Source: a virus
Lineage: Duplodnaviria > Caudoviricetes
Reading direction: 5' to 3' (one strand)
DNA: 47,008 bases
Virus record (IMG/VR): IMGVR_UViG_3300048575_000432
Location: 1 to 47,008 of that record
Shown here: positions 1 through 47,008 of the stretch, one piece after another
How the letters are laid out: each line of letters starts with the position of its first letter
How positions within the stretch are numbered: position 1 is the stretch's first letter
Translations under genes and position numbers: made by a program
The notes under the pieces: generated by a model
The model's database searches: none
Seen by the model: the letters and a program-made list of their open reading frames with translations, nothing else
Told to the model about the DNA's origin: nothing

Positions 1-327
1 ATGAGCCCGCCAGCACTGTTGAAATGGTTGGATCGCCAGGACGCAGATCGTATCGTGCTGGTTGCGAACAAGTGGAACCTGGCTTGGATGTTTGATCAAG
101 CGATTCCCGGCCCCCCCGCACTTCACCTCCCGGGCGATGACAACAGCGTCGGAACGCTGATGTTCATTGAAGCGTACTGCAAGGAATGCGAGAGGGCCTA
201 TCCTCCCGACAGTCTCGCAATGCGACACTGGGGATATGACCACGGCATTCTGGCCGCTGGCGGTGGTCGGAGGCTCGTTTGTCCCGAGAAACACGTAGTA
301 TTGGAGGTTCTGGATTGGCAGTCGTGA
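1..327 (+). CDS. hypothetical protein, putative integron cassette gene
   Basis: 108-aa ORF whose stop is followed within 5 nt by an attC-like element. Confidence 0.6.
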   Translation: MSPPALLKWLDRQDADRIVLVANKWNLAWMFDQAIPGPPALHLPGDDNSVGTLMFIEAYCKECERAYPPDSLAMRHWGYDHGILAAGGGRRLVCPEKHVVLEVLDWQS

Positions 328-331
328 AATC

Positions 332-457
332 TGCCAGCACGCCGCACCCGCAGGGCGAGTCGCCGCTTGGTCATGCGGAAGGTAGATGGTAGACTGACTG
401 GCAATACGGACCTTTGAAGGGTAATGGCCGCGGCGACGGGTGTGGCTCCCGTTGGAT
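332..457 (+). mobile_element. attC-like recombination site 1
   Basis: TGCCAGC...GTTGGAT ends; inverted arms gcacccg/cgggtgt and gtcgccgc/gcggcgac; left core is AGC rather than canonical AAC. Confidence 0.55.
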
Positions 458-506
458 AGCAACGCGAAGGAAGCCGGTGCGCTGGTATGCCGGGTGACGC
501 AAACGA

Positions 507-722
507 ATGGAAATACTCGTCAATCTCTGCATTTTGCTGGGCATCCCACTGGCGTTGTTCGGCCTGCGGTGGTTTCTCTTTGGTCCGCCGGACGATGATG
601 ATCGGGGGGGCTGGACACCGTGGGGATGAACGCGAGTGGGCACTCGCTATCGACGGCAACAAGGCATACGACGGCGTTTGGAAGTTGAGGCGGCTACCGG
701 CTGGCAGCTCTGGAAGAAGTAA
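507..722 (+). pseudogene. small membrane-protein cassette ORF with an in-frame TGA at 627-629 (or a 40-aa peptide)
   Basis: ATG507 MEILVNLCILLGIPLALFGLRWFLFG; frame reopens after the TGA and ends at TAA 720-722, overlapping the next attC core (TAAC). Confidence 0.35.
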
Positions 723-874
723 CCTCGACCTGCCGAGCACCAACCCCGCCCGCAGAGCCGCTGCGCGGACGCCGCCGGGTGTGGTGCAGGCGGCCGAGGG
801 GTAGTAGAATCGAGTAGCTGTTCGACGCCTGTTCGCTCCGCGAGGGGCGGCGTCGGGCAGGCGAACCGTTGGCT
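717..874 (+). mobile_element. attC-like recombination site 2
   Basis: AAGTAAC...GTTGGCT; arms cctgccga/tcgggcagg and gacgccgcc/ggcggcgtc. Confidence 0.65.
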
Positions 875-893
875 TTCTGGACGGAGCGGCAGG

Positions 894-1229
894 ATGAAAC
901 GATCCTATTACGCCGCGAGATCGAAGAAGACAGTGGAGTCTGTCTGTCGCTCCTTGAGAGACAGCCTCGGCCTTCCCGACTTCGTGTTTGATTCGCATGA
1001 CTCTTGGCGATACGGATGGTCGCGGAGTGCAGTGATGGGATTCAATGTGACCAAAGCGGCCGATTTCACGACCGTGGAGACGTGGATGGCGGAGTGCCCC
1101 AAGGGAGTCAACTTCCAGATCATTGTCGAGGCAGAGTCCACCCCCCCCCCGAACCTGGGGCAAGCTCTTTCAACGGCACTCGGCGTTGCTCCTTTGAAGT
1201 ACTTTGAGAAGGAAGTCGCCGAGGGATAG
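894..1229 (+). CDS. hypothetical protein, putative cassette gene (C10 tract at 1141-1150)
   Basis: 111-aa ORF filling the interval between two attC-like sites. Confidence 0.65.
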   Translation: MKRSYYAARSKKTVESVCRSLRDSLGLPDFVFDSHDSWRYGWSRSAVMGFNVTKAADFTTVETWMAECPKGVNFQIIVEAESTPPPNLGQALSTALGVAPLKYFEKEVAEG

Positions 1230-1230
1230 C

Positions 1231-1379
1231 AACCAACAACGGCTGGCCGCTGATTCGCCGCCGCTGCGCGGCGGACGCCTTGATGTTAGTTCAAACCGTA
1301 GTCCTTCGATAGAATCGAGCGTACTTCCCGGCTTGGCCTTTGCTGGAGAGCACGGCGTCGGGCAGACCTCCCGTTAGCC
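1231..1379 (+). mobile_element. attC-like recombination site 3
   Basis: AACCAAC...GTTAGCC; shares gccgctgcgcgg, tagaatcgag and ggcgtcgggcag with site 2. Confidence 0.65.
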
Positions 1380-1397
1380 GAACGACGAGACCGACGG

Positions 1398-1808
1398 ATG
1401 CCGCGATTCGACTCGACGAAACCGCTAAGACAACTTCGTGCTTTTGCGGCGGCTCTTGGCTGGCGCGGTCTCGAAATGTGGCAGCATGGAGGGGAGGAGG
1501 GAAGGATCGTCACTTGGTACGAGACGACCGACCGGAAGTTCTTCCTCCAAATCAATGAGCATCCCTGCTACCAGACCGAGACGTACTCAGCGGCTGTCTA
1601 TGCGGAACGCTACGGCATCTGCACTGGCTGGCACCGTTTCAAACTCGCCGACCGTGAGGCGGCGTCGGCATTGGCCCCTTGGTTGAATCGTCGCCAATTC
1701 AAAGATCGCGTGTGGCGACGCGACTTCACAAAACGCCATCCGGAGTGTTGTGTTCCGCAAGCCACATGGCCACCTTGCTTTCCGGAGGACGCGAAGCCCC
1801 CAGCGTGA
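1398..1808 (+). CDS. hypothetical protein, putative cassette gene
   Basis: 136-aa ORF starting 18 nt after GTTAGCC and followed by GCCCAAC (RYYYAAC) at 1813-1819. Confidence 0.6.
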   Translation: MPRFDSTKPLRQLRAFAAALGWRGLEMWQHGGEEGRIVTWYETTDRKFFLQINEHPCYQTETYSAAVYAERYGICTGWHRFKLADREAASALAPWLNRRQFKDRVWRRDFTKRHPECCVPQATWPPCFPEDAKPPA

Positions 1809-2283
1809 CCCCGCCCAACAGCGCACGCAGAGGCCCTTCTGACGCCTTCCCTGATGGGCAAGCAGGGGGACGTAAGCGCGATGGAACGGTGCGTTTTCAA
1901 AGGCATGACGCGGGTGTCCAATGGCAAGACACAAGCATGTCCCCGACCGCGCGCACCGGGAGTGCCCGCTCGGCCCAGCGATCCCTTGTCGCCCTGGTGG
2001 CCCGTGGGCTCGACGCCGTCTCATCGGCGACCATCCACGCCTTCCGTAAGACGGCACTTCAATACGCCCGACGGGGGGAGACCTCGATGCCTCGACTGCG
2101 CGAGACGCTCGTGTTGGAGCCGACGTCACGGCGCAGCACTATGTCCGAAAAGAGTTGGAGCGGAGCCTCCAGGAACCGGCGTCCAGCCATTGATGGGAGC
2201 GGACTGAAGGAATCTGCCGGGACGCTTCTTGAGAAATCTTGCGAACTGCTGAACCGCAGGGCAAACCGCCTTCCCCAAGAAAC

Positions 2284-2314
2284 TCTTAAAGCCCTGCATT
2301 GCAAGGCTTTAAGA
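2284..2314 (-). terminator. stem-loop directly downstream of the tRNA 3' end
   Basis: tcttaaagcc / ggctttaaga inverted repeat with inner tgca/tgca pairing. Confidence 0.6.
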
Positions 2315-2316
2315 AG

Positions 2317-2361
2317 CACCCCCTAGGGGAGTCGAACCCCTGTTCTCGGACTGAGAATCCG
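2317..2361 (-). tRNA. 3' fragment of tRNA-Glu(CTC); prophage att core, not an intact tRNA
   Basis: minus strand: anticodon arm cgga-ttCTCag-tccg, T arm agggg-TTCGACT-cccct, acceptor 3' strand aggggg-t plus g; no D arm or 5' acceptor strand upstream. Confidence 0.85.
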
Positions 2362-2487
2362 TGACGCTTCAGACAGCGGACGGATGCTCCGTTTTCTGAT
2401 CCTGAGGCGGTTCCGGTTGCGTCCGGGGCGTCGCGGTGCTATCCTCCGGGGCGTTGGTTGGGGTGGTTTCTTCCGAAAGGGGGCACG

Positions 2488-3237
2488 ATGAGCAAGCTCA
2501 ATGCGGCGGTGTTGGCTCTCTGCATGTTCGCAGCGGGCGTTCTGGGCGGGCTGGCGTTTGCTGCCATCAATCGCGGATCGCTGGGCGAGATGACGGAGGA
2601 GAGGGATCGGCTCGTGGCGGAGAACGAGAAGCTGCAGGCGGAGGTGGATGGGCTGACGCCGCAACTGGCCGAGGCGATCTCCGCGCAGCAAGACCTGACC
2701 GAGAAGCTGCGCAGAACTACCGAGGTCCACGTCAAGACGACCGAGCATCTCGTGAAGAGCCAGGCGGTTCTCGGAATGCTGCTCAAGGTGCCGGAGGTCC
2801 GGCCATTCCTGCTTGGCGATCAGTTCCGCCGTTCCTTCAAGGCGGATTGGTGGTTCCCTGAGACGGCGTTCAAGCTGATCGGCGGCCGGTGGTTCGTGGA
2901 AGAACTCGCCGAGCAGAAGCTGATCGACAAAGAGGCGGTCGCGAAAACTTCCGAGGAATCGACATGGAAAACCGTGGCCACCTGGACCGTGCGCGGGGCA
3001 AAGTCCACCGAGTCTTTCGAGACAATCAGCCCGGTTTGGAGAGTGTCATGGAAGCTCCGGGGACGCGGGCAGGGATGGGTCGCCATCTACGTCAAGAATG
3101 TCGACGGCAAGGTGGTCCAGACGATGATGGGAGAAGGGGCTGACTCCTCGTTTGTGCGAGTGCCTCCGGGGTCGTTCTATCTGGAAGTCAACACGGTCGG
3201 AACCGAGGCGACAATCACCGTCGAGGAGCCAATCTAG
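2488..3237 (+). CDS. membrane-anchored coiled-coil protein with C-terminal beta domain (moron-like)
   Basis: N-terminal hydrophobic helix, heptad-like segment, AGGGGG upstream of ATG2488; opposite strand to the rest of the prophage. Confidence 0.7.
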   Translation: MSKLNAAVLALCMFAAGVLGGLAFAAINRGSLGEMTEERDRLVAENEKLQAEVDGLTPQLAEAISAQQDLTEKLRRTTEVHVKTTEHLVKSQAVLGMLLKVPEVRPFLLGDQFRRSFKADWWFPETAFKLIGGRWFVEELAEQKLIDKEAVAKTSEESTWKTVATWTVRGAKSTESFETISPVWRVSWKLRGRGQGWVAIYVKNVDGKVVQTMMGEGADSSFVRVPPGSFYLEVNTVGTEATITVEEPI

Positions 3238-3251
3238 TACGGCCCCATTTC

Positions 3252-3617
3252 TTACGAAATGGCCGGCCGCTCGCCCCACTCCTTGCGCCAGAGGTGTGGC
3301 AGGAGGAGGGCTTGGGCGTAGAGCTCGAGTTCTCCTTCGGTCGGCTCGCAACAACGGATCTCCCAGCGGGCGAGGATCGCCTGCATCTCGGCCAGCGGGC
3401 GGTGCTCGCGGTAGTAGGGACCGGCCAGGAGCCGCTCGACGGTTGACCAGATCCGCTGGCGGTTGGCCGCGATCCGCGCGGCGACGACGGCCTGGTCGGG
3501 CAGCCTTCCGCCGCAGCGGCGGAAGGCACGCGCGCCGGGCGGGAGGTTTTGGAACGGGCGGCCGCAGTGAGGACAGTACCGCGTGCCGTCGGGATGGGTG
3601 GCTAGTTCGCAGAGCAT
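3252..3617 (-). CDS. Cys-rich hypothetical protein, last gene of the tail operon
   Basis: 121 aa; CPHCG and further Cys residues. Confidence 0.6.
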   Translation of the reverse strand: MLCELATHPDGTRYCPHCGRPFQNLPPGARAFRRCGGRLPDQAVVAARIAANRQRIWSTVERLLAGPYYREHRPLAEMQAILARWEIRCCEPTEGELELYAQALLLPHLWRKEWGERPAIS

Positions 3618-3625
3618 CCTTCACC

Positions 3626-4993
3626 TCACGCATTGGCCCAGACGCAGGTCGGCGAGGCCTTGAGCACGGCACGGCCGGGCGTGGCCGATTCGAGGACAAG
3701 CCCGACCGTGGTCCAACTGCCGCGAAAGACGATCTTCGTGTCGGGCTCCGCGCCGGGGTCGCCGGCGTAGATCGTGGCGCGGACCACGTTGGCCGGCTCG
3801 AAGGAGAGCTCCGCCCACACGACGTGGCCGCTCTCGGCCGTGCAACCGGTCGCGACCCTCGCGCCGGACATGACGCAAGGGTGTTCCGGGTCGTAGGCCA
3901 CGTAGTGGGAACCGTTGGCCTTGGAGCAGTCGCACTCGCCGGCGTCCTCGAACACGTTCACGTCGAGGCGGTATTCCTGGGGCAGACGGCCGCCGGCTTG
4001 CACGTTCTCGCAGCGGCCGGCCAGGTCGCACAGGTCGCAGGCGTCGTAGACATAGACCGCGTAGAGGCTTGTCCAGCCGCCACCGCCGGCGGCGTCGTGC
4101 AACGTCTCCAGCCAGAAGGTCGGGCCCAAGGGCGGGACCGGCGTAAAACGGTTGGCGGCGATCGCCTCGGTGATGCTGGCCTTCGCGATCGTCTTGTAGC
4201 CCCAGGAGAGGATCCCGTGGTGGTAGGCGAGATCGACGGTCACGACGACCTGCGCAGTATAGAGCCAGCCCCCGTATTGCCAGGTGATCGAGCTCGTGCT
4301 TTCGGCGACCACCTCCCCATCCACGACCACTTGGGCCAGCATGCTGCCGTAGATTGCGCCGGGCGGCAATTGGTAGCGGTACTCGATGTGCACGCGATCG
4401 GACAGCCAGAGACGACAGCGGGCCGCATCGGGGAAGCAGATCGTGGTGACGAGGTGGAATTCCTCGGGCATCTCCTTGAGGCAACGCAGCACGGTCCGCG
4501 GCGGGGGCGTCGTCGCGCTGTAGGGATGATGCAGCACGGCTCCCATTTGCCCCGAGGTGCCATCGCGGATCCAGTCGCCGGCCTCCTCCTGCCAGTGTTC
4601 GCCGAGGTCGGTCGCCGGCGTCTCTGCCGAGCGGTACCAATCGTCGCTCCACTTCGGGCAATTCAGCGGGCCCTCGAAATACCAATGGCCGTCGATCCAG
4701 ACCGGGGCGACCAACGTAGCCTCGCGCGCGTAGCTATGCTCCGCCACGTCGTAGGCGACCGCCACCGGTGTGGCTTGGCGCGGATAGCCGGTGTACCCAC
4801 TCCTCAGGTCCCACCAGTAGTCGATGAAACGGATCCAGTACTTCCTCGGCTTTTCCGCCCGGGTCGGGTAGTGGCCTGTTTCCGGATCCGCCACGGTCCT
4901 GGCCAGCTTCGCTCGCCGGCCGGGCCCGGCCAGCGGCGGGCGTGTCGCGATGGCGTCGATCCGCTCCTCCAGTCGCCTCAGATGCTCGTCCAT
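3626..4993 (-). CDS. putative tail-tip / receptor-binding protein
   Basis: end of tail module; beta-rich core, Cys-rich C-terminus; start MDEHLRR. Confidence 0.55.
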   Translation of the reverse strand: MDEHLRRLEERIDAIATRPPLAGPGRRAKLARTVADPETGHYPTRAEKPRKYWIRFIDYWWDLRSGYTGYPRQATPVAVAYDVAEHSYAREATLVAPVWIDGHWYFEGPLNCPKWSDDWYRSAETPATDLGEHWQEEAGDWIRDGTSGQMGAVLHHPYSATTPPPRTVLRCLKEMPEEFHLVTTICFPDAARCRLWLSDRVHIEYRYQLPPGAIYGSMLAQVVVDGEVVAESTSSITWQYGGWLYTAQVVVTVDLAYHHGILSWGYKTIAKASITEAIAANRFTPVPPLGPTFWLETLHDAAGGGGWTSLYAVYVYDACDLCDLAGRCENVQAGGRLPQEYRLDVNVFEDAGECDCSKANGSHYVAYDPEHPCVMSGARVATGCTAESGHVVWAELSFEPANVVRATIYAGDPGAEPDTKIVFRGSWTTVGLVLESATPGRAVLKASPTCVWANA

Positions 4994-5352
4994 CGAGGAG
5001 CCTCCCGGGAGAACCACCAGCAGTTATTTTGGAACCGCACGATGAGGACCGTCCCCTGGGGCACGTAGCCGGGATCGCCAGCCAGGTTGCAGGCCCTCGT
5101 CCGGGCCTCGGCCTGGCGGGGAGTCGCCGTAAACACCTCGGCATCCTCCGGCGGCTCCGATCCGTCCACGAACACGATATAGTACCAGCGAGGCCGTTGG
5201 CTCGCGCCGGGGTAGTCGCCGCTCTCGGGAGTGGGCACCGTCATCGCCAGGCGGTCGTCTTGCCGGGCGCCGAGAAGGACTGGCCGGGCCTCGGCCGCGT
5301 CCACGCGGCGTTCCAGCTCGGCGATCCGGAGTTGCAGGTCTCGGTCGATCAT
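4978..5352 (-). CDS. small tail-associated protein, N-terminally paralogous to the next gene
   Basis: 124 aa; coiled start followed by PESGDYP...RPRWYYIVFVD. Confidence 0.6.
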   Translation of the reverse strand: MIDRDLQLRIAELERRVDAAEARPVLLGARQDDRLAMTVPTPESGDYPGASQRPRWYYIVFVDGSEPPEDAEVFTATPRQAEARTRACNLAGDPGYVPQGTVLIVRFQNNCWWFSREAPRWTSI

Positions 5353-5400
5353 GGCTCAGCTCTCGGCTTTCAGCTTTCAGCTCTCAGCAATCAGCTCGTC

Positions 5401-7596
5401 TCACAACAAACGCAACACGTCCAGCTCGCCCCATTGCGTGGCGACGCTGGTCCGGTGGGTCTCGCCCTCGCGCTGGGCCAGGTCGATGCGGACGCTGGTC
5501 ACCACGCTGCGGATCGGCTCGACCGTGTCGCCGTAGCCGACCTGCACGACCAGGTCGCCAATGGAGAAGATCCCGAGGAGCTGGCGATAGGTGACGCTGA
5601 TCGTCTGCCGCGGCCGAGCGTACCATTCATAAGCCTGGCGGGCCAGGTCGCGCAGGAGCGGCCGATCGTCGCGCAGCAGCTTGCCTTCAGGATAGGCACG
5701 CTGGAGCTTGCCGTCCTCGACCGAGGTCACGGTCCCCGGGGCGATCCACCAGAGCTCCGCGCGCTTGCTCGCGTCGAGCCGGCTGCCGTCGATCCGAAGA
5801 CGGCGCACCACGTCGACGTCGGCCGTGACCTCTTCGGGATAGGCGACCTCCAGCATCCGATCGGCACGCAGGGCCACGGTGGCCAGCAGGTTGTCGTGCC
5901 AGTCGAAGCTGCCGAAATTCTCCATGAGGACCGTGCTCATGATGACGGGGAAATCTTCGCTGGCGATCGCGTACTGCTCCGCGCCGTGGACGCGGAGGAT
6001 CAAGCCCGGGGCGTCGGGCTGCACGCGCACCGAGCATCCCCAATTCCGGCCGGCTCCCGCGCCGCACTCCTCGATCCCCGCGGCGGCCGCCAGCTTGTCG
6101 ACCTCCGCGTAGGTGTTCTCCCGGGCCGCTGGCTCCTTGACCTTGAGCAACACCAGCGGCTTGCGGTATTCCCACTTGAGCCGGTCCGGGGTCGTGTCGT
6201 CGTCTTTCAAGGGGAGCGTGTGCGCGAAGCGCAGATCGGGGATGTACCACACGCCGTCGGCCTCGGGATCGAGGCCGAGCTCCGTAAAGGGGAACAGATC
6301 GTGGGGCGTCCCCTCTTCTCCGTCCTTGACCTTGCCGTCCCAGGTCGGCGGCAGCCCAAAATAGGCGAACACGCGGGCGAGCCGATCGCTCGCCCGATAG
6401 TCGCGCATCCGCTGCTCACGGAGCGCCCGATCGTCCGGATCCAGGGGATGGACGCCAAAATCTTCCGGCTCCCGTGTATAGGCCGTCTGTTCTTCCGGCC
6501 GCCAGTGGGCGACCAGCGTCCCATCCTTGGCCGAGATCGTCCCGCAACAGAAGATGCGGCCGGCGGTGACCACGACCTGGTCGAAGGCCTGCGAGGCCGA
6601 GCCGCGGATCGTCGGCCGCTCGACGTCGATCGCTGTATCAAACACCCATTCGACCTGTTCGTCGTTGGAGGGGAACACGTTGCCGCTCGGCAGGTTGATG
6701 TCGATGTCGGCATAGGTGAAGGGACGCACGACGATGAAGTCGCCGTCCACGGTACCGGTCTCCTCGACCTCCAGGGTGTAGCCCAAGAGACGCCGGCGGT
6801 CCAGGAGCTCGTCGAGGAGCTGCTTGAGCGAACGGCCGTGGAGCTGGACGGTCGGCTTGTCCCAATCGGGCAGGTAACGGCCGGCCGTGTCGTGGAGCTT
6901 GAGCCGGATCACCGGGTTGCCGGCCGCATCGGTCGGCGCGTGGTAGGCGACCAGATACTCGAGCAGCGTCTTGGTCGACCAGTACGCACACTGGTCCTTG
7001 GCCAGGTTCCCGGCAAAGAGATAGGTCTCGTTGGCGCCAAGGTCCTTGGAGCGGTTGCCGCGATCGTCCAGGCGGTTCTCGCCGTTGGCCTCCAGGGCCC
7101 GGCCGATCTGGATCTCCTTGGGATTGTTGGGGGCCGTGACGTCCAGGTACCAGCAGGTGGTGATCTCCTGGCGATCGAGGATCGACTCCAGGCCATAGGC
7201 CAACAGCGCCTGCTCGCCGGTCGGCGTAGTGGCGCCGGCATGCGCGACCACGCCGTCGGGCATCCGTTCCTCTTCGTCGAGCCAGCCGAACCAGCGGATC
7301 GGCTCTTGGGGATTGCCTTCCTCGTCGTCGGCCTGGTCGATCTCCACTTTGACGAAATGCCGGAGCTTGTCAAGCTTGTCCACCGTGGCAAACGCGGCCT
7401 CGCCCGGGCGCATCCCCACGCCATGCCGCCACCGAAAGGCGGCCGAGGAGATCGAGGGGCCGGCGACTATGGTCAACCAGTCGCAATAGAGGTGCTTCAC
7501 CTCTTCCCAGTCGTCGAGCCACTTCTTCTTGACGTAGACGCGGTGGGCCTCGGCCGAGCGGGTGAAGGTTTTGGAGGTTTCGTAGCGGCGAACCAT
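5401..7596 (-). CDS. large minor tail / baseplate-hub-like protein
   Basis: ~731 aa from MVRRYETSK; GC-rich third positions; position in tail module; upstream ORF extension is shadow sequence. Confidence 0.65.
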   Translation of the reverse strand: MVRRYETSKTFTRSAEAHRVYVKKKWLDDWEEVKHLYCDWLTIVAGPSISSAAFRWRHGVGMRPGEAAFATVDKLDKLRHFVKVEIDQADDEEGNPQEPIRWFGWLDEEERMPDGVVAHAGATTPTGEQALLAYGLESILDRQEITTCWYLDVTAPNNPKEIQIGRALEANGENRLDDRGNRSKDLGANETYLFAGNLAKDQCAYWSTKTLLEYLVAYHAPTDAAGNPVIRLKLHDTAGRYLPDWDKPTVQLHGRSLKQLLDELLDRRRLLGYTLEVEETGTVDGDFIVVRPFTYADIDINLPSGNVFPSNDEQVEWVFDTAIDVERPTIRGSASQAFDQVVVTAGRIFCCGTISAKDGTLVAHWRPEEQTAYTREPEDFGVHPLDPDDRALREQRMRDYRASDRLARVFAYFGLPPTWDGKVKDGEEGTPHDLFPFTELGLDPEADGVWYIPDLRFAHTLPLKDDDTTPDRLKWEYRKPLVLLKVKEPAARENTYAEVDKLAAAAGIEECGAGAGRNWGCSVRVQPDAPGLILRVHGAEQYAIASEDFPVIMSTVLMENFGSFDWHDNLLATVALRADRMLEVAYPEEVTADVDVVRRLRIDGSRLDASKRAELWWIAPGTVTSVEDGKLQRAYPEGKLLRDDRPLLRDLARQAYEWYARPRQTISVTYRQLLGIFSIGDLVVQVGYGDTVEPIRSVVTSVRIDLAQREGETHRTSVATQWGELDVLRLL

Positions 7597-7667
7597 GGCG
7601 GAAAATGATGAATGATGAATGCAGAATGATGAATGAAAGAGGAAGACATTTCGTGGGAAATAGGTCC

Positions 7668-8066
7668 CTACTGCGTACTCTCCAGCCACTCGTGGGCGTA
7701 GATCCGGTAGGGCGGAATCGGGAACGGGGAGCCCTCGGTGGGCGTGACGGTGATCTGGACCACGTAGAGGTGGCCACCGGTCGGGAAGCAGGTGGCCGGC
7801 AGGACGGCGGCGAAGTTGTAGCCGGCCTCGGGATGAGGCCAGCCGCTGTCGGTCTGCGCCTCGTCGGAGATCACTTCGGCCGGCGTCAGGTTGCCGGATC
7901 CGGTGACCGCGTTGGAGTTGTCGGCGTCGAAGACTTGATAGGAGATCGTCTGGACCTGGTCGGCACCGATCAGCATGCCGGTCCAGCCGGTGAGGCGTGC
8001 CAGGACTTTGATCGCGAAATCTTCGACCGCGTGCCAGATCGGGAGCGAAGAAAGGTCGACGTGCAT
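7668..8066 (-). CDS. small beta-rich tail/baseplate protein
   Basis: 132 aa from MHVDLSSL, starts 2 nt after the upstream stop. Confidence 0.6.
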   Translation of the reverse strand: MHVDLSSLPIWHAVEDFAIKVLARLTGWTGMLIGADQVQTISYQVFDADNSNAVTGSGNLTPAEVISDEAQTDSGWPHPEAGYNFAAVLPATCFPTGGHLYVVQITVTPTEGSPFPIPPYRIYAHEWLESTQ

Positions 8067-8068
8067 GA

Positions 8069-11000
8069 TCAGTCTCCGGCGTGAACAAGGGTAGCGCCAG
8101 CCTGGTGCGCGTGGAGCGTCGCCGCGCCGGCCTGGTGGACATGGACGAAGCGGCCGCCCTGGTAGACTGCCTGCAAGGCCGCACCGTAGGGACCGGCCGC
8201 CGAGAAGCGATAGGCCAGCGGCGGGGCGGTCCAGGTGGCCACGGCCGCGGCGGGCTGGGCACTGCGGGCGATCGCCGGTACCCTCGGCATCCAGGACGCG
8301 GCAGCCGGCAGGGGTGTCTCGCTGCGACTGGTCCGCAGCTCGGGGGCAGACCAGACAGCGACGGCCGGCAGGGGCGTGATCGAGCGGGATGCCTCGGGCG
8401 AGATCGCCGTCCAAGAGGCCGTCGCGGGCTGCGGGACGGCCGTGCGGGCGATTGCCGGCGAAAGGGCCGACCAGGTGGCCACGGCCGGCGTGGGCCCGGC
8501 ATGGCGGCGGGCCTCGGGCGCAAACGGTCGCCACCTTGCGACGGGAGGCAACGGGCTCACACCGCGGCGGACCGTGGGAGCGATCGCGACCCAAGAGGCC
8601 TCGACCGGCGAGACGGCCAACTGGCGGCCCGGACGCGGCGTTGGGGCGGACCAGGTGGCCACGGCCGGCAGGACCGTGACGCTCTTCGCGTGGCCCGGCG
8701 CGGGAGCCGACCAGACGGCGGCGATCGCGGCGGGGCTCACACCATGGCCTGGCGAGGTCGCGGGGGCGGACCAGGTCGCCGTGGCCGGATCCGGGACAAT
8801 GCTCCGGGTGATCGCCGGCGCGACGGTGGACCACGCGGCAGCCGCTGTCTCAGGCGTCGCCGATCGAGCGATGCGGGGCGAGGGAGCCGACCAGGCCGCG
8901 ACGGCCGCCTGGGGCGTGGCGGTGCGCGACAGCGTCAGCGCAGGGACCGACCACGCGGCCGAGACGACGGCCACGGTGGCGCTCTTCGAGGTCTCCGGAG
9001 CGAGGGCCGCCCACGTGGACAGCAGCGGGCCGGCATTGATGCCATGCCCGGGCATGGCGGTCGGCGCGGACCAGACGGCCACGGCCGGCGACGGCGCGGC
9101 GCTTTTCGCGGTCGAGGGTTGGACTGTCGACCAGCTCGCAACCAACCCATCCGGCGAGGCGCTCTTGGCGGTGCTCGGCGACGGGGCGAGCCAACTCGCG
9201 GCGATCGGCGTGACGACGACGGCATGCCCGGGCGCGGGCGTCGGAGCGGACCAAGCCGCCCGCGCAGCGGCCGGCAGGGCCGCCTTCGACGTCGCGGGCG
9301 CGGGGGCCGACCAGGTGGCCACGGTCGGCAAAGGCAGGGCGACGTGGGCCGGCGTGGACGTGGGGACGGTCCAGGCCGCTGTGGCCAGCGTGGGCGTATA
9401 GTAGACATTGGCCGTGCCCTGGGGAACCGACCAGGCGGCCGTCGCGATCGCCGGCTCGACGCTCCGGCTCGTCATAGGCTCGGGGACGGACCAAGAGGCC
9501 GTGACCGCCGAGAGCGTCAGTGACCGCGTGGCCGTGGCCTGGGGAGCCGACCAGGCGGCCGTCGCGGGCGCAGGGGTATGGACCACCTGCGCCGTGGGCG
9601 CGGGGGCCGACCAGGTGGCCACGGCTGTCACGGGGGCCGCGCTTCGCGCGGGCGTCGGCACGGGGCCTTGCCACGTGGCGGTGGCCACGGTGGGCGTGGA
9701 CGTCTTGCCTGCCACGACCGCCGGGGCCAACCATTGCCCCACGACGGGAGATGGCGTTGCGCTCTTCGACGTCGCCGGAGAGAGCGCGGCCCACGCGGCC
9801 GCCGCCGGCGTCGGGGTGTAGACGACGCCGGCCATCGGCTCGGGGGCCAACCAAGTAGCGGCAGCCGGCGACGGCAACGCGACGTGCGAGATGGTTGGCG
9901 GGACGGCCAACCAGGTGGCCGCGGCCGGCGGGGGCGTGGCCGTTTTGGAGACCACGACCGCAGGGGCCGACCAGGCGGCCGTGGCGATCGTCGGCTCGAC
10001 GCTCCGGCTGGCGATCGGTGTTGGCGCGGTCCACGTGGCCAAGGCCGGCGTTGGCGAGGTACTCTTCGACGTGGCGACGGCCGGCGCCGACCAGGTCGCC
10101 ACGGCCGTCGTCGGGACGTGCGAGGCGACCAGCTGCTCTTCCGAGCCGATCAGCAGTTCGTTGCCCGCGGAGGCCTGGTTGTAGTAATCGAATTTGGCCC
10201 AGGCCGCGGAGCGGACGCCGACGAAGATCGTCGCCTCGTCGATCCATCCGTAGTGCGGATCAGGCTCGCCCGTGTCCATCCGGCCGCCGACCTGCACCGC
10301 GTCAGACGTCGCGGCCATCGCCACGGGGCCGGCGGCGTACCAGGATTGCGAGGTGTCCCAGTAGCCGGTCTGCAGGACGCCGTTGACGTAGATTTTCGGG
10401 TTCGAGCTGCCGTCGTAGGTCGCGAGAATCCGATACCAGGTGTCGGCCTGCAGGTTGGCCGAATTGGTGTGCCACAGTCGCCAGTAGCCCGACGCCCAGA
10501 ACGAGAACGTGAGGTTATTGTCGCTGTACCCGTGATCGAAGGTGTTCTTGGTCTTGCCGAGCGCCCAGTTGCAGCCGGCGTCGCGTTTGGTGAAGATCAC
10601 CGGGCAGGCTTCTTGCAACTCGTCCCACTTGACCCAAGCCGATAGCGTGATGCTCGTCGATGTCGCCCCGATGTTCCCCGCGTTGATGTAGTCGGTGGTC
10701 GCGTCGTTGCCGTTGAAGTACTGGCAACCGCCGAGGACGCCTGTCGCGGAGTTGGGCAGATTGCCTACGTAGGTCCCATGATTGCTGCCCACGGAATTGG
10801 TGGCCGTGCTTCCGCTCGTCTCGTTCAAGTGGAAGACGCCGGAGTAACCCGACCAGACCGTGGCGGGAGCGCTCGCGTCGGCTGCGGAGGCGTTGCCGTA
10901 GTAGAGATAGATAGTCGCGCCGATCACCGTCGGGACGTCGGTCTTGACCCAGAAGACACCGGTCCCGTCCGCGTAACTCTCGCGCTCAAACGGCAGCAGC

Positions 11001-11176
11001 GTCGTGCCGTCGCTGGCCGTGAACCGGATGTCGTAGCCACTGGCCAGCGCATGCGCAGCGACGTCGGCATCGGCGGCGAGCTTGACCAGCACCGGGAAGC
11101 CGGTCACGCTCGCGTCGAGCTTGGCGGCCGAGATGAAAATCGCTTTGCGGCAGGCCCAGCCGCTGAGTACGCCCAT
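8069..11176 (-). CDS. DUF2341 + LamG/concanavalin-like domain protein with ~32 Trp/Pro/Ala-rich 20-aa repeats (putative fibre/adhesin)
   Basis: GYDIRFT..DG.TLLPFERE and YLYYGN (DUF2341); TLSAWVK, ATYDGS..KIYVNG, GWIDE (LamG); repeated A[TA]WSAP. Confidence 0.75.
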   Translation of the reverse strand: MGVLSGWACRKAIFISAAKLDASVTGFPVLVKLAADADVAAHALASGYDIRFTASDGTTLLPFERESYADGTGVFWVKTDVPTVIGATIYLYYGNASAADASAPATVWSGYSGVFHLNETSGSTATNSVGSNHGTYVGNLPNSATGVLGGCQYFNGNDATTDYINAGNIGATSTSITLSAWVKWDELQEACPVIFTKRDAGCNWALGKTKNTFDHGYSDNNLTFSFWASGYWRLWHTNSANLQADTWYRILATYDGSSNPKIYVNGVLQTGYWDTSQSWYAAGPVAMAATSDAVQVGGRMDTGEPDPHYGWIDEATIFVGVRSAAWAKFDYYNQASAGNELLIGSEEQLVASHVPTTAVATWSAPAVATSKSTSPTPALATWTAPTPIASRSVEPTIATAAWSAPAVVVSKTATPPPAAATWLAVPPTISHVALPSPAAATWLAPEPMAGVVYTPTPAAAAWAALSPATSKSATPSPVVGQWLAPAVVAGKTSTPTVATATWQGPVPTPARSAAPVTAVATWSAPAPTAQVVHTPAPATAAWSAPQATATRSLTLSAVTASWSVPEPMTSRSVEPAIATAAWSVPQGTANVYYTPTLATAAWTVPTSTPAHVALPLPTVATWSAPAPATSKAALPAAARAAWSAPTPAPGHAVVVTPIAASWLAPSPSTAKSASPDGLVASWSTVQPSTAKSAAPSPAVAVWSAPTAMPGHGINAGPLLSTWAALAPETSKSATVAVVSAAWSVPALTLSRTATPQAAVAAWSAPSPRIARSATPETAAAAWSTVAPAITRSIVPDPATATWSAPATSPGHGVSPAAIAAVWSAPAPGHAKSVTVLPAVATWSAPTPRPGRQLAVSPVEASWVAIAPTVRRGVSPLPPVARWRPFAPEARRHAGPTPAVATWSALSPAIARTAVPQPATASWTAISPEASRSITPLPAVAVWSAPELRTSRSETPLPAAASWMPRVPAIARSAQPAAAVATWTAPPLAYRFSAAGPYGAALQAVYQGGRFVHVHQAGAATLHAHQAGATLVHAGD

Positions 11177-11284
11177 GAATCAGGCCTCTCCTTCAGTACG
11201 CGGTAGGCAGTAGGCAGAGGTCCTTCGCTGCCTACCGCCGACTTCTTAGGAGAACTGCAGTATCCCGTCGGCATGCCTCCGAGC

Positions 11285-11719
11285 TTAGTTGACGAGGTAT
11301 CCTTCGGGGGCCCAGGTGATCGTGAAGTTGTTGCCGTCGAGGACCACGGGAGCCGGGAACGGCAGGTAGTCGGCGGGGATGCTGTCGGCATCATTGGTCA
11401 CGTTCTTGAACACGAGAACCCCTGCCACCGATCGCGTGCCCGCACCCAAGGCCGTCCACGTGACGTTGTCGGCGTAGTATTGGACGCTCCCGTCGGCGGC
11501 CTTGCGCGCGCCCTTGTTCTGCAGAGCCTTTCTCACATAGTTGGCTCCGTTGCATTCGTCCAGCGTCGTGTACGCGGACACCGTGGCGATCCCGACGTTC
11601 TCACTGCCACAGGTCGTGTTGGTCATCACCAGGGCGACGCGGATGTCGTCGGTCTCCATGTTGATCTGAGCGAGGCCGAGACGGTACTTGAATTCACTGA
11701 GAACTTGCTCTGCCATCAT
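11285..11719 (-). CDS. phage tail/fibre-associated protein
   Basis: 144 aa; DDIRVAL..., NYVRKAL, ADNVTWT, DGNNFTITW motifs common in phage tail modules. Confidence 0.6.
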   Translation of the reverse strand: MMAEQVLSEFKYRLGLAQINMETDDIRVALVMTNTTCGSENVGIATVSAYTTLDECNGANYVRKALQNKGARKAADGSVQYYADNVTWTALGAGTRSVAGVLVFKNVTNDADSIPADYLPFPAPVVLDGNNFTITWAPEGYLVN

Positions 11720-11750
11720 TCACTCCTTCTTGTCCTTAGTCCTTCGTACT

Positions 11751-12161
11751 TCACTCTTCCGCCGGCAACTCGACCGGCACGAGATTCCACTCGCATTCCA
11801 GTAGGGCATGCGACGGCGCGTTCAGCCCGCCGATCGCCCCCAGGAGCCCGATCAGTCGGACTTGCCGCACGTCGAGCACGGCGATCTTGGTGGTTTCCGT
11901 GGTTAGCAGCATCCCCGACCAGACGAGGTCGACCGGGTCCTTGCCGATCAGTTGGCAATAGGCCAGGTAGGTCGACCAGGCGGCCGGGCCATTGGCCTGG
12001 TCGACGATCGACCGCAAGGTAAACGGCTCGCCCCGCTGGCCGGACTTCCAGATCGCGACGCCTGGAACACCGGGGCGAGCAAGGAGGACCAGACGCTCCT
12101 TGATCGCCTCGGGATTCCCCGCGAGCCTGAGAAACTGGTGATCGCCGATCGAGGCAGACAT
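11751..12161 (-). CDS. distal tail-like protein
   Basis: 136 aa from MSASIGDH, immediately after the tape measure gene. Confidence 0.55.
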   Translation of the reverse strand: MSASIGDHQFLRLAGNPEAIKERLVLLARPGVPGVAIWKSGQRGEPFTLRSIVDQANGPAAWSTYLAYCQLIGKDPVDLVWSGMLLTTETTKIAVLDVRQVRLIGLLGAIGGLNAPSHALLECEWNLVPVELPAEE

Positions 12162-12270
12162 GGAAGAGAATGCAGAAGGATGAATGCTGAATGATGAATG
12201 GAAGACGACGCGCGGCGGGAAACCGGCGGTCCGCGATTCTGCATTCTGCATTCTGCCTTCTGCATTTCCG

Positions 12271-14526
12271 CTACCTCCTCTCCTGGCCGACTGCGAGCTG
12301 GGCTTGCGCCTGCGCGGGCCCGCTGCGGTTGCCGCGTTTCTGCTCGTCGAGCGATTCCTTTTCGTGGTCGCGCATCTGGGTCAGGAGCTTGATCATCTCA
12401 CCGAGCAGCGTCGCCGTTCGCTCTTCGGCCGCTGTCGTCGGTCGGTCGCCGAAGTATCCGCCCGGCGCCCCAATTCCCGGACTCGTGCCAGCCACCCATT
12501 CCTTCGGATGCAGGACGGCGTCCCGGCGTGCTTCGAATTGACGAATGAACCCCTGGTATCCGGTCCCGTAGGTGTCCAGGTTGCGCAGTTCCGAGACAAA
12601 CGCGCCCTCGCCGGCGGACTGCAAGAAAGGAATGAACTGCTCCCGGATCGCTGCCAAGCGGGCCCCCGTCTGGTTGCTCGTGTTGAGTCGTTCCCCGATT
12701 GCACCAAGGGACCGGGCGAAGTTGGCCGTCCGCTGCACCTCCGTCCCTTGGATGAGCGAGGCCTGCGTCTCGAATGCGTCGCCGGTCGTCTCCATCGACG
12801 GCAGCTGCTTGAGGAACGCATCGTAGGCGTCGGCCGCGGCGCCCTGGCCGCTGAGGATCTCCTCGATCGGCGTGCGGGCGATCATCTCGAAGCTCGCTTT
12901 GGAGAAGAACTTCTCCCGGAGCTTCGAGTCTTTCCGCAGGGCCTGGACCCGCTCGTCGAGCGTTTTCAAGCCGGTGCCCTTGGCCTCGATCTTCCGACGC
13001 CCCTTGCCGTCGTAGGTGTAGGTCGTCTTCTCCGGCAAGAACTCCTTGAGGGCCCGCGAGAAGGCGATCGACGATGTTTTGGCTTCTCGCCCTTGCGGAT
13101 CGACCATCGCGCCAGTCAGAGCCGACCATAGCGCTCCGGCCTCCTGCTCGCTGCCTCCGCTGGAGATCACCGCGCCTAGGGCCGGGGCGAAGTTTTCGGC
13201 CAACTTGCCGGGGTCGGTGACTCTCGCCTTTTCACCGACCTGGAGCATGTAGCCGATGGCCTGCTCGGGCGCGATCGTACGGCCCTTGCCCTGCAGGATC
13301 TTCATCAAGTCGAGCGCCGAGCCGGAGAGTACCTTTCCCTGTTCGGTGTCGCCCGGCAGGAGCCGGGCCGATGCGCCGACGGCGGCCATCGCTTGATCGA
13401 CGGACAGGTTTCCGCGTGCGGACAGTGCGTCGGCCGATCGGCGGTAGAGATCCTGCTTCGAGACGCCGGTGGAAGAGGACATTGCGTCGATCCGCTTCAA
13501 GAAGGCGTCGCGTTCCGTGGTCGTCTTCGCGCCGAGGTTCACCAGGGCGTTGGCCTCGGCTTGGGCCTCGCTGAGGGTCGCGTCCTTGGCCCGCTTCTGA
13601 GCCTCGATCTGGGCGTTGATCTCGTTGACGACGAGTCTCACGGCGTTGCGGACCGACAGGTAGGTGGTGGCCATGCCGGCCAGGCTGATGACCATTCCGT
13701 CAATGCCGCTCTTTTTGCGACCGAGTTGCTCTTCCTCCGAGGCCAGATCGTCTTGCGCTTTCTTGGCCGCCCGGCCGTAGGTGTCGTGGTCGATCTTGCC
13801 CTTTTGCAGCAGGCCATTGAGCTCCTGCAACCGCTGCTTGTAGCGTTCCTGGGGCGAGCGGGTCTGCTCGTAGACCTGCTTGGCCGCCCGCCCGAGCTCC
13901 TCCTCGGCCCTCGCCGCCTCACGGGTCTTCTTGGCCGTCTCCTCCATCTCCTCGGCCGTGCGGCCCGTATCGCGATTGAGCTGGTCCATGGCCTGCTTGC
14001 CAGCTCGCTGGTAGGTGGCGAGGTTGATCGAGCCTTGGTTCACCAAGTTGTTGAGGTGCGCCATTCTCGCCTCGTATCGTTCTTGAGGCGTGCGCGTTTG
14101 CTCGAAGACCTGCTTGGCCGCCTTGGCCAGTTCCTCTTGGGCCCGCTTCGCTTCCTCGGCCTGGCGGGCCGCCTCGGCGTCGGCCTTGTCTTGGTCCTTC
14201 CTGGCCTGGATCTTCCCCGGGTCCTGCGAGTCGAATGCCGTCTTGGCCCGGGCCGAGGCGCGGGAAAAGACGTCCTGGGAGATCTTCTGCTTTTCCAGGA
14301 GGTTGTTGAGCTCGGCGACCTTCTGGTTGTACCGCTCCAGCGGCGTCAGCGTTTCCTCGATCACCCGTCGGGCCTGCTCGCGCAGTTGCTTCTCCTCGCG
14401 CGTGGCCGACTGCGACTGCCGGGCGAGCTGGCGATTCTGCTCGAGGAGCCGCACGACCTGCTGTTCCATCTTGAACAGCTGCTCGCTGACGTTCTCCTTG
14501 GAGTCGATCTGGAAAGTCGCGGTCAT
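12271..14526 (-). CDS. tail tape measure protein
   Basis: 751 aa, helical, three xxEQTRTPQERY-type repeats, follows the chaperone gene. Confidence 0.85.
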   Translation of the reverse strand: MTATFQIDSKENVSEQLFKMEQQVVRLLEQNRQLARQSQSATREEKQLREQARRVIEETLTPLERYNQKVAELNNLLEKQKISQDVFSRASARAKTAFDSQDPGKIQARKDQDKADAEAARQAEEAKRAQEELAKAAKQVFEQTRTPQERYEARMAHLNNLVNQGSINLATYQRAGKQAMDQLNRDTGRTAEEMEETAKKTREAARAEEELGRAAKQVYEQTRSPQERYKQRLQELNGLLQKGKIDHDTYGRAAKKAQDDLASEEEQLGRKKSGIDGMVISLAGMATTYLSVRNAVRLVVNEINAQIEAQKRAKDATLSEAQAEANALVNLGAKTTTERDAFLKRIDAMSSSTGVSKQDLYRRSADALSARGNLSVDQAMAAVGASARLLPGDTEQGKVLSGSALDLMKILQGKGRTIAPEQAIGYMLQVGEKARVTDPGKLAENFAPALGAVISSGGSEQEAGALWSALTGAMVDPQGREAKTSSIAFSRALKEFLPEKTTYTYDGKGRRKIEAKGTGLKTLDERVQALRKDSKLREKFFSKASFEMIARTPIEEILSGQGAAADAYDAFLKQLPSMETTGDAFETQASLIQGTEVQRTANFARSLGAIGERLNTSNQTGARLAAIREQFIPFLQSAGEGAFVSELRNLDTYGTGYQGFIRQFEARRDAVLHPKEWVAGTSPGIGAPGGYFGDRPTTAAEERTATLLGEMIKLLTQMRDHEKESLDEQKRGNRSGPAQAQAQLAVGQERR

Positions 14527-14541
14527 GGGAGGATCGGTTGC

Positions 14542-15476
14542 CTACTGGGCGATCAGGTAGCGGGCGACGTTGTAGTTGACGATCGTGGGGTCGGGGATCC
14601 CTGCGCCGAGGGCGACCAGCTGGAGCTCGCCGTGGCTGGGGCAGTGCCCGGGCAAGAGGCCTCGAACCCAGGCGAGGTAGCGGGCGACGCGGGCGGAGCG
14701 GGTTCCACGGGAGTCGATGGGGGCGAGGCCTCGGAGCCAATTGCGAGGCCACTCAAGCTCGTCTTTTTTTTTGTGACCTGCTCAAAGACGTCCCGGAAGC
14801 CGGGCAGGTCGACGCTGGCCATCAGGATCGAGATCCAGTTGTCGGGCTGCACCACGTCCAAAAGGTTCTGCTCGATCCGCCCCACTCGGTAGTTGAGCCC
14901 GAGAACCTCCAGGCAGAGATCGACTCGCCGGGTGAGCGGCAGGGTGTCGGCCTCGGGCGCGTCGGCGTCGAAGAAGAGCCCCGCCACTTCCGCCCACCGT
15001 TGCCAGAGGCCCAAGTACTCCGCGCGGACTTCTTCGACCACGTCGTCGCCCTGGTACCGCCAGCGACTCGGCAGGTTCGTGCCGCCTTTGGGATCACGCA
15101 GGACGGGCACCAGCCAGCCATTGATGCGATAGCCGTCAAACTGGGCGCGGCGGGCCAGGTCCTCCGGCGTGGGCGGATACTCGCGGTCGATCCCGATCCA
15201 GAGGTCCGGGCCGACCTCTTGCCACGTCTGGAACTGAGGGTAGTAGCCGAGCCTGGCCGGCGCGGGGCCGGAGACGGGCATCGCCGAGAGGATCGTCCCG
15301 GACAGGCCACCGGGGCCCGCCCCGATAATCTCATCGACCGCGCAATGCTCGGTCCCCTCGACGTCGGCCAGGACCTGGTCGAGGCCTCGGGCAGCCAGGA
15401 TCGAGCGGGCGAGCTTGCCGGCCGGAGCCAGGCGAGCCGCTTGGGTTTTCGGAAAGAAGTAGAGGGGAGGAGCCAT
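14542..15476 (-). CDS. tail assembly chaperone G/GT; 0-frame stop at 14553, -1 frameshift product stops at 14542
   Basis: start MAPPLYFF; A9G slippery run at 14763-14772; between tail tube and tape measure. Confidence 0.75.
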
Positions 15477-15553
15477 GATGGGGAAATGCTGAATGATGAA
15501 TGCAGAAGGATGAATGAAAGACGACCTATTTCCTGAGAAATAACTGCGTGCTC

Positions 15554-16480
15554 CTACAGGGCGACGGCCGTGTTGACGGCCAACGGATAGGCGGAGCCGG
15601 CCGCGTTGACGCGGAAGGCGATCCGCAGCTCGGTCGACGAGGCATTGCCCGTGCCGCCGCTGGTCCGCTGGACCGTGGCCAGGCCGCCGGGATTGTCCGT
15701 GTTGGAGAACTTGACGTGCGCGGCCGTGGCCGCGGCCACGTTCCGCGTGCTGTCGACGGCCTTCTTCCGCAGGGCGAAACTGCAGGCCGTCACCGCCTGG
15801 CCGTCGAGCCCCAGCGTCTCCCAGTACTTGGGATCGGGGTGGGTGACGGTCAACACGGGATCGGCCGATCGGATGCCGACGAAGGAAGTGAACTCTTCGC
15901 CGTCCGAGGCGGTCTCGTCGATCTGGGTGCCGAGGTCGAGTGTCCAACCGTCGATTCCGGATAGCACGGTGCCATTGAGGGAGACCGGCCCGAGCGTGTA
16001 GAGATCGGTCGGCAGCGGGGCGGCCGGCAGCGCGATCTGCCCGAGGCCCACCAGCGGCGCGTTCGAGCCGTCGTAGGTCGGCACGACGCGGAAGTCGACC
16101 GCCGCGTTGCCGCCATGCCGCACGCTCAGCCGGGACCAGCAGACCAGGGACCGGCGGGCCCGCACGGCCTTGTGGACCGTGTCGGCGATGGGAGACCGCG
16201 AGGCGTGCCCCCCGGCCTTCATGTAGTAGAGGTCGACGTTCGTCGCCGAGCAGTCCTTGCCCAAAAATCCGAGGAGGTCCAGCACGGCCTTGATCCGCGG
16301 GCTGCTGGCCTCGACCGTCGGCCGCACGCCCTGGGCGCCGCGGAAGCACGGCAGGAGGCCGCCCGGCGTGTACTCGGTGATGAACTCCGTATTGGCCGCG
16401 GGCGTCGCGTCCGTGAGCGGGGTGATCACGGTCCCACCGACCGACAAGCCATACAGATACCACTTCGCTTCGGTTCCCAT
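15554..16480 (-). CDS. major tail (tube) protein
   Basis: 308 aa, beta-rich, position before chaperone and tape measure. Confidence 0.65.
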   Translation of the reverse strand: MGTEAKWYLYGLSVGGTVITPLTDATPAANTEFITEYTPGGLLPCFRGAQGVRPTVEASSPRIKAVLDLLGFLGKDCSATNVDLYYMKAGGHASRSPIADTVHKAVRARRSLVCWSRLSVRHGGNAAVDFRVVPTYDGSNAPLVGLGQIALPAAPLPTDLYTLGPVSLNGTVLSGIDGWTLDLGTQIDETASDGEEFTSFVGIRSADPVLTVTHPDPKYWETLGLDGQAVTACSFALRKKAVDSTRNVAAATAAHVKFSNTDNPGGLATVQRTSGGTGNASSTELRIAFRVNAAGSAYPLAVNTAVAL

Positions 16481-16491
16481 GACAAAAAACC

Positions 16492-16977
16492 TCACTCGCA
16501 GAGAATGGTTTGGGTTTCGCGGTAGTTGGCGATGCCTTCCTGAAGGCGGTCGCGCAAAAAGGCCTCCAGGTCCTGCTTCTCCTGGTAGGTCACGCGGGTC
16601 ATCTCGTCGCCCAGATTGGGCCGCGTGTTGTAACGCCGGTCGGGGCGCATCTTCACATAGGACGGCGTGGCCATGTCCAGCCGGGCCCGGTTCTCAAACG
16701 CCCTCACCAGCGGCGTGCCGCGGACTGCGGCCTGGTAGGTCACGCCGCTGTGATAGAGGGGCGGCTTGCCACGCTTGAAGGGCCGGGCCAGGTACGTCGC
16801 GCTGCGCGGCTGATAGCCGTACTTTTCCTGGGCCTCTTGGGTGAAGTGGCCCTTGAGGTAGGTCCGATGCCAGTAGAGGACCGTCTGGCGGTGGGCCTCG
16901 CGTTTGACGGCACGCCATGCGCGGATCGAAAAATCCGTCGGCCGATCGAGGGTGACGCGGACCTGGTAGCCAACCAT
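16492..16977 (-). CDS. virion morphogenesis / tail completion protein
   Basis: basic 161 aa with YQPRSATYLAR..K..PL..SG motif; AGGAGG upstream. Confidence 0.6.
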   Translation of the reverse strand: MVGYQVRVTLDRPTDFSIRAWRAVKREAHRQTVLYWHRTYLKGHFTQEAQEKYGYQPRSATYLARPFKRGKPPLYHSGVTYQAAVRGTPLVRAFENRARLDMATPSYVKMRPDRRYNTRPNLGDEMTRVTYQEKQDLEAFLRDRLQEGIANYRETQTILCE

Positions 16978-16979
16978 CG

Positions 16980-17510
16980 TCACACCTCCTCGCCCCAGTA
17001 GATGTGAAACCTGGCCCACCAAAAGCTCCCGGCCGACCGCTCGTCTTTGGTCGGCGATCGATAGGGGCCGTCGCCGTCGCGCTCGCGCATCCGGAGCCGG
17101 TTGATCACCAGGCGATCGTCCTCGCCGGCGTGGCCCAAAAGGTCTTGGATCACGTCGCCGACCCAGCCCAGGAAATCCAGGGCCGACTTGCGACGGTTGA
17201 CCGCGTCGATCCCCGGATAACGGGCGTTGTCGGCCAGCAGCACGCAGACGCGGCCGCCGCCGGCGAACACCTGCCCCACCCCGCCGCCGGTCGACACGAA
17301 ATCCAGGTCCTCGGGCCAGACGATCGCCACCGGGCGGTGGGCCTTCATGTCGGCCGGCTCCAGCTCGCACTCGACGGCCTCGATCTTCGCCCGGGCCTGC
17401 TCGGCCGTGGCCGCCCCGACCCGCCGCCGAAACGCGGGACTCTCCGCGAGGAGTCGATCGACGCCGATCACTCCCATGTAGAGCGGCGAGTTGGAAGGCA
17501 GGTAGGTCAT
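16980..17510 (-). CDS. putative tail terminator / neck protein
   Basis: start MTYLPSNS, ATGA overlap with the upstream stop. Confidence 0.55.
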   Translation of the reverse strand: MTYLPSNSPLYMGVIGVDRLLAESPAFRRRVGAATAEQARAKIEAVECELEPADMKAHRPVAIVWPEDLDFVSTGGGVGQVFAGGGRVCVLLADNARYPGIDAVNRRKSALDFLGWVGDVIQDLLGHAGEDDRLVINRLRMRERDGDGPYRSPTKDERSAGSFWWARFHIYWGEEV

Positions 17511-17881
17511 GGCTGCAGGCCGTAGCGGCGTGGGCGGTTGCGGGCGAACAACAGCTCCCAACTCTCGTCGGAGGCGTTGCGGACCTGGCCCTGGAACGTC
17601 CAGGGCGAATCTTCGGAATCGTCCGGGCGAAGGAGCGTGGCCCCGAGCTCGGGCGCGGCGATCCCGCCAGCGGCATCGTCCCGCAGGCAGTACCACCACA
17701 ACTCCTCCTGCTCGTCGTCTTCCTCGGGTCGCTTCAAGTCCTCGGGCTTGGCGTACTGGCCGACCCCGTTGACCTCGCGTGGCTCCTGGCCGTTCTCTTG
17801 ATAGACGGCCGTCTCGCCAAAGTGCTCCCGGTTGAGGAACACCGTGCGAGCATGTTCGGCCATCAGATCCTTGAGCGACAT
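17507..17881 (-). CDS. head-tail joining protein (lambda gpFII-like)
   Basis: MSLKDLMAEHARTVFLNREHFGETAVY, position after head genes. Confidence 0.65.
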   Translation of the reverse strand: MSLKDLMAEHARTVFLNREHFGETAVYQENGQEPREVNGVGQYAKPEDLKRPEEDDEQEELWWYCLRDDAAGGIAAPELGATLLRPDDSEDSPWTFQGQVRNASDESWELLFARNRPRRYGLQP

Positions 17882-17965
17882 AAGCGGTTTGTGGCTGGGG
17901 CTGGGGACAAGTCTCAAACAGGGCCAGGCCTCGCCGGCGAGGCCTGGCCACGTGGGTCGTGCGCG

Positions 17966-18679
17966 TCACGCCAAGAGCCGCTCCGTGATCCGCACGCGGC
18001 GGAGGGAGAAGCTCGGGGTGCCCGCGCCGCCCGTCTTTTGAATCTGCACGTAGGGCTGCAGGCCCGCGGCATAGCCCGACATGTCGAAGAGCTGATTGAC
18101 GGCGACCACCTGCAGGTTGCCACGGCTGTCGTCGGCCGAGAACTTGACCGCCGCCTTGCCGCCTTTGGAGAGACCCGGCGGTGCCACGGTCTGGACGCCC
18201 GAGGCAAAGTCGATGACGAACCGCTTTAGCGTGGTGCCGAGGGCTTGGCCGGCGGCGATGTCGTCGACGTCGTGCGTCCCGTCGTCGGTCTCGACGGTCA
18301 GGGCGGAGGCCCCGGTGCCGGCACCGAGCAGACGGAACGAGGCGTGGGCGGCCAGGTCGTCGATCGCATCGGCCCGAGCGCTGCAGAGCCCGAAGGCCAG
18401 ATCAGTCCCGGCGGGCAATGCGCCGGACACTTTGATCCAGAATTCGGCGCTCAGGAGGTCGTCGATGTCGAACGACAACGAGTCGCCGAAATACAAGCAC
18501 AGATTTTCGGCCTCGTCGCTATTGGCCAACTGGCCGACCATATAGCCGCCGGCCGCGGCCAGGGTCGGGGCGCCGGCGGCCGACGTGTCGGCCTTGCACC
18601 AGACGCCGCCATCGGCGTTGGCCGTCAGGGGCGGGGTCATCTTGCCGGGGAACGTGAAGTCGTGAACGATGACGTGCAT
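17966..18679 (-). CDS. putative capsid decoration/cement protein
   Basis: 237 aa beta-rich ORF directly after the capsid gene, flanked by GC hairpins. Confidence 0.5.
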   Translation of the reverse strand: MHVIVHDFTFPGKMTPPLTANADGGVWCKADTSAAGAPTLAAAGGYMVGQLANSDEAENLCLYFGDSLSFDIDDLLSAEFWIKVSGALPAGTDLAFGLCSARADAIDDLAAHASFRLLGAGTGASALTVETDDGTHDVDDIAAGQALGTTLKRFVIDFASGVQTVAPPGLSKGGKAAVKFSADDSRGNLQVVAVNQLFDMSGYAAGLQPYVQIQKTGGAGTPSFSLRRVRITERLLA

Positions 18680-18795
18680 GGTCAGGACTCTCCGAGTGAG
18701 TTACGGGGTTGGTTTGAGGTCGCCTCAGGGCGGCCGCGGCCCCGGGCCAACCAAAAGGGCCCGGGCCGCGGCCTGGTTCACTTGCCGCAAGGGCA

Positions 18796-21396
18796 CTAGC
18801 CGGCGGCGCCGGTGCCGGCGTTGCGGATCACGCCTCGCGGGTTGCGGGCGGCCGCCGCGAATCGGCCTTCATACTGGAACATGAGGCACTGGTTCTTGGG
18901 GTTGACGTAGCGCCGAACCACCATCCGCTCATAGCCGCGGAGATAGGTGTAGACGATCGCCCGAGCCCGCTTGATCGGCGCGAAGCCGTACCAGACGATC
19001 GACGAGGCGTCGGACAGCATCGGCTCGACCGACCAGCCCACGCGGTTGCGGAAGATCTGGGCGTCGTTGGTCCCCGCGGGGACCACCTGGAGGTTGGCCA
19101 AGAGCTTCTCCGTGGTCGTCTCCAGGTCCTCGGGGATCACCGTGTGGGCCAGCGAGTAGTTGAGCTTGCGCTTGTTGGAGACGCCCGTCATCTTGCGCAA
19201 CAGGAGCCGCATCGCCGCCAACTCGGTTTCGCTGGGCGGGTTCCCCTGGGCGCGGATGTTACCGCGATCGGCGTGGAAGAACGTCTTGCCGTCCATCATC
19301 ACCGGATTGCCCACCAGGACGTTGACGCACAATCGGTTCAGCGTCTGGTCGTGGGCGTTCTGCTTGTCCAGGAGCGCTTCCTGGAAGCCGCCCAGGTCGT
19401 CATTGGCGACCATCACCGGGGTCAGGCCGAATTCGTCGCCGTAGGAGTCGACCTGGATCCAGGCCGCCTCTTCGCCGAACGTCGACTGCTCGAAATCCTT
19501 GCCGTCGATGTGCAACGGCAGCTCGCCGAACTCGCCGACCTGGTAGACCGTCTGCGGGCGGAAGTCGGGGACGCTGTCCATCCGGGCCGCCCAGGTCTGG
19601 TAGGTCGTCTCCGCGCCGCGGTCCGACGCGTCGAGGATCCGGTTGGCCAGCGTCGACATGAGGCCGGGAAAACTGCCCGGGCCGTGCATCGGCGCCCCGG
19701 CGCTTCCGCGGATCATGATCGAGGCCTGAGGGCCGGACTGGAGCGCGGCCGCGGCGATGTCGACCGGCGCGCCGACCGCCCGCTCGCCGCAGATCCGCAG
19801 GCACTCTTCGGCGTACCAGGTCAGCGAGCGGTGCTGGAGGTCGGCGGCGCCGGCCGGCTGCTGCCCCTGGCCCTGGATCCCCAGCCGCGAGCAGAGGGCC
19901 GCGGTGGCCACGTCGTTGAACTTGTCCTGCGTCGACGGTCCGCCCTGCAATCGGTTCACAGCTCGCTCCCTCCCGGCTTGGGCGTTGGTGGCGTCCAGCA
20001 AAAACTGCTGGATGCTCGTCCCGTTCTCACATGCCGCGTCGATCGCCGCGGCCTCGACGCCCAACAGCTCGCCCCGGGCGCGGATCTCCCGGGCGCGCTC
20101 GCGCTCGTCGGCGAGGATCTGCTCGGGCGTCCGCGTCTGCGCGATCGTCTGCGTGCCGCTCGCGGCGCCCGTCGTGGTGCCCTGGCCGGCGGATCCGGTC
20201 GCCGTGGTCGTCGTGCCGGCGCCCGTCGGTTGGGTCGTGGTGGTCTGCTGGGTCGTGGTCGTTTGCTGGGTCGACGTCTGTTGCGTCCCGGGCTGCTCGT
20301 CAAGGGCGGCCAGCGTCTCGGCCTCGCCCTGCGGTACGGCGCGGCCGCGGCCTCCGAACCAGGCGGCCAGCACGGCGCGGACCACGTCCTCGCTCGCGTC
20401 GGCCTTGATGAGCCCCATGGCGACCAACTTCGCTCTGATCTTGTCCATCGCAAAACTCTCCTGTCTGACAGTGGTGGTGGAGCTACGGGCGGTCGCCGGG
20501 CCGGGTCGCGTGGGAGTTTGGGCCAGCTCCGCCAGAATGTCCGATAATGTGGCGATGCGGTCGACCAGTCCGGCCGCCTTCGCTTTTTGGGCGATGAGGA
20601 CCTTCCCCTCGCCATAGTTCCGCTTGACCTCGTCGACGGGGATCCCGCGGCTGGTCGCGACCGAGCCGACGAACTGCTCGTAATAGTCGGTGACCATCTC
20701 CTGGATCACCGCCCGGCCCTTGTCGTCCAAGGGCTGGTAGCCATTGGCCGCGGCCTTGAACTGACCGGCCGAGATTACCGTGTACTTGCGCCCGGCTAGG
20801 GCGTCGGCCTTCGACGTCTCCAGGTGCACGGAGAACGTGCCGACCGAGCCGACCATCGCGTCGGGGGCGGCCACGACCTCGTCGGCGGCCGCGGCGATGT
20901 AGTAGGCCGCCGAGGCGGCCATCGGGCTGGCCACGGCCACCGTGCGTTTGACGGCCCTCGCGGCCCGGACCGCGATCGCCGCCTCTTCCAGCCCGAGGAC
21001 CGAACCGCCGGGCGAATCGACGGCGATCAGGATCGCCTTGACCTGGTCGTCGGCCGTCGCCTGGCGAACCGCCGCGGCGAACTGCTCGGTCGACGTGCCG
21101 CCCGAGAACTCCATCATCAGATTGAGCTTCGGAGCCAAGACGTCCTGCAGGCGGATCACCGCCACGCCGCCCACGACCTCATAGGGCCGTTGGGCCTGGC
21201 CCGACTGGCCGCGTTCCTCCGCGTGCACGCCGATCCGCTGGCGGATCTCCTCGGGCGTGAGCTCGAACCCGGCTGCCCGCAAGTTGATCAGCTCGACGAT
21301 CTCCTCCAGCTTCGTCGGGAGAATCGCCCAGGGCGTCGAGCAGACGGCCTTGACCAGGCGGCGGGCTTGATGTTTCTTGGTGCTGCGGATCGGCAT
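18796..21396 (-). CDS. S49 prohead protease - scaffold - major capsid fusion protein
   Basis: DSPGGSV, AASAAYYIAAAAD, VGSVG (S49); Q/T-rich linker; DFRP...GEFGEL...YGDEFGLT..MVANDDLGGF (Gifsy-2/Mu gpT-like capsid). Confidence 0.85.
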   Translation of the reverse strand: MPIRSTKKHQARRLVKAVCSTPWAILPTKLEEIVELINLRAAGFELTPEEIRQRIGVHAEERGQSGQAQRPYEVVGGVAVIRLQDVLAPKLNLMMEFSGGTSTEQFAAAVRQATADDQVKAILIAVDSPGGSVLGLEEAAIAVRAARAVKRTVAVASPMAASAAYYIAAAADEVVAAPDAMVGSVGTFSVHLETSKADALAGRKYTVISAGQFKAAANGYQPLDDKGRAVIQEMVTDYYEQFVGSVATSRGIPVDEVKRNYGEGKVLIAQKAKAAGLVDRIATLSDILAELAQTPTRPGPATARSSTTTVRQESFAMDKIRAKLVAMGLIKADASEDVVRAVLAAWFGGRGRAVPQGEAETLAALDEQPGTQQTSTQQTTTTQQTTTTQPTGAGTTTTATGSAGQGTTTGAASGTQTIAQTRTPEQILADERERAREIRARGELLGVEAAAIDAACENGTSIQQFLLDATNAQAGRERAVNRLQGGPSTQDKFNDVATAALCSRLGIQGQGQQPAGAADLQHRSLTWYAEECLRICGERAVGAPVDIAAAALQSGPQASIMIRGSAGAPMHGPGSFPGLMSTLANRILDASDRGAETTYQTWAARMDSVPDFRPQTVYQVGEFGELPLHIDGKDFEQSTFGEEAAWIQVDSYGDEFGLTPVMVANDDLGGFQEALLDKQNAHDQTLNRLCVNVLVGNPVMMDGKTFFHADRGNIRAQGNPPSETELAAMRLLLRKMTGVSNKRKLNYSLAHTVIPEDLETTTEKLLANLQVVPAGTNDAQIFRNRVGWSVEPMLSDASSIVWYGFAPIKRARAIVYTYLRGYERMVVRRYVNPKNQCLMFQYEGRFAAAARNPRGVIRNAGTGAAG

Positions 21397-21416
21397 GGCA
21401 TTTCTCGCGAAATGGG

Positions 21417-22964
21417 TCAGTCCTCGGTGGTCCGGTTCGCCCCTGTCCCGGCCTCGTCGGAAGCCCGGGGCTTCGCCGGCGTGCTCGGCCGGTCGTAGTT
21501 CAGTTCCAGCCCGAGCCGCTTGGCGTAGGCCACCTCGCGGGCTCGCTGCTTGAGCACGCGCCGCCAGTTACGGCCCTTGCGGGCACAGATCGATTCGAGC
21601 GTCTCGATCCCGCCGGCGATCGCGGCGAGGTCGGCATCGGTTTCTTTCTCGGTGTCGATCTCGTCTACGGCCGGGTAAAGCAAGGCGGTCCGGGTCCACC
21701 GCCGCTCCTGTTTGCGGAACTGAGTGGCCGACAAGGTCCGGAACTGACCATAGGCCGCCATCACCCTGGTCCACTCCCGCCGGACGACGCGAGGGAGCCG
21801 CTTGCCAAGATAGTCCTGCGTTGGTTCGAAGCCTGACTTGTCGTCGAGCCGAGCCGCGCGGGCGGCCACGTAGGTCGTGCCGCTGTAGTCGCGCGTAAGC
21901 CGATACCGGGAAACGCCGCCGCCCATCCCGATGAGCATCAGGATCAAGTCGATGAACGCCCGGGCTTGGCTGTTGGGCCGCTGAACCTTGATCGGTTCGA
22001 TGTCGTCATCCTTCGGGATCTGGCAGACGATGCCGCGTCCCAGGCGTATCCGTGGATTGCCGAGCCCGTCCGCTCCGTCGGGGTCGGAACCATCGCCCAC
22101 GAACCCCATGCCCGCGCCGGGGGCTCCCGTCTTGTGGACCAGCGTAAACAGCGACTCGATGATTGCGGCGGTCAACTCGCTCCCCAGGTAGTTGTCCAGG
22201 TCGCGGGCCGACTGGGTGATCGCCGTGTGGAGGCTGATCGCGCGGCTCGCGCTCGGGCGCCCGGGCAGGCAGATGTGGATCACGCGGTCGGCGGGAACAA
22301 ATTGGGACTTACTCGAGTAGTGGGCATAGGGGTCGTTGGGGTGGGCGTCGAAGAGCCAATAGCCCACGACCCGGTGGTCGGCGTCGTATTCGATCCCGCG
22401 GCGGATCTCGTTCTGATTTTGGCCGCGAGGCTGGTCCTTGGAGACGTCGAGCTGCTCCGCCTCGAGGTTCTGATAGCACAAGGGGATCAGCCGGCCCGGG
22501 TCGTTGCGCCAGCAGCGCAGCGTCAGGCCTTCGCCCGTCTCCAGAAGCTCGTGGAAGAACTGCCGCTGCATGTGGCCGAACGGGAGCTTACCTTCCAGGT
22601 CGGCCTCGTCGTCGCACCACTCGTCCCAGAGGTCGTCGGACTCCTCGCAAAAGTCCTCTTCCAGCTCGCCGTCGATCGTGACGTCGGCCGTCGTGCCGAT
22701 GCCGCGGGCGATCACATGGTCGACCAACGTCCCCTGCAGGGCGATGATCGCCGGGTCGTTGCGCTTCAAATCGCGCACTCGCCGGGTGACAAGGTCCCAG
22801 TTGGTCCCGACCGCCCCGTCGCCCGAATGGTGCTCGGGCTGCCAGGACCGATTGAGCCGATTGACCTCGCCCGCACGATACGGCTCGGCGGCGGAGATCT
22901 CCGCCTGGCGATGCGCTTCGGCCAGGCTGGTCAAGAACGCGCGGACTTCGGCGTCATTGGGCAT
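21417..22964 (-). CDS. portal protein, lambda gpB family
   Basis: RVRDLKRNDP, LEAEQLD, IRRGIEYD...VGYW, LTRDYS..TY..AR, IDTEKE motifs. Confidence 0.9.
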   Translation of the reverse strand: MPNDAEVRAFLTSLAEAHRQAEISAAEPYRAGEVNRLNRSWQPEHHSGDGAVGTNWDLVTRRVRDLKRNDPAIIALQGTLVDHVIARGIGTTADVTIDGELEEDFCEESDDLWDEWCDDEADLEGKLPFGHMQRQFFHELLETGEGLTLRCWRNDPGRLIPLCYQNLEAEQLDVSKDQPRGQNQNEIRRGIEYDADHRVVGYWLFDAHPNDPYAHYSSKSQFVPADRVIHICLPGRPSASRAISLHTAITQSARDLDNYLGSELTAAIIESLFTLVHKTGAPGAGMGFVGDGSDPDGADGLGNPRIRLGRGIVCQIPKDDDIEPIKVQRPNSQARAFIDLILMLIGMGGGVSRYRLTRDYSGTTYVAARAARLDDKSGFEPTQDYLGKRLPRVVRREWTRVMAAYGQFRTLSATQFRKQERRWTRTALLYPAVDEIDTEKETDADLAAIAGGIETLESICARKGRNWRRVLKQRAREVAYAKRLGLELNYDRPSTPAKPRASDEAGTGANRTTED

Positions 22965-22968
22965 TGGG

Positions 22969-23178
22969 TCAACGTTCAAACGGTTCAGCGAGGAAGAACT
23001 GAGAACTGCCCTGAGCCGCCAGCCGCTCCTGGAGCTTCAGGTAGGTGTCGGTGAGCCGCGGCAGATCCTTGGCTTTCCAGGTCCGGCCCATGACGGTGTA
23101 TTCCTGGGTCGGCTCCTGGGTGAGCTTGAGGATCAGGTCCCCGTAAGCATCGACGATTTGCTGGAGCGTGGCGGCCAT
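22969..23178 (-). CDS. head-tail adaptor, lambda gpW-like
   Basis: 69 aa before the portal; QEYTVMGRTW..KDLPRL. Confidence 0.65.
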   Translation of the reverse strand: MAATLQQIVDAYGDLILKLTQEPTQEYTVMGRTWKAKDLPRLTDTYLKLQERLAAQGSSQFFLAEPFER

Positions 23179-23262
23179 GGCGATCCATCTTGCCAGACCG
23201 GTGGCCCACTTTTCGCCGGCTACCTTCCAAACTTTGGAAGGTAGCCCCTCATGAGAGGGCGA

Positions 23263-24015
23263 TCAGCGACGGGCATCCCGGTCGGCCTGGAGCATCTCGA
23301 CCGCGGCCCGGCAGTTGGCCCGCGAGTATTCGATCCCGATCGCTCGCCGGCCGAGTCGCTCCGCGGCGACGAGCGTCGGGCCGTGCCCCATGAACGGATC
23401 GACGATCAGGTCGCCCGGTTTGGTGTGCAAGAGAATGAACTTCTCCATCAGCTTGACCGGCTTGGCCGTCGGGTGCTGATGCTGGCGGGGCACGATCTTT
23501 CGGATGTCGCGGATCACGTTTTCGACGCGGTGCGTCGTGTCGTACCAGGCCGCCTTGCCGCCTGGCTTTCGCCCGACGAGGACCAGCTCGTAGGATCGCC
23601 GATAGCGCCACCCGAGCCCCATCGGTCCTTTGTCCCAGACCACGGCCTGCTCCCACTCAAACACCTTGGACATGGCCAGGATCCACCAGGCGAGGTTGAC
23701 CGATCTACCGCCGCCACCGGAACAACAGCAGCAACAGTAGCTGCCTGGCTTCAGGAGCCGGACCGATTCGGCCAGCAGGTGATAGAAGAGCGGATCCGCC
23801 CGGTCGTCGTCGTTGGCGATCGCCCGCGACGTCCTGCGCTTCTTTCCGAGATCTCGCCGGCGTGCGGCCGCCAGGTCCTGACGCTGAAAGCCGATCCCAT
23901 AGGGCGGATCGGTCAGCACCAGGTCAACGCTCTCGGGCTTGAGCAAAGGCAGGATCTTGCGGCAGTCGCCATGGTAGATCGCGATTCCGGCGCGGCGGTA
24001 GAACGGCCGAGGCAT
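23263..24015 (-). CDS. orphan DNA N4/N6 methyltransferase (beta class)
   Basis: GDC, VDLVLTDPPYG, HPTAKP, DPFMGHG, GRRAIGIE; no cognate nuclease seen. Confidence 0.9.
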   Translation of the reverse strand: MPRPFYRRAGIAIYHGDCRKILPLLKPESVDLVLTDPPYGIGFQRQDLAAARRRDLGKKRRTSRAIANDDDRADPLFYHLLAESVRLLKPGSYCCCCCSGGGGRSVNLAWWILAMSKVFEWEQAVVWDKGPMGLGWRYRRSYELVLVGRKPGGKAAWYDTTHRVENVIRDIRKIVPRQHQHPTAKPVKLMEKFILLHTKPGDLIVDPFMGHGPTLVAAERLGRRAIGIEYSRANCRAAVEMLQADRDARR

Positions 24016-24156
24016 GATATCTCTCCAACTCTGGTCGAAGGTGCGAAACAAAGAGGTGCAATCGAGTGGAGAGCCCATCATGCCTCCCCCGCGGCCCAGT
24101 TTTCGACGTCGGGTTTCCAATGTTTGGAAGCGGCATCCCTTGGGCGCGGGGAGAGG

Positions 24157-24360
24157 CTACAGAGGCTTACCGCAATGGGGGCACCGACGCTTCGGCGGCG
24201 GTGGCGGAGGCGGCGCAGGCTTCTGGTTCGCGTGAAGCCACTGCATGAGTCCGCACCACGGCCGATGCATCTCGCCATCCGGCGCGTCGCAGTTGCAGAG
24301 GTCCCGCGAGGAGCGAACGCCTGGCGGGAGCGGAGGCAGTTGCGGAGCTTTGGCGGTCAC
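24157..24360 (-). CDS. small Cys/Pro-rich hypothetical protein
   Basis: 67 aa, CNC...H..WC and CPHCG; GTGA-coupled to the upstream ORF. Confidence 0.45.
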   Translation of the reverse strand: MTAKAPQLPPLPPGVRSSRDLCNCDAPDGEMHRPWCGLMQWLHANQKPAPPPPPPPKRRCPHCGKPL

Positions 24361-24563
24361 TGTTCTTTCCCTTCTGGGTGACCCGATGAGGTCGTCCCCG
24401 CAATGATATCGAGGATCATGGCATCCTTCTGCGTTCGAAGTCTCCGGCCAAAATCCTGGAACGCTGATGCGATCTCCGCCGCATCAGGAGGCGGCGAGCG
24501 GATCCAGTCGACCAGCCAAGCCGGACCTATTTCCGGCGAAATGGGCAAGACTTTGTGGACCAT
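24357..24563 (-). CDS. hypothetical protein
   Basis: 68 aa, tightly packed in the operon. Confidence 0.4.
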   Translation of the reverse strand: MVHKVLPISPEIGPAWLVDWIRSPPPDAAEIASAFQDFGRRLRTQKDAMILDIIAGTTSSGHPEGKEQ

Positions 24564-24566
24564 GGT

Positions 24567-24917
24567 TCACCTCGCGGAGAAATCCTCGTCCTGCTCGGCG
24601 ATCCGCCGGCGGATATCGGGCCGTTGCTGCTTGATCGAAAAGGTGCAGCCCTCGACGGGGCAGTAGTACCGCGTGAAATGCGGCGTGCTGCCGCGTGATT
24701 CGCACCGCGTGTCGGGATGATAGGGGCAGAACGGCGCGGCCGATTGCCGGCCCTTCTGCACAGGCTCGGCCGGCGAGGATGCCGGCGCATCCGACGTGGC
24801 CGCGGCTTGGGAGGCCTCGGCAGGCATGTCGATTCCGAGCGCCGGCGGACGGCCCTCGACGTCGCTCTTGTTGGCCTGGATCTCATCGTCGGACGGTTTA
24901 CGTGGCGTCTTGGCCAT
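24567..24917 (-). CDS. zinc-finger protein (Ogr/Delta-like pattern), possible late activator
   Basis: GGGAGAG upstream of MAKTPRK; CPYH...SRGS....RYYCPVEGCTF. Confidence 0.55.
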   Translation of the reverse strand: MAKTPRKPSDDEIQANKSDVEGRPPALGIDMPAEASQAAATSDAPASSPAEPVQKGRQSAAPFCPYHPDTRCESRGSTPHFTRYYCPVEGCTFSIKQQRPDIRRRIAEQDEDFSAR

Positions 24918-24933
24918 GATTCTCTCCCTCGGG

Positions 24934-26907
24934 TTAGCGCGCGGAAAAGTCTTCCGGGGGCAGATCCCGCGCGGCGATCTGCTCGGATGATTTTGGAGTC
25001 GGCTCGGCCGGCCGCGATGCCCAGGGCCAATTAGCGGCCTCCCACTCACAACCGACGACCATGTCGGCGGCGCAGATCGCGTAGACCTCGCCGTCCCAGT
25101 AGTGATTGGGCATGTCGTGACTCGGCAGCACCCATTGTTCCGCTCTGCCTTTGGCGGCCGCCTCGCGCCGTTCGGCCGTGATCTGCCGCAGGTAATCCTC
25201 GCCGCCCTCGACGTCGAGGATGTTTTCCGGGAGCCACCAGACGCCGGGCTGCGTGCGGTCGGCCATCCATCGGCCGGCGATCTCGGTCTTATAGGCGTTC
25301 GTCTCGACACCCCAGGGACGCACGCCGTCGGGATACGGCTTTCCGGTGCGTGCGTTGCGATCGCCCCGGGCCGGGCGGAAAAGCGAACCGGGAACGATCC
25401 GCGGATCGCCGAACACGGCCAGGACGCGGCCGCCCGGGTGGGCGCGGACGAAGTTGAAGACGTCGGTCGGACGGTGACCGCAGTCGATCGCCAGCAAGCG
25501 GACCGCGAGCTGCGAATAGCCGAGCGGGTTTTCGCCCAGCACGTTCCAGCGACGAGCCAGCAGCATTTCGAGTTGGGCCAGGTCACTGGCCAGGACCTCT
25601 TGCACGTCGTCTTCATCGCCGTGCGTCTTCTTCGGAAGATAGCCCTTCTCGACGAGCCAGGACGTCTTCTTGTCACCCCAGGCCCGGATCACGTAGAAGA
25701 CGCCATGGCTCTGCACGTCGGCCCCGGCCGTGAGAAAATAGGCCTCCTTGGGCACCGATCCCATGGGATAGTGGGACGCCAGCCGGATCCCGAGCTCCTT
25801 CCACTTGGGCGCGTTTCCCCGCGGCTCAAAGCGGAGGCCGAGCCAGTCGTTGAAGAAACCTCGCAGGCCTTCTTCCGAGTCGCGGACCGTCAAGTACTTC
25901 TCGGCCATGTCGCCGAGCGTGATCGTCTCGGAATAGATCGAGCCAACGCGGTAACCTCGACGCCGGCCCGGATGCTTGGGTGCCCCCGTGACCTTGCCGT
26001 CCTCCGTGACCTGGCAGCCCTCGGGCGCCCAGACGCCGCGCCGAACCGCCTCGTTCTTCTCTTGGCTGTCGAAGGTGCAGCCCTTTTCGCAGATGTAGTG
26101 AGCTGCCTTGCGTCCTTCCTCGGGCGTGCGCCAGTTGCCCTTCTCGTCCTTCAGTCCGCCGACGCCGCCGCGGCCGGCGTGAGGTCCGCCCTTGTGCGGG
26201 AAGAATCGCAGCTCCTGGTAGTGACCGCATTTCGGACACGGCACGCGGAAGGTCCGCCGGTCGCTCGCGTCGTAGAGGTCGTGCATGTAGGGCGACTCGC
26301 CGACAGGCGTGCCCTCGAAGATCGTCGTCGTCGATCCAAAGAAGGCCTTCGTGCGCTCCGAGGCTAGCGACGGGCTGTGCTGCCAGCGGTCGACCTCCGA
26401 GCAAAGCACCTTCTTGCACGCCCGGCCGGAGAGCCGCTGCGTCGAGCCCGACCAGGCCAGGTAGATCCGGCAGTGTTCCAGATCGATCGTCCGATCGTTG
26501 CGCAGATGTTCGGGCAAGAGCTGGCCGGCCAGTTCGGGAATCTCTTCGGCGAGCCGGTAGATCACGTCGCGCTGCTCGCGGATGAAAACCTTATCGGGGC
26601 CGGCGAACATCATCGGAGCCCGATCGACCGCCTCCTGGCTCAAGAGGTTCGCGTGAAGGTACGAAGTCTTGCCGATCTGCGTGCCGCCAATAAACACGAT
26701 CTCGCGGACCTCGTGATCGTCGACGGCGTCGAGCGGTTCGCGGAGATAGGCATGGGTGTCGAGGTCGAAGCGCCCGGGCTGCGCGCCGACCTCCTTCGGA
26801 AACCGGATATGCGAACAGCACCAATCGGAGCGGACCGGTCGCTCGGCCGGAGGACGCCAGGCGTCCGCCCCCGCCTGTCGCAACCTCGTGATCGGATCGA
26901 GAGTCAT
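24934..26907 (-). CDS. terL: terminase large subunit, lambda gpA family
   Basis: Walker A GTQIGKT, Walker B VLCSEVD, GTP coupling motif, CPKCG, AGADVQ, AIDCG, NHYWD. Confidence 0.93.
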   Translation of the reverse strand: MTLDPITRLRQAGADAWRPPAERPVRSDWCCSHIRFPKEVGAQPGRFDLDTHAYLREPLDAVDDHEVREIVFIGGTQIGKTSYLHANLLSQEAVDRAPMMFAGPDKVFIREQRDVIYRLAEEIPELAGQLLPEHLRNDRTIDLEHCRIYLAWSGSTQRLSGRACKKVLCSEVDRWQHSPSLASERTKAFFGSTTTIFEGTPVGESPYMHDLYDASDRRTFRVPCPKCGHYQELRFFPHKGGPHAGRGGVGGLKDEKGNWRTPEEGRKAAHYICEKGCTFDSQEKNEAVRRGVWAPEGCQVTEDGKVTGAPKHPGRRRGYRVGSIYSETITLGDMAEKYLTVRDSEEGLRGFFNDWLGLRFEPRGNAPKWKELGIRLASHYPMGSVPKEAYFLTAGADVQSHGVFYVIRAWGDKKTSWLVEKGYLPKKTHGDEDDVQEVLASDLAQLEMLLARRWNVLGENPLGYSQLAVRLLAIDCGHRPTDVFNFVRAHPGGRVLAVFGDPRIVPGSLFRPARGDRNARTGKPYPDGVRPWGVETNAYKTEIAGRWMADRTQPGVWWLPENILDVEGGEDYLRQITAERREAAAKGRAEQWVLPSHDMPNHYWDGEVYAICAADMVVGCEWEAANWPWASRPAEPTPKSSEQIAARDLPPEDFSAR

Positions 26908-26950
26908 AGCCAACAGCAACACCACAGTCAGAAGACGCACGGGCATTCCT

Positions 26951-27481
26951 TCACGCTGATTCCGGAGCCGCCACGGCCGGATCCGATAGCAGATCCGCTA
27001 GGCGGTTGAGCGCCTCGTCGACGACCTTCACTGCGGCCGCGCGGATCCGCTTCCGCACCTTGGCCGCCGTCGCATCGGGGAGCACGGCCACGAGCCGGTC
27101 GGGCAACGCCTCCAGGAGCGACCTGGCCTCGCTGATGTGCTGCTTCCATTCGTTAAGGATCGGCTCTATCTCCACGAGCTTCCCCTCCTCGCGTTTCCGC
27201 TTCAGCTCCTCCAAGAGCGCCTGCTCCCGGACCTTGTACTCCTCCCAATACGCCCGCTGGCTCTGCTCGTCGGATTCGTCGCCGCGGCCAGTCGGCCGGA
27301 TGTTCGCCTCGATCCAGGCCTGGCAGTCCTCGACGCAGTAGCCGCCGCCTGGCTCCCGAGGCATTCCGCGCTGCAGGTACTCTGTGATCTGTCGCACCCC
27401 GCGATCGATCTCCGCGGCGAGCTGCGGTTTCGTGCGGACGACGGTCCGCTTTGGAGCCTTCTGCCTTGCGATGGTAGGCAC
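26951..27481 (-). CDS. terS: terminase small subunit (gpNu1-like)
   Basis: N-terminal HTH with YLQRGMP, coiled coil, EEGKLV, LEALPDRL; directly upstream of terL. Confidence 0.8.
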   Translation of the reverse strand: MPTIARQKAPKRTVVRTKPQLAAEIDRGVRQITEYLQRGMPREPGGGYCVEDCQAWIEANIRPTGRGDESDEQSQRAYWEEYKVREQALLEELKRKREEGKLVEIEPILNEWKQHISEARSLLEALPDRLVAVLPDATAAKVRKRIRAAAVKVVDEALNRLADLLSDPAVAAPESA

Positions 27482-27589
27482 TCCGTGCTATTCGGCCCCG
27501 TGGCCCTGGCCTGCCCCTGCCAGGGCCACCACGGCCGGAAGAGGGCCATAGGGAGGAGGAGGAAGACCTTTCAAACCTGGCCAAGCGCC

Positions 27590-27647
27590 GAATCCGCGCT
27601 ATCGTAGGGGGCCCCGTCGCTCGGTCGCCCCCTGGGGGAGGACCCGT
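27590..27647 (-). other. candidate lambda-like cos site (cosQ + cosN)
   Basis: minus strand ACGGGTCCT-21 nt-ACG|GGGC...CGCGG just upstream of terS; lambda has ACGGGTCCT-20 nt-ACG|GGGCGGCGACCTCGCGG. Confidence 0.6.
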
Positions 27648-27854
27648 GGGGGGGTAGGAGGCCGATCCTCGCCGCAAAGTCGCAGACCACTTCGCTGAAG
27701 TCCAGGCCCCTGGCTCTTGCGACGCGCCACCGCTCCAGTGCGTGCTTGTTCTGATCGCCGTATTGCTGCGGCATGCGTACTCCATCGGTGCTCATCGGCA
27801 TGTCCTTCACGTTGCGTCGTACGAGTGCATTGGCCAGGTGGAACGAATACATGA

Positions 27855-28226
27855 TCAGCCCGCCTCAAGCGCCCGGCGTGCCTCCTCGGCCTCGGCAGAG
27901 ACGTCGGCGCCCACCTTGTTGCCGATCTTCGCCAATGCCTGGGCGTGGAGAACGCCCGCTCGCCGCAGTGGGATCGTGCTGCCCTCAAGGCGGATGATCG
28001 CCTTCTGGTGCTCCTCGGCAGTGGCCTCGCCTCGATCGAGCTTGGCCTCCAACTTGTCGAAGAATGTCACAGCCCGGTCGCCCACGCGGGCAGCAAGGCT
28101 CGTGCAGATGCCCTTGTCAGCCTCGAAGAGCCGTTTAAGCACCCATGCGATCCCGGCCAGCACAATGGCCAAGGTGAGCATCGGAGGGCCCATCCGCTCG
28201 GCGATCGCCATCCAGTCCAGTCCCAT
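27855..28226 (-). CDS. holin-like single-TM protein
   Basis: N-terminal TM helix then coiled tail; lysis-cassette position. Confidence 0.45.
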   Translation of the reverse strand: MGLDWMAIAERMGPPMLTLAIVLAGIAWVLKRLFEADKGICTSLAARVGDRAVTFFDKLEAKLDRGEATAEEHQKAIIRLEGSTIPLRRAGVLHAQALAKIGNKVGADVSAEAEEARRALEAG

Positions 28227-28258
28227 GATTTACCCTTTCATCCGCTCGACATGAGCTG

Positions 28259-28290
28259 AGCCCCGGCCGCCACAAGCGACGGCCGGGGCT
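28259..28290. terminator. GC-rich hairpin
   Basis: agccccggccg / cggccggggct inverted repeat. Confidence 0.45.
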
Positions 28291-28320
28291 ACTGTCGTTG
28301 CCCTTCATCGGGCAAGTGTG

Positions 28321-28683
28321 TCAGCTCTTGATCGCGTCCCGATAGAGGCGGAACGCGGCCGCGATCGCCAGGCCGCCGACAAGCCACCGGCCGGCCGCGA
28401 AGGCCGCGGCGGCCTCGGTGATCTTCGCCATGATGACCTCGGCCTCTTCCGGGCTGACGTTCTGGAGGTTCTCGGTCAGCCGCTCGATCAGGTCCTTGAT
28501 GCCTTCCCGCGGCTCCTCGGCCTGATCATTGACCACCGGCGGGGCGACGATGGTCGCCGGAGTGGCGACCTCCCGATCGTCCTCTTGCTGCCGCTGGATC
28601 CGCTCGACCGCCGCTTCCACGATGATGCGATTCAACACGATAGACTCCTTCGAAGGAAAGTGACCACGCTGGAAAACGTCCAA
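28321..28683 (-). CDS. hypothetical protein with hydrophobic C-terminus
   Basis: AAAAFAAGRWLVGGLAIAAAFRLY; start uncertain. Confidence 0.5.
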   Translation of the reverse strand: MDVFQRGHFPSKESIVLNRIIVEAAVERIQRQQEDDREVATPATIVAPPVVNDQAEEPREGIKDLIERLTENLQNVSPEEAEVIMAKITEAAAAFAAGRWLVGGLAIAAAFRLYRDAIKS

Positions 28684-28715
28684 TACTCAAACGCCTGCCA
28701 CCTCACCCAATCCAC

Positions 28716-29519
28716 TCATGCCCAGGTCGTCGACCGCACGCCGTAGGCCTCGTCGGGGATGCCCTTCTCGCCGGAGAGGCGAATCACGTCCTCCTCGTCA
28801 TGCGAGTTGCGAAGCAGCCAGACGATCCCGTCGGGGACCGACTCGTCCCATTCCATCCCGCAGGCTTCCAGCGCGTGGCCCCACCAGTTGTAGCCGACAT
28901 AGAGAGGCTTCCCGGTGGCGAGGATCGACAGGCATTGACGGATCATCTCCCTTGCTCCGGCCTTCCGCCGCGTGTCCCACCATTCGGTCGGACGATGCCG
29001 AAGCGCGTCCTCTTCCCATCCCTTCTGGAAGCTCGTGTGATCGAGGCTGTATTCGGGGACGAATGCAGCACTGGCGATGCCTCGCGTACGCGCTCCGGCG
29101 ATCGCCTCGTCGCAGTAATAGCCGCGGTTCTTCCAGCCGGTGAGCCAGCCGAGCGAAAACGGTGAGAGACGCACGGGCGATTGGCCTTCCGTCGCGCGCA
29201 CGTCCATCGTGGCCATGGTCACGCCGTAGGCCCAACACAGGTTGTAGGTCTTCTGGTACCAGCCGCCGGCCAGCACGCCGCTGCGTCGTTGGTGATAAAC
29301 GGCGAAGACTTGCCGCTCGATGCAGTCCTGGATCACCGCCTTGAAGTCGGCGACAGGAATCAACAAATCGGGCTCGTCGCCCATCGGCAAGAGGCCCATC
29401 AGCATCGCTCGATCCGAGCCATAGACGCTCCGGCGCGGCAGGAACCCCGGCGAGGCGTCGCCGCCCGGCCGGCTCGCGAGGAGCGATTGGTAGTTGTGAT
29501 CACCGTAGATCTGCCTCAT
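28716..29519 (-). CDS. papain-like (C1-type) cysteine peptidase
   Basis: Q..YNLCWAY (oxyanion Gln, catalytic Cys), LSPFSL, WGHAL (His), LRNSH (Asn); ATGA-coupled to the upstream gene. Confidence 0.75.
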   Translation of the reverse strand: MRQIYGDHNYQSLLASRPGGDASPGFLPRRSVYGSDRAMLMGLLPMGDEPDLLIPVADFKAVIQDCIERQVFAVYHQRRSGVLAGGWYQKTYNLCWAYGVTMATMDVRATEGQSPVRLSPFSLGWLTGWKNRGYYCDEAIAGARTRGIASAAFVPEYSLDHTSFQKGWEEDALRHRPTEWWDTRRKAGAREMIRQCLSILATGKPLYVGYNWWGHALEACGMEWDESVPDGIVWLLRNSHDEEDVIRLSGEKGIPDEAYGVRSTTWA

Positions 29520-30196
29520 AGGGTCTCTCCCAGCAGTTTCCAAAGGGCGGACTCGTCGGCCGGCAGGGGATGGACGGTGATCGCGCCGCCGGCCACGGGT
29601 GCGATCGCCAGCCGCGGTGGAGACTGGCCCTTAACGGCCTCGTACCACGGGGCAAACGCCGCCGGGGCATCCTTGGACTGGTCCACCTCCAACACTCCCA
29701 CCAGGTGATGGCCCCGCCTGGCCAACTCGTCCCGGAGCTTGAGGCTGGCCAGGATCGCCTGTTGGGCTCGGGGCAAGTTGTCCAACGCCCCCGACTCGAC
29801 CAACATCGCTACCTGATACTTTGCCCCCGGCTCCGGCTGCGGGTCCGGATCCGGGGGTAGCGGAGGGTTTGGGCTGGAGATGGCCACCTCCTTGACGGCC
29901 TTCTGGATCGACCAGCTCCGCTTATCGAAGTCAATCAACACGATGGTCGCCACGACCTTGTACTTGCCCGGCGGCGCGACCCAGACGACGGACTTGCCGT
30001 CTTGCGATTGCCTCAGATCAACGCCCGTCGACGGCTCGACCTCCCAGAGTGCCGGGTTGACCGTGCTGTGGTCGATCAGCCGATAGGCGTCGATCTTTTC
30101 GGGCCCCGTGATGTCGGCGGCCCGTGCGGCGCACGCCACTAGCCCGACGATCAGGACTAGCGCGAGGGTTGCCGCGATTCGTGCGAACGATCGCAT
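29516..30196 (-). CDS. exported (possibly lipo-) protein: Ig-like domain, Pro linker, thioredoxin-like domain without CxxC
   Basis: signal peptide with LVAC lipobox-like motif; PNPPLPPDPDPQPEP linker. Confidence 0.6.
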   Translation of the reverse strand: MRSFARIAATLALVLIVGLVACAARAADITGPEKIDAYRLIDHSTVNPALWEVEPSTGVDLRQSQDGKSVVWVAPPGKYKVVATIVLIDFDKRSWSIQKAVKEVAISSPNPPLPPDPDPQPEPGAKYQVAMLVESGALDNLPRAQQAILASLKLRDELARRGHHLVGVLEVDQSKDAPAAFAPWYEAVKGQSPPRLAIAPVAGGAITVHPLPADESALWKLLGETL

Positions 30197-30300
30197 CTCT
30201 CTACCTCCCGTGTGAGTGAACAGAAACGACGAATCGAACAGCCCTCAGCAGCGCAGACAGGTGGCTCACTTTTCAAGCAGAATCTCAGAGGAGGGGAGGC

Positions 30301-30675
30301 CTAGGGATCGCCGCTCTGAGACGCGCGCTTGCGGCGGATGTGGCGATAGCGACACAGCTCCCGGCCCGTGAGGTCGATCGACAGGGGAGCCGGCTCCTCG
30401 TCGCTGTCGGCCGGAGGATGGCGTTTCGCGTCCAGCGCCCTGCAGGCCTGGCAGGGCATGAGGACCATGCCCCCGCAGCCCGGGCAGCGCCGAAACGGCC
30501 CGGAGGGAGGTTCTTCGGGAGGCTTGCGCTTGCGACTTCGGGCCCGCCAACGACCCTCCAGGATCGCCGCCACCGTGCCGCGGCTGACCCCGGTCAGCCG
30601 GCTGATCTGGCGGATTGGCCGCCTCGCCCGCCCCAAGCGCTTGATCTCTTCCACCGTCTCCAGAGCAATTGCCAA
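30301..30675 (-). CDS. HTH + zinc-finger regulator (lambda Q-like position)
   Basis: IRQISRLTGVSRGTV HTH; CPGCGG...CQAC. Confidence 0.65.
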   Translation of the reverse strand: MAIALETVEEIKRLGRARRPIRQISRLTGVSRGTVAAILEGRWRARSRKRKPPEEPPSGPFRRCPGCGGMVLMPCQACRALDAKRHPPADSDEEPAPLSIDLTGRELCRYRHIRRKRASQSGDP

Positions 30676-30792
30676 GTCGGCCTCCGGTCGCGGTGTGTTG
30701 CCACAAGTCAGCCTAGCACACGGGGGCCGGATAGCGCAAGGCCAAAAATGGGCCAGGAGGAAGGAGCTAGGAGTTAGGAGCTAGAAGGAAGA

Positions 30793-31032
30793 TCACTGCC
30801 AGACCTGCTCTTTGAGCGCCGACCAGGAGATCGAGGGCAGGGCATTCTTACAGCGGGGACAGGCGTGGATCGGCTCGGGGTGAGGATCGCCGTCGGAAGG
30901 CGGGGCGTGGAAGCGGACCGAGCCGTCGCGGCCGCGCACGGCGACGATGCGAGCGCCACACCGCGAGCAGTCGAATCGCAGCTCGCCGGCAGTCGCGGGG
31001 ATCGCGCGGTTGATTTCCGGGGGCTCGCCCAT
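30793..31032 (-). CDS. small zinc-ribbon protein
   Basis: CSRCG...CPRC. Confidence 0.5.
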   Translation of the reverse strand: MGEPPEINRAIPATAGELRFDCSRCGARIVAVRGRDGSVRFHAPPSDGDPHPEPIHACPRCKNALPSISWSALKEQVWQ

Positions 31033-31254
31033 ACTCACTAGCCTACCGGTCCGCCCTGGCCCGCGCCAAGAAGCAAAAAGAGGCCAGCCGACGGGCAACA
31101 CACCTCTTGCAAAGTGGGTATCGTCGGCTGGCCGGTGCATCGACCACCCTTGGAGCACTGCCTATTTCTTACGAAATGGAGGGCGTTTTGGGAAGGGGGG
31201 CGGCGGAAATGATGAATGCTCAATGCAGAAGGATGAATGGGGCAAGAGGACTGC

Positions 31255-31500
31255 TCAGCCGGCCTTCTTGGCGTCCTCGATAATCGTCCGGAGCCGCCGA
31301 TCGGCTTCCCCTCGCCAGTCGGAACCATGCGCGACGTACAAGCCAAGTAACCAGAACAGCACGTGTGCCTGTTCTTCCTCGGCATGCGTTGGGATGGCCA
31401 TGCCGCCCTTTCTCAGGACCTGGGCGATGGGGCCGCAAGCGAAGTTGGGACGGCCGAGGATGTCAGTCAGATCGACGTTGAGTTCGTCAGGCAGGATCAT
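31255..31500 (-). CDS. phage hypothetical protein
   Basis: MILPDELN..ILGRPNFACGPIA..AEEEQA; GGGAG upstream. Confidence 0.6.
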   Translation of the reverse strand: MILPDELNVDLTDILGRPNFACGPIAQVLRKGGMAIPTHAEEEQAHVLFWLLGLYVAHGSDWRGEADRRLRTIIEDAKKAG

Positions 31501-31930
31501 GTCGTTCTCCCTTTTGGTTGTGCCGCTCATACCGCTCGAACCAGCGGCAGACGTAGTAGGCGTGGTGAGTCTCGTACTTCCGACCGCGGGCGTCGATGTG
31601 GAACCGGCGGCGGACGATGTGGAGCTTGGCCAACAGTTCGCCGACGTCGAGGTGGGCATCCTGGGGGACCGCGAGGCGATTGTCGTCACGGGCCAAGATC
31701 CACTCGCCCTCCTGGCCGTCGATCACCCATCGCTTGCCGTGCGGCCGGATCCGCTTGGCCTGGGGCAGGGGCCCCCATTTCCGCGCGAGCCGCAGGGCCT
31801 TCCGCTCGTCACGGCTGAACCGTCGCACGAGCCGGCCGTGCCCGTTGGGGCAAACGGCGTGCGGCGTCCCGGGGATATTCACCAGCTCCGCGCCGCAGTC
31901 GCGGCAAACGTCCGTCCGTTCTTCACTCAT
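31487..31930 (-). CDS. hypothetical zinc-ribbon protein
   Basis: CRDCG...CPNGH; overlaps neighbours in the operon. Confidence 0.55.
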   Translation of the reverse strand: MSEERTDVCRDCGAELVNIPGTPHAVCPNGHGRLVRRFSRDERKALRLARKWGPLPQAKRIRPHGKRWVIDGQEGEWILARDDNRLAVPQDAHLDVGELLAKLHIVRRRFHIDARGRKYETHHAYYVCRWFERYERHNQKGERHDPA

Positions 31931-32171
31931 GCTTGGCCTCTGCCACTTTCCACATTTGTGCCCATCGCGACTTCCGCGTCAGTGTGAACTTCCGAGCAAA
32001 CTGCACATGGCCCTGTTTGGTCAGCCTCCGGCGGATTCGCCCAACGGCGTCTCCCTTCAGGCCGAAGTGCGAGAGCCACCAGGCGAGCTGGTCGTCGCAC
32101 ATCGGGCCGTGATGCCGCAACGTGGCCAACACGAGCCGATCACGTCGTCGGGTCGTCGTGGTTCCAGTCAA
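31923..32171 (-). CDS. small winged-HTH-like protein
   Basis: LRHHGPMCDDQL...RRRLTKQGHV. Confidence 0.5.
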   Translation of the reverse strand: MTGTTTTRRRDRLVLATLRHHGPMCDDQLAWWLSHFGLKGDAVGRIRRRLTKQGHVQFARKFTLTRKSRWAQMWKVAEAKHE

Positions 32172-32421
32172 GTTGCTCCTCCCATTTGCGAGCCGCTTCG
32201 GCCATCAGCCGCCGGTTTCGCCGCTGCAGGTACCAGGACGTGGGCGGGATCATCGGCAGCACGATCGGCCAGAGGATCAGGATCGCCAGGCCGAACCGCA
32301 CCGAAGGCGTGGGGGCCAGAGGATCACTCAGCGAGAAGATCCAGCCCGACGCCAACAAGAGCACGCCGGCCAGATACGCTCCCACGCAAGCACCGTACAC
32401 AAATGTCGCTTCCCAGATCAC
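32140..32421 (-). CDS. small two-TM membrane protein
   Basis: GTG start overlapping the upstream TGA; ILILWPIVLP. Confidence 0.5.
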   Translation of the reverse strand: MIWEATFVYGACVGAYLAGVLLLASGWIFSLSDPLAPTPSVRFGLAILILWPIVLPMIPPTSWYLQRRNRRLMAEAARKWEEQLDWNHDDPTT

Positions 32422-32699
32422 TTGTCTCCTCCTTCCGCCGGCGGGCGGTCTGCCGCTTGTGACTGCTGCACTTCCAGGAGGTTGTCCCTCCACACCTCAA
32501 CCAGGCCCCAGACGATGAGCACGGGCACGGCCACGGGCCAGGCGAGGATGCAGGCCGTCATGGCGATCCGCTCCTCGGTCGAAAGCCGCGACGCGTAGCC
32601 CCAGATCCGGTCGCGATTTCTCGCCTCCCAGGCCGCGACCTCCAGCACGAGCACCCCAAACGCCCAGATCCCGATTGACACGCCCCATGCAAGATTCAT
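32418..32699 (-). CDS. small two-TM membrane protein
   Basis: GGAGG RBS; ACILAWPVAVPVLIV. Confidence 0.55.
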   Translation of the reverse strand: MNLAWGVSIGIWAFGVLVLEVAAWEARNRDRIWGYASRLSTEERIAMTACILAWPVAVPVLIVWGLVEVWRDNLLEVQQSQAADRPPAEGGDK

Positions 32700-32726
32700 G
32701 GTTTTCCTCCCGCCGCCTTCGCGGCC

Positions 32727-32927
32727 TTACAACTTGGTCACGTTCCTTGCGTTCTTCTGCCCACACCGCGTGCGACCCTCGCTATCGGTGTAGGTGTACG
32801 CGATCACCCACCCCCGACCGCTTTCGTGGCGAGAAACGCCAGTCACGGTGCATTCGTGTTCCCAACCGCCGTCGCTGGCATAGACTTTGTCCCCTGGCTT
32901 CAGTCGTCGGACCTCAATGGCGTGCAT
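32727..32927 (-). CDS. small SH3/KOW-like hypothetical protein
   Basis: LKPGDKVY...CTVTGV. Confidence 0.4.
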   Translation of the reverse strand: MHAIEVRRLKPGDKVYASDGGWEHECTVTGVSRHESGRGWVIAYTYTDSEGRTRCGQKNARNVTKL

Positions 32928-33092
32928 TGCATTTCTCCCTAACACGTCGAACCGCCTCGGCAAAGCGATGGAGCGCCCGCCGCGCCGATCGCCATGACAC
33001 GACCAAAGCCCGCTTCTGCGAGGTAGGCTTCCAGGCCAACAACGGCCCATCGCTGACGAGACGCTTGACGATCTTCCGCGCTTGGCGCTTCT

Positions 33093-33836
33093 TCATCCGG
33101 CACCTCCCGCCGCCCATTGACGGCCGGCAAACAGCTTCTTCGGAATTGCCCACAGGCCCTGCACGCCGCGGTGGTCGAACGGCTCGACCAGTCGCCGCGG
33201 GCGTTCGAGCACCCAACACCAGGGCCCTTCGGTGTGCGGGTGCGTGCGGATCCACTCGTATTGGCCAAGCGGCGCGGAGTTGCGGATCCGCGCGATCGGC
33301 AGGCAGGCGACCAGGTCGACTAGGCCGAGGACCTTGCCGAAGTGCAACGGCTCAGGGATCGGCCCGCAGCTCCACGAGTCGAGCCACTCCTCCGAAAGGC
33401 CTGCGTGGATCACCAGCGGGCCCCGATAGTTCGTCTGCCACTTCCGGTTCTCGACCCGCTTGGCCCGCAGATCCGAGCCGGGCAACATGATCGCCGAGGC
33501 GTAGGGCTCGCAGATCGTGAGGGCTTTGACCATGCTTTCCTCGGCGACCTGTTCCGGGGCCGCCTGGCCGGCCTCCTGTCGCTTGCGGCGGAACTCGATC
33601 GCGAACTCATGCTCGACCTCGACCGCCCCCAGGCGAACCGCCTGGGGCCGTTTCGACGGCGTGAGATCGTAGTGAGGGAATCGCGGCTTGGCCTGGAACC
33701 ACTCGCGTTTGAGCCCCAGCCGCTTGGCAAAGGCGTGCAGATCGTCGAGTGAATCGGCGAACATGTGGCACGCCCGGTTCCACCGCCATTGCCGCGACGG
33801 GACGCATGTCATGAGAGGATCGACGTAGACGGGCAT
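33093..33836 (-). CDS. DUF4031 - ASCH domain fusion protein
   Basis: MPVYVD...CHMFADSLDDLHAFAKRLGLKREWFQ...PHYDLT (DUF4031); KALTICEPYA...KRVENRKW...YRGPLVIHAG (ASCH). Confidence 0.85.
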   Translation of the reverse strand: MPVYVDPLMTCVPSRQWRWNRACHMFADSLDDLHAFAKRLGLKREWFQAKPRFPHYDLTPSKRPQAVRLGAVEVEHEFAIEFRRKRQEAGQAAPEQVAEESMVKALTICEPYASAIMLPGSDLRAKRVENRKWQTNYRGPLVIHAGLSEEWLDSWSCGPIPEPLHFGKVLGLVDLVACLPIARIRNSAPLGQYEWIRTHPHTEGPWCWVLERPRRLVEPFDHRGVQGLWAIPKKLFAGRQWAAGGAG

Positions 33837-33838
33837 GG

Positions 33839-34360
33839 CTACCTCCCCTCATCGCAGATCTGCTCGACGCAGCGACCAAGCCGGTAGACCATCAGATAGG
33901 CATCTTCCGGCGTGTCTTCGTAGGCGCTGCGCAAGACCGACACCGCACGGAAGCCCATTGCACGAAAGAACAACTGGCCAGTCAGGTTCGTCTCGCGGAC
34001 CTCCAGCAGTATCCGCGTGCGGCGTTGGGCCGAGAGCTTGTCGATCAGCTTGGCGACCATCTGCGATCCCACGCCGCGGCGGCGATGCCCGGACGTCACC
34101 GCGAAATTGAGCACCTGGATCCGGCTATTGGACAGCTCGTAGATCATGAACCCGACGACCCGATCGTTGTGTTCGGCCACCATGCCGATGCAGTTGCGCT
34201 GGCGCAGGCAGCGGATGAAGTCCTCCTCCCGCCAAGGGAACTCGAAGGACTCGTGCTCGATGGCAAGCACCTCCGGCATGTCGCGCCGGATTATCCAGCG
34301 GATATGGACCGGAAGCATGGGCTCCGTTGGGCTGCCGACGCGTGGCATGATTCTCAACAT
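33839..34360 (-). CDS. rimI: RimI-like GNAT N-acetyltransferase
   Basis: IEHESFEFPW, VLNFAV..HRRRGVG, LEVRETN..GQLFF..MGF, YEDTPEDAYLM. Confidence 0.85.
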   Translation of the reverse strand: MLRIMPRVGSPTEPMLPVHIRWIIRRDMPEVLAIEHESFEFPWREEDFIRCLRQRNCIGMVAEHNDRVVGFMIYELSNSRIQVLNFAVTSGHRRRGVGSQMVAKLIDKLSAQRRTRILLEVRETNLTGQLFFRAMGFRAVSVLRSAYEDTPEDAYLMVYRLGRCVEQICDEGR

Positions 34361-34560
34361 GGGTTTTCTCCTTGTTGCTCCTTTCGTCGTCGTTCTTCCT
34401 CCGCGCGGATCGCGTCGTAAACCTCGCGCCGGTGGATGGTCACTTCGGCCGGCGCTTCGATGCCAATCCGCACCTTGTCGCCGCGGATCTGAACCACGGT
34501 AATGGTCACGAGGTCGCCGATCACAATCTGCTCTTCCTTCTTGCGGGATAGCACTAACAC
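34354..34560 (-). CDS. csrA: carbon storage regulator CsrA
   Basis: GTG start; MLVLSRKKEEQIVIGD..ITVVQIRGDKVRIGIEAP..VTIHRREVY; AAGGAGG upstream. Confidence 0.92.
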   Translation of the reverse strand: MLVLSRKKEEQIVIGDLVTITVVQIRGDKVRIGIEAPAEVTIHRREVYDAIRAEEERRRKEQQGENPC

Positions 34561-34595
34561 GGTTGCCTCCTTGCTGAGGTTGAATGAACGTCCCT

Positions 34596-36209
34596 TCACT
34601 TCCGCTTGATCTTGGCCAGCTCCTTCGGGCACTTCTTCATGTTGCCCGGCCGATGGAGCATGGCGATCATGCCGTCCTTCGTAGCCCCTTTGTCGAACGA
34701 GATCCCGAGCTCGCCGGCCAGCTCGGCCAACTGGTCCTTCGTGTGGATCTGCCAATAGTCGAGGGAGACCGGCCCGAGCTGCTCGCGCTGCCAGGACTCG
34801 ACCAGGTCGACACCGCAATGCGAGGCGATCGCCGCCAGCTCGTCGCCGTCAAGACGGTAGGCCGGGCCCGCATCGTTCTCGTCCCAGAAGAGGCGGGCCA
34901 GGAACTGGGCCTCGACGTCGACCACATCGCCGTCGGCCACCTTGGCCAGGATCGGCCAAATATTGCTGAAACGCGGGTTCACGCCGATGGTCTGTAGCGA
35001 ATCTTCGAGATATCCCAGGGTTTCGGCCGCGGAGAGCGCCGAGGCCGTGAAGAGGTGCAACAAGACCCGGCTCTGCTGGTCGCGTCCGACCTTCGTGCAG
35101 TCGACGATGTTTTGGGCGATGAAGTAGCACAAGGCCCGCTGGACCACGTCGCGCAGCCGCCGCCGGTAGATCTCGGCCTGCTTCTCGGTCCGGGCTCGCT
35201 CTTCCTCGGGCTCCGTGCCACCCTTGGAGCCTTTGGTAGGGTTGGCGCCGCATGCCTTCGCGCGCTGCTTGGCGATCCACTTCTCCTCGTGCGCCTTCTG
35301 GAGCTGCTCCCAGAGCTCGACGTTGGTCGCGTACTCCGCGGCCTGCTTTCCCTCGCCGAGCGTCAGGATCTCCAGGGCCTGGCGCTCCTCGCCGGTCGGC
35401 TTGTAGGCCGGCACGCACTTGCCGAGATCGTTCACATAACGCCCGTTGTTGCCGATCGGCCTGCCGTTCCTGCTGGCAACCTGGCTGACCATGTCCTCGA
35501 AGTCGTCTCCCGTGGGCGTCCCATCGTTCCAGCTCTTCCAGTCCTCAAACACCTGGACCAAGTCCGTCAGCAGGTACGGAAAGGCTTTGAGCTGCAGCGC
35601 GGCCCTCGCATGGGTCGCCGGTATTTCGCCCGAAATAACCCGCCGCTGCCAGTCCTCCGGCAGCTCCAGGAGTCGCAGCCGATTGCTGACGTGCCCCTGG
35701 CTCAAGCCGAGCTGCCGGGCCAGCTCGGTCGGGCCCGCGGCGTCGCCGGCCTCGATCGCCTGCTTGAACGCCATGGCCTCCTCGATCGCGTTGAGCCCCT
35801 TGCGCTGGATCGCCGACACCAGCACGATCGCCCGGGCCTGGGCATCGGAAAGCGGGTGGACCTCGGCCCGGATCGTTTCCCAGCCGAGCGACTTGACCGC
35901 CCGCCATCGCCGCTCGCCCTCGACCAGCTCATAACGGTCCACCGTCAACCGGAGGTCCGGCGCCTCGCGCACGATGATCGGGGATAGCTGGCCGTGGATC
36001 GCGATCGACTCGGCCAGCTCGCGGATCTCCTCCTCGGGAAAGTCCTGACGCACCTGGTATGGGCTTCTGGCGATCGCGTCGACCGGGATCTCCCGCGGCT
36101 CGACGGCCAGGGTCGTCACCCGCCGCGGCACGTCGACCAGGTCGACGGCCTTCGGTTGCCCATTGGTTTCCTTTCGCTGCTTACGCTCTCGCTTCGCTGT
36201 GCTGATCAT
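34596..36209 (-). CDS. parB: ParB/Spo0J/Noc-family CTPase DNA-binding protein with long C-terminus
   Basis: PYQVRQDF..ELAESI..HGQLSPIIVR, GERRWRA, LNAIEEA, HTH ELARQLGLSQGHVSNRLRLL. Confidence 0.9.
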   Translation of the reverse strand: MISTAKRERKQRKETNGQPKAVDLVDVPRRVTTLAVEPREIPVDAIARSPYQVRQDFPEEEIRELAESIAIHGQLSPIIVREAPDLRLTVDRYELVEGERRWRAVKSLGWETIRAEVHPLSDAQARAIVLVSAIQRKGLNAIEEAMAFKQAIEAGDAAGPTELARQLGLSQGHVSNRLRLLELPEDWQRRVISGEIPATHARAALQLKAFPYLLTDLVQVFEDWKSWNDGTPTGDDFEDMVSQVASRNGRPIGNNGRYVNDLGKCVPAYKPTGEERQALEILTLGEGKQAAEYATNVELWEQLQKAHEEKWIAKQRAKACGANPTKGSKGGTEPEEERARTEKQAEIYRRRLRDVVQRALCYFIAQNIVDCTKVGRDQQSRVLLHLFTASALSAAETLGYLEDSLQTIGVNPRFSNIWPILAKVADGDVVDVEAQFLARLFWDENDAGPAYRLDGDELAAIASHCGVDLVESWQREQLGPVSLDYWQIHTKDQLAELAGELGISFDKGATKDGMIAMLHRPGNMKKCPKELAKIKRK

Positions 36210-36269
36210 GGTCTCTGCCTTCGTTGGTCGTTGGTGGTCGATGGGAAACACGCGAACCTAGCGGCCTGT

Positions 36270-37418
36270 TCATTCCCGCTGCTGCCGGCGGCCGTTCGGG
36301 CACCACTCGTAGCCGTGCCGTTCCAGGGTTCGCTTGAACCGCGAGCACAACAGCCGGGCGGCGTCTTCGAGTTTCCCGCAATCCCGCATGATGCCGAGCT
36401 GCCGGAGGTCCTCGTCGACTTCGTCGATCGGGATTGGCTCGGGATTCCCGAAGACGGCCAGGTAGGCCACCGTGTCCGCCGCCCATTGGCCGGGCGCGTC
36501 GAGCTCGCGGCATTCGGCGAGAATCCGAGCTCGCAAGGTGCGGTACATCCGCGATGGATCGGCGTGCTCGACCAGCAAGGCCTCGACCGCGGCCGACACC
36601 GCGCTGCCGATCGGCGCCGGCCCCTGCGCGCTGGGAGCGTCTTTGGTGGCGCAAGCTTGGTTTGGATTGGATTGGGAACTTGGTAAAAGACTCTTTGGTT
36701 CTTTGGTATTGGGATTGGTGGGGATACCCGGAGGACCGCTCCCCAATCTCCGGGTGGCGCGGCGGAGGCGTTCCACGAGACTCAGCTCGCCCGTTTCGGG
36801 GGCCGACGTCAAATCGTGCGCACTTTTTTGTACAAAATCTGACGCCTCGCCCTGCGTCGTGGGAGGTCTCGTCGTTTCGGACGAGGGGGCAGGCGTCATT
36901 TTTTGCGCACTATTTTGCACCAAATCTGACGCCGGCTCTCCTTGTCCAGGACCGGGCGTCATTTTTTGTACAAAATTTGACGCCTCCTCTTCGTCACCGC
37001 CGACCAAGCCGAGCTGGGGCGGGCCGGCCTCCTCGTCCCGATACTTGTTAAAGAGCGGCCGGTCCTCGTCCTCGGGCCGGATCACGCACTGCCGGCCAAG
37101 GTCCTCCGGATCGGCCAGCTCGAAGACGGTCACGCCGTTGGTCGGCTTCTGGCGGCGACGGACCAGGCCGGTCTCCACTAGGCCTTCGATCCACCGCTGC
37201 ACGGTCCGTTCGTTCTCGCCGATCGCGGCCGCGATCTCCACCGTGCTCTTGTCGACGATCGCCGGCAGCGTGTCGCCGATCCGCAGGTCGGCCATCCGCA
37301 AGAAGAGCAGCTTGTGGTAAGACTTCAGCACCGGATGATTCCAGATTCCCCGGCAGAGGAAACACGTATCCAGCCGGCCCTGGTGCTCACTTGGTTGTCG
37401 TTCTTGTCTGGCTTCCAT
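36270..37418 (-). CDS. putative replication initiator (N-terminal winged HTH, internal iterons)
   Basis: EIAAAIGENERTVQRWIEGLVETGLV; repeats ASxFVQK in the linker. Confidence 0.7.
   Translation of the reverse strand: MEARQERQPSEHQGRLDTCFLCRGIWNHPVLKSYHKLLFLRMADLRIGDTLPAIVDKSTVEIAAAIGENERTVQRWIEGLVETGLVRRRQKPTNGVTVFELADPEDLGRQCVIRPEDEDRPLFNKYRDEEAGPPQLGLVGGDEEEASNFVQKMTPGPGQGEPASDLVQNSAQKMTPAPSSETTRPPTTQGEASDFVQKSAHDLTSAPETGELSLVERLRRATRRLGSGPPGIPTNPNTKEPKSLLPSSQSNPNQACATKDAPSAQGPAPIGSAVSAAVEALLVEHADPSRMYRTLRARILAECRELDAPGQWAADTVAYLAVFGNPEPIPIDEVDEDLRQLGIMRDCGKLEDAARLLCSRFKRTLERHGYEWCPNGRRQQRE
36660..36984. repeat. putative replication origin: three palindromic iterons plus AT-rich TTGG-repeat tract
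   Basis: g(g/a)cgtca...tgacgcc units at 36805-36846, 36892-36933, 36955-36984; AT-rich tract 36660-36720. Confidence 0.7.
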
Positions 37419-37458
37419 CCCGAATCCCTTCCATCAATCCCTGGCCTTTCGGCCTGCC

Positions 37459-37668
37459 TCAGCCGCCCGCCAAGCCCTCCAGCAGCGCACGCCGCTCTGC
37501 GTCGAGCTTCGCGAGGTCGATTCCCCTGTCCCCGCAAAGGACCACCAGCGGCTTGCGTGTCAAATTCCAAGTCAGGAAGCCCCGCTGCTCCAGATCCTCG
37601 ATCGCTCCGCAGATTTCGGTGATCTCCTGGCCGTGTTCAGCCCAGAGTTCCAGTTGCTCACGACTCAT
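37459..37668 (-). CDS. hypothetical protein
   Basis: MSREQLELW, ATGA overlap, AGGAG upstream. Confidence 0.55.
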   Translation of the reverse strand: MSREQLELWAEHGQEITEICGAIEDLEQRGFLTWNLTRKPLVVLCGDRGIDLAKLDAERRALLEGLAGG

Positions 37669-37925
37669 ACGGTCGCTCCTTCCTTTTCGTGCTGTCGTGC
37701 CTTCGTGATCCTTCTCCTCTTCTTCTCCGGCTGCCGCTGCCTGGCCCGCTCGATCACGGCCTCGATCCGGCCGACGAGCTCCACGCAATCCTGGCGGACC
37801 GTCTCCAGGTCCTCGCGGATCCCGAAGATCTCACGCGGGTCCTGGCCTGGCTGCCGGGCGAGCTCGGCCACCAGGAGGCCGAGGGCCAGATAGTCCGCGT
37901 TGAACTGATCACGTAATTCCCCCAT
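37665..37925 (-). CDS. hypothetical coiled-coil protein
   Basis: MGELRDQF, starts right after the sigma stop. Confidence 0.5.
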   Translation of the reverse strand: MGELRDQFNADYLALGLLVAELARQPGQDPREIFGIREDLETVRQDCVELVGRIEAVIERARQRQPEKKRRRITKARQHEKEGATV

Positions 37926-37926
37926 G

Positions 37927-38769
37927 TCACTGCTCCACCGCGGTGTCAGACTTGCTCCGCTCCTCGCGCAGGTGCTCCAGGATGCCGGCCAATCGAATCG
38001 AGACGGCCGATTCACAGACGCCGAGGATACCGCCGATTGCTCCCATGGTCTGGTCCTTGAAAAAGTAGAGGTACAAGATCACCTGCTCCTCGATGTCCAG
38101 ATCGCGCGTGATCCGCTCGAATACGCGACGGCCGACGGTGCGCCGGGCCCGGTCGGAGTGGAACGCGGACGCGACGTCCAACTCGAAGCTGTCGCCTTGC
38201 CGCAAATACCGGGTGAGCGACTCGATCTGAATGCGCCGGCTCCGGCTCACCTTTTCATGGGTCCAGCCCAATTCTTCGAGAAGCTCTTGCTCCGTGGGCT
38301 GGCGTCCGAGAGTTTGGCTGAGCCTCGCCTCGGCGCCCTCGCGCTCGCCGATCCGATCGCGCCAGCCGCGGCCGCCAGGGGTTGCGGCCCTCATCGCATC
38401 AGTCACCGTGCCGCGGATCCGCTTTTCGGCGAAGGTCCAGAAATTCACCTCCCGCCACGGCTCGAATCGTTCGACGAGCTTGATTAACTCCTCGTGGACG
38501 AGCGATTGAAGATCCTCGAATGGAATCGAGCACGGTTTCTCCCGCCAGATCTTGCCCAACAGCCAGTTGGCCCGTCGCAGGTAACGCACCACAAGCCGGT
38601 TTCTGGCCTCGACGCTTCGCTCCCGATTGAATTCGATCCACAGCCGGTCGTTTAGGTCCGCGCGATTCGGCCCTCCGCCAGCCATCGGCGATGAAGCCAC
38701 GGCCGTCTGCCCCTTGGCCTCCGGCCTCGGCGGCCGCCGCATTCCCCGTTGCGTTCCCTTCCTTGCCAT
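37927..38769 (-). CDS. FliA/WhiG-like (sigma-28 group) sigma factor
   Basis: EARNRLVVRYL, ERFEP...NFWTFAEKRIRG..DAMR, LGRQPTEQEL, LYFFKDQTMGAIGGILGVCESAVS. Confidence 0.85.
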   Translation of the reverse strand: MARKGTQRGMRRPPRPEAKGQTAVASSPMAGGGPNRADLNDRLWIEFNRERSVEARNRLVVRYLRRANWLLGKIWREKPCSIPFEDLQSLVHEELIKLVERFEPWREVNFWTFAEKRIRGTVTDAMRAATPGGRGWRDRIGEREGAEARLSQTLGRQPTEQELLEELGWTHEKVSRSRRIQIESLTRYLRQGDSFELDVASAFHSDRARRTVGRRVFERITRDLDIEEQVILYLYFFKDQTMGAIGGILGVCESAVSIRLAGILEHLREERSKSDTAVEQ

Positions 38770-38798
38770 TGCCCGTTCCTTGCTTGGGATTCCTAGCG

Positions 38799-39107
38799 TT
38801 AGCGATCCATCGCGACCGGCTGCCGGCGATGACGGCCCCGCCGCGGCCGGTAGCGATCATCAAGGACCTCGTCGAGCGCCGGCAGCAGGAGCTTGGCGTC
38901 GACGCGGAGGTCGATCAGTTTCGCGCGGAGCTGCGTGATTAGCTTCGCGTAGCGGTCGCCCAGGAGGAGATCGAGTTCCTTCAAAAACGTCTCGCAGGCG
39001 GCCAGCGTGCCGTCGACTTCGAACCGGTACCGCGCGCCGCCGGCGCGGATCCGCCGCGCGAGCTGCTCGCGCCGGCAGGCCTCGTCGAGCGTGGTGATGC
39101 GAATCAT
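38799..39107 (-). CDS. hypothetical protein
   Basis: MIRITTLDE, GAGGG upstream. Confidence 0.5.
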   Translation of the reverse strand: MIRITTLDEACRREQLARRIRAGGARYRFEVDGTLAACETFLKELDLLLGDRYAKLITQLRAKLIDLRVDAKLLLPALDEVLDDRYRPRRGRHRRQPVAMDR

Positions 39108-39153
39108 GGGTTGCCCTCGGGTGGATGGGGGAAAGGAGTTAGGAGCTAGGAAG

Positions 39154-39525
39154 TTAGGAGTTAGAAGATCGCCCCACGCAGGCGGCGGCGGGTGGCTCGG
39201 CGGCGGCCTCCGCTTCAGCGAACGCGAAGACGTGAAGCGTTTGCCCTTCATGCTCGACGGCCACCGGGTTGAGCCGGAACAGGCCACCGCCAGCGTAGTT
39301 GCATGGCCGCTTGCCCGACCCCATCTCGTTGGATGGGCCTTCGGTCCAACGGCCGATGCAGCTAAACGCGATGACCGTACGGATCTCCTCCCGCTTGAGC
39401 TTCGTCTTCTCCTCAAAGTCGCGGATCGACTGCACCTCGCCGCAGACCGGACAGACAAACTTCCAGTCCCTTACGTCGCCGCCGAATCGGCGTTCCCCTT
39501 CCGCGAGCCACTCGTCGTGTGTCAT
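39154..39525 (-). CDS. VVA0879-like phage protein
   Basis: EGERRFG.D..DWKFVCPVCG.VQS..DF, CIGR, CNYAGGGLF. Confidence 0.7.
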   Translation of the reverse strand: MTHDEWLAEGERRFGGDVRDWKFVCPVCGEVQSIRDFEEKTKLKREEIRTVIAFSCIGRWTEGPSNEMGSGKRPCNYAGGGLFRLNPVAVEHEGQTLHVFAFAEAEAAAEPPAAACVGRSSNS

Positions 39526-40046
39526 CGTTCAATCTCCCAGACATGCGTCAGGTACCATCGCCCGTCGTTATTAGGCACGGAGTGCTTCAGGATCCACGGA
39601 ACCAGGCATTGCTGCCAAGTCTCCTGGGTAATCCATCCTCCGGCCGAGAGCGCGTTGACGTCGAAGATCTCGAAGTTTCGTCCAATCCATCGCGAGGCGA
39701 CCCAATGGGTTTGACGATACCTCGCTTGGATCGGAATCCCTCGGCCAAGCCACGGGCCGGACCACTGGACTCGGCAGAGGCCATAGTCGGCGAAGGTGGC
39801 TTGGCTGGCGCTGAACCACTTCACGCAGAGCGACGCGAGCGCCTGCTTCATCATCGTTGGGTTGGTGTACCGCTTCGTTTCAAACTGGCCGAGGTGCGAC
39901 CGGACCTCGGCGAGCGTCAAGCCGAGGATCGCCGCCAGCGCCGTCGGCCCGCAATTACAGCCCCACTCGGCGTTTGCTCGCCGGAGATCCTCCGCATTGA
40001 ACCGCAGCGGCTCCAGCGCCGCCACATCCTTCAGCGTCCTACTCAT
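39522..40046 (-). CDS. C39-like cysteine peptidase domain protein
   Basis: NCGPTALAA (Cys), THWVA (His), IFDVN (Asp). Confidence 0.5.
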   Translation of the reverse strand: MSRTLKDVAALEPLRFNAEDLRRANAEWGCNCGPTALAAILGLTLAEVRSHLGQFETKRYTNPTMMKQALASLCVKWFSASQATFADYGLCRVQWSGPWLGRGIPIQARYRQTHWVASRWIGRNFEIFDVNALSAGGWITQETWQQCLVPWILKHSVPNNDGRWYLTHVWEIER

Positions 40047-40260
40047 CGGCGGCCTCCTGTTGGTCAGACTGACCAGTCCCGTAGCGTTCAGGATCGAGCG
40101 GAGGCTGCCCGAGGGACGCTCGAATGCCGTTCGCCTCGCGAACCAGCAGGTTCCCATATTCGACCGTGCAGAAGCGTCCGAAGTCGGGATCGTTCAGGGT
40201 GGCCATGATCTCCGATAGCCGTGCCTCTTGTTGTCGCGTCATCTCTTTCGCGTCACACAT
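40039..40260 (-). CDS. hypothetical protein
   Basis: 73 aa, AAGGA upstream, overlaps the next start. Confidence 0.45.
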   Translation of the reverse strand: MCDAKEMTRQQEARLSEIMATLNDPDFGRFCTVEYGNLLVREANGIRASLGQPPLDPERYGTGQSDQQEAADE

Positions 40261-40297
40261 CGCATGGTTCCTTAATGGTGTTGGGAAATGATCCGAT

Positions 40298-40594
40298 TCA
40301 CGCCCCTGGCCTAGGCAAGAGCCGACGCTGGGGAGTTGGCAACGCAACGGAGAATCCGCCCTCCTCCTCGCCCCTGCGCCTCCGCGGGGCCGGTTCCCGG
40401 AGGTGGACCTGGTCATCGGGTACCACCTCCACGGTGATCCCCTCGCCCGTGATGTCTGACCGGAAGTAGTGCGGCACGTGGCCGAGATACTCGCATTCGA
40501 CGAAGGCACCGCGGGAAAGGGTGTCGAGGATGGCCTGCACGCCCTTGCCGTTTTTCAGGGCGATCCGCATGAAGCCGATGGTGATGATGTACAT
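40298..40594 (-). CDS. hypothetical protein
   Basis: 98 aa, AAGGAG upstream. Confidence 0.55.
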   Translation of the reverse strand: MYIITIGFMRIALKNGKGVQAILDTLSRGAFVECEYLGHVPHYFRSDITGEGITVEVVPDDQVHLREPAPRRRRGEEEGGFSVALPTPQRRLLPRPGA

Positions 40595-40604
40595 GGCGGC
40601 TCCT

Positions 40605-41081
40605 TCAGGCAGTCGGGGCCGATGCGGATGTCGGGGGCGTCTGCCGGAGTCTGAGATACTCGACGACGCTGGCCAGGTTCTCAGCCGCGGCCAGGGCCAA
40701 GTCGCGGGCCGACTCGGCGTAGGCGATCGTGGATAGCGGATCGAGGCAAGTGGCTACCGCGATGGTGGCGAGGCCTTCGCTGAACATCTGGCGGGCTGCC
40801 GTGAGGTCGTCGCGGTTCCTCGTGGGGTCGGGGCCGCTTCGGCGACGGTTCGAAGTCTCCTGGATCTCCGGGCGTCCCGGCCCGCTGGGCAATTGCATAT
40901 TGGCCACCTGGGCGAGCCAATTGGCCCAGATTCGTGGATTGATCGACGGCTCATCGGTCACCATCTCGCACACGGCCTGGTTGTCAGCCGTGCGGAGCCA
41001 GATCCGATAGCCGTAGAGGCCCGTGTAAACATGGAGGGGAAGGCGATCGCGGGGGGAGGATTGCAGACGCTCGTTGGACAT
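40605..41081 (-). CDS. hypothetical protein
   Basis: 158 aa, GGAG upstream. Confidence 0.5.
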   Translation of the reverse strand: MSNERLQSSPRDRLPLHVYTGLYGYRIWLRTADNQAVCEMVTDEPSINPRIWANWLAQVANMQLPSGPGRPEIQETSNRRRSGPDPTRNRDDLTAARQMFSEGLATIAVATCLDPLSTIAYAESARDLALAAAENLASVVEYLRLRQTPPTSASAPTA

Positions 41082-41129
41082 GACGTTGCTCCGTAAAGGT
41101 TGGGGCAGGAAGAAAACAAGAGGCCCCTG

Positions 41130-41387
41130 CTATGAGGCGGCTTGGGCGGGTTGGGTTTCGATCGCTTTGACGCGAGTCAGAAGGTAACAGCCGCTGATGC
41201 CCTCCAAGAAGATCACGGGCGTGTGGCCGGAGAGCATCATGGCCCTGGTCCGGGTCGTCGTCTCGACGGAAGAGCCATCGTCCTTGGTGACGCGGACCCG
41301 CGTCCCGACGCGATGTGCCGCGTTCCACTGCTCGACGTAGGTCTCGAATCGCTTGGTCCGCTCCTTCTGTTGCTTGGCGCTTAGCAT
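41130..41387 (-). CDS. phage hypothetical protein
   Basis: WNAAHRVGTRVRV...TTTRTRAMMLSGHTPVIFLEGISGCY. Confidence 0.55.
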   Translation of the reverse strand: MLSAKQQKERTKRFETYVEQWNAAHRVGTRVRVTKDDGSSVETTTRTRAMMLSGHTPVIFLEGISGCYLLTRVKAIETQPAQAAS

Positions 41388-41430
41388 GGTGATTTCTCGC
41401 GAAATGGGTGGTGATGAACGGGGGCACGAT

Positions 41431-41793
41431 TCACGGGGCAGAGGTTTCCGTGACTGGCGGCGGCTCGCTGACTCGCTGACATTGGGCCTGGCTGAACTCC
41501 AGCAGCCCAAGGGCGGCATGCACCGTCGCCCGCAGATCGGGCGGCAGTCCGCTGTCAACATCGCCGCGGCTGGCGCGATCCCATTCGAGGATCGCCTCCA
41601 GGGCGACCTTCATCACCGGCCCTGCAGCCAGCACAGGGCCGAGCTCCGGATCGCCTGGAAGGGTCATCATCGCCACCGTGTTACCGTGGCGGTGGATCCG
41701 GCCGTGAATGAATGACAACCTGGCGGATGGTGGCTCATACTCCAGCAACGCCTTGGCCATCGCATGCAGGACTTCGGGACGCATGGTATCCAT
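41431..41793 (-). CDS. hypothetical protein
   Basis: 120 aa, AAGGAGG upstream. Confidence 0.55.
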   Translation of the reverse strand: MDTMRPEVLHAMAKALLEYEPPSARLSFIHGRIHRHGNTVAMMTLPGDPELGPVLAAGPVMKVALEAILEWDRASRGDVDSGLPPDLRATVHAALGLLEFSQAQCQRVSEPPPVTETSAP

Positions 41794-41906
41794 AGGGGCC
41801 TCCTTCTGATTGAGAAACGATCACGAAAACGCGAAAACACGAAAGGGACCGCGGCCGGGGCCGGGGCTCGGGCTGAGGACGAGCCCCGGCGCCCGGGCCG
41901 CGGGTG

Positions 41907-42200
41907 TCACCCGGAAACAAGGGAAGGGTCGGGAGGGGAGAGGGGAGAGTTGGGCCCGGGCGCGTCGTCTCCGGCCTCGTTGCAGGCGATCGCCGCGTTG
42001 GCCCACATGACGGACTCTTGGAGCTTCGTCAGGGCTACCGACAATTCCCGCGATTGGGGGCAGTTGGTGATGAAGGTTCCCGCGAGGTGCTGGGCACAAG
42101 CGCGGATCCGCTCGTAGCGTTCGACTTGGTCCGTCCTCGGCGGATGATAGGTGAACGCCCTTTGGACTTGGTCTGACTGCGATGGGGTAGGTGTGTACAT
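41907..42200 (-). CDS. Acb2/Tad1-like anti-defence (immune-signal sponge) protein
   Basis: FTYHPP...Q..RYERIR...CPQSRELSVALTKLQESVMWANAAIA; AAGGAGG upstream. Confidence 0.75.
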   Translation of the reverse strand: MYTPTPSQSDQVQRAFTYHPPRTDQVERYERIRACAQHLAGTFITNCPQSRELSVALTKLQESVMWANAAIACNEAGDDAPGPNSPLSPPDPSLVSG

Positions 42201-42321
42201 TGGAGCCTCCTTGGTGGGAAGAAAATTCACGCACGGCGGACCGCCGCTTGATGACACTTCGCGCGGCCCGCCGTGCGCTACCAGAAACCCTCAGGGAAAA
42301 GACGATGTGCAACATGACTGC

Positions 42322-42714
42322 TCAATTCACATGAACGGTGGTGATCCGGTCGAGGCTGAGGCGGACCGCGACGGCGGGGACGAATGTCCCGGGGACAAGG
42401 CTGATGACCATGCGGAATCCAGGCTCAAAGCCGGGCTTGATCAGCTTGCGGACCATGTGGCGATGGGCCAACTCGGCCAGGCGGCGATTGAAGTACTTCA
42501 GCGGCGAGCCGAGCTGCCCGGCGCGGCGCAGGTGCTCGATCTCGATGAGCACGCGGCAGAGTTCCTCCAGCGGCATGCCGTCGTCGAGCAGGGCCGTCGC
42601 CTTGCAGACCGTGCTGCAGGACAACGCCGGATCGGCCACGTAGCGTTGGATCCGCTCGGCGATCTTCTCGCCTCGCGACGTCAGGAAAAAGACAGCGTTC
42701 ATGTAGTGCTCCAT
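42322..42714 (-). CDS. hypothetical protein
   Basis: 130-aa ORF in operon orientation. Confidence 0.45.
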   Translation of the reverse strand: MEHYMNAVFFLTSRGEKIAERIQRYVADPALSCSTVCKATALLDDGMPLEELCRVLIEIEHLRRAGQLGSPLKYFNRRLAELAHRHMVRKLIKPGFEPGFRMVISLVPGTFVPAVAVRLSLDRITTVHVN

Positions 42715-42835
42715 GCGCGTGGATTGAGACAGATTGGCCGCAGGGGAAGAAACGGAGAGGTCCGAAGAAAATCGGCGCGGCCGGATCTGTTACCGGAAGC
42801 CATGGCTCCAGAGTCCGCACCGCGCCGAGTTGTAA

Positions 42836-44134
42836 TCAGAAGAATCGCTGTTGCCCTGTCTCGTCGGTCTTGCGAAAGCCCGGACGGGCGACGATCAGCT
42901 CGGGCAACATGGAAAAGGCCTTTTTGGCCAGGGTCTTTTTGCGGGCATAGTGCGCGGCCGTGGTCTTGGAACTGCGATGTCCCAACGCGTGCTGCGCATA
43001 TTCGAGGCCGATCTCGGTCAGTGCGTCGCCGGTGCACTTGCGCACCCCATGGAAGCCGAACCGGCGTTCCGGCGGGATCCCGGAATCCGCCAGGAGCTTC
43101 CGTCGTACGACGTCGAGGTGCTGACGGTGATAGGGCCATGGGAAGATCAGATCGCGGCCGGGGCGACGTATGGCCTCGATCGCCTCGCGGGCCGGCGGGC
43201 TTAGCCAGATCTTCTGAGCGCGCCGGCCTTTCATGATCTCCTTGGGAGCATCCAAGAGGTCGTCTCGGATCATTGAGTAGCGGATCTGCAATGCGGCCCC
43301 GATCCTGAGCCCCGTGTAGTAGAGCACGCGCACGAGAGAATCCCACCACAGCCACGGCGGCACGCCCGCAATCACCGGCGTGCGGGCATGCACGCAGCCT
43401 TCGAGCCACTGAGTCACCTCGGCGGGCGTGAAGATCCGTTCCTCTAGATCTTCCTCGATCGCCGGCGGGTCGAGCCAAGGTAGATGGAGAATCCGGCCGG
43501 TTTGCGGGTGCCTTCGCGGCATGCCCGTCTCGGGATCCGCGTAGAGATCCGCGGCCCACTTGAGCTTTTTGGAGGCCGGTCCGGCCCAATACAAGAGGTG
43601 CTGAAGCTCGATACAGTGCTTTCGGACCGTAGCCACCGAGACCTCCGGCGCCTCGCGATGGCCATGTCGCGCGAGCAGTTCCTCTCGTTGCCCGGGCAAG
43701 AGCGGCTCGGGAACCATCTGCCAATACCCGGAGACCTCCTTGCGTTTGGGTTTCAAAAAGCCGGCCGCTTCGATGAAGCGATAGACGTGTTTCGCGCCAG
43801 ATCCAAGCCGCCCCGGCATTGCCAACAGCCCGGCGACGAACCGCGCGCAGACGTCCTGATCGATGTCCCAAAACGGCGGATCGCCGGTCAGCTTGGCCCA
43901 ATAGTCGAGCGACCCTTCGATCTGTTCGAGGTTGCGGTTCGCTCCCCCGGTCGTTCGAGACCGCGCGAGCATCTTGGGACGGACGTATCCAGTGAAGAAT
44001 TCCGTCAGCGTCAGGTCCAGGGAAAGGCCGTCCGGGCGCGACGGCTCGGTGCGGACCTCGTCTGAATCGGGATGAAAGACGCGAAAACGCCCTGTAAGAC
44101 TGGCGACAGACGGAGAAGCAACGGACGATGACAT
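42836..44134 (-). CDS. tyrosine recombinase/integrase
   Basis: catalytic set YTGLRIG (R), MKG (K), FHGVRK (HxxR), ALGH (H), TAAHY (Y); AGGGGAG upstream. Confidence 0.9.
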   Translation of the reverse strand: MSSSVASPSVASLTGRFRVFHPDSDEVRTEPSRPDGLSLDLTLTEFFTGYVRPKMLARSRTTGGANRNLEQIEGSLDYWAKLTGDPPFWDIDQDVCARFVAGLLAMPGRLGSGAKHVYRFIEAAGFLKPKRKEVSGYWQMVPEPLLPGQREELLARHGHREAPEVSVATVRKHCIELQHLLYWAGPASKKLKWAADLYADPETGMPRRHPQTGRILHLPWLDPPAIEEDLEERIFTPAEVTQWLEGCVHARTPVIAGVPPWLWWDSLVRVLYYTGLRIGAALQIRYSMIRDDLLDAPKEIMKGRRAQKIWLSPPAREAIEAIRRPGRDLIFPWPYHRQHLDVVRRKLLADSGIPPERRFGFHGVRKCTGDALTEIGLEYAQHALGHRSSKTTAAHYARKKTLAKKAFSMLPELIVARPGFRKTDETGQQRFF

Positions 44135-44639
44135 GACTCCCCTTTCGACACAAACAAGCGAGAGCCTCCTTGCACCTTGAAACTGCTACCCGGACTCCCA
44201 CGGGTTCGCCCCACGGCGAAACATTAGAAACCCTAGGTTCCACGGGCGCGGACAAGACACAATGGGCCCATCGCCGAGCCAGCCGAAGCGGCCACCAGCG
44301 GAGCCAAACAGAGCAAGCAGCGACCATTATGCCGATCGCATCGGCTAGAATGCCAAGGAGGCAGTCGAGGGATTGCACCATGCAAGACTCCCTTCACGCG
44401 CAGCATGAGCACCCGGCCAGGCCTCGGCGCAGTCCATGAGCCGAGGCCTAACCGGCGTGCAACAAGCAAGGGAACTGACTTGGGGGAGGCCGGACATGAG
44501 CGGTTTCCCAATCACTCCGACCGTGTTTCCAGCGATCGCGGCCGCCCAAGCCAGGATCAGAAAGCCCGGCGGTCAAGCCGAGCGAAAATCCTGAGCGAGA
44601 GGTCGAGGTCGGGAAACCTATATGTCAAACTCGACGACC

Positions 44640-44667
44640 AATGTACCGCGCGTGCTAGCGTTGTCAA
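44640..44667 (-). promoter_or_regulatory. sigma-70-type promoter facing the recombinase/early operon
   Basis: TTGACA-16 nt-TACATT on the minus strand. Confidence 0.5.
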
Positions 44668-44736
44668 CACCAGCAAGCAAGAAGATCGCGAAGAGGCGGC
44701 GCAAGTAGCAATCGGAAGGGAGGTTAGATTGCCTGA

Positions 44737-44891
44737 GAGGAAAAAGACACGCGTGTCTTTTTCACGCAGCCGGAGGAAGTGTGTCGGCATTTTAGCTCAG
44801 CGCAACAAAGAACCCCGGGCAAGCGCCCGGGGCATTTTAGACAGAGTCAGAAGGCGAGGAAAAAGACACGCGTGTCTCTTTCACGCGGCCG
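44737..44891. repeat. two 36-bp direct repeats, each with a 24-bp palindrome
   Basis: gaaaaagacacgcgtgtctttttc at 44740-44763 (perfect) and 44859-44882 (one mismatch). Confidence 0.85.
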
Positions 44892-45615
44892 CACGACGGG
44901 GCGCGGCGATCATCGCCTGGACTGTGGCCAGGAGATCCTCGTCGCCGCGATCCAGAATGCCGGCGACGAAGGCGCTCACGGCGTCGCGATCGGCGACCGC
45001 GCCGAGTCGGCCATAGACCTCGCGGGCAGGCCCCAGACGCGAGAGCTGGCGCATGACCGCGGCGATCCGATCAGGACGCACTTTGCCGGTCCGCGTCTTC
45101 CGGCCGAGCAGCCGGTCGACGGCGGCGGTGACTTGCTGGGCCGTGAGATGTTCGTCGAAGGCGCGTTGCCAGAGGCGTTGCGCCGGATCGACTAGGTTGG
45201 GTCGAAGCGCCCATCGCTCCGACGACTCGTGCCGAAGCAATCGCCCGAAGACCGCTACCGTCGTCAGCGGGAGTTGTTTGGCCACGGCCGGCCCAAAGAG
45301 CCTCGCCACGTGATAGGCGAGCAAGACGCGGCGGACATTGGCCGCAGGGTAGCCGGCCTGCGTGAGGTGCTCGGCAATCTCGCGCAGTGCGACCGCCCGA
45401 GCTTCGCGGCGTTCTTGCCGATCCGTTATCCTGGCCAAGGATTGGACGAGGTAGCGATGGACCAGCCCGCCGCAGTTAATCGCTCCGATCGTCGCCGACC
45501 GCTCGGCCTTGGACCAGGCGTCGACGATCTGCTCCAGACTGACGGGTTGCCGCTTGGTCTGCGATTCTTGGGGTGGAGTCTCGGCGGGGTCCGAGGGTAC
45601 AATCTCGGAAGCCAT
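44881..45615 (-). CDS. hypothetical helical DNA-binding-like protein
   Basis: 244 aa, GGGAGGG upstream; LWQRAFDEHLTAQQVTAAV resembles the last helices of a ParB DNA-binding domain. Confidence 0.6.
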   Translation of the reverse strand: MASEIVPSDPAETPPQESQTKRQPVSLEQIVDAWSKAERSATIGAINCGGLVHRYLVQSLARITDRQERREARAVALREIAEHLTQAGYPAANVRRVLLAYHVARLFGPAVAKQLPLTTVAVFGRLLRHESSERWALRPNLVDPAQRLWQRAFDEHLTAQQVTAAVDRLLGRKTRTGKVRPDRIAAVMRQLSRLGPAREVYGRLGAVADRDAVSAFVAGILDRGDEDLLATVQAMIAAPRRAAA

Positions 45616-45901
45616 GATAGGGCCCTCCCTCTAGGGTTCTGTTGTGGATAGGCTCGCGTGGATGCTGTAACATCCACGCGGGCCGCTTTTCTTATCGGGA
45701 TGGCAAAGCCGACGGAATGAGAAAAGCCGCCAAGAAAGGGCAACAACCTCCCTGGCCCACGCCTTGGAGGGTGTTGAAATGGGAGGCCACGAGGGTGAGT
45801 TTGACATTACCAAGAAGGGTCCGGTGACTAGTCGGTCCCATTTGGAAGATCCCGCGTACCTCGCGATACGCAGATCCTCGTGGCCTCCGATGTACGCTTG
45901 T

Positions 45902-46639
45902 TCAGAACTTTCCGCCTCTCAATTGCTCAATGTGGGCACGAACCAAGGCAGCCTCGAATTGGAGAAGGGATTCCAGGTCCGTGCGGTCGACCGCCGAAAT
46001 CGCGTCCGCTTGCCTCTTCCAAACCGCAAGGAGGAACGGCTTTAGCCGCGCCACATCACATTGCCGTAGCCTTTCGGCCCGCGCGTCCCATGTGGCCTGA
46101 AATTGGTCGTGAATCTCGCTGTAAAGCAGGTCAAACTGCTGTGGAGTGATGTGAAGGCCGTCATGCCGATGACGGAAAGATTGCCCGTATCTTGGCTCGA
46201 ACCGGATTGCCTCATCCACGTCCGGAAGAGCCCATCCCTCGGACTCCAGTTTGCGGACCGTCCAAGCCGGCGCCGCTCGCGCAATATCGCCTGCCTCAAG
46301 TACAGCCTCGCTCCAGGTGCAAGTGAACTTGCCGAGTACCGTGACGCCAGAAAGCCGTCCCGTTCTGGCAAGGGCCAGCGTAATCCCTTCGCAAAAGCCG
46401 GGGAGCATCAGAAAATGGATAAGGGTAACGAGAGAGTCAATTGCGGCTTGGTGGTCGCACCACTCATCAACGGCCGGGCCGGCGAATTCGGGATCTACAA
46501 ATGCGTATCTGAGATTGGGGAGCGTGTACGAAAGCTCCCAAATCTCACGGCTGATTACGTCTGCTCGCTCCGGCGATAGGGCAACTTCCACGGGGTTTGG
46601 TGTCGAAGCGCGAATTCCCTCGCCAGCGATGGCCATCAC
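45902..46639 (-). CDS. hypothetical protein (lower-GC accessory gene)
   Basis: 245 aa, GGAGG upstream. Confidence 0.6.
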   Translation of the reverse strand: MMAIAGEGIRASTPNPVEVALSPERADVISREIWELSYTLPNLRYAFVDPEFAGPAVDEWCDHQAAIDSLVTLIHFLMLPGFCEGITLALARTGRLSGVTVLGKFTCTWSEAVLEAGDIARAAPAWTVRKLESEGWALPDVDEAIRFEPRYGQSFRHRHDGLHITPQQFDLLYSEIHDQFQATWDARAERLRQCDVARLKPFLLAVWKRQADAISAVDRTDLESLLQFEAALVRAHIEQLRGGKF

Positions 46640-46747
46640 ACCCTCCGTTGCTCGCTCGTGCGGTTCCCCTGACCTGGATCGCTTTTGGTTGCGTCGGCCT
46701 GGTATAATCCCAGCGTCTTAGCTCCCTCGTTTCTTCGGAGGAAAATC

Positions 46748-47008
46748 ATGCCTGGCGAAATCACCCTACAAGCCAACTCGCAACCGTTCTGCGATGTACT
46801 AGCGGAACTTGAATCCCTTGCCGAGGGATCGGCCCAAGTCGCGGAGATCGTTCTCGGCCTTCTGAAGGACGGCCGCGAGCTGGCTCGACTTGATGCTGAC
46901 ACCACAGAAGGGACACTTCTGATCACGCTCAAACCATCTGACTTTCTGCTTGATGGTCTTGCCACAGCTCGGGCAATGAAGCTCAAAAAGAGCATCCCTG
47001 TTCAATAA
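46748..47008 (+). CDS. hypothetical protein
   Basis: GGAGG upstream of MPGEITLQ. Confidence 0.5.
   Translation: MPGEITLQANSQPFCDVLAELESLAEGSAQVAEIVLGLLKDGRELARLDADTTEGTLLITLKPSDFLLDGLATARAMKLKKSIPVQ
46799..47005 (-). CDS. zinc-ribbon protein antisense to the + strand ORF
   Basis: CPSCG...CPFCG followed by an amphipathic helix. Confidence 0.5.
   Translation of the reverse strand: MNRDALFELHCPSCGKTIKQKVRWFERDQKCPFCGVSIKSSQLAAVLQKAENDLRDLGRSLGKGFKFR

Follow-up and report, generated by a model that had tools for sequence, protein, structure and literature searches.

A ParA-less phage ParB and eight dispersed palindromes, very likely its binding sites, that probably organise an extrachromosomal phage chromosome

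What does a ParB do on a phage for which no partition motor is found, and what are the parS-like palindromes dispersed around its gene for? The question is raised by IMG/VR record IMGVR_UViG_3300048575_000432, classed as a provirus (92% complete), whose whole stretch of 47,008 nucleotides is referred to here as the window. Its GC content is 65.2%, where an earlier sequence-only reading had put it at about 67%, an immaterial difference. The phage is temperate and its hosts are Planctomycete-type bacteria. The two window ends share no att repeat of more than 11 bp, and the window contains no tRNA, so the prophage limits are not fixed. The relevant features are listed below, with the palindromic sites given without a strand.

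3247..3260, site 1 (centre TTAC), at a convergent junction, where it overlaps the stop of the final leftward gene
7648..7661, site 2 (centre GTGG), intergenic, tail region
15528..15541, site 3 (centre CTGA), intergenic, tail region
18796..27481, minus strand, Lambda-like head module: small and large terminase, portal, protease-capsid fusion
21400..21413, site 4 (centre TCGC), occupying the 20-bp gap from the portal stop to the protease-capsid start
24529..24542, site 5 (centre CGGC), intergenic, between a terminase-adjacent gene and a methylase
31164..31177, site 6 (centre TTAC), intergenic
34596..36251, minus strand, orphan long parB (likely start ATG 36209, 537 aa)
35623..35636, site 7 (centre GCCC), in parB, codons I192-S-G-E-I196
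36270..37418, minus strand, putative O-like replication initiator immediately upstream of parB (PHROG 270/391, weak, E 4e-5)
41392..41405, site 8 (centre TCGC), 4 bp 5' of a start codon, early region
42836..44134, minus strand, tyrosine integrase (PF00589, 7e-11), indicating the temperate lifestyle

Eight palindromes and a missing motor

The sequence-only reading had located eight copies of the 14-base palindrome ATTTC-N4-GAAAT, 3.1–7.9 kb apart, seven of which extend to YATTTC-N4-GAAATR, and all of this was confirmed. No other gapped palindrome of the window comes near it (8 observed against 0.012 expected; the runner-up has 3 copies), and 100 dinucleotide shuffles gave a mean of 0.02 sites and a maximum of 1. 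The claimed rarity therefore stands, with a chance expectation of about 0.01–0.02 in place of "well under 0.01", which is immaterial. Within the window the two arms occur with a 4-base spacer only, and there are zero one-mismatch relatives. By our own gene call, seven sites (not six, as had been claimed) are at gene boundaries and one is within parB. This internal site 7 lies three codons ahead of the specificity residue T199 and uses the rare codons ATT and GAA (2 of 30 Ile and 6 of 50 Glu codons in parB). Spacing along the window is more even than random (CV 0.27, p=0.002; p=0.0016 under a gene-aware null), which bears out the dispersed layout proposed earlier, as opposed to a clustered parS centromere.

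The parB gene belongs to the main co-directional gene run, on what looks like the lytic transcript, and adjoins the replication gene, with which iteron-like repeats (D13/D20, 36798-36986) are associated. As in the sequence-only reading, no parA was found: PF13614 did not turn up in the window record, nor in any of 30 records (7 of them at least 90% complete) or the one complete pPLIM01 element, using a search that was positive in 14/14 controls. The ParA-binding motif [LFI]G[KR]G[LFI] was present in 0/76 family N-termini. Chromosomal ParB-parS systems, including the host's, share with the phage pair the fold of the N-terminal and HTH domains (E about 1e-58 to the host ParB) and a TTTC-N4-GAAA core. 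Unlike ParABS, the phage has neither ParA nor a ParA-binding motif, disperses its sites evenly and has a specificity that departs from host parS.

The protein and how it may read its site

The window ParB has ParB/Spo0J family features (ParB_N, PF02195, 1e-23; ParB HTH, PF17762, 1e-14), arranged as a basic flexible N-tail, ParB_N, the HTH DNA-binding domain and a C-terminal region of ~310 aa. Its AF2 model has a pLDDT of 90. The N-terminus is rich in K/R, has no helix in this model and is predicted to be disordered (pLDDT about 50), and family N-tails are likewise basic (mean net charge +4 over the first 45 aa). The C-terminal 310 aa match zero Pfam families, nothing in the PDB by sequence or fold (best Foldseek E 0.5, best VIA Z 5.1), nothing in plasmid records by tblastn, and Atlas entries only below 0.9; these missing matches do not establish a new fold. 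The region is predicted to self-dimerise, as its homodimer model reached a score of 0.56, against 0.01 for the highest of 3 controls, with a run agreement of at least 56% and a pLDDT of at least 73, where the mark used is attained by 20/30 solved homodimers and 1/23 single chains. HerB/YfjB of the F plasmid (preprint PMC13370423) is likewise an orphan long ParB carried by a mobile element and made on entry, and its C-terminus holds a large new dimerisation module. It targets the host chromosome, whereas the phage sites sit on the element itself. As regards the HerB/YfjB D3-D4 domains, the phage C-terminus had no PDB match in a library that may predate the HerB structures.

Noc is the best PDB match to the window ParB by sequence (2e-34). 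Residues Q171/R177/E182/T199 correspond to Caulobacter 173/179/184/201 and align to Noc Q158/K164/K169/R186 (7ol9 alignment), so the Q/R/E/T assignment made from sequence was correct; Noc-type R201 and K179/K184 are absent. Accounts of Noc and its NBS sites in B. subtilis (PMC7383237, PMC8429893) describe Q173, a site with A1, no ParA and scattered sites, all shared with the phage. The phage system differs from Noc in being phage-encoded in Planctomycete-type hosts, in the T201 and degenerate site centre of the window, in a basic, predicted disordered N-terminus that apparently has no recognisable membrane helix, in the loss of E120/N121, and in sites that span the phage rather than the chromosome.

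Across the family, Q173 is found in 76/76 members and R201 in 8/76. Position 6 is C in 78/78 half-sites of Arg201 proteins (7 records) and in 15/140 of the others (16 records), an association (Fisher 4e-6, ignoring kinship) that is as predicted by Jalal 2020. A P173 protein (G015) accompanies an outer G in 13/20 half-sites. Residues 173 and 201 thus covary with bases 1 and 6, as the sequence-only reading had anticipated. The R201 members have the full Noc-type box ATTTCC-NN-GGAAAT, which apparently arose by convergence. That reading had also named R179 as the permissive basic residue; an Arg is indeed at 179 in the window, but the four residues are Q/L/L/A in pPLIM01 ParB and Q/T/D/T in G020, whose genomes are both tiled, so this ParB family can do without a basic residue at 179/184. 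We consider it strongly suggested by these patterns that the HTH reads the site through Q173 at A1, residue 201 at base 6 and the N178-equivalent at bases 3-4, which would make it orthogonal to the host R173/G201 ParB and the host GTTTCACGTGAAAC parS. Since the palindrome changes with the DNA-reading residues of the protein, the phage's own ParB very likely docks on the ATTTC-N4-GAAAT sites.

The same covariation weighs on a reading of the sites as RNA hairpins (an AUUUC stem with a 4-base loop) acting as antitermination or processing signals. Their frequent position at gene junctions in a one-strand genome and the GNRA loops on the coding strand in 4/8 would fit, but the stem is just 5-6 pairs, mostly A-U, its sequence is fixed rather than compensating, the arms are unpaired in sites of G015 and G295, and the loop letters follow ParB residue 201. 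We give this reading a slim chance.

The CTP pocket is less typical. GERRWRA is present in the window ParB, the P-motif GERR in 73/76 family members, Box I Q52 and R54 are conserved, and the cytosine-motif S/G was also found. The E-N pair of ENLQR (Noc E120/N121, Caulobacter E135/N136, B. subtilis E111/N112) is replaced by Ser/Ala in the window and retained in 14/76 family members, G012 being one that has it. The CTPase motif reported earlier is therefore kept in its GERR part and lost in its E-N part. Characterised ParBs need this pair for CTP hydrolysis or clamp closure: Caulobacter ParB N136A loses CTP binding and clamp closure, Noc N121S nucleates and does not spread, and KorB N146A retains only proximal repression. 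Because the window ParB and most of the family are without the pair, the label "CTP clamp" is uncertain, and given these mutant phenotypes, spreading between sites by the E-N-less clade of the window appears doubtful.

Relatives, hosts and pPLIM01

Relatives were retrieved by an alignment-based scan of viral contigs; a single-protein scan of such contigs returned none. Many of them carry integrases and several are proviruses. Tiling recurs across family records with differing head modules, and spacing is even over 9 of them combined (p=3e-8), with G011 and G017 not evenly spaced. The site density of G005 (2 sites in 47 kb), G016 (2 in 38 kb) and G011 (4 in 49 kb) is too sparse for full coverage. 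Outside parB, 48/62 sites are intergenic, some of them at most 5 bp from start codons, and 14/62 are within genes. The junctions occupied differ between phages, with in-gene sites where spacing requires them. The site inside parB (I-S-x-E-I codons) is in the same place in 19/23 relatives' loci and adopts the altered phage motif in G015, G009, G036 and G295. As a control, 36/38 portal-related records without this ParB have zero sites, most of these controls being incomplete (3/38 at least 90% complete); portal was chosen since a terminase-based set yielded only 4 loci. The motif therefore goes with the ParB among relatives, as had been proposed.

Some records required additional attention. G022, G024 and G025 seemed to be exceptions (ATTTC sites with a non-Q ParB), and were rejected as such on finding a second Q173/R201 ParB, to which the sites were given only after the first failed to fit; G023 was omitted, as its second-ParB region is missing. 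G009 and G295 were likewise not siteless, having shifted motifs by patterns set after viewing the data. In G031 no motif was convincing.

A different reading assigns the sites to a protein of the host, whether its ParB, a Noc-like factor or some other regulator, and takes the phage ParB to be incidental. The site does resemble parS/NBS, and host-family genomes hold 98 matches against 17 for a reversed-pattern control; one MAG (G040) had 21 matches. However, these 98 matches lie in 353.6 Mb (0.28/Mb, against 149/Mb here, or about 500-fold lower), and 14 of the matches examined in G040 are copies of a single repeated element end, with the same flanks. Host chromosomal ParBs form a clade apart from the phage ParBs, with R173 in 27/27, G201 in 26/27 and GTTTCACGTGAAAC nearby in many, and the motif varies phage by phage along with the phage protein. 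On a 6.76-Mb chromosome, 11/14 matches to the variant motif are within 41.6 kb around its prophage's parB. The sites thus very likely belong to the phage ParB, as the sequence-only reading held, and the host-protein reading, the least probable of those considered, is largely refuted.

The same system is found on pPLIM01 of Planctopirus limnophila DSM 3776, a circular, ParA-less, roughly single-copy element of 37 kb whose ParB is WP_041404074.1 and which has 8 evenly spaced sites (p=0.0015). It accepts transposon insertions at 1 per 14 bp, compared to 1 per 11 bp on the chromosome (selectable insertions). Because this is near chromosomal density and the parB of the window lies beside the replication gene in the main gene run, silencing of a resident prophage, one role suggested earlier, is weakly disfavoured. 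Pfam names no repressor in the window or pPLIM01, so we can only infer that parB is repressed in lysogens.

Coat, regulator or centromere

We consider that this ParA-less phage ParB probably coats or organises an extrachromosomal phage chromosome through its eight very likely bound sites, a view we hold somewhat more readily than its opposite. Even spacing supports a coat, from which even coverage is to be expected, while promoter operators do not need it. ParB would be produced alongside early and replication genes upon infection or induction, nucleate at ~5 kb intervals and then cover the DNA between sites. Members with an intact E-N pocket may spread as CTP clamps, while the E-N-less clade would more likely form a slow-turnover or non-sliding bridge linking sites. 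The site inside parB may restrain its own expression and keep gene and site as one movable cassette. Candidate purposes are compaction, host SMC loading, positioning and protection. SMC is encoded in 5/5 hosts, and B. subtilis ParB that cannot hydrolyse CTP is still able to recruit it.

A more ambitious version is possible and should be taken as tentative: a self-contained, re-programmable ParB cassette, made up of the gene and the site within its DNA-reading domain, that marks the whole genome of temperate phages as a separate mini-nucleoid orthogonal to the host centromere. Loaded at ~5 kb intervals, it would compact incoming or induced phage DNA, shield it or recruit host SMC to it, with one large Planctomycete-phage clade managing without CTP hydrolysis and the Noc code repeatedly re-evolved in nature.

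An unlikely though serious contender is a genome-wide regulator like KorB, in which bound ParB represses, times or roadblocks transcription at junctions and at its own gene. KorB reportedly has 12 dispersed sites on RK2. The 48/62 intergenic sites, sites 4 and 8 at 3-4 bp from start codons, the conserved self-site, and CsrA and a sigma factor among the neighbouring genes all fit this, and the proximal repression left to KorB without its Asn parallels the natural Asn loss here. Against it, evenly spaced operators are not expected, junctions differ by phage with in-gene sites where spacing requires, and 0 sites fall on 2 consensus promoters among 28-47 kb, by a scan that is weak for this host. 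KorB/OB (IncP-1 RK2; PMC11790492) resembles the phage system as a mobile-element ParB with many dispersed cognate palindromes, and KorB (8qa9) is structurally similar to the N-terminal half of the phage ParB (Foldseek E 1e-8). It differs in having IncC (ParA) and co-repressors and in retaining the clamp-closure Asn, while no ParA was found for the phage, whose site is of parS/NBS type and whose C-terminal 310 aa are unmatched.

We regard as improbable a dispersed centromere of a plasmid-state prophage, whose ParB-site complexes would be segregated by host ParA or SMC, as in N15 but with no phage motor. The prophage of phage N15 has dispersed SopB centromere sites, like the scattered sites here, and unlike this phage it is a linear plasmid that encodes SopA (ParA). 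The circular, ParA-less, roughly single-copy pPLIM01, the host SMC and the basic N-tails (+4) would agree with a centromere. The ParA-binding motif in 0/76, the integrases in the window and many relatives (several of them proviruses), the apparently lytic parB transcript and the impaired partition of B. subtilis when CTP hydrolysis is lost argue against it.

A 2025 survey found orphan ParBs to be common on prophages, and the string "palindrom" is absent from its main text (PMC12704722). In the mostly open-access literature, we found no paper giving genome-tiling sites for a ParA-less phage ParB. The present analysis supplies a target, a layout and a recognition code for one orphan phage ParB family. 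It also gives a natural set on which to test the ParB-to-Noc rules of specificity, previously drawn from laboratory mutagenesis. The family mostly confirms these rules (Q173-A1, R201-C6) but contradicts the requirement that a permissive lysine be present. Natural ParBs devoid of the catalytic E-N pair are now on offer, as are orthogonal ParB/site pairs usable for DNA labelling. As P. limnophila is in culture and amenable to genetics, and its pPLIM01 bears a complete copy, the role of a phage orphan ParB is directly testable.

A tiled palindrome with one copy inside parB

All eight ATTTC-N4-GAAAT sites that the sequence-only reading had placed between 3247 and 41405 were confirmed at exactly those coordinates, with 7/8 extending to YATTTC-N4-GAAATR, the same count as claimed. 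Shuffled windows held a mean of 0.02 copies (maximum 1). When every 5-N(0-12)-5 palindrome was scanned without bias, the motif stood out as the outlier (8 seen vs 0.012 expected) and its arms occurred only with the 4-base spacer; one-mismatch versions were absent from the window. The proposed bias towards gene boundaries also held, as did the single site within parB, although by gene call seven sites, not six, lie between genes or at gene ends. Distances between neighbouring sites run from 3.1 to 7.9 kb (CV 0.27) and vary less than random placement would give (p about 0.002), both with and without a null aware of gene structure. An intergenic GATGAATG-rich repeat family (7594–7643, 12159–12208, 15461–15524, 31198–31247), of which 3/4 copies fall within about 25 bp of a site (sites 2, 3 and 6), was present in only 1/9 relatives checked.

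Site 7 is spelled by parB codons I192-S-G-E-I196, three codons ahead of specificity residue 199, and uses ATT and GAA, codons otherwise uncommon. The equivalent codons spell ATTTC-N4-GAAAT in 19/23 family loci, and ISxE[IM] is retained in 70 of the 76 aligned proteins. Where a phage has an altered motif, the internal copy shifts in step (records G015, G009, G036 and G295); it is also present in locus L293 and absent in L006 and L017. It physically ties the site to the parB gene, and such a self-site in the DNA-binding domain of ParB is new here.

The window is an entire 47-kb record of class provirus (92% complete), with 96% of called genes on one strand. It encodes an integrase, sigma factor, ParB, CsrA, GNAT acetyltransferase, methylase and lambda-like head genes, plus a weak match to an O-like replication gene. 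Because homologues with a named source are mostly from Planctomycetota, the host is presumably a Planctomycete. Other features are as follows.

8214–10112: degenerate 60-nt (20-aa) repeats within a 1035-aa LamG/DUF2341 tail-region protein
33839–34599 and 37927–38769: host-like CsrA, RimI-type acetyltransferase and sigma-70-family factor flanking parB, recurrent in several relatives
36798–36986: three iteron-like repeats inside a putative replication gene, likely the replication origin
44667, minus strand: promoter-like TTGACA-16-TACATT upstream of integrase
44737–44788 and 44856–44907: a long palindrome present twice, close to the promoter-like site, upstream of integrase, candidate repressor operators

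Sites follow the ParB family

Among 80 viral and 5 genome ParB loci, family members have a site within 10 kb, and the majority of distant ParBs do not. Tiling is visible across whole family records, which span unrelated head modules, and the centre bases are particular to each phage. Nine family records combined gave even spacing (p=3e-8); taken alone, G011 did not reach significance, and just two sites are present in each of G005 and G016. As a negative control, we considered 38 records chosen by portal similarity, only 3 of which are at least 90% complete: 36/38 carry no site, the remaining two are 9% and 25% fragments, and none encodes a window-type ParB (three weak N-terminal matches only).

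That the sites serve a host factor is scarcely credible, as the extended motif occurs 98 times in 353.6 Mb from 61 host-family genomes (0.28/Mb, vs 149/Mb in the window; 17 copies of a reversed-motif control). Host chromosomal ParBs form their own clade, carry R173 (27/27) and G201 (26/27), and often have classic parS close to their genes. For a relative integrated in a 6.76-Mb chromosome, 11/14 matches to a variant motif, itself derived from that prophage region, lie inside 41.6 kb around its parB. A motif excess in one MAG (G040) was rejected as a host-factor signal, since it reflects a repeated element end (identical flanks in 14/14 examined); this chromosomal element end (L126–L133, L139–L144) includes a site-like 14-mer and is followed by CTAAG/CTTAG-rich short repeats. 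Separately, a family phage contig binned in a Patescibacteria MAG (L083, G044 contig 12) is identical in length and sites to viral record G004 and is possibly mis-binned.

Specificity residues and the recognition code

The window ParB (537 aa, ParB_N and HTH domains; confident AlphaFold model, pLDDT 90) has Noc as its best solved-structure match, and alignment to that structure bears out the quartet Q/R/E/T opposite Noc Q158/K164/K169/R186. We found 107 homologues and aligned the best 76 full-length ones, among which Q173 is invariant. The C-terminal 310 aa matched nothing in sequence and structure searches and is predicted by modelling to self-dimerise (score 0.56 vs best control 0.01, with runs agreeing at 56% or more and a pLDDT of 73 or higher; this mark was reached by 20/30 solved homodimers and 1/23 monomers).

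Q173 is described as reading A1 and R201 as reading C6 (Jalal et al, 2020, PMC7383237). The covariation that this predicts was observed: C6 occupies 78/78 half-sites for R201 proteins (7 records, 3 of which count only through a second ParB that was assigned post hoc) vs 15/140 for the others (16 records), with G009, G015, G017 and G023 excluded (Fisher p=4e-6, a statistic that ignores kinship). Four of the R201 proteins, however, are spread over three or more parts of the tree. G015, with P173, has an outer G in 13/20 half-sites, D173 second ParBs co-occur with GTTTC sites, and both proteins with a changed N178 equivalent show altered bases 3–4. The suggestion that a basic residue at 179 is permissive was not supported: none is needed at 179/184 (pPLIM01, Q/L/L/A; G020, Q/T/D/T). 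This natural confirmation of the ParB/Noc code is new here.

More distant orphan-ParB phages (G017, G036–G039) tile with other palindromes: GATTCC-N3-GGAATC (four copies), CGAACC-S-GGTTCG (9–11), GATGCC-N3-GGCATC (eight) and TATTCC-N4-GGAATA (four). Several phage records (G022, G024–G029, G017, G038, G004) have two ParB-like genes, adjacent in G027–G029, and just one of the two seems to match the motif that is tiled.

Possible clamping, likely roles and a cultured host

The CTPase motif claimed for this ParB was only partly upheld: GERR is retained in 73/76 aligned proteins, but the Noc E120/N121 pair is S-A here and kept in 14/76. In the cited accounts, Caulobacter ParB shows little or no CTP binding as the N136A mutant and no hydrolysis as E135A (PMC8367383); B. 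subtilis ParB E111Q lacks hydrolysis, spreads wider and keeps SMC recruitment (PMC8494293); KorB N146A binds CTP and represses only proximally (PMC11790492); and Noc N121S does not spread (PMC8429893). Tiled genomes exist both with and without the pair, and in pPLIM01 GHTR replaces GERR with tiling still perfect. The system probably began as a CTP clamp; in the window's clade, ParB may have a slow turnover or form bridges instead of sliding. The degraded pocket is among the new features of this system.

From sequence, ParB very probably binds the tiled sites. We favour, as somewhat probable, a role in which bound ParB would coat or organise phage DNA genome-wide while extrachromosomal, given the even spacing, intragenic sites, parB beside the replication gene, and the lack of any ParA or ParA-binding motif found. 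KorB-like regulation from these sites is a less likely role, and partition through host SMC (encoded in 5/5 hosts) or ParA is unlikely; these three need not exclude one another. RNA hairpins are a very improbable function for the sites. The system works like KorB-OB and Noc-NBS but belongs to neither, nor to ParABS, and our literature search found no description of it.

The sole near full-length ParB match among 72,556 plasmids is on pPLIM01 (NC_014149.1) of Planctopirus limnophila; there was none among 50,697 annotated phages. This 'plasmid' is annotated with a full phage gene set (terminase, portal, capsid, tail, integrase) and carries eight evenly spaced GATTTC-N4-GAAATC sites (p=0.0015), one in parB; no ParA was found on it. 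TraDIS with insertions every 14 bp is reported to give one essential plasmid gene (PMC10632474), named as WP_013112526.1 rather than parB (bioRxiv 2024.01.22.576637). This gene (28897–29193), divergent from the gene run holding parB and without a Pfam match, may be an immunity repressor. The cultured host is also new here, and pPLIM01 gives a testable copy of the system.
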